This document shows, one piece after another, positions 1 to 64,000 of a DNA stretch of 64,000 nt; within the stretch, counting starts at the first letter, position 1; the number at the start of each line of letters is the position of its first letter. Made by a program: the position numbers and the translations under genes. The DNA is from an uncultured virus (IMG/VR IMGVR_UViG_3300037067_017589) (taxonomy: Duplodnaviria; Heunggongvirae; Uroviricota; Caudoviricetes), in the IMG/VR virus record IMGVR_UViG_3300037067_017589; one strand, given 5' to 3'. The notes under the pieces are model-generated. The model saw only the letters and a program-made list of their open reading frames with translations, ran no database searches and was not told the origin of the DNA.

Positions 1-403
1 AATTGAATATGATAAACAATGGTTTAATGATTTATTTTTAGAAATTAAGAATAGAAATATAACTAATATTAATTTAATTTATCAATTTCATGATAATAAA
101 AAATGTGATGAAATTAGAAATCCTGATAAATTTACTTCTTTTAGTAGGTATTATAATAAGTGTGTATTTGAATCATATGTTAAAACCATTGATAAATTTG
201 GTATGTTTGATCTTATAATAGTTGATGGAAGAGCTAGAATTAGTTGTTTTAAAAGAGCTATATTTAAATTAAAGAAAAATGGATTTATTCTAATAGATGA
301 TATGGAAAGAGAGCATTACAGTGTAATATATGATATGATTCCTAAAAATTGGAAATTATATTTTAATAATGGTAGGGTAAAAATTTACCAAAATCTCATA
401 TAG
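1..403 (+). CDS. Class I SAM-dependent methyltransferase (5'-truncated by window edge)
   Basis: Frame is open from base 2 (IEYDKQWF...) through FDLIIVDGRAR...LKKNGFILIDD, typical of small Methyltransf_24-like enzymes. The ORF-track start at 203 is internal. Confidence 0.7.
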   Translation, partial: IEYDKQWFNDLFLEIKNRNITNINLIYQFHDNKKCDEIRNPDKFTSFSRYYNKCVFESYVKTIDKFGMFDLIIVDGRARISCFKRAIFKLKKNGFILIDDMEREHYSVIYDMIPKNWKLYFNNGRVKIYQNLI

Positions 404-412
404 GAGATTATT

Positions 413-1087
413 ATGAATGTTGTTAATTTTGTTAAAAAAGAATTATTATCTTTTACAGGTTTAAATCAAGCTGAGGTTGATGATTTAATTATAAATAAAA
501 AACATAAACAAGAATGGTTATTTTGGAATCCTAAAACTGAAAGCCAAATTAATTGGTTTTATAAAACATCTATTTCATATTTATTTGCAAATGCATCTCA
601 TATATTAAATAATAATATTATAAATGATATACCTACTAAAAGCACTGTTTTTGATTTTGGAGGAGGATCTGGAAATTATTCTTATTCTTTAATTGATCAT
701 GGTTGTAATTGTATTTATTTTGATATTAGTATTTTGCAGAAAAAATTTGTAGAATATGTTTCATTAAAATATAATTTACCAATTTTGATAATTGATTATG
801 ATGAAAATTATATTCCAATATATAATAAAAAAGTTGATTTTATAATAGCCTTAGATGTAATTGAACATATACCAAATTATGAAAAATATATACAATATTT
901 TTCAAATATTATAAATATTGGTGGAAGTATATATATTTATGCTCCATTTGGAAATATAAATGATCCTACACATTTAGATGATAAATTTAATTTAATAAGT
1001 ATTATGGAAAAATATAATTTTAAGTTTAATAAAAATATATCATTAAATTCTATAGCAAATTGTACTAAATTCACAAAGAAACTATAA
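413..1087 (+). CDS. Class I SAM-dependent methyltransferase
   Basis: SAM motif VFDFGGGSG, then DFIIALDVIEHI and GGSIYIYAPF. GGAG RBS upstream. Confidence 0.8.
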   Translation: MNVVNFVKKELLSFTGLNQAEVDDLIINKKHKQEWLFWNPKTESQINWFYKTSISYLFANASHILNNNIINDIPTKSTVFDFGGGSGNYSYSLIDHGCNCIYFDISILQKKFVEYVSLKYNLPILIIDYDENYIPIYNKKVDFIIALDVIEHIPNYEKYIQYFSNIINIGGSIYIYAPFGNINDPTHLDDKFNLISIMEKYNFKFNKNISLNSIANCTKFTKKL

Positions 1088-1088
1088 T

Positions 1089-1841
1089 ATGAAACATTGT
1101 CATTTTTCAATTTTATATAATGAATTACCATTTTTAAAACAAAAATTATCATTTTTATATAAACATTTTGATCAATTAATATTTTATGATTTAAATATTA
1201 ATACATTTGAATTTTCAAATGATGGTAGTCATGAATTTATAAAAAATTTTCCAGATCCTGAAAACAAAATTACATTAATAGAACAAAAAAATTTATTAAG
1301 TGCAATAAATTTTCACGGCAAGAGTTTTGTACAAAAAAAACAAATGTTTGCTATTGGATCTTTATATATAAAAAATAATATTGATATATTTTGGTGTACA
1401 GATCTTGATGAATTTTTTAACAAACAACTTATTAAAGATATAGAATATATATATAAAACTACAGATAGTAATACTATTTTAATTCCACATATTATATATT
1501 ATAAAAATGAAAACTATATTTTACCGGGAAAAGAAAATACAGGGGTTTCAAGATTGCCATATGCTAGAATTATGAAATATAATCCTGGAAGGATATTTGG
1601 TCATTGTGAAGATGGTCAAGATCCTATTTTTATATTTGATAATAATTATTTATATCATTTTGCATTTATAGGCAATAAACGAATGAAATTTAAAAGTGAA
1701 TTATATGAAAAAGAAAATTTTTATACTGAATGGAAAAATTTTAATTTTGATAAATCAAATTGTATAATTAGTCAATATACTATTCCTGAATATATTAATA
1801 TTAAAGAAATGATGAATGATTTAAACATTGACTTGGATTAA
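1089..1841 (+). CDS. GT-A fold (family 2-like) glycosyltransferase
   Basis: N-terminal YNE...SNDGS motif and DxD motif (TDLDEF); lies in the sugar cluster. Confidence 0.65.
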   Translation: MKHCHFSILYNELPFLKQKLSFLYKHFDQLIFYDLNINTFEFSNDGSHEFIKNFPDPENKITLIEQKNLLSAINFHGKSFVQKKQMFAIGSLYIKNNIDIFWCTDLDEFFNKQLIKDIEYIYKTTDSNTILIPHIIYYKNENYILPGKENTGVSRLPYARIMKYNPGRIFGHCEDGQDPIFIFDNNYLYHFAFIGNKRMKFKSELYEKENFYTEWKNFNFDKSNCIISQYTIPEYINIKEMMNDLNIDLD

Positions 1842-1846
1842 TAATT

Positions 1847-2983
1847 ATGATACCTATATATAAACCACATTTTACAAAAGATAATCTTAAATATGCGCAC
1901 GAAGCAATTGATTCTACGTGGGTATCTTCTAAAGGAGAATATATAACTAAAGTTGAGGAAAATCTTTCTAGAATATATTCTATTGGTGATATTAGAATAA
2001 ACAAAGCATTAACAACTAGTAATGGTACAACTGCTCTACATTTAATAGCTCGTTTAATAAAAGAAAAATATCCTAAAATAAATAAAATAATTGTTCCAAA
2101 TAATTGTTATATTGCAGCATGGAATGCTTTTTTATTTGATAAAAATTATATTATAGAAGCTGTTGAAACGAATATTGAAACTTGGAATATAGATCTTGAA
2201 ATATTATATGAAGTATTATCAAAATCTGATATTGAAACAACAGCTTTATTAATTGTCCATAATCTAGGAAATATTATAAATGTTCCACAAATATTAAGAG
2301 ATTGGAAGAATTTAGTAATAGTTGAAGATAATTGTGAAGGATTTATGGGCAAATATGAAGATTATAATTCTGGTTCAATTTCTTTTGCTTCTGCTATATC
2401 ATTTTTTGGTAATAAAAATGTAACAAGTGGCGAAGGTGGGGCAATTATTTCTTCAAATAATAATCAGGGATATTTATATAAATTACGTTCTCAAGGACAA
2501 TCTGATGTACGTTTTATACATGATGAACTTGGTTATAATTACAGAATGACAAATGTTCAAGCTGCAATTTTATATGGTCAATTAAAAGATTATATATATA
2601 TACAACAAAAAAAAGACGAATTATTTTATAAATATAAAAAATTATTTTCTGATATTGATGAAATTGAATTTCAAAAAATAGATGATAATACTCAACATTC
2701 TAATTGGATGTTTGGCATTAGAATAAAAAATAATAAAAATTATAATGATATCGAGAAATTTTTTAAATCCAATTATATTGAAGCAAGACCAATGTTTTAT
2801 TCTATTAATACACATAAACATTTAAAAGAAGTTGTTTGTCATGGTGGTTTTAATATTGCTGAAAAATTAAATAATGAATGTGTTATATTACCTAGTTATT
2901 TAGATTTGCAGAATTATGAAATAATGCATATTGTTAATACTATTAAATTGTTTATATTGAGCTCACATGAAAAATCCATATAA
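1847..2983 (+). CDS. DegT/DnrJ/EryC1/StrS PLP sugar aminotransferase (perosamine synthase-like)
   Basis: SNGTTALHL, VEDNCE, SFFGNKNVTSGEGG (PLP lysine) and GYNYRMTNVQAA. Confidence 0.9.
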   Translation: MIPIYKPHFTKDNLKYAHEAIDSTWVSSKGEYITKVEENLSRIYSIGDIRINKALTTSNGTTALHLIARLIKEKYPKINKIIVPNNCYIAAWNAFLFDKNYIIEAVETNIETWNIDLEILYEVLSKSDIETTALLIVHNLGNIINVPQILRDWKNLVIVEDNCEGFMGKYEDYNSGSISFASAISFFGNKNVTSGEGGAIISSNNNQGYLYKLRSQGQSDVRFIHDELGYNYRMTNVQAAILYGQLKDYIYIQQKKDELFYKYKKLFSDIDEIEFQKIDDNTQHSNWMFGIRIKNNKNYNDIEKFFKSNYIEARPMFYSINTHKHLKEVVCHGGFNIAEKLNNECVILPSYLDLQNYEIMHIVNTIKLFILSSHEKSI

Positions 2984-4205
2984 AGAAATTACTAAATGCA
3001 GATTAAGTGGAAGTGAAAACTTAATTAGCGTTCTTAATTTGGGAAAACAGTTTTTAACTGGAGTATTTCCAAAACAACAAACAGATTTAATATCATCTGG
3101 ACCATTGGAATTAGTTTGGTGTCCAGATAGTGGTTTATTACAAATGAAACATTCATATAATCCTTCTGAAATGTATGGAGAAAATTACGGATACAGATCT
3201 GGATTAAATAAATCCATGATTAATCATTTAGAAAATAAAGTTTCAGTTTTACAAAAGATTATTTCATTAAATTCTGGAGATTTAGTATTAGATATTGGTT
3301 CAAATGATGGAACATTATTAAAATCATATAATATTAATGGAATTGAACGTATTGGTATAGATCCTACTGGTATTAAATTTAAAGAATATTATACTGATAA
3401 TATTCAACTTATAAATGATTTCTTTTCTCAAAATAGTTTTGAAAAGGTAACTAATAAAAAAGCACGAATAGTAACTTCAATTGCTATGTTTTATGATTTA
3501 GAAAATCCATTAGAATTTGCCAAAGAAGTATATTCAATATTAGATGATAATGGATTATGGCATTTTGAACAAAGTTATATGCCATCAATGTTGCGTACAA
3601 ATTCATATGATACAGTTTGTCATGAACATATTGAATATTATTCTTTATCAGTTATAAAATATATACTTGAACATGTTGGTATGAAAATTATAAATGTTGA
3701 AACGAATTTTATTAATGGTGGGTCATTTGCTGTTACGGCTGCAAAAGAAAATTCATCATTTATATCTAATAATTCAATAATTAATTGGTTATTATCTCAA
3801 GAAAAACTTATGGGATTAGATACTCCTCGTCCATATCGTAATTTTGAAGAATGTGTATTTAGACATCGTAATGATTTGAGAAGACTTATTTATACATTAG
3901 TTTTAGATGGTAAAAAAATATTTGGATATGGAGCATCTACAAAAGGTAATGTTATGTTACAATTTTGTGGATTAACACGTAATGAAATTCCATTTATAGC
4001 CGATGTTAATAGCGATAAATTTGGATGTATAACTCCAGGTAGTAATATTCCAATTATATCTGAACAAGAAGCTCGTGATATGAAACCAGATTTTTTTCTT
4101 GTACTTCCTTGGCATTTTAAAAATGGTATATTAAATAGAGAAAAAGATTTTATTAAAAATGGTGGAAAATTTATATTTCCATTTCCAGAAATTGAAATTG
4201 TTTAA
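2967..4205 (+). CDS. NDP-sugar C-methyltransferase (Zn-binding N-terminus, SAM domain, C-terminal domain)
   Basis: LDIGSNDG, YDTVCHEHIEYYS, GYGASTKGN and LVLPWHF motifs of the C-methyltransferase family. Confidence 0.85.
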   Translation: MKNPYKEITKCRLSGSENLISVLNLGKQFLTGVFPKQQTDLISSGPLELVWCPDSGLLQMKHSYNPSEMYGENYGYRSGLNKSMINHLENKVSVLQKIISLNSGDLVLDIGSNDGTLLKSYNINGIERIGIDPTGIKFKEYYTDNIQLINDFFSQNSFEKVTNKKARIVTSIAMFYDLENPLEFAKEVYSILDDNGLWHFEQSYMPSMLRTNSYDTVCHEHIEYYSLSVIKYILEHVGMKIINVETNFINGGSFAVTAAKENSSFISNNSIINWLLSQEKLMGLDTPRPYRNFEECVFRHRNDLRRLIYTLVLDGKKIFGYGASTKGNVMLQFCGLTRNEIPFIADVNSDKFGCITPGSNIPIISEQEARDMKPDFFLVLPWHFKNGILNREKDFIKNGGKFIFPFPEIEIV

Positions 4206-4526
4206 AAGGATTATATATGGAATATAAATATTATGCTGAATTTAAAACTGATCAAATAATTAGAGAAAATTATTTTCCTGATTTTTCTTTTAAAGGAATT
4301 ATGGTAGAGGTTGGAGCAGCAACTCCAGATTTTATTAGTATGTCCAAACATTTTAGAGAATCTGGATGGCGTTGCATTTGTATTGATCCAAATCCACACT
4401 ATGTACAAATGCATTTAAATTGTGGAAATGAAATATATAAATATGCTTGTTCGTTTGAAAATAAAGATAATGTTGATTTTCAAGTTGTACATTTTTCTGA
4501 TAATTATAATAATAATATAATTACTG

Positions 4527-4558
4527 ATTATAGTTATTCTTCATTATAGTTATTCTTC
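4527..4558 (+). repeat. Perfect 16-bp tandem duplication ATTATAGTTATTCTTC x2
   Basis: Directly visible at 4527-4542 and 4543-4558; creates the premature TAG. Confidence 0.95.
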
Positions 4559-4581
4559 TTTAAATATAAAAGACAATTATC

Positions 4582-4891
4582 GTGAACTACCCTCACCTAA
4601 AGGTAAGGGCTTCTTGGACCCCCATGGTTCCAACATATTGAGAATTATTCTCAATAGCCTGTCCCAGGCAATAAATGTTTAGTAACTAAAATTTTGATTC
4701 ATTTTTCTAAAAAGATCACATCATATATTTGAATCAAGCCTCAAAGAGGCTTTGTGCTAAAAAATAGCACCATGCGATCTCCTATTTAGAATATATTAAG
4801 ATATTCCTAGAAATAAAGAAAATTTCTAAAGAAAAAAGTTTAACAACAATTCATCCCTCCCCTAAAGGAAAGGGACTTCTTGTTGAAAAGG
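4582..4891 (-). mobile_element. Non-autonomous IS200/IS605-type element (PATE/MITE), copy 1, 310 bp
   Basis: On the minus strand: TTTAA | CCTTTTCAACAAGAAGTCCCTTTCCTTTAGGGGAGGG (left-end hairpin) ... GAAGCCCTTACCTTTAGGTGAGGGTAGTTCAC (right-end hairpin). No target duplication; near-identical to copies 2 and 3. Confidence 0.9.
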
Positions 4892-5263
4892 TTAAATATG
4901 GAAAAGTTACAATAAATTCACTACCTATTAAAAACATTAAAGTAAATGTAAGAACTTTAAATACAATACTATCTGAATTAAATATTGATCATATAGATTT
5001 TCTTAGTATTGATACAGAGGGATGGGAATTAGAAGTAATGAAAGGATTTGATGTAAATAAATATACACCAAAGATTATTTTACTTGAAAATTGGACTCAC
5101 ACACCAACTTATACCACTTATATGAAATCCATAGATTATAAATTAAATAAAAAATTACGATACAATTATATGTTTACGAAAAATATTTAAATTTTACGGT
5201 TTTCTTGTTAAATTTTTTTAAACTGATATATTATTTAGTTAGATTTTATAAATCGGAGTTTTA

Positions 5264-6244
5264 ATGAAAAAAGCGTGTATAACAGGAATTACTGGGCAAA
5301 CAGGTTCATACCTAGCTGATATTTTACTTGAAAAAGGTTATGAAGTTTATGGTTTAATTAGACGAAGCAGTTCTTTTAATACTGAAAGAATTAATCATAT
5401 TTATAATGATTTGCATTTATCTTTTGGTGATTTATCTGATTATGGTTCTATAGCTAATTGGGTTCGCCAAGTTCAACCAGATGAATTTTATAACATGGGT
5501 GCAATGTCACATGTGCGTGTAAGTTTTGATATTCCAGAATATACAATGGATATTGGTGCTACTGGAGTTGTTAGATGTTTAGAAGCTTTATGTAATTTTA
5601 GTCCTCATACAAAATTTGTACAAGCATCAACTTCTGAATTGTTTGGGAATTCTCCACCTCCACAAAGCGAAACAACACCATTTCATCCAAGATCTCCATA
5701 TGGAGCTGCAAAAATAGCTGGTTATTGGTCAGTTATTAATTATAGAGAATCAGAAAAACTTTTTGCAGCAAATTCAATCAGTTTTAACCACGAAAGTATG
5801 CGTAGGGGAGAAACTTTTGTTACAAGAAAAATTACCAGAGCAGCAGCTAGAATAAAAATAGGATTACAAGATAAATTAATTCTTGGTAATCTAGATTCTA
5901 AACGAGATTGGAATCATGCTAAGGATGTGTCTAACGCATTGTGGATGATGGTTAATTCTCCTAAGGCAGATGATTGGGTAGTAGCTTCTGGAGAAATGCA
6001 TTCTGTTAAAGAGTTTTTAGAGATTGTTTTTGATATATTAAATTTAGATTATAATAAATATATTGAATTTGATTCTAGATATATTAGACCAACTGAAGTA
6101 GATGCTTTATGTGGAGACTCTACAAAAATTCGTACAATTCTTGGATGGAAACCAAAATATACATTTAAACAATTAGTTGAAGAAATGGTTGATAATGATT
6201 TAAAATTAGCTTATAAAGAAAAACTATTATTAAATAATTTATAA
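5264..6244 (+). CDS. gmd: GDP-mannose 4,6-dehydratase
   Basis: ITGITGQTGSYL, AMSHVRVSF, QASTSELFG, SPYGAAK, FNHES.RRGETFVTRKITR, GNLDSKRDW. Confidence 0.95.
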   Translation: MKKACITGITGQTGSYLADILLEKGYEVYGLIRRSSSFNTERINHIYNDLHLSFGDLSDYGSIANWVRQVQPDEFYNMGAMSHVRVSFDIPEYTMDIGATGVVRCLEALCNFSPHTKFVQASTSELFGNSPPPQSETTPFHPRSPYGAAKIAGYWSVINYRESEKLFAANSISFNHESMRRGETFVTRKITRAAARIKIGLQDKLILGNLDSKRDWNHAKDVSNALWMMVNSPKADDWVVASGEMHSVKEFLEIVFDILNLDYNKYIEFDSRYIRPTEVDALCGDSTKIRTILGWKPKYTFKQLVEEMVDNDLKLAYKEKLLLNNL

Positions 6245-6275
6245 ATATTAAATTTAATAAATAAAAAGGTAAAAT

Positions 6276-7817
6276 ATGTCAAAGATAATATTAGTAACTG
6301 GTGGTTCATCATTTTTAGGTCATCATGTTGTTCCTTTATTAAAAAAATATGCAAGAGAGGTTAATCCTTTATCAAAGCATATTGCATATTTAAAAGAACC
6401 AAGATTTAAATTATTAACACCATCATCTAAAGAATTAAACTTATTAAGTTATGAAAGTGTTTTAAAATATTTACAACAACATCGTCCAAATATTATTTTA
6501 CATATGGCTGCTCTTTGTGGTGGTATTGGAGCTAATAAAGATAATCCAGCTATTTTTATTCATGAAAATTTAAAGATGACTATTAATTTATTTGAGGGTA
6601 TTAGAACTATTAATACTTGGCAAAATAATACTATTAAACAAATAAATTGTGAACGTCCAATTACTCATTTATATGGAGTTGGTTCTATTTGTGAATATCC
6701 GGAAATTTGTCCAGTTCCATTTAAAGAAACTGATTTGTGGAATGGATTTGAAGAACCTACAAATGCCGGATATGGTGAAAGTAAGAGAGTAATGCTATTA
6801 ATGCAACAATGTTTTAGAGATCAATTTGGTCTTAAAGGAATGCATTTTTTACCAGTAAATATGTATGGTAATTATGATAATTTTGATTATAGAAATGGTC
6901 ATGTAATTCCAGCGTTAATTCGTAAATTTCTTGATTCAAAGAATAATAACTTATCAGAAGTAGAAATATGGGGAGATGGAACTCCTACCAGAGAATTTTT
7001 TTATGCAAAAGATTGTGCAGAAGCTATTTGTAAAGCTGTAGTTGAAGAAGTAGATTATAATGATCCGGTTAATCTTGGAACTGGCGTTGATATTTCAATA
7101 AAAGATTTGGCTGAATTAATAGCAGAACTTGTAAATTATTCTGGTAAAATAGTTTTTAATGGTAAAATTGATATGAATGGACAACCTATTAGACGTCTTG
7201 ATGTATCACGTGCACAGGAAGTTTTAGGATTTAAAGCAAATACATCATTAAGAGATGGTTTAATTAAAACTATTGAATGGGTAATTGATAATGATATTTT
7301 TAATTATAAAAAGAATAATGTAACTATTTTACCATTGTATAATATGTTAAATCCCCCAATCTGTTTTAATACTGATATTAATATTAAAACAGATAATAAA
7401 AATCTGATAAATAAAGTTAATAATCTTAAAAATAGTAATAAAGAAATTATAACAAAGGGAAAAGATAATATACAAAAATTTATAAATTCTATACAAAGAC
7501 AATTGGGATATATTCCAGAGGTTCTTAAAGAAGATTTTAAAATCAATCAAGAAGTTATAAATTTAAAAAATATTAAAAATATTAAAATTCAAGAATATAA
7601 AAAAAATCCTGTTGAAGATTTTAAGAACGCTTGTGAATATTATGAAAAAGAATTTGGTATTAATCCAAAAGATAATAACATTTCAGAAACAGAAATAATG
7701 TTTGTTTATATATTAAAAGATATAAATTTTGAATCTTCAGTTAAAATAACAGATATATATAATTTTTGTAATAAAAAATTTAGAAAATATACAAAATTTT
7801 TATTAGATTTGTTATAA
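6276..7817 (+). CDS. fcl: GDP-L-fucose synthase-like SDR with a ~170-aa C-terminal extension
   Basis: VTGGSSFLG, AALCGGIGAN, EPTNAGYGESKR, PVNMYG.YDNF, HVIPALIRKF, WGDGTPTREF. Confidence 0.85.
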   Translation: MSKIILVTGGSSFLGHHVVPLLKKYAREVNPLSKHIAYLKEPRFKLLTPSSKELNLLSYESVLKYLQQHRPNIILHMAALCGGIGANKDNPAIFIHENLKMTINLFEGIRTINTWQNNTIKQINCERPITHLYGVGSICEYPEICPVPFKETDLWNGFEEPTNAGYGESKRVMLLMQQCFRDQFGLKGMHFLPVNMYGNYDNFDYRNGHVIPALIRKFLDSKNNNLSEVEIWGDGTPTREFFYAKDCAEAICKAVVEEVDYNDPVNLGTGVDISIKDLAELIAELVNYSGKIVFNGKIDMNGQPIRRLDVSRAQEVLGFKANTSLRDGLIKTIEWVIDNDIFNYKKNNVTILPLYNMLNPPICFNTDINIKTDNKNLINKVNNLKNSNKEIITKGKDNIQKFINSIQRQLGYIPEVLKEDFKINQEVINLKNIKNIKIQEYKKNPVEDFKNACEYYEKEFGINPKDNNISETEIMFVYILKDINFESSVKITDIYNFCNKKFRKYTKFLLDLL

Positions 7818-7841
7818 ATATATTATATAAAATAAAAAAAA

Positions 7842-8810
7842 ATGGCAAATAAAATGAGTATAAAAAAACGTAGATTATTAATAACAGGTAGTGGTGGATT
7901 TATTCTTGGTAATTTTATTCGCCAAGTATTTTATCACAAGAAACCATATATTATTTCTAGTTTAGATAGGGTTAGAGAAACTCATCTCACACAAAATATC
8001 TACGTTAATTCAGATCATTCTTTTTATATTGCTGATGTTCTTGATTCTCATATTCTTCATATTATTTGTGAAAAAGAAAAACCAGATATTATTATTCATG
8101 GTGCAGATGAATCATGTGTAAGTGAAAATAATATACCATTTATTACAAATAATATAATTGGTACACAAAACATAATAAATGAATGTATAAAAATAGGGGC
8201 TAAACTTATATTATTTAGCACTGATAAAGTATATGGATCACTTGATAATGAAAAGGATTCTTCATGGACAGAAGAATCTTTTATAAATCCAAAAAATATA
8301 TATGCCGCTTCCAAAGTTTCTGCAGAATTATTGACGAAAACAGCTGGAATAACAAATGATTTAAAATATAATATTATTAGATTATGTAATAATTATGGAC
8401 CTTGGCAAACTAGTGAAAAATTTATTCCAAAAATTATTAAAAGTATTTTCGATGAAAATGAAATTTCAATTTATGGGCAGGGTAATCAGGTAAGAGATTG
8501 GATACATGTATATGATACTTGTTCAGCTTTATTTAATATTATTGATAATGGAATAGATGGTGCTTTATATAATATAACAGCAAAACAAGAATTTACAAAT
8601 CTTGAAGTTGCTCAAATTGTTTGTAATGCAATTGGACGAGGTCACAATCTTATAAAACATATTTCAGATATAACTGGAAATGATTTTAGATTTTCTATGA
8701 ATAATGATAAAATAAAATCAATTGATTGGATTCCTCAATACAAATTTAGAGATGGAATTACACAAGTTTGTCAATGGTATGTAACTAATAGATATGTTCT
8801 TAAGATGTGA
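7842..8810 (+). CDS. NDP-sugar 4,6-dehydratase/epimerase (RmlB-like extended SDR)
   Basis: ITGSGGFILG, STDKVYG, YAASK, CNNYGPWQ.SEKFIP, YGQGNQVRDWIHV. Confidence 0.85.
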   Translation: MANKMSIKKRRLLITGSGGFILGNFIRQVFYHKKPYIISSLDRVRETHLTQNIYVNSDHSFYIADVLDSHILHIICEKEKPDIIIHGADESCVSENNIPFITNNIIGTQNIINECIKIGAKLILFSTDKVYGSLDNEKDSSWTEESFINPKNIYAASKVSAELLTKTAGITNDLKYNIIRLCNNYGPWQTSEKFIPKIIKSIFDENEISIYGQGNQVRDWIHVYDTCSALFNIIDNGIDGALYNITAKQEFTNLEVAQIVCNAIGRGHNLIKHISDITGNDFRFSMNNDKIKSIDWIPQYKFRDGITQVCQWYVTNRYVLKM

Positions 8811-8813
8811 AAT

Positions 8814-9101
8814 ATGAAAGAATTATTACCTACAATTACAGATTATGCTCGTGTTATAAAATGCATAAGTAAAGCAATTTCTGACAATAGATGGTCAGAT
8901 AAACAATTATCACGAATACAAAAAGGTGAAGTTCAAAGTATATTGGCTAATATATATTTTGGTAATATTTTAATAGAAAATTTATTAGAATTAAAAAATC
9001 AAGGAATTGATTGTAAAATTAGTGAATATATAGATGATGTAGTGAACTACCCTCACCTAAAGGTAAGGGTTTCTTGGATCCCCATGGTTCCAACATATTG
9101 A
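8814..9101 (+). pseudogene. Hypothetical protein interrupted by element copy 2
   Basis: The last ~19 residues (VNYPHLKVRVSW...) are read from the inserted element. A stop-free frame resumes at 9383-9646. Confidence 0.6.
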
Positions 9102-9242
9102 GGATTATCCTCAATAGCCTGTCCCAGGCAATAAATGTTTAATAACTAAAATTTTGATTCATTTTTCTAAAAAGATCACATCATATATTTGAATCAAGCC
9201 TCAAAGAGGCTTTGTGCTAAAAAATAGCACCATGCGATCTCC
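9042..9242 (-). ncRNA. Putative ~200-nt structured RNA (omega-RNA-like scaffold) within the element; equivalents in copies 1 and 3
   Basis: Stems AGATC(G/A)CAT/ATGTGATCT, GTGCTA/TAGCAC, AAGCCTC/GAGGCTT, GCCTG/CAGGC, ATTGAG(A/G)A/T(T/C)CTCAAT, TTGGA/TCCAA and the right-end hairpin. Variation between copies is compensatory or G-U on the minus strand. Confidence 0.55.
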
Positions 9243-9350
9243 TATTTAGAATATATCAAGATATTCCTAAAATAAAGAAAATTTCTAAAGAAAAAAGTTT
9301 AACAACAATTCATCCCTCCCCTAAAGGAAAGGGATTTCTTGTTGAAAAGG
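9042..9350 (-). mobile_element. Non-autonomous IS200/IS605-type element, copy 2, 309 bp
   Basis: Same ends as copy 1; flanked by TTAAA (TTTAA on minus) at 9351-9355. Confidence 0.9.
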
Positions 9351-9638
9351 TTAAAAATGATGTATTTTTACTAGAAAATTAAAATATATGGTCATATATT
9401 ATTATATATTATAAGGAAGAAACAATAAAAGATGTTACAAAGGAAGAAAAAAAAAATATAAGTTATGAACAACGTTTAATAATATTAAAGCAATTAGATG
9501 AAATGATAAAAACATCAGATAAAACAAATATAAAAGAAAGCTCACTAAAATTAAAAATCTTAAAAAAGCAGTATCTATTTTCTATAAAATATTATTACTT
9601 ATTAAAAGATTTCCACTATTTAAAAAAAAATAAAAGAG

Positions 9639-9645
9639 TGATATA
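9639..9645 (+). promoter_or_regulatory. TGATATA promoter-like motif 9 nt before the ATG (class A)
   Basis: Same motif and same 9-nt gap before the ATGs at 29621, 30711 and 55613. Confidence 0.55.
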
Positions 9646-9654
9646 GAGATTAAT

Positions 9655-11028
9655 ATGAGTACAGAATCAAAAATTGAAGATATTAAAAAGGAAGAAATTA
9701 TGAATAATTTAGAGGATAAACCAAAGGTAGATCCTGATAAGCTAGCAGCTCTTAAAGCGAGAGCTGCTCAAAAAAAATTAGAAGAATCACAAGTAATACA
9801 AGAAGAGGAATCTATGCCACCACGTATAGTTGAAGAAAGAAAAGTTAGTCTTCGTTTTGGTATTGTTGGTTCTGGACAGGCTGGTAGCCGTTTAGCAGAA
9901 CAATTTAGTTCATTAGGTTATCCGGCTGTTGTTTTTAATACAGCTCCACAAGATCTTGAAGATATTAAAGTACCAGAAGAAAATAAACTTTTATTAGATT
10001 TTGGTCTTGGTGGATGTGCGAAAGATCTTTCCTTAGGTAAAGATGCTGCTGATGCTTATAGAAATTCTATTAGTGAACTAATTCAACGTAAATTATCAGA
10101 TGTTCAAGTGTTTATTTTTTGTACATCTCTTGGTGGTGGTTCTGGTGCTGGTTCTGTAGAAGTTGTTGTTGATATTTTAGCTCAACTTGGAAAGCCTGTT
10201 GTTGTTCTTACGATTCTTCCAAAGGCTAGTGAAGATGCTCAATTAAAACATAATGCTTGGCAGACTTTAAGTAAGTTTACTAAGATGTTTAATGAACATA
10301 AAATTGATAATATTATCACGGTAGATAATGCTAAAATTGAATCACTATATAGTGATGTAGGTCCTTTTAATTTCTTTCCAGTATCAAATAAAGCAATTGT
10401 AGAACCTTTACATGCATTTAATGTAATGAGTCGTAGAAAGGATGAGGGTATTAAAGTTCTAGATTCTACTGAATTTGGAAAATTATTTGTTGATGGTAAA
10501 GGTTTTACAGTATATGGTCAAATGGCAGTTAGTGATTATGAAAATGAATTAGCAATTGCTACAGCTATTGTAGAATCATTAAAGGGTAATTTATTAGCAT
10601 CTGGTTTTAATATTAAACAAGCTCGTTATGCAGGTTTTATGCTTGTAGCCCCAGAACGTATTTGGAATAAAATTCCAAGTTCTAGTTTGGATTATGCACA
10701 ACAAATGATTAATGATGTGTGTGATAGTCCATTGGCAATCTTTTATGGTATTTATAAAGAAGAATCTTCTGAAGATTTTATTAAAGTTTATAGCATGTTT
10801 TCAGGATTAGGATTACCAACAGAACGTATTGATCAATTAAAAGAAGAAGCTCAATTAAAAATGGGTGTTGCACATAAAAAAGATGAACAACGTCAAATGA
10901 CAATGAAAGTAGATGTAGGAGAAGAAACTGTAAATAAAGTTGATGAGATTAAAAGAAAAATTGAACAAAAAACATCTTCTTTCAATAAATTACATAGTGG
11001 AGCTATTATAGATCGTAGAAAAAAATAA
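9655..11028 (+). CDS. Tubulin/FtsZ-family GTPase (PhuZ/TubZ-like)
   Basis: GIVGSGQAGSRLA (T1 loop), GGCAKD..LG, signature SLGGGSGAG, VDNAK, and a charged C-terminal tail. Confidence 0.85.
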   Translation: MSTESKIEDIKKEEIMNNLEDKPKVDPDKLAALKARAAQKKLEESQVIQEEESMPPRIVEERKVSLRFGIVGSGQAGSRLAEQFSSLGYPAVVFNTAPQDLEDIKVPEENKLLLDFGLGGCAKDLSLGKDAADAYRNSISELIQRKLSDVQVFIFCTSLGGGSGAGSVEVVVDILAQLGKPVVVLTILPKASEDAQLKHNAWQTLSKFTKMFNEHKIDNIITVDNAKIESLYSDVGPFNFFPVSNKAIVEPLHAFNVMSRRKDEGIKVLDSTEFGKLFVDGKGFTVYGQMAVSDYENELAIATAIVESLKGNLLASGFNIKQARYAGFMLVAPERIWNKIPSSSLDYAQQMINDVCDSPLAIFYGIYKEESSEDFIKVYSMFSGLGLPTERIDQLKEEAQLKMGVAHKKDEQRQMTMKVDVGEETVNKVDEIKRKIEQKTSSFNKLHSGAIIDRRKK

Positions 11029-11044
11029 TTAAAATAATAATGTG

Positions 11045-11080
11045 AATCAGCTGATATTGAATAATATCAGCTGATTTTTT
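11045..11080 (+). terminator. Intrinsic terminator
   Basis: 14-bp stem AATCAGCTGATATT/AATATCAGCTGATT followed by a T-tract, just after the tubulin stop. Confidence 0.8.
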
Positions 11081-11136
11081 ATTTTATAAAACTACATAAA
11101 GTAATATGTAGTATATGTCAACTACTAAATTTATAG

Positions 11137-11446
11137 GTGAACTACCCTCACCTAAAGGTAAGGGCTTCTTGGATCGCCATGGTTCCAACATATTGAGAAT
11201 TATCCTCAATAGCCTGTCCCAGGCAATAAATGTTTAGTAACTAAAATTTTGATTCATTTTTCTAAAAAGATCACATCATATATTTGAATCAAGCCTCAAA
11301 GAGGCTTTGTGCTAAAAAATAGCACCATGTGATCTCCTATTTAGAATATATCAAGAAATTCCTAGAAATAAAGAAAATTTCTAAAGAAAAAAGTTTAACA
11401 ACAATTCATCCCTCTCCTAAAGGAAAGGGACTTCTTGTTGAAAAGG
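11137..11446 (-). mobile_element. Non-autonomous IS200/IS605-type element, copy 3, 310 bp (intergenic)
   Basis: Same ends; flanked by TTAAA at 11447-11451. Confidence 0.9.
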
Positions 11447-11505
11447 TTAAATATTTTAAATAATAATATTAAATATAATTCACTAGCAGATATAGAATCA
11501 AATAT

Positions 11506-12978
11506 ATGAATAAAATAATAGTATTCGATAATTCTTGTAAATTATTTTCTAATGATGCTGAATTATATCAACAATTAAATAAATTATTATCATTTACTAT
11601 TCAAGGTGCAGAATTTTCACAAGCATATAAAGGGCATATTAATGAATTTGGTGATTTTGTATCATGGGATGGTAGAAGATATTTAATGTCTTCTACTGGA
11701 AAATTTCCAATTGGTTTATTACAAAGAGTATTAAAATTCTTTGAAGAAAAAAAAATAGAAGTTGAAATTGTTGATAATAAAAATTCAAAGACACCAATAA
11801 AAGAAATAGATATTTCAAAAAAGCTAAAGGATATTAATATGGTTCCACGACCATATCAAATAAATATTGCTAATGAAGCTGTTAAACATGATCGTGGTAT
11901 TATTAAAGCAGCTACAGGATGTGGCAAAACTTTATGTACAACATTAATTACAGCTAAATTTGGTAAACCTACATTAATTATGGTAATTGGAACTGATTTA
12001 TTATATCAAACACATAATGTGTTTTCTAAAATTTTCGATGAAGAAATTGGTATTATAGGTGATGGACATTGTAACATTAAAAATATTAATATAGCAAGTG
12101 TTTGGACAATTTCTAGCGCATTGGGTATTATGGAAAAATGTTCATTGGATGATTCTGATGAAAAAGAAAAAGAAGTTTCGTCAGAAAAATTTCAAGATAT
12201 AAAGAAAATGCTTCTTTCTGCAAGGGTAGTTATTATTGATGAAGCACATGTTTGTGCAGCCCCTACATTAGTAGGAATTTCTCAAAATATTAAAGCTGAA
12301 CATGTTTATGGAATGTCTGCTTCACCTTGGAGAGATGATAATCAAGATATGTTAATAGAAGCTTTTCTTGGTAAAAGAATTATTGATTTATCTGCAAAAG
12401 ATTTAATTAAACAAGGATATTTAGTTAAGCCAATTATTCGTTTTCTTGTACCAAAATATTATCCATACAAAAGTGGTGTGTATCAAAAAATATATGCTAA
12501 ATATATTACTGAAAATGAACAACGCAATGGAATGATTGTTACTGGTGCTATAAAAATGATTGAACAAGGATTAGTTCCATTAGTATTATTTAATAGTATT
12601 AAACATGGTGATATTTTATATAAACAATTAAAAGATAAAGTTCCAACCGCACTATTAAGTGGAAAGCATCCTTCAAAAGTTCGTGAAAAAATAAAAAAAG
12701 ATATTGAAAATGGAAAAATAAAGTGTATAATAGCAAGTAAGATTTTTGATTGGGGTTTAGATTTACCAATTTTGTCTGGTTTAATAATAGGTAGTGCTGG
12801 AAAATCTTCTGTAAGAGCACTACAAAGAATCGGTCGAGTAATTCGTCCTTATCCTGGAAAGAAATTTGCAGCAATCATTGACTTTGCAGATCAAGCGCCG
12901 TATCTTTGTGAACATGCAAAAAAAAGAAAAGAAATATATGAAACTGAATTTGAAGTACAGTGGCCATTGAAAGATTAA
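11506..12978 (+). CDS. Superfamily 2 DExH helicase (UvsW/XPB-like)
   Basis: PRPYQ, ATGCGKT, IIDEAH, GMSASP.R, GLDLP, QRIGRVIR. Confidence 0.9.
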   Translation: MNKIIVFDNSCKLFSNDAELYQQLNKLLSFTIQGAEFSQAYKGHINEFGDFVSWDGRRYLMSSTGKFPIGLLQRVLKFFEEKKIEVEIVDNKNSKTPIKEIDISKKLKDINMVPRPYQINIANEAVKHDRGIIKAATGCGKTLCTTLITAKFGKPTLIMVIGTDLLYQTHNVFSKIFDEEIGIIGDGHCNIKNINIASVWTISSALGIMEKCSLDDSDEKEKEVSSEKFQDIKKMLLSARVVIIDEAHVCAAPTLVGISQNIKAEHVYGMSASPWRDDNQDMLIEAFLGKRIIDLSAKDLIKQGYLVKPIIRFLVPKYYPYKSGVYQKIYAKYITENEQRNGMIVTGAIKMIEQGLVPLVLFNSIKHGDILYKQLKDKVPTALLSGKHPSKVREKIKKDIENGKIKCIIASKIFDWGLDLPILSGLIIGSAGKSSVRALQRIGRVIRPYPGKKFAAIIDFADQAPYLCEHAKKRKEIYETEFEVQWPLKD

Positions 12979-13034
12979 ATTGTTCTTGATAATTTTTTAA
13001 GCATACTGCATACTTAAATATTCGGGAGTTTATT

Positions 13035-13643
13035 ATGGTTAAACAAGCAGGAAAATTAAGCGGATTAAAACATGATGGCAGACCAAATGCCTATTGGAGA
13101 AAATTCAAGGAACGGCTTGATTCGTATTCTGATATTCCGGTAGTAAATTGGAAAGAAGATCAATTTCTTGGACATATATTAAAAAGATATAAAGATCAAA
13201 TGGGAATTGATTTTTCTCTTTCGTTTAGTGGGCCTCCAACAAAATGTAAAGAAATTTATTGTCTTCGAAGAATGATATTAGCATTAGGAACTGAAGATTC
13301 TACTAGTATTAAAAATTATATTGATTGGATGTTTGATTGTATAATAATTCCACAAAAAGTTACAATTTCAAGCATTGCTTATTTTTTCACAACTGCTTTT
13401 ATTCTTAAATTTAAGAAAGAGAGTAGAAAAAATAATAGAATTACAAGAGCAACAATTTTACCAGAAAAATATAAAGTTATTGTTTCTAATTTAGAATTGG
13501 ATGTAAATACATATGGTGATTTAGCTTTTGCAAAAGTTGCAATTCAAGATGATCCAAATAATAATGTTTATGATGTTTATGGTAAATTATTTACAGAATT
13601 AAAAACTATTGGTTTTGATGAATCTGTATTAAATATTATTTAA
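13035..13643 (+). CDS. Hypothetical protein in the replication cluster
   Basis: 202-aa ORF with GGGAG RBS; no recognised motif. Confidence 0.6.
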   Translation: MVKQAGKLSGLKHDGRPNAYWRKFKERLDSYSDIPVVNWKEDQFLGHILKRYKDQMGIDFSLSFSGPPTKCKEIYCLRRMILALGTEDSTSIKNYIDWMFDCIIIPQKVTISSIAYFFTTAFILKFKKESRKNNRITRATILPEKYKVIVSNLELDVNTYGDLAFAKVAIQDDPNNNVYDVYGKLFTELKTIGFDESVLNII

Positions 13644-13653
13644 AGGAAGGTCA

Positions 13654-14088
13654 ATGGAATTTATTAAAATTGGTTCTTTTGTAAAAATTATATGTAAAAA
13701 TGGTTTTGTAGATGCTGGTAAAGTTCTTGAGTTATCTGATAATCAATTAGTTCTTGAATTATCTGATAAATCAATTTCAATTATATTACAACCAAAAGAA
13801 AATATTGTTAATATAAAGGTTGCAAGTGATAAAATTTTACAAGAAATTGAAAAGCCTATATATGTAGAAAATTTAGATATACCAGAAATAGAACATATAC
13901 CATTTCAAAGAGAAGATTTACGAGCAAAAAAATTATCAGAATTACATAAACTGAAAGCAAATGAGGAACGTAAGCGAGCAGAAAAATTATTACGTTCAAA
14001 TAAACTTTCCATAGCTCCAGAGGTTATATTTGGAACACCAAACTTTACAAAATCCTTTTCTCAACATCCCAAGAAAAAAACTAGATGA
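13654..14088 (+). CDS. Hypothetical protein
   Basis: 144-aa ORF with AGGAAGG RBS. Confidence 0.55.
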   Translation: MEFIKIGSFVKIICKNGFVDAGKVLELSDNQLVLELSDKSISIILQPKENIVNIKVASDKILQEIEKPIYVENLDIPEIEHIPFQREDLRAKKLSELHKLKANEERKRAEKLLRSNKLSIAPEVIFGTPNFTKSFSQHPKKKTR

Positions 14089-14752
14089 TGCTATTGATGA
14101 TATAATTTCAGTTCATTCTAATAATGGAATTCTAACTTCTGATGGGGCTATGCTTGTTGAAATGTTTCAACGTTATTACAATGCCAATATTCCAGTTGAT
14201 TATTGGTGGCGTGATATGCATGATTTTATTGGTCCAAAAATTCTTAAAAATTATTACAATAGTATTACTTTAGATATTAAAAAATCTTTCAAAGAAGGTC
14301 AAAGCGCAAGATTTGCAGGTTCCCATGGTACTGGGAAAACGATCACGGTTTCTTCAATTTTAAAGCGTGTTGTAGAGAGTAATAAATATAGTGCACTTTA
14401 TGTTAATTTAACAGATATAATTCATATTATGTTAAATACTGATTCTGAAACAAAAAATACTGCACGATCAATGTTATTATCAGAAGATTTTGTTGTAATT
14501 GATGAATTAGATACTAGATTTATGGGTTCTGAAAATGCTGCAGATTTATTTGGTAGAATTTTAGAACCAATTATGAGAACTAGAATTCAAAATAGAATGC
14601 CTTTATTTTTTTGTACAAATAGTATAAAAATAGAAGGAAGTTTTTCAGGTCCATTACAGGCAAGTATTGAAAGTTTATTTAATCTTGTTAGATTCATTCC
14701 TGTGATTGGTGGAAAAGATGTTCGTGAAAATATTCGCAAAGGTGAACTTTAA
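14030..14752 (+). CDS. DnaC/IstB-like AAA+ ATPase (helicase loader)
   Basis: Walker A GSHGTGKT, Walker B VVIDELD and R...RMPLFFCTN; directly upstream of and overlapping dnaB. Confidence 0.8.
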   Translation: MEHQTLQNPFLNIPRKKLDDAIDDIISVHSNNGILTSDGAMLVEMFQRYYNANIPVDYWWRDMHDFIGPKILKNYYNSITLDIKKSFKEGQSARFAGSHGTGKTITVSSILKRVVESNKYSALYVNLTDIIHIMLNTDSETKNTARSMLLSEDFVVIDELDTRFMGSENAADLFGRILEPIMRTRIQNRMPLFFCTNSIKIEGSFSGPLQASIESLFNLVRFIPVIGGKDVRENIRKGEL

Positions 14753-16971
14753 TGCAAGAAGAATTAGATCTAAGAATATTAAAATCCATTATTACTGATA
14801 AAGTTAATGGTTTATCTTTTTGCTATAAATATGATAATAGTATTTTTGATGAGAAATCTCAAAGATTTGCGAAATTAGTTATAGATTATATACAACATTT
14901 TAAAGCTTCGCCAACTCGAAGAACATTGATAGATATACATAAGGATAATTCTAGTATTGTTGATATTATTAATGATTCTTTTGATGAAATTGAATCATTA
15001 GAATATGATATTAAAGAATTTTCTTATGATTTAACACAATTTAAGAAACGATTTCAAATAGATTCTGTTGAAAAAATTCGCGATCAAGCTAATTTAGAAG
15101 ATCCAGATCATCCACAAGATCCTGAAGATTATTTTAATAAATTGTCTTTAGCAATTAGTAAAATTACATCTCTTGATTTAGAAAGAACATATACACAAAA
15201 ACCAGTTGGTGATTATGTAGATGAATTTTCAGAATCATATAATTCATATAAATTAAATCCTGAATCTTTTCAAGAAATTCAAACTCATTATAGTATGCTT
15301 GATACTGTATGTGGTGGTTTTGTTTCAGGAGATTTGGTAATGGTTGGTGGGGAAACTAATAGTGGGAAAGCCTTAGCTATAAATACCCCAATAATAACTC
15401 CTACTGGTTGGACTACAATGGGGGAATTAAAAGTAGGAGATGTAGTTTTTGGTAATGATGGAAAACCATGTAATATTATAGCTACATCAGGTATAATGAA
15501 TGGTAATGATTGTTATGAAATAGAATTTTCAGATGGTGCAAAAATTATTACTGACTCTAATCATAAATGGTGTGTAGAAGAATATAACTATCCTCTTTCT
15601 ACAAAAGAATTATTTGATAAAATTAGTAATAATTATTTTTATATTAAAGCATGTAAACCTTTATTATACCCAAATGCAGATTTTTCAATTAACCCTTATA
15701 TTTTTGGTAAGTGGTTAGCGGGTATTGAATTATTTGAAGATATTTCAAATGAATTAGATGTATATAATTTTTCTGTTAAAAAATATATTCCCAAAATATA
15801 TTTAAAATCATCAATAGATCAAAGATTAGAATTAATACGTGGATTTTTCTCTTCTTCTTATATTGTTGATGGTTTTATATCTAAAAATATAGAAAAAGAA
15901 TTAATATATGATTTAGTAGAATTATTAAGATCTGTTGGTTTAATTCCGATTATAGATTATTATAAATGCACTTCATATGAAACATATTCTATTTCGTTTA
16001 AAACATATTATTTTGGTATTAATTCATTCCCAAATAGAAGTATTAAAAAGATTATAAAAGTTGATTCTGTACCAGTTCAATGTATTCAAGTAGATTCAAG
16101 TTCTAGTTGTTTTCTTTGTGGTAAAGAAATGATTCCAACTCACAATTCTCAATTACTTAATAATATGGGTAAACAAATATGGTTACAAGACAATACTGTG
16201 GAAAATGTATCTAATATTACAAAAGGACATAATATTTTATATTTTTCATTAGAAATGCCATATAGAAGTTGTTTTATGAGATTTTTAGCTAGTTTAGCTA
16301 ATGTTCCTCAAAGATCTTTAGCTAAAGCATGTTTAACAGCTGATGAAGAAATAAGAGTAAAAAAAGCTTATAAATTTATAAAAGAATATCAGGATGCAGG
16401 GTATTATTTTGATATAGTAGACACGCCTAGAAATTTAACAATTGAGGAGATTGAATTAAGATATAACGATGCTATGTTAAGATATCGACCTGATATTGTA
16501 GTTGTAGATTATATGGGTTTAATGCACAATCCAGCTATGGCTAGAGAACAAGATTGGTTAAAAATGGGGGCTATAGCTTGTAGTTTACATGAGTTTGGTA
16601 GAGCTTATGATTGCGTAGTTATTACAGCAGCTCAATTAACAGATATTAAAAGAGGTTCACAAGGTGGTGGAGAAGAAAGTAGAAGAGTTGGTGTTCATAG
16701 ATGGGGAAGATCTAGTTTAATTATGCATAATGTAAATGTTGGTATACAAATTGAAACAAGACCAAATGAAGAAATATTTCCAGATTTAAAATGGCATATA
16801 GTTAAAAATAGAAATGGACCATTAGCTAAAGGAAGTCTTATTAAAAACTTTACAAATTCATCATTAATTGATGTTCCATTTAATAAAAATGAAATTCCAG
16901 GAGATGTATCTTCTAATATTCCTAATTTAATAAAACAAATTCAAGAAGCTAAGAATAAAAAAGAGGATTAA
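14752..16971 (+). CDS. dnaB: DnaB-like replicative helicase containing an intein
   Basis: P-loop GGETNSGK|S split by the intein; FSLEM, VVVDYMGLM, TAAQL, IVKNRNGP. Confidence 0.9.
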   Translation: MQEELDLRILKSIITDKVNGLSFCYKYDNSIFDEKSQRFAKLVIDYIQHFKASPTRRTLIDIHKDNSSIVDIINDSFDEIESLEYDIKEFSYDLTQFKKRFQIDSVEKIRDQANLEDPDHPQDPEDYFNKLSLAISKITSLDLERTYTQKPVGDYVDEFSESYNSYKLNPESFQEIQTHYSMLDTVCGGFVSGDLVMVGGETNSGKALAINTPIITPTGWTTMGELKVGDVVFGNDGKPCNIIATSGIMNGNDCYEIEFSDGAKIITDSNHKWCVEEYNYPLSTKELFDKISNNYFYIKACKPLLYPNADFSINPYIFGKWLAGIELFEDISNELDVYNFSVKKYIPKIYLKSSIDQRLELIRGFFSSSYIVDGFISKNIEKELIYDLVELLRSVGLIPIIDYYKCTSYETYSISFKTYYFGINSFPNRSIKKIIKVDSVPVQCIQVDSSSSCFLCGKEMIPTHNSQLLNNMGKQIWLQDNTVENVSNITKGHNILYFSLEMPYRSCFMRFLASLANVPQRSLAKACLTADEEIRVKKAYKFIKEYQDAGYYFDIVDTPRNLTIEEIELRYNDAMLRYRPDIVVVDYMGLMHNPAMAREQDWLKMGAIACSLHEFGRAYDCVVITAAQLTDIKRGSQGGGEESRRVGVHRWGRSSLIMHNVNVGIQIETRPNEEIFPDLKWHIVKNRNGPLAKGSLIKNFTNSSLIDVPFNKNEIPGDVSSNIPNLIKQIQEAKNKKED
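15370..16146 (+). mobile_element. Class 3 (Ala1, WCT) intein, 259 aa, with a decayed LAGLIDADG region
   Basis: Starts ALAINTPIITPTGW; block B HKW, block F VQCIQV, ends IPTHN before Ser. Confidence 0.85.
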
Positions 16972-17147
16972 TGTTAGATAAAAATGATACAGTTGCTCGT
17001 GCAATAAGAATGGAAACAGATCCTATTACAGGAGATTTATATTTGGTATTCAAAGTAATTGATGAATCATTTAAACAAAGAGTTCGAGAAAATTGGATTG
17101 ATGATGTTGAATTAATAGTACTTGGAAAAGATTTGATACAAAAATAG
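16971..17147 (+). CDS. Small hypothetical protein (58 aa; below the ORF-track cutoff)
   Basis: ATG overlaps the dnaB stop (TAATG) with GAGG RBS; translates MLDKNDTVARAIRMETDPITGDLYLVF...LIQK. Confidence 0.7.
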   Translation: MLDKNDTVARAIRMETDPITGDLYLVFKVIDESFKQRVRENWIDDVELIVLGKDLIQK

Positions 17148-17155
17148 GAGTTAAA

Positions 17156-17416
17156 ATGCCAACTTACGAGCACGGATGTTCTAAATGCGGTTATGAATGG
17201 GAAGATATTTATAGCATACATGATTCTGTTCCTACTGTATGCCCAAATTGCAAAAGTGAAGGAAATATTAAGAGATTAATTTCAACACCAGCTACTGGAA
17301 AAGTAGAATTAACTGGAAAAGATCTTGTACGTAAATTATGGAAAGAAGGAAAGGATCTTGCAAAACAAGCTAAAACAAATGATAATTTAGCTGCAAATTT
17401 ATATGGTACTAAATAA
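17156..17416 (+). CDS. FmdB-family zinc-ribbon protein
   Basis: MPTYEHGCSKCG...CPNCKS...KRLIS pattern. Confidence 0.8.
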   Translation: MPTYEHGCSKCGYEWEDIYSIHDSVPTVCPNCKSEGNIKRLISTPATGKVELTGKDLVRKLWKEGKDLAKQAKTNDNLAANLYGTK

Positions 17417-17425
17417 GGAATTACT

Positions 17426-18073
17426 ATGAAATCTAATAATATAGAGATTAATGATATAGTATTTCAATTAGTAACTATTCGTAGAGAATACGAAAAAATA
17501 AAAAGTTCAAAACTAAAAAATGAATTAAAAAAAATTCAAGGATTATGTATTGAAAAATTAGAGTATCTTGTAGATGCTAGAACTCGTAGATATCGTAATT
17601 TTGCTAATTATGAAGATCTTCGTCAAGATGCTAGAATTGCATTATATTCAGCTTTGCATTCATATAATCCTGAAAAGGGTGATTTTTTTTGGTGGGCTAA
17701 TAAATATATGAAAACAAAGGTTAGTAGAGAAGCAAATAGACATTCAACTATTAAAATACCTTTAAAGCACGCTAGAAATATTCAACCTTATAAAGTTTCT
17801 CAAATTCCAATAATGATTGATGATAATCCTAGTGCATCAGATAATTTTTCTACTTGTGAAAATTCTATTATCATTAAGAATGCTGTTTTAAAATTACCAG
17901 AAGAACAAAGACGGGTAATAGAGTTGCATTATGAAATGACGAATGATAGATGTAATCTAAATTCAATTGATAAAATATGTGGACAATTGAAGATTACTAG
18001 GGTAATATGCTTAAAATTATTAAATGAAGCTAAAAGAAAATTAAAACAAGAGTTAATAGGTTTGGAGATTTAA
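17426..18073 (+). CDS. Sigma-70 family RNA polymerase sigma factor (regions 2 and 4)
   Basis: YEDLRQDARIALYSALHSYNPEKGDF (region 2) and KLPEEQRRVIELHY...HTH...EAKRKLK (region 4). Confidence 0.85.
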   Translation: MKSNNIEINDIVFQLVTIRREYEKIKSSKLKNELKKIQGLCIEKLEYLVDARTRRYRNFANYEDLRQDARIALYSALHSYNPEKGDFFWWANKYMKTKVSREANRHSTIKIPLKHARNIQPYKVSQIPIMIDDNPSASDNFSTCENSIIIKNAVLKLPEEQRRVIELHYEMTNDRCNLNSIDKICGQLKITRVICLKLLNEAKRKLKQELIGLEI

Positions 18074-18075
18074 TT

Positions 18076-21000
18076 ATGGTTACTTTTGAAGATGTTATGA
18101 ATGTAAGTACTGAAGAATATTTTAATGGAAATCAATTTAGTATTGATGCCTTTAATAAAAAATATGCACAAGTTATAAATGGACAAAAAGAAACTTATGT
18201 TCAATCACTCAAAAGAGTTTGTGATTATATAGCTTCTTGTGAATCAACAGAAGAATTAAAAAAGTTTTGGTCTGATAGATGGTTTGATGAAATTTATAAT
18301 GATTGGTGGCATCCTGCAGGTTCTATTATGCAGGGTGCCTATTCTGGTAAATCTATTTCTATGTCTAATTGTTCCACTGTAAGTTTAGGCGGACAAGAAG
18401 ATACAAATTGGGATAACTTAGAATCTATTATAAAGAATACATCGTATACTGTTGCAAAAATGGCCGCATATCGCCAAGGCCTTGGGGTAGATTTTTCCAA
18501 GCTACGTCCAAGGGGATGTGAAGTAAGAAATTCATCAAATGAAAGCCAAGGAGTTATTCATTGGATGAAATTTATTGATTCTATTGGTAATTATATTGGA
18601 CAAAAGGGAAGAATTCCAGCAATGCTATTCTCTCTTTCTATTAACCATCCTGATGTTGAAGAATTTATTAAAGTAAAAAGTGACCATACAATTATTCAAA
18701 ATGCAAACATTTCAGTACAAACAAATGATGCTTTTTATAAAGCAGTAGATGAAGATGCTGATTGGGAAATGTCTTTTACAATTCCTAGTACAAAAAAAGG
18801 TGATCGTGTATATGTAGATATACATTCTACTGATATGGATTGTAAAAAGGATGAACAAGGAAGATATTATAGATTAGCTAAAAAAGATCGTTCAGAAGAA
18901 GTTGTAAAAAAAGTAGTAAAAGCTAGATATTTATTAGAATTAATTGCAAAGAATGCCATCTCACATGGAGAACCAGGTATCCAGCAAATTGATATGGCTA
19001 AATACTGGTCAAATAGTGATTATTTAACAGATCCTACTGGAGAATATTGCCCAAAAGTGATTAGTTCTAATGCGTGTTCAGAACAATATCTATCTAGAGA
19101 TAGTGTTTGTGTATTATCTTCTATTAATGCTGGACGTTTTAGTACGGAAAAAGATCTTTATACACAAGAATTAAAAACCATTTCTTATTCTGTTAATAGA
19201 TTTTTAGATAATGTAAATGAAATGGAATTGATTGGACAAACCTATTCAACTCCTCATCAGAGATTAGCTATTGAAAAACTTAGAAGGACAGGAGCTGGCA
19301 TTACAAATATTGCAGCTTGGTTCTTTAAGCAAAATTTAGAATATGGTTCAGAACAAGCTAATGAAGCATTATTTGATTTTAATAGATTATATAATTTTTA
19401 TTTATATGAATCATCTATTTCTCTTGGTAAAGAAAAAGGTTCATTTGGATTGTTTGTAAAAGAACAATATGAACAATCTCCATTCATTAAAAATATGATT
19501 GAGCAAGGTCTTGTATTTGAAACTATGCGTAATTGTACGTGTTCTAGCATTGCTCCAACTGGATGTATTGAAGAAAATACTAGAATTATTACAGATCGTG
19601 GGTTAGTTAAAATAAAAGATATTGTTAATGAGTATCCAGAAGAAAAACAATTTAGTTATAATGTTCCTGAAACATTTATTTCACATGAAAATGGTACTAG
19701 TAAAGTATTATCATTTTATAATAATGGAGAAGTTAATGGATATGTAATTGAGTTTGAAGATGGTCGTGAAATTAAAGTTTCAGAGACTCATAGAATTCGC
19801 ATACTTAAAGATGGGAAATATGATTGGGAATATGCTCCTAATTTAAAGATTGGTGATATTGCTATTCTTTGTAAAGGATCTGATAATGAACCAAAACAAT
19901 ATGTAAAATTAAATACTGACATATATAGTAATCATTCTAGTTCAATAAAAAATTTAAAATATCCAGTAGAATTGACTGAAGAGTTAGCAGAAATAATAGG
20001 ATTATTTACGGGTGATGGTAGTTTAAATTTTAGATGTACAGATGATAAAGCAAGTGCAATTAGATTTACAGTTTTTGATGAAGATATAGACCTTGTTGAA
20101 AAAATACAAACTTTAATTAAAAAATTATTTAATTGTGATGTTTCTATTGTTAAAACTAATAATGAAAAAACATTTACAGTAAGTATTTATTCTGTAAATG
20201 TTTGTAATTATTTTATTAAAAATGGATTTAGTAAAAAAGATTTTCCATCACGTGGAGTTGAAAATAATTATATTTATCATATTCCAGAATATATTTTCAA
20301 ATCTCCCAAATCAGTAATTTGTGCTTATTTAAGAGGTTTGTTTGAAGCAGATGGAACTTCTCATAGTTCTCATATTTCATTAAGTTCAAAACATAAAAAT
20401 ATTATGCAAGAGGTTCAAGAATTATTAACATATGTTGGTATACAATCATTTATAAATTTTAAAAAAAATATAAACAATATAGCTTGGTATAATCTTGATA
20501 TAAGATTTACATCTGATAAAAATTTATTTAAGAAAAAAATTGGATTTTTAAGTAATAGAAAAAATAACAAATTAAAAGTTTTTAAAAAAGATCAAGAAAA
20601 AATTTATATATTATCTTATATTTTAAAACAGTATCGTAAACAAATGCGTAATAAAAAATGCAATTTGTATAATAATATTAATTTAGTATTAAATAGACAT
20701 AAAGGGTTATTAACTCATATTAATAGAATTACTTTAAATAAAATTTATGATTTTATTAAATTTCCATTTAATTTTGATAATTATTTTAATTTAAAGATTA
20801 AAAATATTACCAGGGAAATAATAAAAACATATGATATTGAAGTAGACAATCCTGAACATACATATGTAACTGCAAATGGTGTTATAAATCATAATACTCT
20901 ATCTTTAATGTTTAGAGATTATATTATTTCAACTGGAGTGGAACCAGCTATTGGTATGTATTATTGGAAACGTACTAAAATTTCTGGGTTTTATGAATAT

Positions 21001-21999
21001 TATTTTTGTGTTCCAAATGTTGTTAGAACTACTTTTGAAAAAGCTGGATATTCAATTCCTATTAATTCTGATACTATTAAAGATACTTGGGATGGATCTA
21101 ATGGAATTCCAATTGCAAAATTTATTAATGAAAATGCTGAAAAAATTGGTATTAAATTTAAGAAATCTAGTGATATCAAACCTTTGGATAAATTAAATTT
21201 AATGTCAAAATTAATGAAATATGTTGATTCATCTATTTCGGTAACATATTCTTTATCAGAAAATTCTTCTTGGCAAGATATTTATAATCTTATTGTTCAA
21301 GCAAATAAAAAAGGTGTAAAGAGTCTTGCTGCTTATAAAGATAAGAAGATGTATGGAATTATTTCATATATTCCGTTTAAGCAATTAGCTTTTGAACTTA
21401 AAAATGATGGAATTAAAATTCATAATAGTAATTTTACCGAAGAAGAAGCTAAAGAACTTAATTTAATCGTATCAGATAGTGTAAAATCATTAAACGCTAC
21501 ACCAAGACAAAAAGAATTACCATGTGATGTTTATCAAGTAAAGGTACATGGTAAACAGTATATTATGGTAGTTGGTTTACAAAACAATATGCCATATGAA
21601 ATGTTTGGTGGATTAATTCCTGAAACAATGGCATTTAAGTTTAAGACCAAGAAGGGAACAATGACAAAAGAAGGTCATAGTAAATATAAATTAACTATAG
21701 ATGATTCTATTTCATTTAATGATTTTGGAGAATATTTTACAGCATCTGAACAAATGTTATTTAGAATGGTATCTATTTCATTAAGACATTCTATTCCTAT
21801 TAAATATATTGTAGATCAATTGGGGAAAGCAGCTGAGGATGTTTCTGATTTAGCAGCAGCTACTTCTAGAGTATTGAAGAAATACATTATAGATGGTGAA
21901 AGTGCTGGAGGTGAATGTCCAAGTTGTGGTAGAAAAGAATTAATATATATGGATGGGTGTATATCTTGTACATGTGGATGGAGTAAGGGTTGTGGTTGA
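18076..21999 (+). CDS. nrdJ: Class II (adenosylcobalamin-type) ribonucleotide reductase with intein
   Basis: SNC, GEPG, catalytic NACSE, CVLSSIN, SIAPTG|T, and a C-terminal domain ending in a Cys-rich ribbon (CPSC...CISCTCGWSKGCG). No nrdB in the window. Confidence 0.8.
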   Translation: MVTFEDVMNVSTEEYFNGNQFSIDAFNKKYAQVINGQKETYVQSLKRVCDYIASCESTEELKKFWSDRWFDEIYNDWWHPAGSIMQGAYSGKSISMSNCSTVSLGGQEDTNWDNLESIIKNTSYTVAKMAAYRQGLGVDFSKLRPRGCEVRNSSNESQGVIHWMKFIDSIGNYIGQKGRIPAMLFSLSINHPDVEEFIKVKSDHTIIQNANISVQTNDAFYKAVDEDADWEMSFTIPSTKKGDRVYVDIHSTDMDCKKDEQGRYYRLAKKDRSEEVVKKVVKARYLLELIAKNAISHGEPGIQQIDMAKYWSNSDYLTDPTGEYCPKVISSNACSEQYLSRDSVCVLSSINAGRFSTEKDLYTQELKTISYSVNRFLDNVNEMELIGQTYSTPHQRLAIEKLRRTGAGITNIAAWFFKQNLEYGSEQANEALFDFNRLYNFYLYESSISLGKEKGSFGLFVKEQYEQSPFIKNMIEQGLVFETMRNCTCSSIAPTGCIEENTRIITDRGLVKIKDIVNEYPEEKQFSYNVPETFISHENGTSKVLSFYNNGEVNGYVIEFEDGREIKVSETHRIRILKDGKYDWEYAPNLKIGDIAILCKGSDNEPKQYVKLNTDIYSNHSSSIKNLKYPVELTEELAEIIGLFTGDGSLNFRCTDDKASAIRFTVFDEDIDLVEKIQTLIKKLFNCDVSIVKTNNEKTFTVSIYSVNVCNYFIKNGFSKKDFPSRGVENNYIYHIPEYIFKSPKSVICAYLRGLFEADGTSHSSHISLSSKHKNIMQEVQELLTYVGIQSFINFKKNINNIAWYNLDIRFTSDKNLFKKKIGFLSNRKNNKLKVFKKDQEKIYILSYILKQYRKQMRNKKCNLYNNINLVLNRHKGLLTHINRITLNKIYDFIKFPFNFDNYFNLKIKNITREIIKTYDIEVDNPEHTYVTANGVINHNTLSLMFRDYIISTGVEPAIGMYYWKRTKISGFYEYYFCVPNVVRTTFEKAGYSIPINSDTIKDTWDGSNGIPIAKFINENAEKIGIKFKKSSDIKPLDKLNLMSKLMKYVDSSISVTYSLSENSSWQDIYNLIVQANKKGVKSLAAYKDKKMYGIISYIPFKQLAFELKNDGIKIHNSNFTEEEAKELNLIVSDSVKSLNATPRQKELPCDVYQVKVHGKQYIMVVGLQNNMPYEMFGGLIPETMAFKFKTKKGTMTKEGHSKYKLTIDDSISFNDFGEYFTASEQMLFRMVSISLRHSIPIKYIVDQLGKAAEDVSDLAAATSRVLKKYIIDGESAGGECPSCGRKELIYMDGCISCTCGWSKGCG
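19564..20895 (+). mobile_element. Intein, 444 aa, with a LAGLIDADG homing endonuclease
   Basis: Starts CIEENTRI after APTG and ends GVINHN before Thr; motifs LAEIIGLFTGDG and YLRGLFEADG. Confidence 0.9.
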
Positions 22000-22348
22000 A
22001 AAAAGATCTATATATTTAGATAGAGAAGATGCAAAAACAGTTGAAGAAGAAGAAAGAAATTCTTTTTTAAGAGATATTTTAGAAAAAATTGGAATTCCTG
22101 TAGAAGAATTCTGGCCTGATATATATTTAACAATAGAACAAAAAATATCTTTAAGAGATTTATTATTAAAATTAGAGATTGAAATAATTGACAATGGTGA
22201 TAGAGGATCTATTATATATCATAAAGGTATTTTATTTGCAGAATGGTTTAAACCTAAATTTATTACCAAACAAAATAAACAGACGAGAAATTTATCAAAA
22301 CAACTTTATTATGAAATGATTATAGAAACTTGGAGTATTTTTGATTAA
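21953..22348 (+). CDS. Hypothetical protein (true start possibly GTG near 21992)
   Basis: Open frame overlapping the nrdJ end. Confidence 0.55.
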   Translation: MGVYLVHVDGVRVVVEKRSIYLDREDAKTVEEEERNSFLRDILEKIGIPVEEFWPDIYLTIEQKISLRDLLLKLEIEIIDNGDRGSIIYHKGILFAEWFKPKFITKQNKQTRNLSKQLYYEMIIETWSIFD

Positions 22349-22399
22349 TTAAAATTTGTGTGATATATAAATAAATTGATAATTATAAGGAGCAATATA

Positions 22400-22633
22400 A
22401 TGAAAACAACTAAAGTAGATGTGGAAGAATTAAAGGGTATTATTGAAGCACGTACTAAGGGTATTGAAACTGCTACAGCCGCTGAAAAAACAGTAAAGGA
22501 TGCAAGAATTGCTGAACTTGAATATAAACTTCAATTACAACAATTTTTCCTTGAGCGTGGTTTAGACCCGCGTTGTAATGTTGATATTAATACTGGTGTT
22601 ATTACTTGGCCAGAAGAAGAAGTATCTGTTTAA
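22400..22633 (+). CDS. Small hypothetical protein
   Basis: AAGGAG RBS before ATG 22400; its TAA stop is part of the TTTAA target of element copy 4. Confidence 0.65.
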   Translation: MKTTKVDVEELKGIIEARTKGIETATAAEKTVKDARIAELEYKLQLQQFFLERGLDPRCNVDINTGVITWPEEEVSV

Positions 22634-22895
22634 CCTTTTTCAACAATAAATCCCTTTCCTTTAGGAGAAGGATGAATTGTTGTTAAACTTTTTTCTTTAT
22701 TTTAGGAATCTCTTGATATATTCTGAATAGAAGATCACATGGTGCTATTTTTTAGCACAAAGATTCTTAGAAAAACGAATTAAAATTTTAATTATTAAAC
22801 ATTTATTGCCTGGGACAAGCTATTGAGGATGATCCTCAATATGTTGGAACCATGAGGATCCAAAAACCCCTTACTTTTAGGTGAGGGTAGTTCAC
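22634..22895 (+). mobile_element. Non-autonomous IS200/IS605-type element, copy 4, 262 bp, degenerate, opposite orientation
   Basis: TTTAA | CCTTTTTCAACAATAAATCCCTTTCCTTTAGG ... TTTAGGTGAGGGTAGTTCAC; internal deletions relative to copies 1-3. Confidence 0.9.
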
Positions 22896-22942
22896 AAATT
22901 ATAAGAATAGTAAATAATGCTGTTAAAATTATAGGAATTATA

Positions 22943-23179
22943 ATGTCAAATAAAATTAATCTGAATAATTTAGCAGCATTAGTTGCTGTTAGAAATCATA
23001 TATATGTAGTTTTAAATGATAAGAGTGCATGTCAGAAATCTGATTTTCAAGAACTAAATAAAATAAGATTAGATCTTGATAAACAATTTGTAGAAAATCT
23101 TAAACATTTAGATGTTAATTCTTTATTTTCATTGGAAAAAAATAAAGATAGAGTTATAAATAAAAATAAGCAAAAATAA
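22943..23179 (+). CDS. Small hypothetical protein
   Basis: 78-aa ORF with AGGA RBS. Confidence 0.55.
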   Translation: MSNKINLNNLAALVAVRNHIYVVLNDKSACQKSDFQELNKIRLDLDKQFVENLKHLDVNSLFSLEKNKDRVINKNKQK

Positions 23180-23201
23180 GCAAGAATAGAAAGATAATAA
23201 G

Positions 23202-24011
23202 ATGACTTTAGATAATGGACAAATAATTGTCTTAAAAGATAAAAAATGGATTAAAAGACAAAAAATTGCTGGTGATGTTATTAAAAATATTCATCATGAA
23301 TTTTTTAAAATGATAAAAGGTATGTCTAAAAATCTTACTTTATCTTCTTTGGAAAAAGTTGCTAATAATATTATTGATAATTCTGGATGTACTCCTACAT
23401 TTTTACATTATCGTGGTTTTCCAACATCTGTTTGTGCTTCTTTAAATAAAGAATTAGTACATGGTTTTGCAAATCGTGATATTATACTTCAATCTGGAGA
23501 TGTATTAACATTAGATGTTGGAGTTACTTTTCAATCTGCAATTGCTGATTGTGCTGTGACTTATATATATGGGAAACCAAAAGATGATAAAATAATGAAA
23601 TTATTATTTTCTTGTCAAAATGCTTTATATGATGCAATAGAAGTATTTAAACCAGGAAATAAAATTGGAGAAATTGGAAATGTAATACATAAAAAATCTA
23701 AAGATGATGGTTTTGGTGTTATAACTATGTATGGTGGTCATGGAATAGATAGTGATATGCTACACGCATCTCCATTTATTGCTAATAAATCAAAATCAAG
23801 TGACGGTGTGATAATTAGACCAGGAATGTCAATTGCAATTGAACCAATGTTTGTATTTGGTAAAAACACAAATACAAAAATACTTAATGATAAATGGACA
23901 GTTATAACAAAAGAAATAGGTGTTCATTTTGAACACAGTGTTACTATAGATGAAGATGGTAATAAACATATTATTACAGATCATAAAATTTTTGTTAAAG
24001 ATTTTATTTAG
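23202..24011 (+). CDS. map: Methionine aminopeptidase, type I
   Basis: YRGFPTSVCASLN..LVHG and metal-ligand motifs DVG, DCA, GHGI, IEPM, HFEHSV. Confidence 0.9.
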   Translation: MTLDNGQIIVLKDKKWIKRQKIAGDVIKNIHHEFFKMIKGMSKNLTLSSLEKVANNIIDNSGCTPTFLHYRGFPTSVCASLNKELVHGFANRDIILQSGDVLTLDVGVTFQSAIADCAVTYIYGKPKDDKIMKLLFSCQNALYDAIEVFKPGNKIGEIGNVIHKKSKDDGFGVITMYGGHGIDSDMLHASPFIANKSKSSDGVIIRPGMSIAIEPMFVFGKNTNTKILNDKWTVITKEIGVHFEHSVTIDEDGNKHIITDHKIFVKDFI

Positions 24012-24022
24012 AAGGTTAAAAC

Positions 24023-24235
24023 ATGAGAATTACATTTAATGATGGTGGATATTTGGAATTTCAAAGATCAAATAAACCATATTATGTATTTGTAAGTATT
24101 GCATCTAGAAATGTTAATAACCCATTACAATTATTAGTTAATTCTGCAGAAATTAAATTAAGTCAATTACTTGATGGTGTAAAAGCCATATCAGGACCAA
24201 TAACATTAGAAGAAAAAAAGGAAGAAAATGAATAA
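24023..24235 (+). CDS. Small hypothetical protein
   Basis: 70-aa ORF in the operon. Confidence 0.5.
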   Translation: MRITFNDGGYLEFQRSNKPYYVFVSIASRNVNNPLQLLVNSAEIKLSQLLDGVKAISGPITLEEKKEENE

Positions 24236-24530
24236 TATTCAATCATTTATTAAAAATATCAGTAGAACACAAGTTAAAAATAATACTCAGAGAGTTGCTC
24301 TTCGTTTACTTTCAGTAGGAGGAGAATGGATTCCAAGACATAAGTTAACCAGAGTTCCATCAGGAACTGCTAGAGTTAGGGATTTGCGTAAAGAAACATA
24401 TGGTGGTTTTGAAGTTGAATGTAAGAGTTCTTATGAATTAAATCGACATACTAGTAAGAAAACTTATTATTATAGAATCAATCCAAATAGTGTAACTTTT
24501 TCTCAAGTTGAAAAATTATTTTTAGTATAA
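24228..24530 (+). CDS. Small basic protein, possibly winged-helix DNA-binding
   Basis: L....GEW...SGTARVRDLRK..YGGF.V...YYYRI resembles phage wHTH proteins. Confidence 0.5.
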   Translation: MNNIQSFIKNISRTQVKNNTQRVALRLLSVGGEWIPRHKLTRVPSGTARVRDLRKETYGGFEVECKSSYELNRHTSKKTYYYRINPNSVTFSQVEKLFLV

Positions 24531-24551
24531 TTAATATATAAATTAAATAGT

Positions 24552-24587
24552 AAAAAGCTCGGGAATGAAAACTTCCCGAGCTTTTTT
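24552..24587 (+). terminator. Intrinsic terminator closing the non-structural block
   Basis: AAAAAGCTCGGGAA-loop-TTCCCGAGCTTTTTT. Confidence 0.85.
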
Positions 24588-24645
24588 AATTGGAGTGCAT
24601 AATTTGGAATATATTTGAAAAATATTTTAAATTACTTGAGGAATA

Positions 24646-27600
24646 ATGGTAAGGCTTTATAATCCATCATTTATATATACTCGTTATCCATTTGATTTCG
24701 ATGACCCTACACCAGGAGATACTCATGGTTTACCTACAGTTATAGATTTAAAAACTCCAGTAAAAGCAGAGGTTGTAAATCGTCAAAAAGATTCAATTTT
24801 AGCTATTGAGTCTGAATTGGGTATAAAGCCTAGTGGAACATATGGAACTGTACGTGCCAGACTTGATGCTTTAGAGAGTCGTGATGGATATAATGATGGA
24901 TATGCTTATATTGATATTAGAAATAACGGTGTTTCAATTGTAAATCCAGTATCTGTTATTAATTTTATTGGTAGTGGAGTTTCAGTTGCAAAAGTTGGAA
25001 CAGATGAAGCAGAAATAACAATTACTGGTGGTGGAAGTGATGGTTACAGCAGTGATGGATATTGTCCAATTCATGAAGCTTTAATAGTTTCTTCTCCAGG
25101 TCAAACAACATTTACTCTTTTAACAAAACCTTGGTTAAATTCACTTGCATTATTTATAGATGGTATAAAACAGGAGATTGGAGACTATTCAATATCTAGT
25201 AAAACTCTTACATGGTTAGGAACACAAACATTAAGAACTACTGATATTGTAGAAGTTTATTATTCTAAAGTTATATTTATTGCTGGAGTGAATGGTGGTG
25301 AAAGTTTATCAGAAACATTATCAATTGGAAATATTACTGATGGTACTGATATTGTAATTACAGAAAATGATAAAATTTATAGTACAGGTAGTTTTACAAT
25401 AGAAATAAATGAAAGTACTTATTATGGCGCTATAAAAACATTAAATATTAATAATAATACATTTGGTTCTATAAATATGTTTGTAGGAAGGGATGGTGGC
25501 TCATCATTATCTTTAGACGGATATGGTATAGCTACATTATCATCAGATGATGTGTGTACATTATCTTCAAAAAATAAGACTGTAGTTAAAGTAGAAAATG
25601 ATGATAATGTAATTCAAATTTGTTCAACTAGTTTTAATCCTGGAAGTGCTATTGAATTATGGGTAGGTAATGAAGAAGAATATCATAATCGTTTTATAAG
25701 AATTAATGAAACAAGTATGTGTTCAGTATTAGATCCTAATAATACATATCCAGGAAATCCAGGAATAGATCTTGGTGCAAATCAAGATGGATATCGTTGG
25801 GGATCTTTATATGCTGCTGATGGTTATTTTACAAACAATTTAACAGTTAATAATTTAATAAATTCAAATGGAATAGTATTAAGTGATGGTTGTAGTATTA
25901 TTGGAACTACAAGTTTATTAAGTTCTGGTGGTAGTATTTATTTACTTGGAGGAGATGGTTATGATATTGGAGGTGAATTAACCATTGGTGGAGGAAATAG
26001 TTCAAATTCTATTGGTGGAAATACAGTTATCACTTCAGGAAATGGTTATGAATATCCAGGTGATATTGCTTTGTTTGCAGGAACTAGTTCAATTGGTTAT
26101 GGTGGAAATATTCATCTTATTTGTGGTGATAGTGGATCTGGAGAAAATCTAGGTGGACGTTTACAGATTGAAGCTGGTGATGGTTATTATGGAGGATCTG
26201 TTAATATTTATGCTGGAGAAGGTAGTTTATATGGAGGAGATGTTTTAATACTTCCTGGTGCAGCTACTGATGGTTTAGATGGAAGAATTCTGTTTTTAGA
26301 TTCTGAATTTAATCTTGTTGTTAAAATTGATAAAGATTGTGATATTGCACCATTAGAAGTTTATTACGATAGTTATTTTGCAAATAATGTAACAATTGGT
26401 GGAAAATTAACGGTTGATGGATTAATAGATCCAACAGGATTAGTATTAGTTGGTCAAAATTCAGTTCCTGGTGGAAATCCAGTTGATGGAAGTTCAACTT
26501 TATGGTTTAGAAATTCAGATGGTTATTTAATATCAACTGATAAAAATGGAAATGATATTGTAATTAATGGAATAGTTCCAGGAGCAGGAGATGCTAATAA
26601 AATAGTACAAGCCAGCTCTACTGGTAATGGAATTGATTATTCAATTATTGAATCATCTTTATCTAGTAGTATTGAAAATGATGGTCAAAGACATTTTAAA
26701 CGTAATGATACTGTTGTTATTACAGATTATCCTTATTCTGCTTCTGATCATTATATTTCTACTACAGGATCTATTAATAATGGATCTTCTACTTTAATTG
26801 TTGCAGATGGTTCTGAATTATTAAATAATTATGGAATAGTTATTCAAGGTGCAGGATCTGCACATGGATTAAAAACACCTAATGCTCCAGAAGTTTTTCA
26901 ACAAGGCACTACAGGAGCATCAACAGTAGAAGTTAAAGTAGTAGCAGCAACTCGTCATAGAGGCTATACAGTAGCATCATCTGCTACTACTATAGTAAAT
27001 GCCGCAGCGGCATTTACTAAAACAAATTGGTTAGGAGTTTGGCCAGAAATTATTCCAGGTGCAACATGGTATTTAATTTATGTAAGAAGAGGTGGAGTTG
27101 GAAGTTTTACACTTAGAAAAGTTATTCCTGGACAAATAACATTAAGTTATTCAAATGCTACTGGATCACATAGACCTGTAGTAGTTATTGATTCTGAAAC
27201 AGCCATTTCTACATTACCAATGTTTCCATTAACAGAACCTGTATCATCACAATCAAACTATTTAAGAACACGTATTATTTCAGGTGGTGGAACAACAAAT
27301 CTTATAATTAATACACCTGCTAGAACTACAGTTTCTAGTTTAAATGTATATAATGATAATTGGTCTGCTATTACAGATGCTCTTGATTCTTTTCCAAAAA
27401 TGCCAAATTCTCCAATATATCTTGGAGGAGATATTGAAATTCCACGTGGTGAATTTTTAATTTGGGATGATATACATGTAATGAAAACATCTTCAATTCG
27501 TGGACATGGTGGTAACTGGAATATTCCAATATCACAAATTAGACCTATAGATTCTCTTTATGGATTATCTATAGATCATAATAGAGATTGTCCTCAATGG

Positions 27601-29553
27601 ACACCTGGTGTTCCTGTAAAACTTGGGGATTCGTTAAGACCAGCAAGATATTGGAATAATTTAACATATATTTGGGAATGTACTACGCCTGGTATAACTG
27701 GAACAACATATCCTACTTTTACATATACAGTTGGTACAACAATTACAGATGGAAGTGTTGTATGGACTTGTGCTAATTATAAAACAATTACAGCAGCTCA
27801 ATCAATATTAGAACATTTTGGTTTAATAGCTTATAATAAATTATATATTGATGGTGTTAAAGCACCATTAATACCTGGAGCTTTTGAAGTTGCTGGAACA
27901 GAAATTGTTGCAAACTCAGTTCATAATACATATGCAACAGTGAAATTATGGACTCCTGGTGGAGATTTAGTAAGCGGTAGATATGTTGTACCTTCTGATG
28001 GGTATGAAACTGGTTTTAGATATAGGATTGGAAGTAGTGGAACTTCAGGATTAACAGAACCAATATGGAGTAAAATTCATAATTCGATTACACTTGATAA
28101 TGGAATAAGTTTAACAGCTGAATGGATGCCTGTTATTTGGGGTGCTGGTATTTTAACATCAGCACAAATGTCAGCTAATCATGTATGTGTTACATTTTCT
28201 TCAGGATGGGCTTGGTTTTTAAATGGTAAAAGTAGTGGAACTGGAACAAATACAGATGGTGCTATATTTGATAATATTTCAGCTTATGAATGTGGTGGTG
28301 GTATTTATATAGAAGGTTATGATGCTAGTATTGCTACATTTAATAATGCTTTTGTAGGCGTTTGTGGAGCTGGTCTTGTAGATCTTGGATTTTATGGTTC
28401 GCGTTTTATGAATTGTTTTTGGGAGTCTAATTATAGAGGACCTCAAAATTCATTAACAGGAGTACAATCATGTTCTCGTTTTGATGGTTGCTATTGGGAA
28501 GATGTTGCATCTGCAGCACCTGATCATTATTTATATTCACCTTCTCATGGTAGTGGTGGGGTAATTGGAGCAGGTACATTAATTAAAGGAACTATGAAAT
28601 GGTCACCATTGCCAAGTAGTAATGGTTTTAATTATGGTATGGTAAATTATAATCCAACATGTACTCATCCATTAACTTCGGTGATGTCATGGCCAGGAAC
28701 TGATTATTGTGCTTTTGAAACATATACACAATCTGATGGAGCATCTCAACTACGTGGTCATTTACGATTTTTATTTAATTATACGACAAGAATTTGGAGT
28801 ATGGGTTCTAGACAATATTCTCCATATAAAATAGCATATCAAATTGAACAAGGAAGTGCTCAAGGTGATATGTTTCAAGTTGATAAATTTCATTTAGGAG
28901 TAGGTAAATCACTACTTAGTGTTGTAAGTGGTGTACCAACAACTGGTTGCTATCAGGCTGGAGATTTATTATTATGGTCTAATCCATCTAGGTTGGCTAT
29001 AAAAAATAAAACAACTGGAGGATATTGTGTACCTCTTAATGATGGATATTGGACAAATAATCAAGCTTATGGAGCTGCTTCATCTAACGTTATAAGAAAT
29101 ACTATCAATACACATATTTTTGCAATAATAACTGGAGGAACATCAGGATCTGTTGAACCAACATGGAATACAACTCTCGGAACTATCACAACAGATGGTT
29201 CTTGTGAATGGATTTGTTGGTCTACTTATGCCGTACCAGAATGGATTTCTCAACCAGCACCTAGTGCAGATATATATAATCTTCCAGATTCAGATGCTGG
29301 AATTGGTTATGCAACTCGTAGAGCGCGTACAACTACAACATATACAAATCATCATTCAATAACGCTTTCTGCAATAGATGCTATTAAAGGAGATTTAATT
29401 GAAATTCTTCGTGACGATTCTGGCGTATCTTATCATGCCTATATAAAAAGAGCAGATACTACACTAATATATACGTTAGATTCTAAAGGATCAGTTGAAT
29501 TATTATTTGATGGTACAAATTGGATAGTATTAAGAGGATCTTCTTGGTTGTAA
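24646..29553 (+). CDS. Large virion fibre / receptor-binding-like protein
   Basis: 1635 aa, Gly/Ser/Thr-rich; glycine-rich beta repeats, a beta-helix-like region (GGDIEIPRGEF), three W...GT(S/T)G..(E/Y)P.W/F...TD modules and 12 DGY motifs. Confidence 0.7.
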   Translation: MVRLYNPSFIYTRYPFDFDDPTPGDTHGLPTVIDLKTPVKAEVVNRQKDSILAIESELGIKPSGTYGTVRARLDALESRDGYNDGYAYIDIRNNGVSIVNPVSVINFIGSGVSVAKVGTDEAEITITGGGSDGYSSDGYCPIHEALIVSSPGQTTFTLLTKPWLNSLALFIDGIKQEIGDYSISSKTLTWLGTQTLRTTDIVEVYYSKVIFIAGVNGGESLSETLSIGNITDGTDIVITENDKIYSTGSFTIEINESTYYGAIKTLNINNNTFGSINMFVGRDGGSSLSLDGYGIATLSSDDVCTLSSKNKTVVKVENDDNVIQICSTSFNPGSAIELWVGNEEEYHNRFIRINETSMCSVLDPNNTYPGNPGIDLGANQDGYRWGSLYAADGYFTNNLTVNNLINSNGIVLSDGCSIIGTTSLLSSGGSIYLLGGDGYDIGGELTIGGGNSSNSIGGNTVITSGNGYEYPGDIALFAGTSSIGYGGNIHLICGDSGSGENLGGRLQIEAGDGYYGGSVNIYAGEGSLYGGDVLILPGAATDGLDGRILFLDSEFNLVVKIDKDCDIAPLEVYYDSYFANNVTIGGKLTVDGLIDPTGLVLVGQNSVPGGNPVDGSSTLWFRNSDGYLISTDKNGNDIVINGIVPGAGDANKIVQASSTGNGIDYSIIESSLSSSIENDGQRHFKRNDTVVITDYPYSASDHYISTTGSINNGSSTLIVADGSELLNNYGIVIQGAGSAHGLKTPNAPEVFQQGTTGASTVEVKVVAATRHRGYTVASSATTIVNAAAAFTKTNWLGVWPEIIPGATWYLIYVRRGGVGSFTLRKVIPGQITLSYSNATGSHRPVVVIDSETAISTLPMFPLTEPVSSQSNYLRTRIISGGGTTNLIINTPARTTVSSLNVYNDNWSAITDALDSFPKMPNSPIYLGGDIEIPRGEFLIWDDIHVMKTSSIRGHGGNWNIPISQIRPIDSLYGLSIDHNRDCPQWTPGVPVKLGDSLRPARYWNNLTYIWECTTPGITGTTYPTFTYTVGTTITDGSVVWTCANYKTITAAQSILEHFGLIAYNKLYIDGVKAPLIPGAFEVAGTEIVANSVHNTYATVKLWTPGGDLVSGRYVVPSDGYETGFRYRIGSSGTSGLTEPIWSKIHNSITLDNGISLTAEWMPVIWGAGILTSAQMSANHVCVTFSSGWAWFLNGKSSGTGTNTDGAIFDNISAYECGGGIYIEGYDASIATFNNAFVGVCGAGLVDLGFYGSRFMNCFWESNYRGPQNSLTGVQSCSRFDGCYWEDVASAAPDHYLYSPSHGSGGVIGAGTLIKGTMKWSPLPSSNGFNYGMVNYNPTCTHPLTSVMSWPGTDYCAFETYTQSDGASQLRGHLRFLFNYTTRIWSMGSRQYSPYKIAYQIEQGSAQGDMFQVDKFHLGVGKSLLSVVSGVPTTGCYQAGDLLLWSNPSRLAIKNKTTGGYCVPLNDGYWTNNQAYGAASSNVIRNTINTHIFAIITGGTSGSVEPTWNTTLGTITTDGSCEWICWSTYAVPEWISQPAPSADIYNLPDSDAGIGYATRRARTTTTYTNHHSITLSAIDAIKGDLIEILRDDSGVSYHAYIKRADTTLIYTLDSKGSVELLFDGTNWIVLRGSSWL

Positions 29554-29620
29554 AATGTTTAATATATTTTATAAGTGAATATTATACATTATTTTAAATA
29601 TTTTAGATATATAAGATTGT

Positions 29621-30697
29621 ATGCAATTATTTTTAGATGCAAATGCTCATTTACCAATTCATCCAAAAGCTATTGATGCTTTTGTTCAATTTAATAAATC
29701 AATAGCAGGGCATGGAAACGCTATGGCTTCATCTCGTCCTGGACGAGAAGCAGCTTCTATAATCGAAGAATCGAGAGAAAAAATAGCAAAACTTATTGGA
29801 GCTAAAAATTCTAATCAAATAATTTTTACATCTACATGTACTCAAGCTTGTGAATGGGCTTTGGAAATTCTAAAATCTAGAAATTATAATAAAGTCTATT
29901 ATTCAACAATTGAACATCCAGCGGTATCAATAAAATCTACAGAATTATTTGGTAATAATATATTAATTGTATCTAAAAATGGTGAAATTAATTGTACTTT
30001 TAATCCAGAACCTAATTCTTCAATGATTTGTATTTATGTTAATAATGAAATTGGAACTATTCAAAAAATATCAGATATAAAAGTTCCATTTTTCAGTGAT
30101 ATGAGTCAGGCATTGGGAAAAATTCCTATTAAAGTATCTAATATAAATAATCTTAAATTAGCAACATTTGGTGCTCATAAATTTGGTGGTCCAGTTGGAG
30201 TTGGAATTTTATATGTGCAAGATACTGATTGGTGGAAAGAATTTGGATCTGGAAGTAGGTATTATTTAGATCGTTCTGGAACACCTGATGCTGGATTGAT
30301 ATTAGCATCCGCTGTAGCATTAGAAGAAGCTATTAAAACTATATTATTTCGTTATGAAAAAGCTATATGTTTTAGTTCAGTATTAGAAAATGGACTTGAG
30401 GAATTTGGATTAAAAGTTATTGCTAAAAATTATAATAAAATACCTTATACATCATTTATAAAAATTGGTAAAAAAGCAGGTCCATATCTAATGTCTCAAT
30501 TAGAATCAGATGGTATTTTTATAGGTCTTGGATCTGCTTGTGGAGCTATGCATACAGCTTCTAGTCCTATAATGTCTGCTTTAGGTGAAGGTGGTTTAGC
30601 ACATGATTATATTAGAATTTCTCAATGGGGAAATTATGGCGAAGAAGAAGCTAAATATGTTTTAAAAGCATTAAAAAAATATATTCCAAAACATTGA
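29621..30697 (+). CDS. Cysteine desulfurase (IscS/NifS-like, class V PLP enzyme)
   Basis: FLDANA, IEHPAV, VNNEIGTIQ, DMSQALGK, GAHKFGGP.GVG and catalytic GSAC. Confidence 0.85.
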   Translation: MQLFLDANAHLPIHPKAIDAFVQFNKSIAGHGNAMASSRPGREAASIIEESREKIAKLIGAKNSNQIIFTSTCTQACEWALEILKSRNYNKVYYSTIEHPAVSIKSTELFGNNILIVSKNGEINCTFNPEPNSSMICIYVNNEIGTIQKISDIKVPFFSDMSQALGKIPIKVSNINNLKLATFGAHKFGGPVGVGILYVQDTDWWKEFGSGSRYYLDRSGTPDAGLILASAVALEEAIKTILFRYEKAICFSSVLENGLEEFGLKVIAKNYNKIPYTSFIKIGKKAGPYLMSQLESDGIFIGLGSACGAMHTASSPIMSALGEGGLAHDYIRISQWGNYGEEEAKYVLKALKKYIPKH

Positions 30698-30710
30698 TAT
30701 ATTAATAATC

Positions 30711-31025
30711 ATGGGTAGATATGTTAAAAAAGGAAATGGTACTAAAAAACCTAAAAAATTCTTTTGTGAAATTTGCAATGAATTAGATAAATCTACATTA
30801 CAATATCATCATATAATACCAAGAACAGATGATGAATGTAAGGATGATTGGACTAATGTATGTGTAATATGTGCAAATTGTCACAATAAAGTTCATGAAG
30901 AAAAAATTAAGATTTTTGGAATATTACCATCTACTAATTTACCATATCAAAGAATAGTTGTATATGAAAAAAATGGTATAAGTAATATTCCGGGTATACA
31001 AGAAATTTATTATAAAAAGGTTTAA
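30711..31025 (+). CDS. HNH endonuclease
   Basis: CEIC...HHIIPR......DWTN...ICANCHNKVH. Confidence 0.85.
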   Translation: MGRYVKKGNGTKKPKKFFCEICNELDKSTLQYHHIIPRTDDECKDDWTNVCVICANCHNKVHEEKIKIFGILPSTNLPYQRIVVYEKNGISNIPGIQEIYYKKV

Positions 31026-31026
31026 T

Positions 31027-31320
31027 ATGAAAAGAAGAAAAATGACAGAAAAAGAAACTATCGAATCAATTCTTAAATTAGCTAGAGAACAAGGAGTTGA
31101 AGAAAAGGTTAAAAATATTATTGTAAAATTTCAAGATGCTGTTAAAGGTGCAAAAAACGAAGAGCAACGTAAATGTATTGCCGCTCTTGGTATTGCAGAA
31201 ATTCATAAAACTATTGGATGTGTTGGAAATTTAGTAGTAGATCATATTGAAATTATTCCAGAAAACACTTCTTATAAAGAAGCTATTAACGCTAGTAAAT
31301 CATTAGTTAATTTGGATTAG
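31027..31320 (+). CDS. Hypothetical protein
   Basis: 97-aa ORF. Confidence 0.55.
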   Translation: MKRRKMTEKETIESILKLAREQGVEEKVKNIIVKFQDAVKGAKNEEQRKCIAALGIAEIHKTIGCVGNLVVDHIEIIPENTSYKEAINASKSLVNLD

Positions 31321-31354
31321 GCATAATTAGTTATTCATTTTATAGGAAGTTAAT

Positions 31355-31591
31355 ATGGAAGAAGAAAAATATATTGGCAAAGTAATATGGTTTAATCCTA
31401 AACTTGGATTTGGTTTTATTTCTCGTGAAGGAGAAACAGATTTATTTGTTTATTGGTCAGATATAGTATGTGAAGGTTTTAAAACATTAAAAAAAGATCA
31501 AGAAGTTGCTTTTTCTATTGGTTTAAATAATTATAAACAATTAAAAGCTGTAGACGTTGTTATAATTTCAGAAGGTATTGGTGGTATATAA
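31355..31591 (+). CDS. Cold-shock domain protein
   Basis: GKVIWFN.KLGFGFI (RNP1), DLFVYWSDI (RNP2 variant), GFKTL...QEVAF. Confidence 0.9.
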   Translation: MEEEKYIGKVIWFNPKLGFGFISREGETDLFVYWSDIVCEGFKTLKKDQEVAFSIGLNNYKQLKAVDVVIISEGIGGI

Positions 31592-32036
31592 AAAACCAGA
31601 AGAATTATGGATAACTAATATTTCTAGAATAAAAGATGTTAATATATCCGATCTTTGTATTACTATTAAAAGTGGTAAAAGCATTAATTTACTTGGTACA
31701 ACTATACATGGAAGATTAAAATATAATATTACCAAAGAACAAATAGAAAAAAGTATAAACACAGGATCTATTTATACAAGAAGAGATATTATTAGAATTA
31801 GAAAAGTTCCACCTGTTATTTTTAATATTAAAATAGATATAGCTAATACTACATCTCTCCAATCTTCTAGATTTGCTAGAAAACGCGCTGAAATTGAAGT
31901 GCCAAATTATCCAGATTTGGATGTTGAAGAATCATCTCAAGAAGAATTTGCAGCTGAAAATGCAGATTTTGAATTTGCAGATAGAGCACCTGTATTGCCA
32001 GTTGATCCGAAATTTAAAATACATGATGATGAATAA
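31578..32036 (+). CDS. Hypothetical protein
   Basis: 152-aa ORF with an acidic C-terminus. Confidence 0.55.
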   Translation: MVVYKKPEELWITNISRIKDVNISDLCITIKSGKSINLLGTTIHGRLKYNITKEQIEKSINTGSIYTRRDIIRIRKVPPVIFNIKIDIANTTSLQSSRFARKRAEIEVPNYPDLDVEESSQEEFAAENADFEFADRAPVLPVDPKFKIHDDE

Positions 32037-32050
32037 TATAGCATAAGTAC

Positions 32051-32434
32051 ATGGGATCTACAAAATATATATTCGCTAATACTGGACAATTAGTTCGTTT
32101 GGTTATTCAAACACTTGATATTGATGGTTATAGAATTGATGGCTATATTCCAGTTGTACAAAATATAATATTTCCAGATTTTAGTGTGGCTGTTGGTTAT
32201 CCAAGACATATGACTCAAGTTTACATAACTGGCGATGGATATGTTCCAGGTGTAGATGGTGATGGATATGTTTCAGGTTTATATATTCATGGATTATTAA
32301 TACCTACAGGTATTACTGCTTTAGGTACTTATGTAGCTAATGTGTATTGGGAAAATAATGGCCAACCACAATGGGATTCTTTTGCAATTAATGTTGCAAG
32401 ACCTTTTGGAAATTCATCCGTTTCACCTATTTAA
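32051..32434 (+). CDS. Small beta-rich putative virion protein (4 DGY motifs)
   Basis: Ig-like pattern; class B promoter motif upstream. Confidence 0.55.
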   Translation: MGSTKYIFANTGQLVRLVIQTLDIDGYRIDGYIPVVQNIIFPDFSVAVGYPRHMTQVYITGDGYVPGVDGDGYVSGLYIHGLLIPTGITALGTYVANVYWENNGQPQWDSFAINVARPFGNSSVSPI

Positions 32435-32504
32435 TCTTTGGTAAAATAATTATTATGCAAATTTAAAGGCTAATTAATTTGTATATTATTAATAGGAGTT
32501 TAAT

Positions 32505-33404
32505 ATGTCCATTCTTCCAAGATCAGAAATTATTCAGCCAGGTGATACTGTTGCTCTTAGTGCTAGATTTACCGGCCCTGAAGGAGAAGAAACTGATCTA
32601 GATCAATTTCCACGTGTTACTGTAATTCAACCTAATGGCGCTGTAGTTGTTGGACCTACTAGTATTGGTGTTACTAGAATAGGTGCTGGTCAATATAGCT
32701 TTAATTATAGTATAGGAATTTATCCTCCAATTGGTACTTGGAGAGATGTATGGAGAGGTATCCTTGCAGGTTATGAAGTTATAGGAGAGTTTACATTTAC
32801 TACTTTTAATTCTCAATTGCCAGGTGTTAATACTGATGGAAATACACATCTAGGAGATGACCCTGGTTTTTGTTTTTCACAAAATGCTATTTTTAATATA
32901 AATAATGTACTAAAATCATTACGTGCAAGATTAAAAAGTAGTGGTAAATCAAGAAAAACTGATGAATATGGCAATGTGGTATATAAAGATTGTGATGTGT
33001 ATACTGTAGATGAACTTGTGGCTTTTATTTGTCAATCACTTTCAGAATTTAATGAAATACCACATTTTACATTCTTTACATTTGAAGATACTCCAATCAT
33101 TGAACAGTTCCATGATGTTTTGGTTCAAGGTGCTTTATATCTAGCTCTAGGTGCTCAAGCTTTAATCGAAAGAGGACGAGAATTTAACGTACAAGATAAT
33201 GGCATTGGGTTCACTCCTCCAACAATATCGGATTTGTTAAATACGCAATATACTAACGAAATGACTAATTGGTATGAAAAAGTAAAATTGATTAAAATTA
33301 ATATGAGAAGCTCACCGTTAGGACTGGGTTCTCTTAGCTTTACTGCTGGTGCTTCACCTCAAATTAGAAGGCTTAGAACATTACGACAAAGACAAATATT
33401 TTAA
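32505..33404 (+). CDS. Putative virion protein (Ig-like N-terminus, possible head-tail adaptor C-terminus)
   Basis: AGGAG RBS; beta-sandwich N-terminus (GAGQYSF...GTWRDVW) and helical C-terminus. Function inferred from context. Confidence 0.5.
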   Translation: MSILPRSEIIQPGDTVALSARFTGPEGEETDLDQFPRVTVIQPNGAVVVGPTSIGVTRIGAGQYSFNYSIGIYPPIGTWRDVWRGILAGYEVIGEFTFTTFNSQLPGVNTDGNTHLGDDPGFCFSQNAIFNINNVLKSLRARLKSSGKSRKTDEYGNVVYKDCDVYTVDELVAFICQSLSEFNEIPHFTFFTFEDTPIIEQFHDVLVQGALYLALGAQALIERGREFNVQDNGIGFTPPTISDLLNTQYTNEMTNWYEKVKLIKINMRSSPLGLGSLSFTAGASPQIRRLRTLRQRQIF

Positions 33405-33435
33405 TCTTGATATATTTTTTTTTTAAAAGGAATAT

Positions 33436-34581
33436 ATGAAAAAATATACAATAGAATATTTTCAAGATTTGGCATTGAAAAAGAATGGTAAATGTTTGTC
33501 TAAAGAATATATAAATGGTAAAACAAAAATAGAATTTCAATGTTTTTGTGGACATGTTTGGATAGCTGAACCAAGACATATTATAGAAGGTCGTTGGTGT
33601 CCAAAATGTGGTTGTCAAAAAGGAAGAAAATATGAAGTTGATCATGAGTTTTTTTCTAGTGATACTGAAAAAAGTTTTTACGTAGCTGGATTTTTAGCAG
33701 CTGATGGATGGAAAACTAGAAAGAGTAGTAGTTATGGTATTGGTTTGCAACTTTCTTCTAAAGATATAAATCATTTGAATAATATAAAATCTATATTGAA
33801 ATGTAATTCTCCTTTACAATATATAAAACGTAGTGGTTATATATGCAATAATTACAAAATATCAAATACAGAAGCTTATTCTTTTATTTTTCATTCTGAA
33901 AAATGTTACAAAGATTTAGAACGTTTTAGTGTTGTTGAAAATAAAACCTATATAATGCGTTTTCCAGAATGGTTAAAAAATCATCCATTAGTTTATCATT
34001 ACATGAGAGGTTATATTGATGGGGATGGTTGTTTTTCAATTGGTAAAAATAAAGGGCAAGACCCTCATATTTCATTTGCAATGAAAGGAACGAAAGAGTT
34101 TTTAGAAGTTTTTCATGAAGTATTATTGATTAATAATATTTGTAATAAAAATACAGAGCGTAGTGAATTAAAATATAAAGATGGTAAGAAATATTTAGCT
34201 TTTGATAATTTAAGATATAATGGGAATATAATAATATCAAAGATGTATGATTTTCTTTATAAAGAAGCTACTATATTTTTACCAAGAAAAGAAGAAATTG
34301 CAAAGAAGGCAAAAGAATATAGGGTTATTGGTGTTAGAAACAGAAAATCTAGAGTTAATACTTTAGGTTTTACCAAAGAAATTTTATTAGAAAAATTGAA
34401 AGAATTAGGTTCTGGGAAATCTGTAGCTAAAAAATATAATTGCACACCTGCTGCTATTTCATGGTGGGTAAGTTATTTGGGAGTTTCTAAGAATGAATAT
34501 AACAAAGCTATCGGAGTTTTAGACAAAGAAGAAGTAGGTGAACTACCCTACCCTAACCTAAAGGTAAGGGCTTCTTGTTGA
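33436..34581 (+). CDS. Free-standing LAGLIDADG homing endonuclease with N-terminal Zn ribbon and C-terminal HTH; 3' end altered by element copy 5
   Basis: C.CGH.W...WCPKC, YVAGFLAADGW and YMRGYIDGDGC. Confidence 0.85.
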   Translation: MKKYTIEYFQDLALKKNGKCLSKEYINGKTKIEFQCFCGHVWIAEPRHIIEGRWCPKCGCQKGRKYEVDHEFFSSDTEKSFYVAGFLAADGWKTRKSSSYGIGLQLSSKDINHLNNIKSILKCNSPLQYIKRSGYICNNYKISNTEAYSFIFHSEKCYKDLERFSVVENKTYIMRFPEWLKNHPLVYHYMRGYIDGDGCFSIGKNKGQDPHISFAMKGTKEFLEVFHEVLLINNICNKNTERSELKYKDGKKYLAFDNLRYNGNIIISKMYDFLYKEATIFLPRKEEIAKKAKEYRVIGVRNRKSRVNTLGFTKEILLEKLKELGSGKSVAKKYNCTPAAISWWVSYLGVSKNEYNKAIGVLDKEEVGELPYPNLKVRASC

Positions 34582-34587
34582 AAAAGG
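34538..34587 (-). mobile_element. Minimal 50-bp derivative (copy 5): both element ends fused over one hairpin
   Basis: GTGAACTACCCTACCCTAACCTAAAGGTAAGGGCTTCTTG joined directly to TTGAAAAAGG, then TTAAA. Confidence 0.85.
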
Positions 34588-34664
34588 TTAAAACAAAGAA
34601 GAACAAGAAGAAGATGATGTAACTGAAGAACAGTGGTTTTCAGTGCATATTTTTGTAAGGTACT

Positions 34665-36185
34665 ATGGATAAGTTATTGGAAAAATATGCTATTGGATTT
34701 GCCAAACAGGTTGGTGGTAAAGGGTCAAGAAATATTTTTAGAACAAGACCATCAATAAAACCACCAATATTAGAACCATTAAAAGTACCACATGCTACAC
34801 CTTCTAATTTAGAACTTTTAGTAGATAGACGAGGGAAGCCATTATCATATCCTGTTGGTTTTGAAAAATTACCAATATCAGAACAAGTTAAATTACTAAC
34901 TAATGCTAAAATAAAACAATATAAGCAAAACAGAATTGATAGAATAAAAAGATTTAATGAAGTTTATAAAACATTTAGCAAATCAATAACTAGTACAAAA
35001 AATATAGGTAAAATTTCCATATCAAATGTAATAGCTAATCTTAAGGTTTTATTTACAAATCCATTAGTTAATACAAATTATAAAAAAGGTATTATTGTTG
35101 CTGTTTCTATTGGAATATTATATAATTTATTTTCTGGTAAAAAAGTTTCTGGAAAATTAGAAGATACAAAAAAGATTGCAGATTCTATTAATAATTCTAC
35201 TCAAGTTGGAATAAATATAAATGAAGCAATAAAATTAATTGAAGATATTAAACAAACACTTCAAGATAATACAGTGATATCTCTTTTTACTAATGTTCAA
35301 AATAATTTAATTAATGTATTAAAATTAAATGTTGATTTAGATAATCCTTCAAGTTTATCAAGTTATACAACCGCTGTACAGGTAGCTGAAGATTCTATTA
35401 ATGTTTTATTTGAAAATCAAATAAAGATTGAATCTTTAATAGTTAATAAAGAACAATATAATAATTTAATTTCTTTACTTACAGGTTTTGTTCTTAATGT
35501 TAATGAAATTAGAAATTACACAATAGAATTAGAAAAAACAAGTAGTAATAATATTGATATAATTTTTTCTTATTCAACATATTATCATAATACAATTATA
35601 AAAAAAGCAATACTACCTATTGGAGCTATTGTTGGTGGTGCGATGTTTGCTAGTATGATTTTGTCTGTCTTACATAATCACAGTGCAGAAATTAATGAGG
35701 TAAAAGAATGGTTATCTGATATGTCAGAATTAATTACTGATCAAAGGAAAGATGGTTTTGGTGATTATACAAAAACATTTGAAGATTATGACAAGAGTTT
35801 AAAAACTGTAATATTATTAATTGATCAAATGATCAAATCAACAGTTAATGAAAATGATATTTCTTTAATAGAGAAAATGGAAAGTTTTATATCTGCATCA
35901 GAAAATATTTTATATAAAGGAAATGAAGTTTCTGGTGCTTTAAAGAATTTAGAATCTATATGGGGTAAACTTGGGAATATAGTTCAGCCATTTTTTGGTG
36001 CAGGATTTGATCTTAGTGATTATAATCAATTTAATACAGCGTTAGGGGCCATAAATGGAAGTTTATCAATTTTAATTACTAAGATAAAAGATGAATTAGT
36101 TAAAAAACAATTAGAAGCTCAAAAAACCACACAAGTTTCAAGACCTACAAGTTCAATTGAACAACTTTCTGGTATTATTTTGTAA
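34665..36185 (+). CDS. Hypothetical helical protein with two hydrophobic segments (possible internal virion/ejection protein)
   Basis: GIIVAVSIGILYNLF and ILPIGAIVGGAMFASMILSVL, each followed by amphipathic helices. Confidence 0.5.
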   Translation: MDKLLEKYAIGFAKQVGGKGSRNIFRTRPSIKPPILEPLKVPHATPSNLELLVDRRGKPLSYPVGFEKLPISEQVKLLTNAKIKQYKQNRIDRIKRFNEVYKTFSKSITSTKNIGKISISNVIANLKVLFTNPLVNTNYKKGIIVAVSIGILYNLFSGKKVSGKLEDTKKIADSINNSTQVGININEAIKLIEDIKQTLQDNTVISLFTNVQNNLINVLKLNVDLDNPSSLSSYTTAVQVAEDSINVLFENQIKIESLIVNKEQYNNLISLLTGFVLNVNEIRNYTIELEKTSSNNIDIIFSYSTYYHNTIIKKAILPIGAIVGGAMFASMILSVLHNHSAEINEVKEWLSDMSELITDQRKDGFGDYTKTFEDYDKSLKTVILLIDQMIKSTVNENDISLIEKMESFISASENILYKGNEVSGALKNLESIWGKLGNIVQPFFGAGFDLSDYNQFNTALGAINGSLSILITKIKDELVKKQLEAQKTTQVSRPTSSIEQLSGIIL

Positions 36186-36193
36186 GGAGTTAT

Positions 36194-36745
36194 ATGTCTG
36201 ATGAAATAATTACAAAAGGATTACCTCATAAAAAATTATTACCTATTATTGAAAAGATTCGTAAAAAGGTTTTAAATCATGATGTTGTTAAAGATATTTT
36301 TGATAAATACAATTTAGATAAGGAAGAAATTAATTTAATTCCAATTTGTTTTGCTAAAATACCAGTTTCTGCTCGAACAGATCATGGAATTATATATATT
36401 AATATAGATTTATTAAAAGATGATGATTTTGAAAATAATAATGATCATTATTTAGCTCATGAAGTAACGCATTTTGCACAACAGACAACTGGAACTAAAC
36501 CAACACCAGGATCTGATGATGATAATTATCTTGACAATCCTGTAGAGCAAGAAGGATTTCAAAATCAAACAAAATATATTTCAGATACAAAAGGTGAAGA
36601 AGAAGCTGAAGAATATATTGAAAAAGTATTAGATCGACATAGAGATAATTCAGTTGATGATAAAAAACGAAATAATAGGAAAGAAAACTTATTAGCTATA
36701 GCATTTAATTCTGAGTTATTTTATCAATTTTGTTCTAAAAAGTAG
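36194..36745 (+). CDS. HExxH zinc metallopeptidase-like protein
   Basis: YLAHEVTHFAQ plus downstream YLDNPVEQEG (third-ligand Glu pattern). Confidence 0.65.
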   Translation: MSDEIITKGLPHKKLLPIIEKIRKKVLNHDVVKDIFDKYNLDKEEINLIPICFAKIPVSARTDHGIIYINIDLLKDDDFENNNDHYLAHEVTHFAQQTTGTKPTPGSDDDNYLDNPVEQEGFQNQTKYISDTKGEEEAEEYIEKVLDRHRDNSVDDKKRNNRKENLLAIAFNSELFYQFCSKK

Positions 36746-36771
36746 ATGGATAATTTGGTATATCTGGTGAT

Positions 36772-38382
36772 ATGATATGTACATCACCAATTAAAATTTG
36801 GACATTTGATAGTTCACTTCATGGGGTTAAAACAGTTATAGCTCATGGAGATGGATATTCTATTTCTTTAGAATGGTATAGATCTTATATTTCGCCATCA
36901 AATTGGGATTTGGTTTATAATATTTATTTTTCATCAATAAAAGAAAGTATTTTTACAGAAGGTGTAAAATTTGTAGCACCAAATAATATTTTATCTATGA
37001 TGATACAAGATGGTTTTACACCTGGTAGTATTTATTATTTTGCTGTTCGTGCATCTGGTCATGAGCCTGAAACTTTAAGATGTAATGAGCTTCCTAACAT
37101 AAATGGGTTTTACATATATCCGGAAGCTGCTTTAAGATATAATATTTCAGCTACAGATCTTATAATTCCACTTAATGATGCTGATGGATTTCCTTCTACT
37201 GGAATTGTTTTAATAGGGGCAGAACCAATTTATTATTCTTCGGTTGATTATGTAAATGGATATTTAATTTTAGATGGTTATGATCAACGTGGAGTTTATG
37301 GATACGAACCTAGAAGTCATACAATTGATGGATATGATGGTTATCATTATTCTGATGGAATTGTTCGTCTTTGGAAAGGTTTTGAAGATGGAAATAATGT
37401 AATAGGTTTGGATGAAAATAAATTTGAATTTCAATATGCACGAACAATAGTAGATGGTTATAGAGAACGTGTAGATATTTTAACTGGAAATAGTAATTTA
37501 GCAGTAGTAGATGCTGCCAATTCAGATTTTCCAAAATATGATAATACTGGTTGGGATCGTAACAGTGTATCAGATTATATTGCAGGAAGATGTATTGGTA
37601 CATATTTCGGAGGGGAGCTTGGTTGTGCCGATGGAGAATGGGGTGTTGGTAATGCTATTCGTGGCATTGGTGTTCAAGAACATATGAATATGAGAGAAGA
37701 ATATTTACTTGAAAATACTGGTGAACCAGTTGTTTTGTTTAGAAGAAAATGGGAAGGTAAACAATCACAACATTATGATTCTACTAGAGAAAATACAACT
37801 TACCGTGGATTAGATAATTATGGTACGTCTATGGTAAATGGATATGATCAATATTATAATTCACGAAGAAGTGATGGGAAAATTCTTGTACGTTTTGGAC
37901 CTACAACAGAAGATCTTAAGAGAGAAGATCCTGGTATTGAAAATACTTATATTCCAAAGTGTTGGACATTAGTTACACCATCAGTTCAAGATGGTGATTT
38001 TATAATTAGATTTAATAAAGATGGTTCTGAAGAATGGAGATATGAAATTATAGATGTTGAGAGAAATAGAACATTATTAGAAGATTCTGGTTTACAAAAA
38101 TTTACAGCTATAAGAGTGCGTAAGACAGATCCTATTTATCAAGTTCGTTCTTTTAGAGATACTAGTACAATGCCATCAGAAATACTTACAACTATTGGTA
38201 TGATGTTAGGGCCTAATGGTATTTTAATTCCACATATGCATCGTGTAAAAATTTCTGAGAAAATTATTAATATTTCTCAAATAAATCAGATAACGAGTAG
38301 TGAACAAGGTCATGGACATGCTGTTGTAAATGGAATTGTAATAGATTTATTTTCTCATAGTCATCAAATTATTATGCCTTAA
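36772..38382 (+). CDS. Putative virion structural protein (Fn3-like N-terminus; neck/head-closure-like C-terminus)
   Basis: YNIY...GSIYYFAVRA Fn3 signature, GEPVVLFRR, WTL..P.VQDGDFIIR; 5 DGY motifs. Confidence 0.55.
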   Translation: MICTSPIKIWTFDSSLHGVKTVIAHGDGYSISLEWYRSYISPSNWDLVYNIYFSSIKESIFTEGVKFVAPNNILSMMIQDGFTPGSIYYFAVRASGHEPETLRCNELPNINGFYIYPEAALRYNISATDLIIPLNDADGFPSTGIVLIGAEPIYYSSVDYVNGYLILDGYDQRGVYGYEPRSHTIDGYDGYHYSDGIVRLWKGFEDGNNVIGLDENKFEFQYARTIVDGYRERVDILTGNSNLAVVDAANSDFPKYDNTGWDRNSVSDYIAGRCIGTYFGGELGCADGEWGVGNAIRGIGVQEHMNMREEYLLENTGEPVVLFRRKWEGKQSQHYDSTRENTTYRGLDNYGTSMVNGYDQYYNSRRSDGKILVRFGPTTEDLKREDPGIENTYIPKCWTLVTPSVQDGDFIIRFNKDGSEEWRYEIIDVERNRTLLEDSGLQKFTAIRVRKTDPIYQVRSFRDTSTMPSEILTTIGMMLGPNGILIPHMHRVKISEKIINISQINQITSSEQGHGHAVVNGIVIDLFSHSHQIIMP

Positions 38383-38410
38383 GAAACCTGTAATATTGGA
38401 GTATTAGAAT

Positions 38411-41383
38411 ATGGTCAGAACTAGATTTATTGGAAGTGGACGTGAACGAGAAGGTGGGTATTCAGCTACTCATAATCAGAATTTCGTTGCACATTATAAT
38501 GGTGGTGATTTTAGACATGATGCTACTCAAATAGATTTAAATCCTGTACTTCCTGAATTTACATCGACAACATTACAAGGAACATTAGAAGAATTAGCTT
38601 TTAGTGGTCTTAATGGTGGTTTTATTACTATTGGAGATGGTTATAATACTCTTCCAAAAGAAGATTTATATTATGCATTTCAATGGGCTTTTGCCAGAAT
38701 TAGAATCAATGGTATTGGTGGAATTATTGTAATTAAACCTGGTGATTATATTTTAAGAAAAACCGTTGAGGTTCCTAAAGGTATTACTATTTGGGGAGAA
38801 CCAGGTGGAGCTAGAATAGTATCAGAAGTTATTAATGGTCCAGCTTTTAAATTTTTATATTCAGAAGATATTGAAAATCTTGGTATACATGGTCTTGAAA
38901 CAATAATATCTACAAAAATGAGTAGACTTTGGAATATAACCATATTTGATAATAAAGACGGAAATGTAAATAGTGGAGCACCTTCTTGGACTAATGGACA
39001 ATTAATACAAATGGACGAAGGGTGCGAATTATTATTAGAAAATGTTACAATTATTGGTCGCGTATATGGTGGAATAACAACTCGTTATGGTATAAGAGTT
39101 GTTACACCTGTTTCACCAGCACCTGTTAGTACTCCAACAATTCTTCATTTAAATAAATGTTATATTGATGGTGTTAGTACAGCTATAAGATTTGCACCAA
39201 CTAATGAACCTCATTTATCAGAATTACGTGTAGAAAATTGCAGGGTAAGGACTATAACAACAACAAATACTGGTTATTTTATTTCAACTTGTATTGGTAA
39301 AATTTTTATTCATAATAATTATTATTTTGCATATACTTTAACAGGGTATACAAAATATGGATATTTTTTAAATCTGATAGCGCAAGCTGTACCAGTTGAA
39401 AATGCATTTGTTAGTTTGATTGGAAATAAAGGTAGTATTTTTATAACTGATAATCCTGATTCAAATGAATTAATGTCTCGTACTAATTATATTCTTGATT
39501 CAAGGGTTGTTAAATGGGCTTTTATATTATCTGATGTAGGAAATTTTTGGGGATCAGTTAAAAGTAATCCATGGTATATTACAATAGGTGATGGTATACA
39601 TTCAACTGGTGATTTTACAGGAACAGATTCTCTTGAATTAGTTAATTCTTTAATAAATACAACCGCGCTTGGTATTTCAAGTATAGATGAAAATTATCTT
39701 AGTAGTAGGGGTGAACAGATTATTATTGTTAATCCTGGAACATATACTGTTAATACTCAACTTAAAGTTGGAAAAATTATTGGAAATATTAGTACTAGTA
39801 GTACATATGGAACAAGTCGTAAAGTTATTATTCAATTAAATTCTGATATTCAAAATTTAACTTCTGGAGTTTATACTAATTATATTGGTAAAGCAGAAAA
39901 TATTGAATTTGTAGCAATTAATCATCCTCAACAAATTATTTCTAATTTACAAGATGTTCAAGATTATAATATTTTCAAAAATGTTTCATTTATTAATTGT
40001 ACTGTAGGTATTGAAAATACAAAAAGTGCCATTGTAGAAAATTGTAGATTTGAACAAACCGGAGTATTTAGTGATATTGTTAATTTAGATATATTATCAA
40101 GTTCTTGCTATGTTTTAAATTGTTATTTTAATGGTTATGGTTATGGTTTTAGAGTTAACAATGTTAATGCTTATGTATCTTTAGAAAATTGTATATTTAA
40201 TCTAACCGCTAGTGGAATAAGAACAAAATCAGCTATTACAAATCAAAAAAGTTATATTTTTATAAATGCTTATAACGTATTTATAGATAATATAAATATA
40301 AACAGTCCACAAGTATTAGTATCTGCTAGTTTATTAAATTCTGTAAATTATTATAAATATCACACTAATATTACAGGTACAAATTCTTTAGTAATTAATA
40401 ATAGTAATATTTCTGGACCAGATCAAAAAGGTTTATATGTAACAGGTGATTTTTTACATTCAATTATTTGTTGTTATTTATCATCTGAAAAATTAATAGA
40501 ATTAAATAACAACAAAATAATTGGTGGAATTCCTGTTTATATTTATGATTTTAGTGTTAGTAGTGGTTCTGGAATTATTGGTGGTAAAATTAATATACAT
40601 GGAAATGAAATTAGACATCATGATATTCCAACTAATGGTATAAGTAATGTATTATGTATAAAAACATCTACTGCAGGATATTCTAATCATACAATGTGTG
40701 TTGGCAGTGTTCTTTCTGATGAAGAAGGTCAAATATCTTCTTCATCTATTAATATTTCTGATAATAAATTTATTGGAGTTTTAACAGGAACGAATGTAAG
40801 ACCAATTGATGTAAGGTCTGAATATGGAACTTTAATTGGGTGTTTGGTAAATATAATGGCACCTGGTTGGAATGTTAATTTTAATTCAAATGATGTAAAT
40901 TATTCATGTCATGATTATACTCTTGTATATCCTAATGGCACTGCTATGACTGTTAATATAATAAGTGCCCTAGGAATAAATACTTATTATGCGGGTATAT
41001 ATTCTATAGTAAAAGTTATAAATAATACTATAGAACATAGAAACACTGGAATACTTACACAATATCATTGTGCAACATCTATAGTAACTAGTGGTATTGC
41101 AAATATAAATAGTAATATGATTTTATCATGGTATTGTAATGTTGGTACTTTAGCAAATAATTTTATTCAACTTAATGCTACAATGAATGGTAGTTTAATT
41201 TGTGGAAATTCTTTTAATTCTAATTATAAAGTTTCTATGACTGAACCAATTTTTGTAGTAGGTGGACATGGTATAGTCTCATCAAATTGGTTTGATATTG
41301 ATGATGAAACAATAATTTTAGATGGGTCAGGAGCTAGTGATTGGATTTTAACATCAGAGAATTATGGTAATTATGATTTTTAA
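38411..41383 (+). CDS. Right-handed beta-helix tailspike-like protein
   Basis: GGIIVIKPGDY...V.VPKGITIWGE lead-in (twice) and Asn-rich I.NN.I repeats. Confidence 0.65.
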   Translation: MVRTRFIGSGREREGGYSATHNQNFVAHYNGGDFRHDATQIDLNPVLPEFTSTTLQGTLEELAFSGLNGGFITIGDGYNTLPKEDLYYAFQWAFARIRINGIGGIIVIKPGDYILRKTVEVPKGITIWGEPGGARIVSEVINGPAFKFLYSEDIENLGIHGLETIISTKMSRLWNITIFDNKDGNVNSGAPSWTNGQLIQMDEGCELLLENVTIIGRVYGGITTRYGIRVVTPVSPAPVSTPTILHLNKCYIDGVSTAIRFAPTNEPHLSELRVENCRVRTITTTNTGYFISTCIGKIFIHNNYYFAYTLTGYTKYGYFLNLIAQAVPVENAFVSLIGNKGSIFITDNPDSNELMSRTNYILDSRVVKWAFILSDVGNFWGSVKSNPWYITIGDGIHSTGDFTGTDSLELVNSLINTTALGISSIDENYLSSRGEQIIIVNPGTYTVNTQLKVGKIIGNISTSSTYGTSRKVIIQLNSDIQNLTSGVYTNYIGKAENIEFVAINHPQQIISNLQDVQDYNIFKNVSFINCTVGIENTKSAIVENCRFEQTGVFSDIVNLDILSSSCYVLNCYFNGYGYGFRVNNVNAYVSLENCIFNLTASGIRTKSAITNQKSYIFINAYNVFIDNININSPQVLVSASLLNSVNYYKYHTNITGTNSLVINNSNISGPDQKGLYVTGDFLHSIICCYLSSEKLIELNNNKIIGGIPVYIYDFSVSSGSGIIGGKINIHGNEIRHHDIPTNGISNVLCIKTSTAGYSNHTMCVGSVLSDEEGQISSSSINISDNKFIGVLTGTNVRPIDVRSEYGTLIGCLVNIMAPGWNVNFNSNDVNYSCHDYTLVYPNGTAMTVNIISALGINTYYAGIYSIVKVINNTIEHRNTGILTQYHCATSIVTSGIANINSNMILSWYCNVGTLANNFIQLNATMNGSLICGNSFNSNYKVSMTEPIFVVGGHGIVSSNWFDIDDETIILDGSGASDWILTSENYGNYDF

Positions 41384-41398
41384 TATAGTAGGTGATTT

Positions 41399-41827
41399 AT
41401 GGAACAAACATTTTTAAATATTTTTACAACATCTGTTTTTATTTTCTCACTTGTAATTGCTATTATGGTTTTGATTTTAAGAAGAATAGTAGAAACAATA
41501 ATAAAGAAAATATCTTTTATAATTCCTGATAAATTAGAAAATCATATAATATTTTTTTGGAGAGAATGGATATTAAGAGGTCTTCCACTTTTAGTTGGTG
41601 GTTTGTTAGCATATCTTCTTAAAGATTATCCATTTCCAGAAGAATTTGTATCTAGTGATTCGGCGCGTACATTTGTAGGTATTATTGCTGGTTTAGCTAG
41701 TAGTAAAATTTATGGATTTGCTAAAAAATCTATCGATCAATATTTACCAAATTCAATTAAAGAAAAAATTAATAATGTAAACATATTAAAAAATGATATT
41801 ACAGAAAATGTAGAAGAAAAAGAGTAA
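41399..41827 (+). CDS. Small membrane protein (holin-like)
   Basis: Three hydrophobic segments and a charged C-terminal tail. Confidence 0.5.
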   Translation: MEQTFLNIFTTSVFIFSLVIAIMVLILRRIVETIIKKISFIIPDKLENHIIFFWREWILRGLPLLVGGLLAYLLKDYPFPEEFVSSDSARTFVGIIAGLASSKIYGFAKKSIDQYLPNSIKEKINNVNILKNDITENVEEKE

Positions 41828-41843
41828 TTAAAAAGGAACGTAA

Positions 41844-44800
41844 ATGACAACTTATCCTTCAGCAATTGATAATGATGTAAGTGTAGTTAGGATTGATGAT
41901 AATTTATCTGAACTTGGAACTACTGCAATAAACCAATTAAGACAAGCTGTTTTTTCTATTGAAAAAACAATTGGTATAAATGTGCAAGGTTCAAAAACAA
42001 ATTTAAATGATCGTATTTCTGTTTTTATCAATGCTGATGGAACTCCTAATTTAACTGGTTTAGGATTACCGACATTTCCAATTGATAATAATCAAATTGC
42101 AACAAATGCAAATATAATAGAATCAAAACTTAAACTTGATTTTGGAACTTCAAGTTTAAATAATAGAATAGAAACTTTAGTAAGTTCTATTTCTTCTATT
42201 CAATTAAGTTTATTAAATCTTAATCTAAATATTATAGGACATATAGCAGGAACTTCATCTAATCATAATGCTAGTGCTATTATGTTAGATGGTGGTTTAT
42301 ATACTTTATATGAAAAAGATGGAACTCCAAGACCATCGGTTAATGTAGCATCTGCATTAGTAGAAATTAATAACGAATTAATTGGTCATGAAAATGAAAT
42401 AACAAATGCTCATGTAGCTAGCGCTATTGAAGTTGATTCTTCAGAATTTTTAGAAATTCCAGTAGATAAAACAAATGTACAATCTGTATTTAATTATTTA
42501 GATCAAAGAGAAACATTATCAGCTGGTCTTGATAGAGCTACATTACATTCAAATGGAATTTGTCGTACTGCTAGAAATGATAATTTATCTGGTGATGGAT
42601 ATGGAATGAATGTTGTTCCATTAACATCAGTATATGTTTATTTAGCAATGCCAGATCAAACAGATCCAAATGACACAATAGCTAATGGTGATGATATTGT
42701 TGAATTTATACCATCTCAAGAAGATATTGATAGTTATTCTTTTGATGAAAAATTTGGACGTGTTTTAGTTGGTGATATTGTACGTATAACATATCCAGTT
42801 TGGTCTGGATATGATGGTTATATTTGGGATGAAGGAGAAGATGGATATATTTGGCAGGATGGATATTCGTATGTATCTGAAGATTTTCCAATTAAATCAG
42901 TTTCTCATGAATTTGTACCTGAAAGAAAATGGGTAGTAAGAATTAATGCATATAATTTGGTAAATGTTATAGATGGATATGCACGTGCAAGAATTGATAA
43001 GTCTAAATTTGATACAAATACATGGGGTGTATTTGTAGCTGCTGGGGCATATCAAAATATATTTCCTGTTCTTCCAGGAATTTCACCATATCCTGATGGA
43101 ATTATTTTAGGTAATCCAAGAGGAGCTGTTGCTGTTGGATTAGGGTTTGATCCTGGCCAATTAGATTCTACTCATTATAATCTTTATTTAAGATTATATT
43201 TAGATACTACATTAACATCATTTTCAAATTTGCCACCTATAGATGTTACAGGAGATGCAGGAGCTAGTTGTGGAAAATATACAATAGATAGAGTTGTTGA
43301 AGAAACAAACAAAGCATTTAGAGCCGCTGGTTATAATTACAGATTTATTGCTTTTAATCAAAAGGGTGAATTTGGTATAATGTTAGCAGATTTTTATAAT
43401 GAATCTTCTTTTTCTATTATAAATGGTGTTGTTAGTGGTGATACAATAATTCCATCTATTTATACACAAAATGTTATTGGGGATGCGTATGATGGCAATG
43501 ATCCATTAGGATTGGGTTTATCAAGAGCTGGTTTTGCATCTCCTATAAATACAACTTCGTATTCAGGACCACAATCAGCTTCTAATTTATCAACGTTTAT
43601 AATTAAACCAGTAAAATATCGTTATGCTGTTATTAATGGAACAAGAAGGGATTTAGTTGGTTCTAAAAACTTTGTACAAGGTGATGGATATTTATTAGCA
43701 GTAGTTAATGATGTAAATATTGTTGATGGATCTCAAGTTGTCCAATATGAAATTAATGCAGATTTAAGATCTGAAGGTTTAAAACCTGGTAAAACAATTG
43801 TTATACAATCAATAAATCAAAATGACCCAAGTATTATTGGATATGGAAGATTTATTATTGGTAAAGTATCTTATAATGCTCCTTGTGATATTGTACAAAC
43901 TACAACTATAAGTGTTATAAATGGTGTTCATTCTGATGATATAGATATAGCTTTAGGAGCAACATCTTCAATAGGAGATATTGTAAGAATTTATTTCTCA
44001 GACGATTCTGTTGGTTTTAATACTACACAACTTGTAAATGTTCCTGGTGATTATCATAGATATCATGAAATATTTATTAATAATGAAGGTCATACATTTG
44101 GAATAGAACGTGCAAGAATTTTAAAAAGCACTCAAACCGTTATATTATTTGATACATTAAAAGATAATTGGAGAATACGTAATGTATCTAAAAAAATAAT
44201 AGGATATCAAACAGATCCTTCTATATATAGATATTTTGTTAGATTATGTCTTAGAAATTATAATTCATCTACAGGTGAGTTTGATGGTTATATAGGTGAA
44301 CCAAATGGCACTTCTAATTTAATAAATATTGGACCTATTACTAAAGGTACAAAAGACAATGTATTAAGATTCTATGATAATACATATATAAATTATATTG
44401 ATATTGAATATCGTGAAGATACCATTAATCCTGGAACTATTGTATGTACTACAGAACCAAGAATTATAGATATTGAAATTTTTCCAACAGCTTCAAAAAA
44501 TGATGAATATTTCTTAATTGCAGGTGTAAGTCATAGTAGTAATCATGTTATGTCTATTACTGATTTAAGAGAATTTGGAACGGTATCAGAAACGAACCTA
44601 TCAGATTCTGCTATTGAATTTATACAATCTGGTGAACGTTATTTACATGCTAATGGTATTGTACGTGGATTCGAATATAAGGGTGTTGGTACAGGATCTA
44701 CTGGGAGATCTCTTTTAACATTCTCAGGTGGTTTAGCATTAGTAAATGGTTCATTTGTACCAATGGATTCTTACAGTGTAAAATTACCAGAAATTAAATC

Positions 44801-46460
44801 TAGTATTAGTGATACTGTAGAATATTTTATTTGTATTACTAAAACAGGTCAATTAAAAGCAATAGTTAAAGATGTAGGTGTTCAATTCTTTACAACTTCT
44901 GGCACTCAATATTTTATTGAAACTTTAAGTTTTAAAGATATTATTGATACTAGAAAAGATTTAACAATCATAGCTAAAGTTATAGCTGATTTAACTAGTA
45001 CTTTTATATTAGAATCAGTTACTGATGCTCGTAGATTTATAACAAATCAAGATTTAGGATCTTTTACATGGTGTAATTGTGATGAAACAGATGGATATAA
45101 TGCAAACTTTATAACAGTTGATTCTTTATGTAACTGGGTTAATGAATATGGACTTACTCAAGTTAAAGTAAAATATGTTAAAGTTAATGATACAGAAATA
45201 TATTTATCTTTTGATAATTATGTAGAATTAATTGGTGGAACTTATGAATTAAATAGTAACATTGGTTTGGTTTTTACTAAAGGAAATTGCAAGATTAAAG
45301 ATGCAAAAGTATTTTATACACCAAGTACAACTCTTAGTTCAATAAATATTTTTGGTTTGAATTATAATTATGGAGCATTTGTTGCAAAAAGTATTATTAC
45401 TCCTGCTACAAATATAGAAAATTTTATAATTGAAAACTCACATTTTTATAGTTTACAAAGCACTCCAAGACCACCATTTGTTTCATGTTTTGGAACTACG
45501 AATACTTTTAAAAATATAACTTTTAGTGGAAATATTTTACAAGATTCATCAGATTATGCAAAAAAGAGTTTAGCATATGCTTTTATAAATATTAATGGTG
45601 CAGGATCTTTGAATTATCCTACAATGTCTAATATTATAATTGAAGATACAAAGATAGATGGTTATCAAGGATTATTAATATCAGGACATGCTACTACTTC
45701 TGGTAATGGTTGGATTAATCCTACATATTGTAATATTGAAAATTGTGTTATTCGTAATAATCAATTAGGTTTAATTGGATTTAATATAATAAATAATTCA
45801 TTAAATAATCAAATACACATATTAGATAATCAATCCAAAGTAATTATAAGTGGTATATTTGCTACTATAAATAGTTATGGAAAATATGCCGACTCAATTG
45901 ATTATTATGAAGAAATTTATGGAGCAGAATATATTATCAGAGGAAATACAGTTGAATTTATGAAAATAAATTCTGTTGAATATAATTGTATTATTTCGGA
46001 AAATACATTTGTTGTACATGATAGCATATTATTTAATCAAATAGTTACAACTTCAACCACAAAGAGATATGCATTAGTTGTTATTGGAAATAATCCAACA
46101 TATAATAATCAAATTATTTGTGCAAATAATATTATAAATGGTAATTCAAATACTTCATTACAATATCTTTATGCAATGTATATTATTGGAAGTTTATCTA
46201 TTACTGGAAATAAATGCAATAATATTTTACATGGTATTTATGCATCAGTTAAAACAAATAATAATTTAATAATTGGAAATACATTAAAATCAATTAATAT
46301 AACTGGTTTAACAAGACCTATATATGTATTAGGTGATGGTCATGGATTTATTTCTACAAATTGGTTTGATGTTTCTGATAGAAATAATATTATATCTGGT
46401 ACATATCCAGAAAATTGGATTGTATCTTCAGAAAACTTTGGTACTTTTGATTATCCATAA
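41844..46460 (+). CDS. Large virion structural protein with a C-terminal beta-helix
   Basis: 1538 aa; H.ASAI fibre motifs, 9 DGY motifs, and a C-terminus homologous to that of the 38411 protein. Confidence 0.65.
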   Translation: MTTYPSAIDNDVSVVRIDDNLSELGTTAINQLRQAVFSIEKTIGINVQGSKTNLNDRISVFINADGTPNLTGLGLPTFPIDNNQIATNANIIESKLKLDFGTSSLNNRIETLVSSISSIQLSLLNLNLNIIGHIAGTSSNHNASAIMLDGGLYTLYEKDGTPRPSVNVASALVEINNELIGHENEITNAHVASAIEVDSSEFLEIPVDKTNVQSVFNYLDQRETLSAGLDRATLHSNGICRTARNDNLSGDGYGMNVVPLTSVYVYLAMPDQTDPNDTIANGDDIVEFIPSQEDIDSYSFDEKFGRVLVGDIVRITYPVWSGYDGYIWDEGEDGYIWQDGYSYVSEDFPIKSVSHEFVPERKWVVRINAYNLVNVIDGYARARIDKSKFDTNTWGVFVAAGAYQNIFPVLPGISPYPDGIILGNPRGAVAVGLGFDPGQLDSTHYNLYLRLYLDTTLTSFSNLPPIDVTGDAGASCGKYTIDRVVEETNKAFRAAGYNYRFIAFNQKGEFGIMLADFYNESSFSIINGVVSGDTIIPSIYTQNVIGDAYDGNDPLGLGLSRAGFASPINTTSYSGPQSASNLSTFIIKPVKYRYAVINGTRRDLVGSKNFVQGDGYLLAVVNDVNIVDGSQVVQYEINADLRSEGLKPGKTIVIQSINQNDPSIIGYGRFIIGKVSYNAPCDIVQTTTISVINGVHSDDIDIALGATSSIGDIVRIYFSDDSVGFNTTQLVNVPGDYHRYHEIFINNEGHTFGIERARILKSTQTVILFDTLKDNWRIRNVSKKIIGYQTDPSIYRYFVRLCLRNYNSSTGEFDGYIGEPNGTSNLINIGPITKGTKDNVLRFYDNTYINYIDIEYREDTINPGTIVCTTEPRIIDIEIFPTASKNDEYFLIAGVSHSSNHVMSITDLREFGTVSETNLSDSAIEFIQSGERYLHANGIVRGFEYKGVGTGSTGRSLLTFSGGLALVNGSFVPMDSYSVKLPEIKSSISDTVEYFICITKTGQLKAIVKDVGVQFFTTSGTQYFIETLSFKDIIDTRKDLTIIAKVIADLTSTFILESVTDARRFITNQDLGSFTWCNCDETDGYNANFITVDSLCNWVNEYGLTQVKVKYVKVNDTEIYLSFDNYVELIGGTYELNSNIGLVFTKGNCKIKDAKVFYTPSTTLSSINIFGLNYNYGAFVAKSIITPATNIENFIIENSHFYSLQSTPRPPFVSCFGTTNTFKNITFSGNILQDSSDYAKKSLAYAFININGAGSLNYPTMSNIIIEDTKIDGYQGLLISGHATTSGNGWINPTYCNIENCVIRNNQLGLIGFNIINNSLNNQIHILDNQSKVIISGIFATINSYGKYADSIDYYEEIYGAEYIIRGNTVEFMKINSVEYNCIISENTFVVHDSILFNQIVTTSTTKRYALVVIGNNPTYNNQIICANNIINGNSNTSLQYLYAMYIIGSLSITGNKCNNILHGIYASVKTNNNLIIGNTLKSINITGLTRPIYVLGDGHGFISTNWFDVSDRNNIISGTYPENWIVSSENFGTFDYP

Positions 46461-46503
46461 AATATTAAACAATAATATATAAGCAATATTTTAGTATTAT
46501 TTT

Positions 46504-47319
46504 ATGACAACTCCAGGAACTGGAAATCTTGTAAGGCATGAACTGTACAATATACATAATGTTGTACAGAACGCGCTTACATCTTATCCTAAAGAATTAG
46601 TTATAGGAATCCTTAGGGAAGAGTTTGCTCAAGATACATATTATAGATATGTATCTGATGAATTTGGATTTCCAAAAGTAGTTGATATTACAGATTTACC
46701 ACAAGATGCTGGATATAATGATAATCTAACAACTAGAATTTATATTGGAGAAGCATGTCATTTTGATGCAATATTCTATCCTGCTATTTTGGTAAAAGTA
46801 TCATCTGCTAAATATGTTCCAATTTCAATGAATAGAAATAAAGATATAATTGAATATGAAAAATATTATATAGATGATGGATATGGAAATTTTAGATCAT
46901 ATTTTACTCCTAAATATATTGATTTATCAGGAGCTTGGGAAGGAACTTTAACAATAGATATATTAACAAGAGATATTTATTCTAGAGATAATCTTGTAGA
47001 TATTTTGATGTTAATGTTTGCTGATATAAGATTTGAAAGTTTTAGAAAGGCTGGTTTATTAATAAAATCTGGTCAACCAAGTCTTGGCGGAGTTTCCGAA
47101 GGTGAAGATCGTCAACAAGATAAACTTTATAAAGCTTCTATTAATGTTGATTTTCGTAGTGAGTGGAGAAGATTAATACCAATAGATGGAATAATTGAAA
47201 CAATAAATTTTTGTATAGATTTTAGAGCATTCAATACTACTGAATTTCAGAATATAATAGTTCCTGATTTAGAAATTAATCAAAAATTATCTCTTTTGGA
47301 TCAAATTGAAATTTTGTAA
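46504..47319 (+). CDS. Putative tail completion/terminator protein
   Basis: Lies just upstream of the sheath gene; YPAILV...TIDI.TR..YSRD.L.D pattern. Confidence 0.5.
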   Translation: MTTPGTGNLVRHELYNIHNVVQNALTSYPKELVIGILREEFAQDTYYRYVSDEFGFPKVVDITDLPQDAGYNDNLTTRIYIGEACHFDAIFYPAILVKVSSAKYVPISMNRNKDIIEYEKYYIDDGYGNFRSYFTPKYIDLSGAWEGTLTIDILTRDIYSRDNLVDILMLMFADIRFESFRKAGLLIKSGQPSLGGVSEGEDRQQDKLYKASINVDFRSEWRRLIPIDGIIETINFCIDFRAFNTTEFQNIIVPDLEINQKLSLLDQIEIL

Positions 47320-47404
47320 TGCATATCTACGTATTAGTTTATGCAAAGCTAATAGTAATAGTTTAACATATAATAAGGCAATAATAGCTTTGAGAGGATT
47401 ATAA

Positions 47405-49879
47405 ATGGCCAATATTCCAGGTGCAACAAGTGTAGTTCCAGGCGTGTATTCAGAAACAAAAACGCTTCAGCGTGGCGTTAGTGTACCAACTGGTTCTCGC
47501 CTTGCTTTAATTATAGGTGAAGGTTTGAAAGAAGAAACCTTAGTTGGTTCCGCTAACGGTAACGGAAACGATGGTTTCAATCCAACTTACACATCTTCAA
47601 CAGGCTCTGATGGACGTCACTTTTTATTAGGTATAGGACAAGATGTAGTAGCTCCTGTTGTAATAAATAGATCTAGATTGTTCAAAAATGGAATTGAACT
47701 TAACCTGTCAGAAGATGTGGTTGATTTATTATCATTTGATTCTAGATTTGATGCTAGATTAGATCCTGAAACTGGGCAAATCGAATTGCAACCAGCTTCA
47801 CTTGTAAGACAAACAGGTGATCAATATTATAAATCTTCTACTAATAATATTGGGAATGGTACTATTTCTAATCTGACATTAGTAGATATTAATTCTCCAC
47901 CTGAAACTTGGACTATACGCTGTACAAGTGTTAGAAGAGATGGTGGTGGAAATCCAATGGATGGATATGCTAAATTTATTGCACGTGGTTCTGAAAGTGG
48001 AATTATATTAGATGGATATGGAAATCAAATTTTCTGGCAATCTAATGGTTCTATTATTAGTAATACTATTTTACGATTTTCTATTTTAGAAGGTGTATCA
48101 ACATTCCAAGAAGGTGATAGTTTTATAATTCAAACTACTGGTGGTCCGTTGGTTAGAGGTGATAACTTAATTGCAAAATATATTTCAGTATTAGATTTAA
48201 ACGATCCGGAATTCTTTACAGATCTAAATGTTTTAGTAGCAAAACATGGGCAACCAACTGCTGAAAATAGATTATCTCTAGGCTCTCAATTAGCATTTGC
48301 AAATGGTTGTCCAGGTGTTTTTGCTATACAAGCAAAACCATCTATTCCAAGACGTATATCTTATACATTAGTAGAATCAGCTGTTGGAAATACAGATCCT
48401 GAAGAATTTATATTTGAACTTCCATTAAATATTGTACCAGATGTTGATTCTAATATTAACTTCTTTATAACAAGTATTTCATCCGGAGTAGAAACTCAAA
48501 TTATTCCAAATAAAGTTGATTTTTATAATCAAGATTTTAGGGATGATCCAGAATCTTTTATTACTAGTGCTGCTTATGATTATTCTTATACTGTGATTGT
48601 AGATGATGCTGTTGAAAAAACTGGATATGATGGTTATTTAGTTGTTACTAGTACAACAACTGCAACATTATATAGTGCAAATGTTCAATTTGGAAGTGAG
48701 GATTCTGGTAAGAATTTGCAAATTGAAAATTCAACAAGTGGAAATGATGGTCAATGTAATATAGTATCAGTTATAAATGGTATATTACAATTAGAAAGTT
48801 TATCACCAATGTTTGGTATAACTGAAACTGGTGTAGATTTCTTTGTATTAAATCCTTTAACAGAAAGTTGTAGAATATTAATAACTGATGATATTGTATT
48901 AAGCGCTGGTGATAGTTTAAGAGTAACTATAGTAGATACAAATGATGCAGATTTCTTTGATGCTGGTTGGGTAGAAGCTTATGATTCAGCAGAAAAGATT
49001 GAAGTAGACATAGTAGTACCACTTCCAAGTCAAACAATTAGTGTTATTTTACAAAATGGTAAAGTTCATGTCGAAACCATGAGTAATATCAGAAATAGAA
49101 AAGAACGTGTATTGTTAACCGGAGCAATAAGTGGATTAACTCCTGCAAATGTACTAGGTACACAAGATGCTGCTGTTGAAGATATTGGTATTCTAGAAGG
49201 AATTCAAGGAGATGATGTTTCTGAAATTCTAGATGGAATTACTGAAGATTTAACAAATTATGATGTACAAAATGCTTTTGGAGATAGTTACAGAGTTGTA
49301 TATTTTTATCCAGATCAGATCGTTATACAAGCTGGTTCTAATAATGAGCTTATGGATGGTTTCTTTATTGCAGCAGCTGCAGCAGGATATTTTTCTGGTA
49401 ATACTGCAATTCAAGAACCATTAACTAATAAGACTTTATCTGGATTTTCTATTTTAAGAGATAAGATGTATGCTCCATTAGTTCAAGAAAATATTTCTAA
49501 ATCTGGTATTACATTGTTAACACCAGTAGCTGGTGGAGGAAAGGTTGTATGGGGAAAGACAACTACAATTAGTCTTGAAGCTACAGAAGAAGAAATTAGT
49601 ATTGTATTTATTAGAGATAATATTTCCAAAACTATGCGCAGAGCATTTTTACCTTATATTGGAAGAGCCGAAAGTATAACAATGAAAGCTACATTATTTT
49701 CAATAGCTCAAGGATTAATGAAGTCATTTATACAACAAAGATTAATTACTGCATATGATGGTTTGGTAGTAAATAAAGATTCAGTTGAGCCAAGACAGTG
49801 GAATGTATCAGTAGCGGTACAACCTACATATCCTACTAATTGGATTTTCATTGCAATTAATGTTGGGCGTTTAGATTAA
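47405..49879 (+). CDS. Contractile tail sheath protein
   Basis: N-terminal PGVY and C-terminal EEISIVFIRD...YIG...V.VQPTYPTNWIFI sheath motifs. Confidence 0.85.
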   Translation: MANIPGATSVVPGVYSETKTLQRGVSVPTGSRLALIIGEGLKEETLVGSANGNGNDGFNPTYTSSTGSDGRHFLLGIGQDVVAPVVINRSRLFKNGIELNLSEDVVDLLSFDSRFDARLDPETGQIELQPASLVRQTGDQYYKSSTNNIGNGTISNLTLVDINSPPETWTIRCTSVRRDGGGNPMDGYAKFIARGSESGIILDGYGNQIFWQSNGSIISNTILRFSILEGVSTFQEGDSFIIQTTGGPLVRGDNLIAKYISVLDLNDPEFFTDLNVLVAKHGQPTAENRLSLGSQLAFANGCPGVFAIQAKPSIPRRISYTLVESAVGNTDPEEFIFELPLNIVPDVDSNINFFITSISSGVETQIIPNKVDFYNQDFRDDPESFITSAAYDYSYTVIVDDAVEKTGYDGYLVVTSTTTATLYSANVQFGSEDSGKNLQIENSTSGNDGQCNIVSVINGILQLESLSPMFGITETGVDFFVLNPLTESCRILITDDIVLSAGDSLRVTIVDTNDADFFDAGWVEAYDSAEKIEVDIVVPLPSQTISVILQNGKVHVETMSNIRNRKERVLLTGAISGLTPANVLGTQDAAVEDIGILEGIQGDDVSEILDGITEDLTNYDVQNAFGDSYRVVYFYPDQIVIQAGSNNELMDGFFIAAAAAGYFSGNTAIQEPLTNKTLSGFSILRDKMYAPLVQENISKSGITLLTPVAGGGKVVWGKTTTISLEATEEEISIVFIRDNISKTMRRAFLPYIGRAESITMKATLFSIAQGLMKSFIQQRLITAYDGLVVNKDSVEPRQWNVSVAVQPTYPTNWIFIAINVGRLD

Positions 49880-50014
49880 TTTGAAGTTGAGATGATTTAA
49901 GGTTAAGTTATAATAAATTTGACCTTAATAAAAATTCTTTATTTACAAAAAAAAATCAAGTAATACTATAGTACAAATTAGGCATAAGGCAATATAAAAT
50001 ATAGAGGGTAATAA

Positions 50015-50680
50015 ATGGTAAATTACAGTCCACACACAGAATCTCAATTAACAAGTTCAACTGGTCGTAATGCTACTAGAACAGGTGTTAGTACAAATAT
50101 TATAATCAGTGTAGATGGTAATCCTGTTGGTGCCGTTACTAAATTATCAATCTCTGAAAGTCGTCAAATTGCAATGATTGATGAGGTAGGAACAGATGGT
50201 CATGTAGATTCAGTTCCAAAGTCTTCAACAAGTATTTCAGGCAGTTGTACTAGAACAAGATTTGATAATCTAAGAATTGCAGCAGCTTTTTCTCGTGGAT
50301 TTGTTCATGTATGTGCACAACGTGTTCCATTTGATATTTTAGTATTTGATATATTTGCAGCAGAAGAAGATTCTAACAATGCCAGTCTTAGTGGTATTAC
50401 AGGTCATATGATTACAACTGAGATTAAAAATGTGTGGATTAATAAAATTGATGTAACATATAACTCTGGTGATTTTGTTATTGTTGAAGATATGGGTTGG
50501 GAAGCTGAACAAATATTTTCTTATCTTACTGATGGAAATTCTGCATATGCAGGATCAGCTACTTCGGCTCGTAAACTTCGTTCTATATTTACAGATCCCT
50601 TTGAACAACAAGCTGATACTGGTAAGAGACGAGGTGCTCTAGATGCAGCTGGTCTAATTAATGCGGTTGAGTCAGCATAA
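50015..50680 (+). CDS. Tail tube protein
   Basis: Follows the sheath gene; I.VDG.PVG.V...SESR....EVG, PFDI.V.D, IKNVWI....TY..GD..IVE...EAE. Confidence 0.75.
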   Translation: MVNYSPHTESQLTSSTGRNATRTGVSTNIIISVDGNPVGAVTKLSISESRQIAMIDEVGTDGHVDSVPKSSTSISGSCTRTRFDNLRIAAAFSRGFVHVCAQRVPFDILVFDIFAAEEDSNNASLSGITGHMITTEIKNVWINKIDVTYNSGDFVIVEDMGWEAEQIFSYLTDGNSAYAGSATSARKLRSIFTDPFEQQADTGKRRGALDAAGLINAVESA

Positions 50681-50705
50681 TAATTAAAATTTTAATTAAA
50701 ATAAT

Positions 50706-50734
50706 AAAACCCACATTATAAATTTGTGGGTTTT
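50706..50734 (+). terminator. Intrinsic terminator after the tube gene
   Basis: AAAACCCACA-loop-TGTGGGTTTT. Confidence 0.75.
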
Positions 50735-50811
50735 CTTGTTTAATTTTCTTGATATATTAAGATAGAGAAGATCTAAATTTTTTAGATTTATAAATAAGGA
50801 TATAATAAAAT

Positions 50812-51513
50812 ATGGTAAATATACATAGTTCTATTGGAAGTAATAAACAACGTAGTGGATCTGGTCAACAACAATCTAATCGTAATTGGAGTATTCCAGA
50901 TGGACAAGATGATACAGAAAATTATGCAAATATACCAAATGATTTTACACAACAACCTACTAGACAAATGATAAATCCAGCAGAAGTTGCACATAGACGA
51001 CAAATAGCTATGGAGAAATCTGAACAACAAGAACAAAAATCTAGTAAAGAGGCAATGCGTAGGGTTGATTTTATAACTGGAATTGGTAGAAAAACAAAAG
51101 AAGTACCTATTACTGATGATTCTACTACAACTGTTTTTACTTTAAGATCTTTAAAGTCATTTGAACAAAACTGCTATGCACAAGCAGTTGAACAAGCAGA
51201 AAGAATTGTATTATCAGATGGTAGAACTACATTCAAACCAACAAGTTTATATAATATGAAACTTGTAGCATTATCTTATTCATTATTTATGATTGATGGA
51301 CAGCTAGCGGATCTTGTATTAGGTACATTTGATTTATCTTATGAAGAACAAATTGAAGCTAAAAAAAGTTTAATATCTGAAATGGATGGTGCATTAATAG
51401 ATCATTTATTTAATAAGTTTGATGAATTAAGTACAGAGGTTTATGATGGTTATATACCAAAAACTCAAGAACAAGTTAAGGAGGTAATACAGGCAATCAA
51501 TAAAAGTAGTTAG
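50812..51513 (+). CDS. Tail assembly chaperone (gpG-like)
   Basis: Lies between tube and tape measure genes; FTLRSL...L.YSL..IDG...LIDHLF.KF.EL. Confidence 0.65.
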   Translation: MVNIHSSIGSNKQRSGSGQQQSNRNWSIPDGQDDTENYANIPNDFTQQPTRQMINPAEVAHRRQIAMEKSEQQEQKSSKEAMRRVDFITGIGRKTKEVPITDDSTTTVFTLRSLKSFEQNCYAQAVEQAERIVLSDGRTTFKPTSLYNMKLVALSYSLFMIDGQLADLVLGTFDLSYEEQIEAKKSLISEMDGALIDHLFNKFDELSTEVYDGYIPKTQEQVKEVIQAINKSS

Positions 51514-51850
51514 AACTCCAGAACATCAATTTATAAGATTTTTAGTTAAAACTTTCGGAAAATTACCAGATGATTCTTTTTATGAGAATATTAACCCATA
51601 TTTAAGAGTATGGTTATATGAGAGTTGGATTCATGATATGGAATTAGAAGATGAAAAATTGAGAAATCAAGCAATATTTATTGGTTCTTTTTCTAATCCT
51701 GAAATGGCACAAAAGATTATTAAATCTGATAAACCTGATTTTGAGGCAACTGATTCAGAAGAAACCGCAAAAGATATTCATAAAGAAATTGTTAAAACTG
51801 AAAAACAAACAAAACGTAAAAAACGAAAAAAACATAAGGTGGTTGATTAA
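51488..51850 (+). CDS. gpT-like frameshift extension of the tail chaperone
   Basis: Frame is open from 51488, overlapping the chaperone end, with no ATG/GTG/TTG until 51638. Confidence 0.55.
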   Translation, partial: YRQSIKVVRTPEHQFIRFLVKTFGKLPDDSFYENINPYLRVWLYESWIHDMELEDEKLRNQAIFIGSFSNPEMAQKIIKSDKPDFEATDSEETAKDIHKEIVKTEKQTKRKKRKKHKVVD

Positions 51851-54579
51851 TGGCTGATGACGTAATTTCTCTTGAAAAATTAATAGATTTCGCTAAAACA
51901 TTAAGTGGCGATGCTTTTGATTCGGTAAATAGATTTGTTGAAGGTCTTAAAAATTTAGGTCAAACAACTACTAAAACCTCAGATGTAATAAAACTTTTAG
52001 GTTATGAATCTGGTAGTCAGTTTACTGCTATGGCTAATGGTTTAAAAACAGTTACTGAAAATTGTGAAGAAGCTTTTGATAGATTTGGAGTATTAAAACA
52101 ATTTGGAAAACAAGCTGCTGAAACAATAACAGAAGAATATAAAAAACTTACTTCACAAATGAATATTACATCTCATGGGTCGGTTACAACTGGAGTTACA
52201 ATGGCTATGGGGTTAGAACCCCTTATGGGAATTATACCAAGAGTGATTACTGGAGTAGGTAATATTGGACAAGCTGGGTTTGAAGCAGGTTCAAAAATAA
52301 GCACAGCATTTGAACCTTTTTCTACAATATTCCCTAAGGGTGTTGCTGAAATGATTAAAGGAGCTGATGCTGCATATCTTATAAAAAGTAAAGTTTTAGA
52401 AGCAGCAGCTTCTCAAGGTCGTTTTAGTGATACTATTGATGCTACTGGTCATGGTTTTAAAGATCTTAATATTCAATATAATGATTATGTAATGTTATCT
52501 TATAAATCTGCTCAAGCTACTGGGCAGACTATATCTTCTATGAACGAACTTCAGGATAGTTTAAAAGCTATTCCAGGTGCGTTGAGTGAGAATATAACTG
52601 TAGGAAATGTACAAATGAATCAAATGGTTGCTACTTCAAAAGTAGCAGCCGCTTTTGGCAAAACTCAAGAAGAAGTTGCTTTAAAATATAATGAATTATA
52701 TACCAATATGGGTGTAAGTGGTCAAGCGGCATTTGAATCATTATCTAATATATATAAACTTGCAGCAGATTCTTCTAAATTACGTGGAGCATTTGTTACA
52801 ACAGTATTAGATATTGCTAAATCTTTTAATATTCTTGGTGATAATACTGATGCTGCTACTAAAGTTGTAAAAGCATTTGATCAGGCATTTGAAGATAGTA
52901 AATTATCACCTGATGCAATACAAAAAGTAATTACTGGTCTTACAACTGGTGTACAAAAATTTGATCTTGCACGTGGTGCTTTTATATCTGGAGCTACTGG
53001 TGGTCAAAGTAGTTTAGCTGGTGGTTTGAAGATGGAATACGCTCTTCAAACTGGTAATCTTGAAGAGGTTATGGCTAAAACGCTTAGGGGTATTGAAAAT
53101 CAATTTGGTGGACAAATTGTTACATTAAAAGAGGCGGTGGAAAATCCGGGTTTATCTAGTGAATATTTAAAGCAAATGGAAATGATATCACAAATAACTG
53201 GTATTAATGATGAAAGACAAGCATCTCAAGTTTTGAATGCAATGAAAGAAGGAGTAATTGGAAAACTTGAAAGAGGTGAAAAAGATGAAACAACAGAAGC
53301 TCTTGTACAAGCTATAGATCTTGGTACTCAAAAACAAGATCCACTTCGCAATTCTATAATGCAAGTTTATCAAGAAGCTGAATTAATACGTTTAACACAA
53401 GATTCAATGTATCAAACAGCTTTAAAACAATCAGACAGTGCATTACGTTCAGCTTTGGGTATTGAAATGATGGCAGCTGATGCAGCTTCTAGAGAATCTT
53501 CTAGAGGTGGTTTATTTGTAGATACTACAGCATCAAGAACTGATAAAAAACATCTAACAATTAATGAATCAATTGATGAAAAAATTGGATGGTTTAATAA
53601 ATTATATGAAAAATATACTAGTAAATCAGAAGAAAAAAAAGAAGAACCAACTTTAACAACTGAAACTGTTAAAATAGTTCCAGAAGTAGTTCCAGAAGTA
53701 GTTTCAAACCTATCAAACCCCAGAACACCTGGAATTCCAATTAGTGAGAAATTACCATCTACAATTCCGGTAGTTCCAGGACCACCACCACCAGAACCAA
53801 GTGGAGATATTTTACCAATACCACTAAAACCTGAAAAAATATCTTTAACTACTAAGATACCACCATTAGTTACACCTTCACCATTTAATATAGCACATTC
53901 CATTACACCACCACCTGTTGTATCAGGAGTTGGAATACCTCCATCTGCAAATATACCATCATTAACAACTAGAGAAATAACACCAACAACTTCTAATTTT
54001 ATTGCTGAAAGAAGTTCTCCTATTATTACACCTGGACTTCCAAAAGCCACATCAACTGAAAAGATTGATAAAATAAATAGTGCAACACCAGATGTAATAA
54101 ATGAGATGAAAGTTTACAATGATAGAGCTGCTAAAGTAGCAGATCAATTTGAAAAATTAGACTCAATTAATAAAGAAGATAAAATAAAAGAACCGGTACA
54201 AACAATAATACCATCTAAGACAGAATATAAAGTTGATAAAACAATTAATTCAAAAGAAAATGAAAAAACATTACAACAACATATAACTTCTATTATTAAT
54301 AAAAACAAACATGAACAAGAAATTAAATCAACAGCATTACCTCCTATACCTTATAGAGAATCTATAGTTGAAGAAATAGCTAAAGGTACTAAAAAAGAAT
54401 CTGAAGAAAGAAATGGTTTAACTACAGAACCTATAACTTTTAAATTTGATCCATTAGATCTTACTGTTTCATTTAAGATTGAAGATCTTAATGGATTGGA
54501 GGAAGTTGTAAAAACTGTTGTAACTAATATGAATTTAAATACAAGTTCAGGACCTTATAATGGAAACGCTAATGGTTAA
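51850..54579 (+). CDS. Tape-measure-like protein with a Pro-rich C-terminal region
   Basis: Ala/Gly-rich helical N-terminal ~600 aa; canonical position after the chaperone. Confidence 0.65.
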   Translation: MADDVISLEKLIDFAKTLSGDAFDSVNRFVEGLKNLGQTTTKTSDVIKLLGYESGSQFTAMANGLKTVTENCEEAFDRFGVLKQFGKQAAETITEEYKKLTSQMNITSHGSVTTGVTMAMGLEPLMGIIPRVITGVGNIGQAGFEAGSKISTAFEPFSTIFPKGVAEMIKGADAAYLIKSKVLEAAASQGRFSDTIDATGHGFKDLNIQYNDYVMLSYKSAQATGQTISSMNELQDSLKAIPGALSENITVGNVQMNQMVATSKVAAAFGKTQEEVALKYNELYTNMGVSGQAAFESLSNIYKLAADSSKLRGAFVTTVLDIAKSFNILGDNTDAATKVVKAFDQAFEDSKLSPDAIQKVITGLTTGVQKFDLARGAFISGATGGQSSLAGGLKMEYALQTGNLEEVMAKTLRGIENQFGGQIVTLKEAVENPGLSSEYLKQMEMISQITGINDERQASQVLNAMKEGVIGKLERGEKDETTEALVQAIDLGTQKQDPLRNSIMQVYQEAELIRLTQDSMYQTALKQSDSALRSALGIEMMAADAASRESSRGGLFVDTTASRTDKKHLTINESIDEKIGWFNKLYEKYTSKSEEKKEEPTLTTETVKIVPEVVPEVVSNLSNPRTPGIPISEKLPSTIPVVPGPPPPEPSGDILPIPLKPEKISLTTKIPPLVTPSPFNIAHSITPPPVVSGVGIPPSANIPSLTTREITPTTSNFIAERSSPIITPGLPKATSTEKIDKINSATPDVINEMKVYNDRAAKVADQFEKLDSINKEDKIKEPVQTIIPSKTEYKVDKTINSKENEKTLQQHITSIINKNKHEQEIKSTALPPIPYRESIVEEIAKGTKKESEERNGLTTEPITFKFDPLDLTVSFKIEDLNGLEEVVKTVVTNMNLNTSSGPYNGNANG

Positions 54580-54644
54580 TATTTTACACATATAGGAACG
54601 TTAATGGTCAGTATTCTATACATAAGGTTTAATCGAGGTGTTAA

Positions 54645-55583
54645 ATGAGTGACTTTTTAGAACAAATTAATAATAGAATTGATGGGTCATACAATAATGC
54701 TAGGGGTATTGTTAGAGGAAGTGGTGGAAACGCTCAGGGCTTTAGTGATTTAGCTGTAATACCACCTCCAACAGGAAGTGCTGTACGCCAAGCTCAAATT
54801 GCAAATGAACGTGATGCTATTGCAAAAAGAAATATGGTTCGTTGGTTTCTTCCAGAGACTGGTATTGTTGAAATGTATATAAATCCTAAAAATATAGAAT
54901 ATTCATATAAGAAACATATAACCTCACCAGTAAGAACACGTGGTGGGTATTCAATACAATATTATGGAGAAGATTTAGGACAAATTGTTATTCGTGGTAC
55001 AACAGGTTCTTCTGGTGTTGAGGGTATAAATGTTCTTGAAGATATTTATAGAAACGAACAAGTTTCCATGGATGCTTTAGCAATGGCTGCTGAAGCTGCT
55101 AGAAAAAATAATTCTAGTAATTATGCAAATGTTGATCTTGGTTTTGGAAATTTTATAGCAGAAGGTATTGATGATATGTTTGATACAGTTGATTCTGTTA
55201 TAAATACTGGAAGTGCAGATCCGGCAATACAACAACCTACATTAGCATCAATAGCATTTCAAACTGAGATGTATTGGTCTGGTTGGGTATTTAGAGGGTT
55301 TTTTATAAGTTTTGGAGTTACTGAAAGTTCTGATAATATTGGATTATTTGATTATTCAATTAATTTTACAGTTACACAAAAGCGTGGTTTACGATTAAAC
55401 TATATGCCTTGGCATAGAAGTGCTGTTCATGGTCCATCATATACAGATCCATTATTTGGTAGACCATATTCATTTGGAACTTTGAGAGATCCTTCATCAA
55501 AGACAAGTTATTCAGCATCTCCTATAATAAAAAGAGTAGTAGCTACTGTTGATGCTGCTTTGACAAGTTATCGTCCGATTTAA
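54645..55583 (+). CDS. Baseplate / tail-tube initiator-like protein
   Basis: MYINP..I.Y..K....RT.GG...QY.GE.L..I.I.GTTG and FRGFF..F...ES....FDY...F pattern; follows the tape measure gene. Confidence 0.6.
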   Translation: MSDFLEQINNRIDGSYNNARGIVRGSGGNAQGFSDLAVIPPPTGSAVRQAQIANERDAIAKRNMVRWFLPETGIVEMYINPKNIEYSYKKHITSPVRTRGGYSIQYYGEDLGQIVIRGTTGSSGVEGINVLEDIYRNEQVSMDALAMAAEAARKNNSSNYANVDLGFGNFIAEGIDDMFDTVDSVINTGSADPAIQQPTLASIAFQTEMYWSGWVFRGFFISFGVTESSDNIGLFDYSINFTVTQKRGLRLNYMPWHRSAVHGPSYTDPLFGRPYSFGTLRDPSSKTSYSASPIIKRVVATVDAALTSYRPI

Positions 55584-55612
55584 TTTAGGTTAAACCTGAT
55601 ATATGGTAAAGT

Positions 55613-58600
55613 ATGAATTTCTTATCTTCACTTGGTAATATTATAAACGATCAATTTGGAATTGGCGAAAATACAAAAGGTACTGTTAAAGTTTTAGGCG
55701 ATAAATCTGCTGAAAGGTCTTATATAGAAAATGGTTTTATACGAAATTTAAGACCAAGAAAAAGATCTATATTATTTCAACAACCAGATATTTATGTTGT
55801 AGTAAAAAAAAGGATGTTTTCTTCTTTAGTAAATAATTCTAGATTAGATTATTTAGAAAAAAAAGAAAGAATACTAATTGCTGCATCAAAAAAATTATTT
55901 CAAAATAAATGCAAATTAATATCAGCTTATGAAAAACTTACTAAAATTGAAAAATTAGCAATTGATAGTGGTAGTTTTAATACATTTTTAGGACCTTCAT
56001 TTATTAATTTAATAGATAGTTTAGATACATTGGGTGGAGCTACTGGTTTATTTTCACTTGATGCTAGTACAAAATCAGCTATAGAAACTCTTAGAAAAGT
56101 TTTATCTTATTCTATGCCAACTGATTTTACTAGTTGGACAACTAATGATTGGGATGCTTCTTTTTCTGATGAAGTTGGAGAAGGTCCAGGAACAATGGAA
56201 TTAACTATTGTTTCTAGTATTAGTACTAAAACATCTGTAGAATGGGGAGGAGGTAGTGCTAATTTAACACTTGAAGATCCTTATAATTTATTAACAATTA
56301 CTGAACAAGATATTGATCAGGCTTTAACTGATGTTACAAATGTATACAGAGAAGGTGGATTTTTTAAATTTACCAAAACAGAATTAGAAAATACAATAAG
56401 AGATTTACAAGGAGAGTTAGCAGTTGAAAGAAGGTCTAGGAATGCTAGCAATATTACATTTAAAATTAGTCCAGGAACAGTTGTTTCTAAAAGAGTAAGA
56501 GCGATTCTTGATGATGAAAGTACTGATATAAGATTTCAATATTCTACTGGTTTATCAGGAGAAGATGGAAGTGTAGGAGAAGTTTTATCAAGTGTTTTTG
56601 TTTCTATTGGTAATACAATTTCAGGTGGCAATGTAGAAATTGAACCTGAATTTTTAGAAGGATATAATTCAATTAATGTAAGTATAAATAATCAATTAAC
56701 AAAATCTGAACAAAAGAAATTTGTACAAATTATAGGTAATATTTTTACTCTATTAGGATATAATCAAACAAGTAAAGCCGAATTAAATCAAGCATCTGCA
56801 GAAATTAATTATGCACGTAATAGAATGAGATTATTTTTTAATGGGAAATATGTAATTCAACCTATGGATGTAATTACAATTTTCATGTCAAGTAGGACTA
56901 GTGAAGATGATCGTTTACCTGGCGGATTTCAAAAACAACAAAATGAAAGTGGATTTTCTTTAATAAATAGATTTGATACTATATTAAAAAATATAAATAA
57001 TACTGTAGGGGATATGCAAACAAATGGCAAACTTGAAACTATAATGTCATTTGAAGATATAGAGCGTTCCAGTATGGTTGGTGCTGGTTTTCCAAAATGG
57101 TTATGGAGACAATTTAAACAAGATATTACATGTCAACCTACAGGACCTTGTATTTTTACAGGTCTTGTTGGAGCAATGGGACAAGGTGTGGTTGGAACGT
57201 GGTCAGATGGTAAGTGGACAGTTTCAGTAACTTGTAATGATAATTCTGCTTATTTTTCTCAAGGGTATATAAATTTTCAACCATCTGCTGATGTTCTTAA
57301 TGCTAGTATTTACGATCCACTAACTCCATTTGATGTTAGTTTAGATGCTTCAACTGGAACTGCTTTAACAGATACGACTGAAGGAGACTTACCTCAATTA
57401 TTACCAGAAAATAAAATGTTAATTCAAACAGGATTATTAACTTATGGAAGTGGACCAGAAAAAGGTAATTCTGTTACAGAAGAAAATTTAAAACAACAAA
57501 CAAGTGAAATTACTTTTGGTAAATTTAGAAATGTACTTCATGCACCAAATGGATTAGTTTATAGATGGAAACAAGGAATTCAAACTTTAACTTGGCTTTC
57601 AAAACCAGAAAACTCTACAGAAGAAAATAGAGCAGTATTATTAACACCACAACCATTTGCCGGTCAAGATGTTATGAATGTAATATCTATGTTAGTTACT
57701 GGTCAACCATATAACTATGATACTTTCTTAAAAGCTGCAATTGCAAATGGTAATTCATTAGGGTCAAATGATAATATTAGTAATATTACAGCTGCAACTA
57801 CTTATATTCAAGGTTTATTAAATGATATTGAAAAAACTAATTGTATTTGGGGTAATTTTATACCTTATAAAAAATTAGTTATGAATCCATCTATTAACAC
57901 TTTAATTACACAAACCAGATTAGATGCTGTTTCGAACAATGAACAATTAACAAAATTACTTAGAGAAAGAGCTTCTGTTGAAGATGAAATAATGATGTTA
58001 GCTGATGGTTTTAATGTAGATTTAAATAGTCTTTTCACTAAAAATGAAGCTGGACAATCTGTATTATCAAATTCTTCCACTAATACAATAGAAACAGATG
58101 CAGCAACTGATGCTAAAAGAAGACTTGATAGTATTGATGAACAAATAAATAATCTTCAAGGATATTTTGATAAAAAATATAAAGAATCAAACAATCAAGA
58201 AATTGGTTTAACGATTATGGGAACAGATGTAAATACTAATTTAACATCTGTTAATGATGCTAGTTCAAGTAATGCTCAAAAACAAAGAGATGAATTAGAA
58301 TTAAGAAGAAATTTATTTAGATTTACAGCTAGAAGATTTTGGAAAGTAAAAGCTAATGAAGATCAAAATTTATTTATAGTAGATGATCAGTATGATAAAA
58401 ATTTTGATTTAATGGCATTTGAAAGAAAGATTGGAAGTACTATTAAATTATTTGATAGTCCATATTCATCTGTTGCAGATCAGATTAATAATGTTAAAAA
58501 ATTACTTGGTTTTGAAGTCTTTGCAAATACACAAGGACATATAGAAGCACGTCCACCTGGATATAATAAAGTACCAAGTTCTGTTTTTTATAAGATGTTT

Positions 58601-60760
58601 AAAGATCGCGATACAAAAGGAACTAAAGTATTTCCAGATTTTCTTGAATCATTATATTTTAATCAGAGTAAGGCTTTATTAACTCAAATAGAAATTATAG
58701 AAGATGAAATAAGGCTTAGAGCGGTTGCTTTGGGCGCTAATAATGATGATGAAATTATTAAATTAATAGTATGTGGTTCAAATATAGGAACATATTCATC
58801 TGCGGACTTTGGATTTTTAACTACATTTGATGGAGGTATACAAAATATTCCAGCTATATTAACACAAATTCGTCCGGAATATTCTGAACATGCGAATTCT
58901 CAAGGACTTACATCAGTTAAAGATGCAAAAGAACAACTTAGTAAATACCAACAAAATATTTCAATATATTTAAAAAAGAATAGATTATTTACTATTAGTA
59001 CTCAAATCAAAGCTAATAAAGAATTTAATACTACAGTTGATCCAGATCAACAAGCTACAATAGTTGAAAAAATTAGAATAAAACTAAGGAATAAAACTGG
59101 ACTTGAACCAAAAAATCTTAGTGATCTTTTTACAAATGATAGATTTCGTCGTCTTGAAACACATGCAGTAAGTAGAAGTGATAGATTAAATCTATTTTTA
59201 CAAATTGGAAGTTTAATATCACAAAGACAAACATTATTATATTCTCTTTCAAATGCTATGAGAAGTTTTGTAGATGGTTTATCTATCAATACACCTGATG
59301 AAAAAAATCAAAACATTTTTAGTGGTGGTTTGAGTAATTTAGATGAACCAACTAATTCTAATGCTGTAGGTCGTTCTATAGCAACTCCAAATTTAAATAG
59401 ACATACTGAAATTCCAGAATATTTAGAACATATGATTGAATATGAAAATGATGATAATTTAGGAGTTAATTCTGGTCGTCGTTTTATTATTACAGCTGAT
59501 CGTATTGTTAGTTTGACTATTTCTGAAAATGCTCCTCAATACACTATGATAAGTGTTAATGGAATGTTTGCTGAAGGTCTTGTTGATTCTGGAAGTAGTT
59601 TTAAAACAAATTTTGATGGAAAGAACGAAAGTAATCTAATGTCTTCTGCTATAGCTGTAGATTATGATATGTGGTATCAATATGGTTTTAAAGTGCCTAC
59701 ATCTATTGAAGCTCCATTTTTAAGTGATCCAGATAGTCAATGCGCACCATATGCATATGCTACATTGTTACAGGCACGTGAAAATATTTTACAAGGTTCT
59801 GTTCAAATTACTGGTTATAATGAGTTTTATCAACCTGGTGATGTTGTATATATTGAAGATAGAAATTTATTATTTTATGTTAGAGGTGTGCAACATAATT
59901 TTAGTTATGGGCAATTAAATACAACATTAGATCTTTCATATGGTCACAATTCAGGTGAATATATTCCAACTATGTTAGATGTTGTTGGTAAAATTTTATA
60001 TAATAGCCGTGGTTTTACTGGTAGATTTAGAAATGAAAGATATCAGATGTTAGGAGCTTCTCGTTCATTAGGAGCTTTAACAATTGAAAATAAAATTTCA
60101 TTTACAGAATCTATAAGTGAAAATAATATATTATTTAGTAACACAGAACCTATGGTAAAATTATTAAGTGGTAGGAATGGAGAAAGAAATAAGAATATTC
60201 TTACAAATACATTATTTGCTATAAGTGGTAATTTTAATCAAACTGGATTTGGTACTAATAAAACAAGAATAAAAATAGTATATTATAAAACACAAGAAGA
60301 TACAGCTACTTACATGGCTCAATTAGCAACAGCTGTTCTTGAATGGCTTGTTTCTCCAGAAAAAATGACACCTGATGGTCTTAGTGCTGATGTTTTTATG
60401 CAAGATGGTACAGGAAATCAAAAAGTATTTGGTATTAATGCTGAAGATATTATAATTGAAGAGGTTGATTTAACAAATTCCAAACAACAAACTAGACGTC
60501 GTACTTATCCAGAAAACAAATCTCCTGAACCAAATACACAAGGACCTTCTAGTGCAGCTATTGCAGCTACCAGAGTAATGTCAGCATCAGATATTAAACC
60601 AACACAATTTTCAAATATATTAGCTAGTTGTATTTTAGATTTATTTGTAGATTATGAAGATGTTAAAGAAACAATAAGTCAATCAGATGATGGAAGTGAA
60701 TATGGTCAACAGTCAAATGCTTCAATTGATGAAGCTCGCCAAATTGGAAGAATTTCTTAA
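55613..60760 (+). CDS. Large baseplate hub-like protein
   Basis: QPMDVITIFM, FEVFA.TQG.I..RPP.YN and QPGDVVYI....LFYV.GV.H.FSYG...TTL.LSYG resemble T4 gp27/gpD-type hub motifs. Confidence 0.6.
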   Translation: MNFLSSLGNIINDQFGIGENTKGTVKVLGDKSAERSYIENGFIRNLRPRKRSILFQQPDIYVVVKKRMFSSLVNNSRLDYLEKKERILIAASKKLFQNKCKLISAYEKLTKIEKLAIDSGSFNTFLGPSFINLIDSLDTLGGATGLFSLDASTKSAIETLRKVLSYSMPTDFTSWTTNDWDASFSDEVGEGPGTMELTIVSSISTKTSVEWGGGSANLTLEDPYNLLTITEQDIDQALTDVTNVYREGGFFKFTKTELENTIRDLQGELAVERRSRNASNITFKISPGTVVSKRVRAILDDESTDIRFQYSTGLSGEDGSVGEVLSSVFVSIGNTISGGNVEIEPEFLEGYNSINVSINNQLTKSEQKKFVQIIGNIFTLLGYNQTSKAELNQASAEINYARNRMRLFFNGKYVIQPMDVITIFMSSRTSEDDRLPGGFQKQQNESGFSLINRFDTILKNINNTVGDMQTNGKLETIMSFEDIERSSMVGAGFPKWLWRQFKQDITCQPTGPCIFTGLVGAMGQGVVGTWSDGKWTVSVTCNDNSAYFSQGYINFQPSADVLNASIYDPLTPFDVSLDASTGTALTDTTEGDLPQLLPENKMLIQTGLLTYGSGPEKGNSVTEENLKQQTSEITFGKFRNVLHAPNGLVYRWKQGIQTLTWLSKPENSTEENRAVLLTPQPFAGQDVMNVISMLVTGQPYNYDTFLKAAIANGNSLGSNDNISNITAATTYIQGLLNDIEKTNCIWGNFIPYKKLVMNPSINTLITQTRLDAVSNNEQLTKLLRERASVEDEIMMLADGFNVDLNSLFTKNEAGQSVLSNSSTNTIETDAATDAKRRLDSIDEQINNLQGYFDKKYKESNNQEIGLTIMGTDVNTNLTSVNDASSSNAQKQRDELELRRNLFRFTARRFWKVKANEDQNLFIVDDQYDKNFDLMAFERKIGSTIKLFDSPYSSVADQINNVKKLLGFEVFANTQGHIEARPPGYNKVPSSVFYKMFKDRDTKGTKVFPDFLESLYFNQSKALLTQIEIIEDEIRLRAVALGANNDDEIIKLIVCGSNIGTYSSADFGFLTTFDGGIQNIPAILTQIRPEYSEHANSQGLTSVKDAKEQLSKYQQNISIYLKKNRLFTISTQIKANKEFNTTVDPDQQATIVEKIRIKLRNKTGLEPKNLSDLFTNDRFRRLETHAVSRSDRLNLFLQIGSLISQRQTLLYSLSNAMRSFVDGLSINTPDEKNQNIFSGGLSNLDEPTNSNAVGRSIATPNLNRHTEIPEYLEHMIEYENDDNLGVNSGRRFIITADRIVSLTISENAPQYTMISVNGMFAEGLVDSGSSFKTNFDGKNESNLMSSAIAVDYDMWYQYGFKVPTSIEAPFLSDPDSQCAPYAYATLLQARENILQGSVQITGYNEFYQPGDVVYIEDRNLLFYVRGVQHNFSYGQLNTTLDLSYGHNSGEYIPTMLDVVGKILYNSRGFTGRFRNERYQMLGASRSLGALTIENKISFTESISENNILFSNTEPMVKLLSGRNGERNKNILTNTLFAISGNFNQTGFGTNKTRIKIVYYKTQEDTATYMAQLATAVLEWLVSPEKMTPDGLSADVFMQDGTGNQKVFGINAEDIIIEEVDLTNSKQQTRRRTYPENKSPEPNTQGPSSAAIAATRVMSASDIKPTQFSNILASCILDLFVDYEDVKETISQSDDGSEYGQQSNASIDEARQIGRIS

Positions 60761-60827
60761 AAATTAATAATTTTCCAATATAATATATAAACAGTTAAAT
60801 AGTACAGTTGAATAGTTAGGTGATAAT

Positions 60828-62876
60828 TTGAGTAAAATTCAAAAACAAACAAACATAGGTAACATAGGTTCAGTAATTGGTATACCTGTGCGAGGTGTTA
60901 TTAAGAGGGTTGATATACAAAATGGTATTGTTTATGTTAATCTTCCTCATACAGATACTGATATACAGTATCCAGTAAAATGGCCAGCTGCTTGGATGGG
61001 TATACATGGGGAAGTTGCCTTAGGTTATCCAGAGATAGGTACAAATATTTTTGTTACTGTTAGTCAAGGTGGAGAATTTGTTTTTTTAAATTATAATCAA
61101 CAAAAAATGACAAGGTCATATTCTCCAAGTGGTAAAAGGAGAGTTGATTCAAGTACCAAATTAGGACCTGGAAGATGGGTAACACTTGTACAAAATGATA
61201 TTAGTTTTATAGTTGATCCTAATCAAGGAATATTAGAAGGAGATTCACTTCAATTTACTCAAGCAGATCCTGTTCATAATATGTGGAGTACTAAATTTAA
61301 TCAATTGATGGGTTTTTCAGAAGCTCATAGACAAACAATTGGTCCAATAAAAAGAGATGATAAATCAAGTAGTACTCGTGGAGAAGATGGTTCTTCATTA
61401 TATGGACATAATTATAGCGCAGGTTTAAGACATATAGGATTAGATCCATTTACTAATGTATCTGTTTCGGTAGGTGGAAATAGAAATCCTGGTTTAACAG
61501 AAAATCGTTCGATGTTCTATGAATTTATAGATAGTTTTAGTTATACAAGTGATATAGAAGAGGAAAGATTATATGCTGGAGAAGATGTTTCTAGTACAAA
61601 ATCTTACCAAAGAAAAAGCAGTATTACAGATACTTTAAGTCTTAGTTTAGATCAACCAAATTATTTGTTAGAAATTATAATTGGTACTGTTGTTGATATT
61701 TATGGAAATATTTTAGATTTAAATAGAAATATTTTACCAAATGGTTTAATAGATTCATTATCATTTAGAAAATCAACTGAAGATAATAAAAATATTGTTT
61801 TTAAAAAATTATTAGAGCAATTAAGAAAAAGTGTAGCATATCATTTTGAATTAAATGCTAGAAAAAATAATTTCAATCTTCCGGATTATAAAGATACAAC
61901 TGATTATGTTAGAAATAGAAGCAGATTTCAATTAGATATAGATAAAGAAGGTCAATTTAAAATTAATGTTCCATGTTCTAGTGAGGTAGGAAACGTTCCA
62001 TTATTAGTACGTCATGAAAATTTTTCTAATTTGAAAGGATTTGAGCAAGGTGATTCTAAATCTCAAAAATCAGCTGATCGTGGGCAATTTTTACGCAATG
62101 GTACAGATAAGAAAGATGTATTTTTAGAACCTTATGGAAAGGGGTGTGTAACTTTAAAGAGTAATGAAGATGAATTAAATAGTTATTTATCTCCAACTGA
62201 TAGAAATAATAAAGATAATATAATACAATTAGGAACAGCTTATCATTATATAAATAATGTATTATTTTCACATAAATTTGAGAATATATATGGAAGTGAT
62301 GGTGGTACGGGAGGATATCCAAATAGTATTTTAAATTTAATACCTCCAGTTAGTGATATTGTATCTTCGGAAGTTATCGTAGCTGGTAATGGAGCTAATG
62401 CTGGTGGTAGGAGTGGTACTTTTTCACTTGATGGGTTTTTGTCTTTAAGTATTGGTGCTAATACAGTTGATCGTCAAAGTTTATGGTTGGATTGTGCTGG
62501 TGGTATAGTATCTGCAATTGGAAGAGATAAATATAATAGATCTGTTTCTGCTTCATTAGATGGAGATTTATTTTTGGAAGTGGGTGGTCCCACAATTAAT
62601 GATGATTCAAGATTCCCTACAGTTAATTATAATAACACAGCAAGAGATGGAATAATAGATATTAGGATATGGAATTCTGGAAGTTTTCATACTATAAGAG
62701 TTGATAATGAAGGAATAAAAATTCATACACCACAAAGAATTGATATAGTTAGTGAAGGGGAGATGAGGTTTAAATCTGTTAAGAATAATATAACATTTGA
62801 TGCTGAGAATATTACATTTTATAGCAGCATGTCACCTCCTAGAGAAGTTGAGAGAACACCTGGTGTAAAAATATAG
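60828..62876 (+). CDS. Baseplate central spike-like protein (gp5/gpV/VgrG-like)
   Basis: OB-fold-like N-terminus (RGVIKRVD..NG.V.V...GYP.IG..I.V) and beta-repeat C-terminus; TTG start after an AGGTG RBS. Confidence 0.55.
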   Translation: MSKIQKQTNIGNIGSVIGIPVRGVIKRVDIQNGIVYVNLPHTDTDIQYPVKWPAAWMGIHGEVALGYPEIGTNIFVTVSQGGEFVFLNYNQQKMTRSYSPSGKRRVDSSTKLGPGRWVTLVQNDISFIVDPNQGILEGDSLQFTQADPVHNMWSTKFNQLMGFSEAHRQTIGPIKRDDKSSSTRGEDGSSLYGHNYSAGLRHIGLDPFTNVSVSVGGNRNPGLTENRSMFYEFIDSFSYTSDIEEERLYAGEDVSSTKSYQRKSSITDTLSLSLDQPNYLLEIIIGTVVDIYGNILDLNRNILPNGLIDSLSFRKSTEDNKNIVFKKLLEQLRKSVAYHFELNARKNNFNLPDYKDTTDYVRNRSRFQLDIDKEGQFKINVPCSSEVGNVPLLVRHENFSNLKGFEQGDSKSQKSADRGQFLRNGTDKKDVFLEPYGKGCVTLKSNEDELNSYLSPTDRNNKDNIIQLGTAYHYINNVLFSHKFENIYGSDGGTGGYPNSILNLIPPVSDIVSSEVIVAGNGANAGGRSGTFSLDGFLSLSIGANTVDRQSLWLDCAGGIVSAIGRDKYNRSVSASLDGDLFLEVGGPTINDDSRFPTVNYNNTARDGIIDIRIWNSGSFHTIRVDNEGIKIHTPQRIDIVSEGEMRFKSVKNNITFDAENITFYSSMSPPREVERTPGVKI

Positions 62877-62884
62877 GATAATAT

Positions 62885-64000
62885 ATGGTTTGTGATCCAT
62901 CAAAAAATAGTATAGACATTATAGTTGGTCCTGGACCACATTTACCTGGTATGGGCGATCCTTTTTCTATTCCAAAAATACCATTTCCTGATGTAAATCT
63001 ACCATTTGGACCTGAAGATTTATTAGATTTAATGGAAAGATTATTTGCATTACTTCCTACAGGTATTAGACTTGATGTAAATTTTGATGATTTTTCAAAA
63101 TCAGCATGGGATGCTATAGCAAACTTATTAAATAAACTAGCACCATTTCTTGCTTTTTATAAATTTATACAAGCACTTCTTAATATTATTTTATGTATAA
63201 TTGATATTGTTTGTGCTCTTATGAATCCATGGTCAACTGTAAAGGCTGTAAAACGTTTATTTAAAACATGTTTACCAGCATTTTTAGCTTTATTTCCTTG
63301 GCTCGCTTTAATATTAATGATTTTAGCTTTAATATTATTATTAATAGCATTAATAGAATATATAATACAAAGAATTATTGATTATATTAAACAATTAATA
63401 GCAAATATTATAGTATTAGTTGATGCTATACATAAACATGATGAAGATTCAATCTTAAAATGCATACAAAAGATGTCAAATCTAATATGTTTATTAGAAC
63501 AATTAATGGCTATTTTATTAGCAGTGGGTGCATTATTTGCAATAATAAGACCATTAATGGATATTGGTGGTCGTGGAGTATGTGCTAGGGGTAGTGGAGG
63601 TGGAGATCCTGAAGATGTGCAACAAGCTCTTGGTATTTGTTGTACAGAAGATTTTTGTCCAGATTTTATATCAAATTATAGTCCGGACGGACCAAGATCT
63701 GAAACTGGTCGTTTTATTTATCAACGACAACTTAATACTGTAATTCCTTCTGAATTTTCATTTTTAAGTGTTAATAGTTTATCACCATTAAGACCACAAC
63801 GTTTTCAATTTATTGATGATAATCCACAAGGATTTAAATTTTTAGATATTATTACTCCATCACCATCTGGATTTACATATTGGCCAGAAGGTGAATCATA
63901 TGATAGTACTGCTAATACTTTTAGAGTTCCATATTTATTAGATATGAATGTTGGAGTAAACCCTAGTCTTTTTGGAAATCCAGCAGATTTAGATGGATAT
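62885..64000 (+). CDS. Hydrophobic, Cys-containing protein, 3'-truncated (absent from the ORF track)
   Basis: ATG 62885 after AGGA RBS: MVCDPSKNS...FLALFPWLALILMILALILLLIALIEYII...; the last three codons of the window read D-G-Y in this frame. Confidence 0.75.
   Translation, partial: MVCDPSKNSIDIIVGPGPHLPGMGDPFSIPKIPFPDVNLPFGPEDLLDLMERLFALLPTGIRLDVNFDDFSKSAWDAIANLLNKLAPFLAFYKFIQALLNIILCIIDIVCALMNPWSTVKAVKRLFKTCLPAFLALFPWLALILMILALILLLIALIEYIIQRIIDYIKQLIANIIVLVDAIHKHDEDSILKCIQKMSNLICLLEQLMAILLAVGALFAIIRPLMDIGGRGVCARGSGGGDPEDVQQALGICCTEDFCPDFISNYSPDGPRSETGRFIYQRQLNTVIPSEFSFLSVNSLSPLRPQRFQFIDDNPQGFKFLDIITPSPSGFTYWPEGESYDSTANTFRVPYLLDMNVGVNPSLFGNPADLDGY

Follow-up and report, generated by a model that had tools for sequence, protein, structure and literature searches.

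A protein-less IS200/IS605-type element with a tnpB-derived, putative guide-RNA scaffold, repeated in a huge phage genome

What is a cassette of about 310 nt, with no protein gene of its own, doing at four places in a phage genome, and could it be a source of guide RNAs? The DNA in which it lies (hereafter the window, meaning the whole stretch of 64,000 nt that was analysed) is AT-rich, with 20-34% G+C in 2-kb bins, and carries nearly all of its long ORFs on the plus strand. The genes code for sugar-modification enzymes, a tubulin/FtsZ-family protein, helicases, a tail-tube-initiator-like protein and a ribonucleotide reductase with a LAGLIDADG insert, plus HNH and LAGLIDADG endonucleases. By its genes, the window belongs to a large phage. 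Insertion sequences are uncommon in the genomes of huge phages. The initial annotation had read one of the copies, on the minus strand, as a self-contained guide-RNA cassette made up of a phage promoter, a structured RNA of about 200 nt and a variable flank. A blastn search against GenBank phages gave no match to positions 8960-9460 of the window. The nearest record used for comparison (G001) is a 106-kb viral contig, estimated to be 25% complete, that is 98.9% identical to the window over 4892-53897 and 99.8% identical over 54628-64000.

The element is real and well defined. Allowing up to 3 mismatches, a 25-mer probe from the element found four matches in the window where 0 were expected, and the alignment agrees with the four copies that had been counted before and with the four 20-nt flanks quoted for them. 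Table 1 gives the coordinates. Copies 1-3 are mutually 97-98% identical and lie antisense to all the neighbouring genes. Copy 2 has replaced the last codons of the ORF at 8814-9101, and copy 3 is intergenic, with a tubulin-like gene on one side and a UvsW-like helicase gene on the other. Copy 4 is older and decayed: it has lost 14 and 34 nt in two internal deletions, its hairpin A contains mismatches, and the TAA of its putative TAM is the stop codon of the ORF at 22376-22633. A much shorter solo-hairpin mini-element, preceded by TTTAA, sits within the 3' end of a LAGLIDADG ORF. Specifically for the region 4300-11700, contigs from four DNA read runs break at the repeats and, among the joints listed, none corresponds to a precise excision of copies 1-3; a joint from 9170 to 11305 is most likely a shorter copy laid across two copies. 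Near copy 3 there was also one low-depth replacement joint, from 10983 to 11451, with 22 other letters.

Table 1. Positions of the element copies in the window, and of the parts and flanks of copies 1 and 2.
Feature	Position	Strand	Remarks
PATE copy 1	4582-4891	-	310 nt; from the alignment and the empty site in G001
TTTAA of copy 1, putative TAM	4892-4896	-	
Potential guide of copy 1	4562-4581	-	
PATE copy 2	9042-9350	-	309 nt; copy described in the initial annotation
TTTAA target of copy 2, putative TAM	9351-9355	-	Abuts the left end
Left end of copy 2	9306-9350	-	5' foot CCTTTTCAACAAGAA, hairpin CCCTTTCC-TTTA-GGGGAGGG, then ATGAATTG
TGATATA of copy 2, extended -10-like promoter motif	9252-9258	-	
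5' module of copy 2	9146-9246	-	Stems P1-P3 and the proposed pseudoknot
Putative omegaRNA scaffold remnant of copy 2	9042-9139	-	Last 30 tnpB codons and right-end hairpin; four hairpins
Right flank of copy 2, potential guide	9022-9041	-	Assigned by position only
PATE copy 3	11137-11446	-	310 nt
PATE copy 4	22634-22895	+	262 nt
Solo-hairpin mini-element	34538-34587	-	50 nt; left-end 5' foot joined to right-end hairpin and TTCAC; 23.6 bits with model R1

The ends and the target indicate what kind of element this is. On the element strand, all four copies begin with the foot, hairpin and inner sequence given for copy 2 in Table 1, and finish with AAGAA, a hairpin CCCTTACC-TTTA-GGTGAGGG and TAGTTCAC. 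In place of terminal inverted repeats there are imperfect subterminal hairpins at both ends, and the one at the right end covaries over 17 sequences. TTTAA precedes the left end in 4/4 copies of the window, as had been noted. Of 13 insertion sites, taken also from outside the window and found via a pattern within the 5' module, 11 have a preserved left end, 10 of them with TTTAA before it and one with ATTAA. Copy 1 is absent from G001, where the empty site reads CCATGTTTAA joined to GATAAG (longer right side GATAAGTG). The filled site of the window reads CCATATTTAA, then the element from CCTTTTCAAC to GTAGTTCAC, then GATAAT (longer right side GATAATTG), which shows that the insertion took place exactly 3' of TTTAA and without duplication. 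Around copy 1, and as far as about position 5500, G001 and the window share no more than about 70-90% identity, so that the empty allele is a diverged homologue and not a fresh excision product. Copy 1 as a mosaic boundary between the window and G001 was considered and rejected, the boundary being located near 5500-5600. In G001 an intact 179-aa ORF of the FkbM-type methyltransferases (PF05050, E 7.5e-15) spans the empty site, while the halves found in the window (4217-4549 and 5038-5190) gave no Pfam hit, hence copy 1 interrupts an FkbM-type methyltransferase gene.

Insertion at TTTAA without duplication, together with two subterminal hairpins, is the signature of IS200/IS605, and the element is a derivative of this family. 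According to the part of Meers et al. (2023, PMC10055086) on which we draw, IS608 and IS605, with their Y1 TnpA, resemble it in the subterminal hairpins, the insertion 3' of a short target without duplication and the scarless empty site. What sets the present element apart is the lack of tnpA; the nearest relative found with this gene is L042, in another phage contig. Neither tnpB nor tnpA was found in the 64,000-nt window, and the search for tnpA in G001 was also negative (the best match in the two, with 15.5 bits, was below the cut-off and contained stops). Inside copy 2 there are only frames of 21-31 aa and the overlapping tail of the flanking ORF. The element has no protein gene and, as had been stated before, any TnpB would have to act in trans. 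A left end of the form CAAGAA-hairpin-ATGAATTG and a right end of the form hairpin-TAGTTCAC are common to L042, L039, L045, L046, L048 and one element of G001 (IS-A), and the type of left end of copy 2 is also present in L046, a deleted tnpB element. We rejected an IStron (a group I intron fused to IS200/IS605), no Rfam family reaching its gathering score in the window; in E-value mode the best model over 8980-9400 was an unrelated one at E 0.068, which is chance level. We are almost certain that the element is a non-autonomous transposon of the PATE/MITE type with an omegaRNA module derived from tnpB.

The origin of this module can be traced in viral relatives. Searching viral contigs with the right-end pattern produced 16 loci, among them a full PATE copy with 92% identity (L034) in an unrelated phage contig. 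A tnpB 3' end on the same contig (L031) has 96% DNA identity to the element over the last 98 nt. In L031 this stretch reads ...RNIYCLGQAIEDNLQYVGTMGIQEALTFR-stop, and the right-end hairpin has the stop in its loop region. A tblastn search with the intact TnpB of L039 matched its last 30 codons in 4/4 copies of the window (E 2e-10 to 4e-9), and this tail is the only protein similarity of the element. From both results it follows that the element carries a tnpB remnant, at the end of every copy, which corrects the initial annotation, where none had been seen. The tnpB with the same right end that it had proposed to look for was found in L031, L039 and L042. TnpB relatives of this lineage amount to 12 viral loci, with 57-100% identity and several of them in contigs of 180-460 kb. 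L042 has a Y1 tnpA (PF01797, E 3e-39) besides tnpB, L039 (intact) and L045 have tnpB only, and in L046 and L048 the tnpB is internally deleted. Among bacteria and archaea, the right-end pattern was present at 63 loci, in genomes of great diversity, with the cognate hairpin-A motif in 0/63, so that these loci say nothing about the host. A search for a full-length cognate element with a 5'-UTR pattern returned only the two known deleted copies, and PF07282 was found in 0/4 of the viral records matched by the 5'-module pattern (only one with PATE copies).

An alignment of the last 112 nt was made from 5 PATE copies and 12 tnpB ends (17 sequences), for which RNAalifold gave four hairpins. Over the 30 pairs of these 4 helices 97.2% of the cells were paired, compared to 28-44% in slid-partner controls, a comparison that is flattering because the structure was drawn from the same alignment. 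Double changes are independent of that, and compensatory change was found in 18/30 pairs, with 0/500 shuffles equally good. There were 34 G-U cells, which makes the fold specific to the element strand. Among the PATE copies, hairpin B shows A-U, G-U and G-C, that is, compensatory change. The pairing variants described earlier by eye, GAGAA/TTCTC, GAGGA/TCCTC and GAGGA/TTCTC, as well as GATCGCAT and GATCACAT against ATGTGATC, are all real. A covariance model (R1) scored 124.8 bits on the scaffold of copy 2, which is a training sequence, and found no further scaffold copies in the window; its non-training hits were IS-A of G001 (39.6 bits) and solo-hairpin elements.

The TnpB-omegaRNA of ISDra2, reportedly treated by Karvelis et al. 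in 2021, provides a comparison. Between the TnpB of L039 and that of ISDra2 (PDB 8bf8/8exa/8h1j) there is an alignment with E 7e-31, which extends to the RuvC-III motif DRDENAA, immediately ahead of the part that is retained in the element. In ISDra2, going by the part of Nakagawa et al. (2023, PMC10097598) used here, the guide RNA likewise overlaps the 3' end of tnpB and ends at the right end, its functional 116-nt scaffold overlaps the dispensable C-terminal tail of the protein, and a UUUA tetraloop lies at -20..-17, the same position as the UUUA loop of our scaffold. The geometry of our scaffold agrees with that of ISDra2, the 98 nt retained corresponding to the functional part of that RNA and to the dispensable protein tail. 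The differences are the stems 1-4 with a long-range stem 2 in ISDra2, versus four local hairpins here, and a scaffold of 116 nt with TAM TTGAT, versus 98 nt with TTTAA. In ISDra2 a pseudoknot joins the last scaffold bases to an upstream strand. Here, the strands of a candidate pseudoknot of the scaffold, AAC(-97..-95)/GUU(-6..-4), with AAC doubling as an Asn codon, are invariant, and so are those of an alternative one, GAA(-31..-29)/UUC(-5..-3); the candidate partner has A instead of G at -98 in PATE. Judged by descent, the last 98 nt are an omegaRNA scaffold ending at the right end, and for this 3' part the original idea of a TnpB omegaRNA holds.

From the left end inwards, the element contains TGATATA, an SD-like AGGAG-ATG with a 10-codon mini-ORF, a module of about 100 nt and the scaffold. 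In copy 2 the coordinates and letters given earlier were correct: TGATATA is followed by 9 nt and then by GGAGATCGCAT from 9242, and there are 201 nt from 9242 to the TTCAC ending at 9042. We infer that a transcript of this copy would start near 9242. The motif had been taken for a phage promoter, with the same spacing before the ATG of four phage genes. Actually, TGATATA-N9-ATG occurs in three exact cases in the window, all of them starts of long ORFs (9655, 30711 and 55613), where 0.87 are expected by chance and 7/100 shuffles reach three, which gives modest statistical support to a promoter-like motif. The TGATATA site is absent from the list produced by a two-hexamer consensus promoter scan. 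In the full-length relatives L039, L042 and IS-A, the motif TTCGATATATA is found upstream of tnpA/tnpB at an equal distance from the left-end hairpin, so that TGATATA need not have been captured from a phage, and it may be the transposon's own promoter. It is present in most copies, the TG having been lost in copy 1 (TAATATA, as noticed before), L105 and L079.

Downstream of the motif, the fold of 9246-9022 on the minus strand has -71.2 kcal/mol (z -5.65), and that of the opposite strand -62.9 (z -5.06). Comparative data do not support the structure of the 5' 100 nt or so. In the 5' module, sampled with a bias given that the copies were found with a pattern inside it, 163/500 shuffles were as good in overall covariation. 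Stem P1 was 100% paired in 9/9 distinct variants by means of wobble changes and one double change, the wobbles being compatible with the element strand only. The proposed pseudoknot TTGATTCA/TGAATCAA had 0 compensatory changes and 4/54 cells broken. No homologues of the module beyond other PATE copies appeared with blastn-short in 31 loci of full-length or partial IS relatives, Rfam gave no match to it, the folds of native tnpB 3' regions contained no obvious equivalent, and a pattern search recovered it in 19/76 hits, all of them PATE.

There is a precedent in the PATE-like minimal IS200/IS605 elements of Geobacillus stearothermophilus, which "often encode omegaRNAs" with TnpB provided in trans from another IS, in the part of Meers et al. 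(2023, PMC10055086) already mentioned. Both those elements and ours are protein-less and have left and right ends in common with tnpB elements. They differ in their location, a bacterial chromosome there and a huge phage here, and in the TTTAA TAM and the ~100-nt 5' module between motif and scaffold that are found here. As PATE omegaRNAs for a trans-acting TnpB were already published, what we propose is that model applied to a phage, and the result is confirmatory and not surprising. A limited literature search found no description of PATEs in phage genomes. TnpB itself is frequently phage-encoded, according to a landfill-virome paper (PMC12607003).

The mechanism is thus a model by analogy. 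A Y1 TnpA acting in trans would mobilise the element as single-stranded DNA, and the internal TGATATA would drive a transcript of about 200 nt through the scaffold into about 16 nt of the right flank, which is the guide length in the published TnpB mechanism (PMC10097598, in the part used). A TnpB of the cognate lineage, also in trans, would load this RNA and cut the empty allele at TTTAA plus flank, with the right flank as guide and TTTAA as TAM. Finally, recombinational repair would restore or copy the element at the cut allele, that is, homing. The TAM-like nature of the TTTAA target and, by position, the different potential guide abutting each insertion had both been correctly pointed out. 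This combination of a PATE with an omegaRNA scaffold, TnpA and TnpB in trans and RNA-guided homing is our best explanation, and taken as a whole we see it as evenly poised between right and wrong. A simpler reading is that of a selfish non-autonomous transposon (PATE).

As for whether the RNA of the element is used as a guide at present, the arguments on the two sides seem to us to weigh about the same. Copies 1-3 and L055 have intact scaffold hairpins, and the differences from copy to copy keep the pairing; in hairpin B of copies 1-3 all of them do. The deletion that formed the PATE retained exactly the part equivalent to the scaffold, even though 50-nt solo-hairpin elements persist in the same phage. 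The G001 contig ends within a tnpB of the cognate type, of which it contains the left end, the 5' UTR and 21 codons from the start. The last three observations argue against an inert relic, in which the copies would be decaying fossils and the omegaRNA part would survive through young insertions, unused by any phage TnpB. We consider this a possible reading, if a rather doubtful one. It is favoured by the visible decay of copies at 5/13 insertion sites, by the loss of 48 nt and the hairpin mismatches of copy 4, by a window without tnpB or tnpA, and by the copy 1 motif without its TG. Besides, the sole cognate-type tnpB seen on a PATE-bearing contig is frameshifted and two others there are internally deleted, and the high identity among copies 1-3 implies little time for selection to show. 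Also against present use, the scaffold of 98 nt is shorter than the 116 nt of ISDra2. In favour of use, G001 has in addition two tnpB elements that are complete and whose ends are related, IS-A (382 aa, three Pfam domains) and IS-B (431 aa). Against it, the TnpB of IS-A shares only 34% identity with the cognate lineage, and the IS-A scaffold has three hairpins where the cognate one has four.

It is quite unlikely, in our opinion, that the phage has domesticated the element as a weapon, the dispersed copies being a guide repertoire that, with the phage's own TnpB, would act against co-infecting relatives free of the inserts (marker exclusion) to the benefit of the phage. The occupancy of the copy-1 site does vary between close relatives, and the empty allele retains TTTAA and a target whose first 16 nt contain 1 mismatch. 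There are tnpB genes in the sister phage G001, and the window has other genes of the homing type, namely one HNH and two LAGLIDADG genes (one in an intein, one free). A 2026 review (PMC13565253) includes transposon homing into co-infecting phages as a category of its Table 1 ("transposon non-restorative homing"), and describes marker exclusion by the homing endonuclease genes of T-even phages. As in the latter, a co-infecting relative would have its element-free allele cut and then converted; unlike in them, recognition would depend on an RNA guide and a TAM, with the nuclease encoded elsewhere. However, there is nothing to separate this possibility from selfish homing of the ordinary kind; the phage gene broken by copy 1 gives the element a parasitic look, and copies decay.

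That the ~200-nt RNA, or the 5' module alone, is a regulatory or antisense RNA of the phage unrelated to TnpB is very improbable. In its favour, the transcripts of copies 1-3 would run antisense into the flanking genes, none of the full-length IS copies examined contains a homologue of the module, and P1 pairs in every variant with wobbles valid on the element strand only. Against it, the module is found solely within PATE copies, covaries no better than shuffles, is mostly lost from copy 4 and has no Rfam match.

We return to a PATE whose omegaRNA would be used by a TnpB acting in trans. A bolder version, which we judge unlikely, would be a circulating phage IS605 lineage whose protein-less copies are dispersed, self-promoted guide-RNA genes for phage-borne TnpB, producing homing or marker exclusion between co-infecting relatives, and whose 5' module adds an accessory RNA domain that is new, absent from the parental omegaRNA, and serves stability, processing or loading. 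What the phage provides is a clean case, from nature, of an IS200/IS605 element that encodes no protein and has a guide-RNA scaffold derived from tnpB, in a huge phage. The filled and empty states of one site, a defined TAM, full-length relatives of the cognate type and strong covariation come with it. The 98-nt scaffold, and a TnpB lineage of roughly 375 aa with TTTAA as TAM, may be of interest for the mining of small RNA-guided nucleases. Should the RNA be produced and put to use, co-infecting phages would give RNA-guided homing a natural setting, an idea that so far figures only as a possibility in a review table.

Three short elements, one in the window and two at loci of other records (L011 and L012), consist of the 5' foot of a left end (LE) fused straight to a right-end (RE) hairpin and TAGTTCAC, and TTTAA stands directly before each of them. 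Their 5' feet are unlike one another and correspond to different parental LE types. These solo-hairpin elements appear to have arisen by deletion between the LE and RE hairpins, which are nearly identical, an origin comparable to that of solo LTRs. The one in the window sits within the 3' end of the free-standing LAGLIDADG ORF. The two LAGLIDADG genes of the window and its HNH endonuclease are further selfish-type genes.

Coordinates of mobile elements, selfish-type genes and promoter-like motifs (L, loci in other records)
Feature	Location	Strand	Description
Solo-hairpin element	window 34538-34587	-	50 nt
Solo-hairpin element	L011 7496-7545	-	50 nt
Solo-hairpin element	L012 2691-2740	-	50 nt
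LAGLIDADG domain within ribonucleotide reductase ORF	window 18076-21999		intein-like insertion
Small HNH endonuclease	window 30711-31025		
Free-standing LAGLIDADG ORF	window 33436-34581		
IS-A	L015 6910-8225	-	382 aa; 3' of TTTAA; RE = ...GGGGTAGTTCAC
IS-B	L015 ~12040-13420	-	431 aa; hairpin unlike that of IS-A; end GGTGGTTGAC
Cognate-type tnpB element	L011 1-163	-	interrupted by contig end
TGATATA-N9-ATG	window 9639-9657	+	predicted start of long tubulin-like ORF
TGATATA-N9-ATG	window 30695-30713	+	predicted start of long HNH ORF
TGATATA-N9-ATG	window 55597-55615	+	predicted start of long ORF (1715-aa protein)

The sister phage record G001 carries three tnpB elements, namely IS-A, IS-B and one of the cognate type, which belongs to the tnpB lineage that gave the protein-less elements their 3' part. 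IS-A and IS-B lie in the sugar-modification region of G001, which is unlike the left 4.5 kb of the window. Beyond phages, the RE terminus CCTTTAGG..AGGGTAGTTCAC is common to IS elements of highly diverse bacteria and archaea (genome contigs L126-L188), including Methanothrix relatives, Parachlamydiaceae, Betaproteobacteria, Gemmatimonadales and others. The scaffolds upstream of it in these contigs are quite unlike that of the phage lineage, and the hairpin-A motif of the latter was found in none of the 63 bacterial and archaeal loci with this terminus.

At window 4527-4558, beginning 24 nt past the RE of copy 1, a 16-nt unit (GAAGAATAACTATAAT, read on the element strand) is present as two tandem copies. 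The G001 allele lacks this duplication, which causes a frameshift in the methyltransferase gene already split by copy 1. The duplication is near the predicted cut zone of a TnpB using the copy-1 flank as guide, which may be a coincidence.

TGATATA-N9-ATG occurs three times in the window against 0.87 expected by chance (at least three in 7 of 100 shuffles), and its placement suggests phage promoters yielding leaderless or near-leaderless mRNAs. A terminator scan marked the LE hairpin of copy 2 with its adjacent T-rich run (window 9312-9335, minus strand). This might block read-through into the element, or the call may be a by-product of hairpin shape.

Copies 2 and 3, both in the same orientation, flank a tubulin/FtsZ-family gene (9655-11028, within window 9042-11446), so that the LE of copy 3 and the RE of copy 2 enclose 2.4 kb of DNA, which might in theory be mobile as a composite IS200/IS605 unit.

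Follow-up and report, generated by a model that had tools for sequence, protein, structure and literature searches.

Why does a single tripeptide, Asp-Gly-Tyr (DGY), recur throughout the late proteins of an uncultured tailed virus? The window analysed here, meaning the whole stretch of 64,000 nucleotides, encodes 37 in-frame DGY across nine late proteins that total 6526 aa. A first-pass annotation had counted the motif ORF by ORF and had proposed that it is a recognition tag on the outside of the virion; our recount matched its figure for each ORF exactly (sum 37). From the analyses below, DGY looks like a self-contained three-residue tag on outward-facing virion parts that is read by something, most plausibly by a phage sugar-transferase. 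The DGY-bearing proteins of the window are as follows.

24646..29553, + strand: 1635-aa virion protein; 12 DGY, 10 of them within the first 625 aa
32051..32434, + strand: 127-aa protein; 4 DGY as two pairs (DGYRIDGY; DGYVPGVDGDGY)
36772..38382, + strand: 536-aa neck protein; 5 DGY at residues 27, 168, 186, 189 and 228
38411..41383, + strand: 990-aa virion protein; 1 DGY
41844..46460, + strand: 1538-aa virion protein; 9 DGY, insert DGYIWDEGEDGYIWQDGY included
46504..47319, + strand: 271-aa protein upstream of the sheath; 1 DGY
47405..49879, + strand: 824-aa tail sheath; 3 DGY at residues 186, 203 and 409
50812..51513, + strand: 233-aa protein, encoded between the tube-like and long tail genes; 1 DGY
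62885..64000, + strand: baseplate-region protein, truncated where the window ends; 1 DGY at residue 370

Excess of DGY in the window

The excess holds after correction for composition, the check that the first-pass annotation had asked for. Given each protein's own composition, 2.61 DGY were expected in the 23 late ORFs (12,587 aa) against the 37 observed (Poisson P 1.5e-29), and DGY is the sole outlier tripeptide, the runner-up having a P of about 1e-4. Shuffling residues within proteins 5000 times gave a mean of 2.63 DGY and a maximum of 10, and the expectation from dipeptides (first-order) is 10.8. Near-variants of the motif in the window gave observed/expected values of 7/2.5 for DGF, 4/3.3 for NGY and 2/2.1 for EGY. 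As had been claimed, no DGY occurs in the 23 ORFs of 1-24.5 kb, a result that is uninformative alone because only about 1.0 was expected there.

At the DNA level, the + strand has 38 matches to GAYGGNTAY, 37 of them in frame, and the - strand has none. It had been argued that variation in the codons points to selection of a peptide. Inside the window this argument is weak, since 33 of the 37 sites are GATGG[AT]TAT and simply follow the codon bias of the genome (GAT 97%, TAT 95%). What does carry the claim is the in-frame count together with the varied codons of relatives: those of higher GC use every DGY codon combination. The enrichment is not a GC or codon artefact, because it holds across relatives with GC of 0.31-0.54 and with all codons in use. 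On this evidence, DGY is selected as a peptide and not as DNA.

Outer and inner virion proteins across the clade

The DGY-rich lineage is a clade of huge phages that is large and occurs worldwide. Over 81 related loci DGY was found 568 times against 64.5 expected, with 80 of the 81 above expectation; these counts, like the pooled family counts below, come from orthologues and are not independent of one another. In the outer virion proteins of the whole clade, DGY stands at about ten to fifteen times chance level, and it is the top tripeptide in all four DGY-rich genomes examined. The non-structural proteins of these genomes contain DGY near expectation. A sister clade with orthologous virion genes shows weak enrichment (82 vs 37 expected, 2.2x), with observed/expected values of 35/21 and 32/15.8 in records G004 and G005.

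Several of the families listed above were pooled over the clade. That of the 1635-aa protein, which has a C-terminal head-decoration-like stretch (residues 1468-1534, phrog_20658, E 2.8e-13), holds 26 DGY against 1.0 expected, and that of the 127-aa protein 13 against 0.2. The family of the 990-aa protein has 36 (4.4 expected), and its L008 orthologue carries a tandem insert, DGYDGYDGYGGDGYDGYGTDGY. For the 1538-aa protein the count is 212 (17.3 expected); the insert DGYIWDEGEDGYIWQDGY is missing from 5/5 orthologues. The protein upstream of the sheath has its DGY in a conserved DGYGN column (5/7 orthologues; family 58 vs 3.8), whilst the family of the 233-aa protein contains 17 DGY where 0.8 were expected. 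The full-length G001 copy of the baseplate-region protein is 775 aa long and has 4 DGY.

The sheath was identified by its conserved C-terminal domain (residues 630-819, phrog_2839, E 1.2e-6) and by a tblastn match to the sheath of Bacillus phage G, the Pfam match (PF04984) lying below cut-off. Its family contains 222 DGY against 12.1 expected. All three sites of the window copy (186, 203 and 409) lie N-terminal of the conserved domain, and in the orthologue alignment two sheath DGY columns are kept in 9 of 10 sheaths. Sites 186 and 203 fall within a domain (about 100-250) that recurs in other virion proteins, neck-protein homologues included; this one shared add-on domain does spread DGYs between sheath and neck proteins. 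Distant sheath lineages include some with 0 DGY and some with 3 or more.

The window also contains proteins of the tail interior:

50015..62876, + strand: inner-tail block without DGY; the DGY-bearing 50812-51513 sits inside this span
Members, + strand: 50015-50680 (tube-like), 51850-54579, 54645-55583, 55613-60760 and 60828-62876

The first-pass annotation had reported no DGY in the proteins it called tube, tape measure, tube initiator, hub and spike, and we likewise found none in any of the five. The labels tube, tape measure, hub and spike come from gene order, family support being confined to the sheath and the tube initiator (54645-55583; PF23980, E 8.9e-5, below cut-off). Four inner-tail families pooled over the clade contain 2 DGY against 20.3 expected and 95 DGF against 36.2. 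Inner families hold DGY at 0.10x and DGF at 2.6x expectation, with the five other permutations of D, G and Y at 0.49-1.13x, whereas outer families hold DGY at 15.2x. The tube-like family has 1 DGY against 2.5 expected, and the major head protein of G002 has none.

It could be held that the excess of DGY is spurious and arises from composition or codon bias, from a DNA motif or from a single repeated domain. The window sites do use the commonest codons, and the shared add-on domain of the sheath carries its DGYs into neck-protein homologues. Against this, no shuffle exceeded 10 where 37 were observed, 37 of 38 DNA matches are in frame with none on the other strand, the enrichment persists across the full GC range of the relatives, and the 233 de-duplicated sites have unrelated flanks. 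These tests refute the artefact reading, and we give it practically no weight. A single homologous repeat domain behind all sites is ruled out generally by the same 233 unrelated flanks.

Strictness of the motif and its structural placement

Around 233 de-duplicated site clusters, the flanks carry no more than 0.15 bit at each of 16 positions. Pro immediately follows the DGY Tyr in only 2 of the 233. In outer families each of the three letters is strict (NGY 0.86x, EGY 0.27x, DAY 0.35x, DGW 0.30x, vs DGY 15.2x). When Tyr is lost from one of 23 DGY columns it is seldom replaced by Phe, which makes up 17 of 195 non-Tyr states (8.7%), compared with 44% of the 2913 non-Tyr states at other Tyr columns. 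DGY is thus a self-sufficient short motif without conserved flanks whose Tyr is rarely replaced by Phe, as would be expected of a sequon. The rarity of Phe at DGY columns, together with inner families that favour DGF (2.6x) and shun DGY (0.10x), suggests that the Tyr hydroxyl matters. Lineage-specific tandem DGY inserts occur, and arrays reach six DGY in one loop; both purifying selection and gain are thus observed for the motif. A tag on outer virion parts, as first proposed, is borne out in that DGY behaves as a peptide-level, context-free, clade-wide feature of add-on and outer parts, whereas the modification itself we infer.

Several other readings of the motif were tried and set aside. 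A Ca-binding context of the DxDxDG or EF-hand-like type is not seen, there being no Asp enrichment at -2 or -4. Collagen-like G-X-Y does not describe (DGY)n, as such arrays are not long enough for it, and in the sister clade these loops have DAY instead. Alignment gap-adjacency, used as a proxy for loops, gave contradictory results (neck 0.998 vs 0.49 background, sheath 0.26 vs 0.34) and was discarded. We found no description of such a motif in the literature on phage DGY, Tyr glycosylation and virus glycosylation.

An AF2 model of the neck protein (pLDDT 87, pTM 0.71) consists of an FN3-like N-terminal add-on (about 6-218) and a neck/stopper-terminator-like core (about 297-465). Compared with known folds (Foldseek, VIA), it resembles phage neck chains (Z 10-11) and FN3 (Z 9-10). 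By DSSP all five DGY of the model lie at beta turns, strand-turn boundaries or loops, outside the core 297-465. Across 102 homologues these sites are kept in 85-98, with sites 27, 186 and 228 kept in 89, 98 and 96 respectively.

Such placement would equally be predicted by a purely structural reading of the Asp-Gly turn, and the near-invariance of several neck sites is what might be expected of structural residues. A generic DG turn, in which an aromatic residue starts the next strand, is present by DSSP at sites 27, 168, 186, 189 and 228. Turn geometry alone does not explain the preference for Tyr over Phe or the clade specificity.

Candidate readers, alternatives and known systems

The first-pass annotation proposed, as the simplest case, that the motif is glycosylated by way of the sugar cluster at 1-8.8 kb:

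413..8810, + strand: nucleotide-sugar modification genes (Pfam), namely a methyltransferase, a DegT aminotransferase, a sugar C-methyltransferase, a 4,6-dehydratase and two epimerase/reductases

The nucleotide-sugar enzymes are there, but a Pfam search of the cluster detected no glycosyltransferase. The transferases themselves are encoded outside the window, past its start, in an island of about 20 kb seen in the 99%-identical record G001, and the window cluster is the tail end of this larger glycan island. Beside the window's sugar genes the G001 island encodes four GT2, a GT4, a GT10, a GT11 and sulfo-, acetyl- and methyltransferases; its GT4 adjoins a DGY-bearing protein with a Peptidase_S74 domain. 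A transferase island follows immediately after the distal fibre genes in G002 and G018, and the order is the same in G004 and G005. In both clades this post-fibre island opens with an orthologous GT4; the genes that come next encode GT2s in DGY-rich phages and GT4-type enzymes in DGY-poor ones. Transferase genes are therefore linked to structural genes, as is looked for in phage glycosylation.

A co-occurrence of DGY with glycosyltransferases had been suggested as a check. As posed, it fails to separate the two groups because DGY-poor relatives also carry large sugar and transferase islands; sugar genes as such therefore do not predict DGY. One GT2 does track the trait. This 262-aa candidate (L247:4451-5239) is encoded directly behind the distal fibre genes and has a strong orthologue (42-58% identity) in 15/15 DGY-rich large contigs and 0/7 DGY-poor ones. 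The Atlas model gives it a GT-A fold with confidence, and the clusters to which it belongs are 97-100% viral. The long-sheath subclade, DGY-rich all the same, lacks two further genes of the GT2 block (12/15 each). The correlation of this GT2 with DGY reflects essentially one clade split, common to at least 29 other genes: of the 727 proteins of G002, 44 have conserved counterparts in both G006 and G008 and no match in G004/G005, and 29 of these 44 also match G018. Searches of PDB sequences returned no match for the sheath profile, a 323-aa protein or the GT2, and only polysaccharide synthases for the GT2+7C protein.

Tyr O-glycosylation is the best reading of these data, although we hold it with rather less than even confidence. 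Late in infection, a soluble phage GT-A glycosyltransferase would act in the cytoplasm, the best candidate for the writer being the 262-aa GT2. Its target would be Asp-Gly-Tyr in exposed turns of the neck and sheath add-on domains, the baseplate periphery, the fibres and the head-decoration-like protein, where it would transfer a first sugar onto the Tyr hydroxyl. Neighbouring transferases and the nucleotide-sugar enzymes of 1-8.8 kb may then extend this sugar, giving a lineage-variable glycan that coats the tail exterior. We infer each of these parts: the attachment of anything, Tyr as acceptor, the GT2 as writer and the role as a coat. The full proposal is a shade more tentative again, namely that DGY is the sequon of a phage-encoded cytoplasmic Tyr O-glycosylation in which a small viral GT2 writes the first sugar on thousands of Tyr per virion, the transferase island builds a lineage-variable coat over neck, sheath, baseplate and fibres, and DGY has been purged from proteins of the tail interior. 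A counterpoint is that a promiscuous cytoplasmic enzyme might have depleted DGY in non-structural proteins, where it is near expectation instead.

Three other explanations have to be weighed. DGY may be unmodified, a Tyr-presenting beta turn that gives the virion surface weak, multivalent patches for adhesion or contact and that binds host-surface polysaccharide or environmental polymers, or stabilises contacts of the add-on domains, in the manner of the Tyr/Gly/Asp-rich loops of antibody paratopes. We consider this unlikely, while noting how much it accommodates. All five sites of the model fall at a turn or at the start of a strand, many sites hardly vary, tandem DGY loops suit multivalent binding, and sites lie on FN3-like and other add-on domains of a kind that phages use for adhesion. 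Moreover, DGF is favoured about 2.6x in inner and outer families alike, so that an aromatic residue placed after a DG turn is locally favourable in these proteins in general. An adhesive turn leaves unexplained why inner families have DGY at 0.10x beside that DGF, why Trp is avoided (DGW 0.30x), why Asp gives way to neither Asn nor Glu, and how the sister clade manages with orthologous domains and without the motif. Tyr-directed chemistry other than glycosylation would account for the strictness of Tyr and for the avoidance in inner proteins equally well, the motif then being read for Tyr oxidation or hydroxylation, for phosphorylation, ADP-ribosylation or sulfation, or for oxidative Tyr-Tyr cross-links by which the tail would be hardened once assembled. 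This we regard as a good deal less probable than an adhesive turn. The DGY-rich clade has several non-sugar enzymes of its own, among them a PTP-like phosphatase, a PARP-like protein and, best conserved, an FAD-dependent oxidoreductase-like protein (44-71% identity, 13/15 vs 0/7) whose gene adjoins a DGY-rich fibre gene in G001. However, the FAD protein lacks an informative family match, two incomplete contigs among the 15 DGY-rich ones yielded no copy of it, the PARP-like protein is without a match in G018, and none of these genes is in the late fibre operon, unlike the transferases.

Phage-encoded Tyr sulfation was rejected, since PF03567 is not conserved (1/16 DGY-rich and 3/7 DGY-poor records) and PF13469 was found in 2/16 DGY-rich records, both below cut-off. 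Two further clade-specific genes were dismissed as readers: a NifS-like desulfurase (29621), with no match in G018 and no plausible link to the motif, and a methionine aminopeptidase (23202), likewise without a plausible link. The last explanation, which we consider improbable and the least likely of the three, has DGY serve for docking: a phage protein, such as a decoration protein or an assembly chaperone, would bind it on many virion proteins. The motif is context-free, on outer parts and missing from inner proteins, and small clade-specific proteins without annotated function lie among the structural genes (e.g. 31578-32036 and 24228-24530). A three-residue epitope would offer little binding energy, though, we found no candidate binder, and tandem arrays of up to six DGY per loop are ill-suited to ordered decoration.

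Tyr O-glycosylation would join several known systems. Three-residue sequons include N-X-S/T and, in Bacteroidota O-glycosylation, D-(S/T)-(A/I/L/V/M/T); the latter acts outside the cytoplasm. Protein glycosylation sequons of this length (cf. PMC8698959) resemble DGY in being short, context-free, invariant in acceptor-type residue, disfavoured by adjacent Pro and freely gained or lost on exposed parts. Unlike them, DGY has no Ser, Thr or Asn, so that Tyr would be the acceptor, and unlike the Bacteroidota system, virions assemble inside the cytoplasm. Glycans of chloroviruses and giant viruses are N-linked, on the major capsid protein of eukaryotic viruses. As outlined in PMC5408694, PMC9614988 and PMC4691112, these capsids are glycosylated autonomously by virus-encoded enzymes at non-canonical sequons. 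The likeness is of a large virus that encodes nucleotide-sugar enzymes and many transferases and that would itself glycosylate its structural proteins, in the cytoplasm and at a site peculiar to the virus; the differences are a tailed phage, Tyr as the proposed acceptor, and the tail exterior in place of the capsid shell. Tyr O-glycosylation itself is described for Yersinia Afp18 and YeGT acting on Rho and for Paenibacillus S-layers (PMC4518317, PMC11152714, PMC2943079). These cases show that the Tyr hydroxyl can serve as acceptor for soluble GT-A enzymes and that bacterial surface arrays do carry Tyr-linked glycans. Unlike what is proposed for DGY, they use a folded target or a membrane oligosaccharyltransferase, and the accessible text of these sources describes no DGY-type sequon. 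In the PDB sequence search, no relation was found between the phage GT2 and known Tyr-glycosylating enzymes.

If the proposal is right, DGY would be without precedent as a three-residue sequon built on Tyr, and for the first time a proposed glycan coat could be read directly off a genome sequence. Provided that DGY marks modification, the outward-facing proteins, the density of the coat and its changes between lineages could be read for a whole uncultured clade. A Tyr-based sequon and a compact viral writer would be added to the known glycosylation systems, possibly as an orthogonal tagging pair. Even unmodified, a strict tripeptide 15-fold up on outer proteins, 10-fold below expectation on inner proteins and nearly absent in the sister clade has no counterpart that we found in print.

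The nearest phage precedent comes from mycobacteriophages, whose virions are O-glycosylated by phage-encoded glycosyltransferases (Freeman et al. 2023, cited in PMC12619734), with glycans at the C-termini of capsid and tail-tube subunits as quoted there. Both systems would have their own transferases near structural genes, with glycans proposed on the virion surface. Unlike in mycobacteriophages as so summarised, here the tube-like family and the G002 major head protein are without the motif whilst sheath, neck and fibres carry it, and the proposed site is a strict Tyr tripeptide. The source that cites this work itself describes a 'moraphage' lineage of large aquatic phages with DnaJ and four core glycosyltransferase groups (PMC12619734), which may be related to the DGY-rich clade.

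DGY in the window and among its relatives

All long ORFs of the window (GC ~0.28) lie on the + strand, in two blocks:

1-24.5 kb, +: early region, encoding nucleotide-sugar enzymes, a tubulin homologue, helicases, a sigma-like factor, a ribonucleotide reductase with an intein-like insert and a methionine aminopeptidase
24.6-64 kb, +: virion module of a contractile-tailed phage, including a sheath (phrog_2839) and a tube-initiator-like protein; many of its proteins match no family

The per-protein counts of the tripeptide DGY in the first-pass annotation are exact: nine proteins (6526 aa) hold all 37 occurrences. From composition alone, 2.61 would be expected in the late proteins (Poisson P 1.5e-29), and 10.8 from the DG and GY dipeptides; 5000 within-protein shuffles averaged 2.63 and never exceeded 10. 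DGY stands far ahead of all other tripeptides in these proteins, the runner-up having P ~1e-4. The motif is strict; near-variants in the window occur at 7/2.5 (observed/expected) for DGF, 4/3.3 for NGY and 2/2.1 for EGY. The count of zero in the early genes also holds, but means little because ~1 would be expected there. Similarly, the earlier argument that varied codons show selection of the peptide is weak, since the DGY codons in the window are simply the preferred ones, although its conclusion survives on other grounds. The window has 38 matches to GAYGGNTAY, 37 in frame, and lacks them on the opposite strand; relatives with a GC of 0.31-0.54 encode DGY by all codon combinations, and whole records contain ~100 matches on the gene strand vs ~20-28 for a reversed-pattern control. 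Therefore, DGY is selected as peptide and not as DNA.

The relatives of the window are uncultured huge phages with contigs of up to 459 kb, and most of a 106-kb viral record, G001, is 99% identical to the window. The enrichment is real, strong and clade-wide. Leaving out three loci identical to the window, 81 related loci contain 568 DGY vs 64.5 expected, with 80 of the 81 exceeding expectation. Whole DGY-rich records give 68/6.2 (G001), 84/23.1 (G002), 92/16.6 (G006), 105/20.9 (G008) and 87/16.2 (G018), and DGY was the top tripeptide in 4/4 such genomes examined. When structural and non-structural regions were compared, as had been proposed, the excess was confined to the former and the remainder was near expectation. 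Outside the structural region of G002, an open frame at 55,700-55,830 (locus L017) carries a Gly/Tyr-rich run, GDGYGSGYGDGYGSGYGDGYGDGYGDGYGDGSGYGYG, which is not in the DGY counts as ORF calling took another frame there.

A sister clade with orthologous virion genes and a sheath ~40% identical has 82 DGY vs 37.0 in 56 loci (35/21.0 in G004 and 32/15.8 in G005), and DGY is no outlier among its tripeptides. The few sites that it has occur mainly as tandem pairs within two or three giant fibre-like proteins; in one example, DGYGYGDAYDGY is aligned to DGYDAYDAYDAYDGY. Among distant sheath representatives from a 1.8-billion-protein library, some sequences are free of DGY and others rich in it, the best 40 containing 50 vs 5.2 expected; the trait is thus probably wider and patchier than the two clades compared.

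Behaviour and location of the sites

Collapsing orthologous copies reduced 590 unique contexts to 233 clusters, whose flanking positions each hold no more than 0.15 bit. Around the motif there is a shortage of Lys, Met, Glu and Arg, and Pro directly follows the Tyr in only 2/233 clusters. The neck protein and the sheath are encoded at:

36772-38382, +: neck protein
47405-49879, +: tail sheath

Two sheath columns are conserved in 9/10 orthologues and four neck-protein sites in 85-98 of 102 homologues, while lineage-specific sites include pure-motif loops, such as DGYDGYDGYGGDGYDGYGTDGY in one orthologue of the large virion protein 38411 and DGYIWDEGEDGYIWQDGY in 41844. Pooled over the clade, counts that cover related sequences and are thus non-independent but consistent in direction, the outer virion families contain 634 DGY vs 41.8 (15x) and the inner families (tube-like, 51850, tube-initiator and 55613) 2 vs 20.3 (0.10x). 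In the inner families, the five other orders of D, G and Y lie at 0.49-1.13x; DGF is at 2.6x there and at 2.7x in the outer families. Phe makes up 8.7% (17/195) of Tyr replacements at DGY columns vs 44% at other Tyr columns. Overall, these virion proteins favour a DG turn with an aromatic residue behind it, the Tyr version being under strong selection outside the tail and lacking inside.

An AlphaFold2 model of the neck protein, built with 102 homologues, is confident (pLDDT 87, pTM 0.71). The model resembles phage neck, stopper and tail-terminator chains over residues 297-465 (Z 10-11), among them the neck structures of phages 812, FCWL1, Pam3 and T1, and FN3 domains over residues 6-218 (Z 9-10). 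All five DGY (27, 168, 186, 189 and 228) are at strand-turn boundaries or in loops outside the neck core; the fourth conserved site of the family (287) is in a low-confidence loop. In the sheath, sites 186, 203 and 409 are all N-terminal of residues 630-819, the sole part matching sheath families, and the stretch of residues ~100-250, which holds two of them, is a domain also present in further virion proteins, among them longer neck-protein homologues. From known phage architecture, such add-on domains would face outward. At the C-terminus of the neck-family consensus, the His-x-His pairs H488/H490, H514/H516 and H529/H531 are invariant in the 102 homologues and are reminiscent of the HxH repeats that bind metal in T4 fibre proteins.

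Glycan genes and candidate readings

The window's sugar cluster contains no recognisable transferase. Further upstream in G001 it runs on into an island encoding four GT2, one GT4, GT10- and GT11-like enzymes, two sulfotransferases, an acetyltransferase and methyltransferases. Two TnpB/IS605 OrfB-like genes, at 86,925-88,073 and 92,041-93,336, lie in this island (locus L246), flanked by transferase and methyltransferase genes. Complete genomes were also compared: among the 727 G002 proteins, 44 are conserved in G006 and G008 with no BLAST match in the DGY-poor G004 and G005, and 29 of these also match G018. They include a block right behind the last fibre gene, in the order GT2, GT2, a 318-aa protein without known function, GT2, GT2. 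One GT2 of this block (262 aa) has strong orthologues in 15/15 large DGY-rich contigs, the divergent long-sheath subclade included, vs 0/7 DGY-poor ones; two of its neighbours occur in 12/15 DGY-rich contigs only. Its ESM Atlas model has a confident GT-A fold (pTM 0.90), its clusters are almost exclusively viral, and the family of 429 homologues is near that of the neck protein in size (428). In both clades the fibre genes are followed by an orthologous GT4 and then further transferases, which are GT2s in the DGY-rich clade vs GT4-type enzymes in the DGY-poor one, so a change in the transferase set and the rise of DGY coincide. This correlation is suggestive and not proof, because it reflects one evolutionary split, common to many genes, and a FAD-dependent protein without known function, in 13/15 DGY-rich vs 0/7 DGY-poor contigs, nearly matches the GT2 correlation.

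The interpretation that fits best is a tag read on exposed Tyr, which alone jointly explains the three-residue strictness, context-free flanks, Tyr rather than Phe, the lack in inner proteins, the tandem gains and the clade boundary. We tentatively regard Tyr O-glycosylation by the conserved candidate GT2 (L247:4451-5239) as the most plausible chemistry. An unmodified adhesive or structural turn is possible but rather doubtful, and a docking site is quite improbable; neither would jointly account for the features that the exposed-Tyr tag explains. A different Tyr chemistry is unlikely; the phage sulfotransferases showed no conservation across the compared records. Our literature search found no published description of the DGY motif.

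Variable and putatively inserted segments

The window is 99% identical to G001 across 4892-64000, except at 53931-54584, where a short part diverges (77%). Within 1-4891 there is an 82% match at 2979-4546 and none elsewhere, so that one end of the sugar cluster differs between near-identical phages. Intergenic gaps of the early region hold three copies of a ~318-bp sequence (4582-4899, 9042-9358 and 11137-11454), with two copies, 97% identical, in G001.

Homing-endonuclease genes, HNH (30711-31025) and LAGLIDADG (33436-34581), lie amid the structural genes. The latter has its best G002 match elsewhere in that genome (253830-255695, 23% identity) and the next ORF (34665-36185, 506 aa) has none there, which gives the pair the appearance of an insertion. 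Inside the virion module, a NifS/IscS-like cysteine desulfurase gene (29621-30697) has no match in the DGY-poor genomes or G018 and occupies the same place in G001, G002, G006 and G008. In the ribonucleotide reductase large subunit (18076-21999, 1307 aa), residues 747-823 match LAGLIDADG_3 and are flanked by barrel-domain matches, placed as an intein would be. Lastly, the tubulin/FtsZ-family gene (9655-11028) encodes 457 aa and its G018 orthologue (152,932-155,736) 934 aa, about twice the length, suggesting an insertion in G018.
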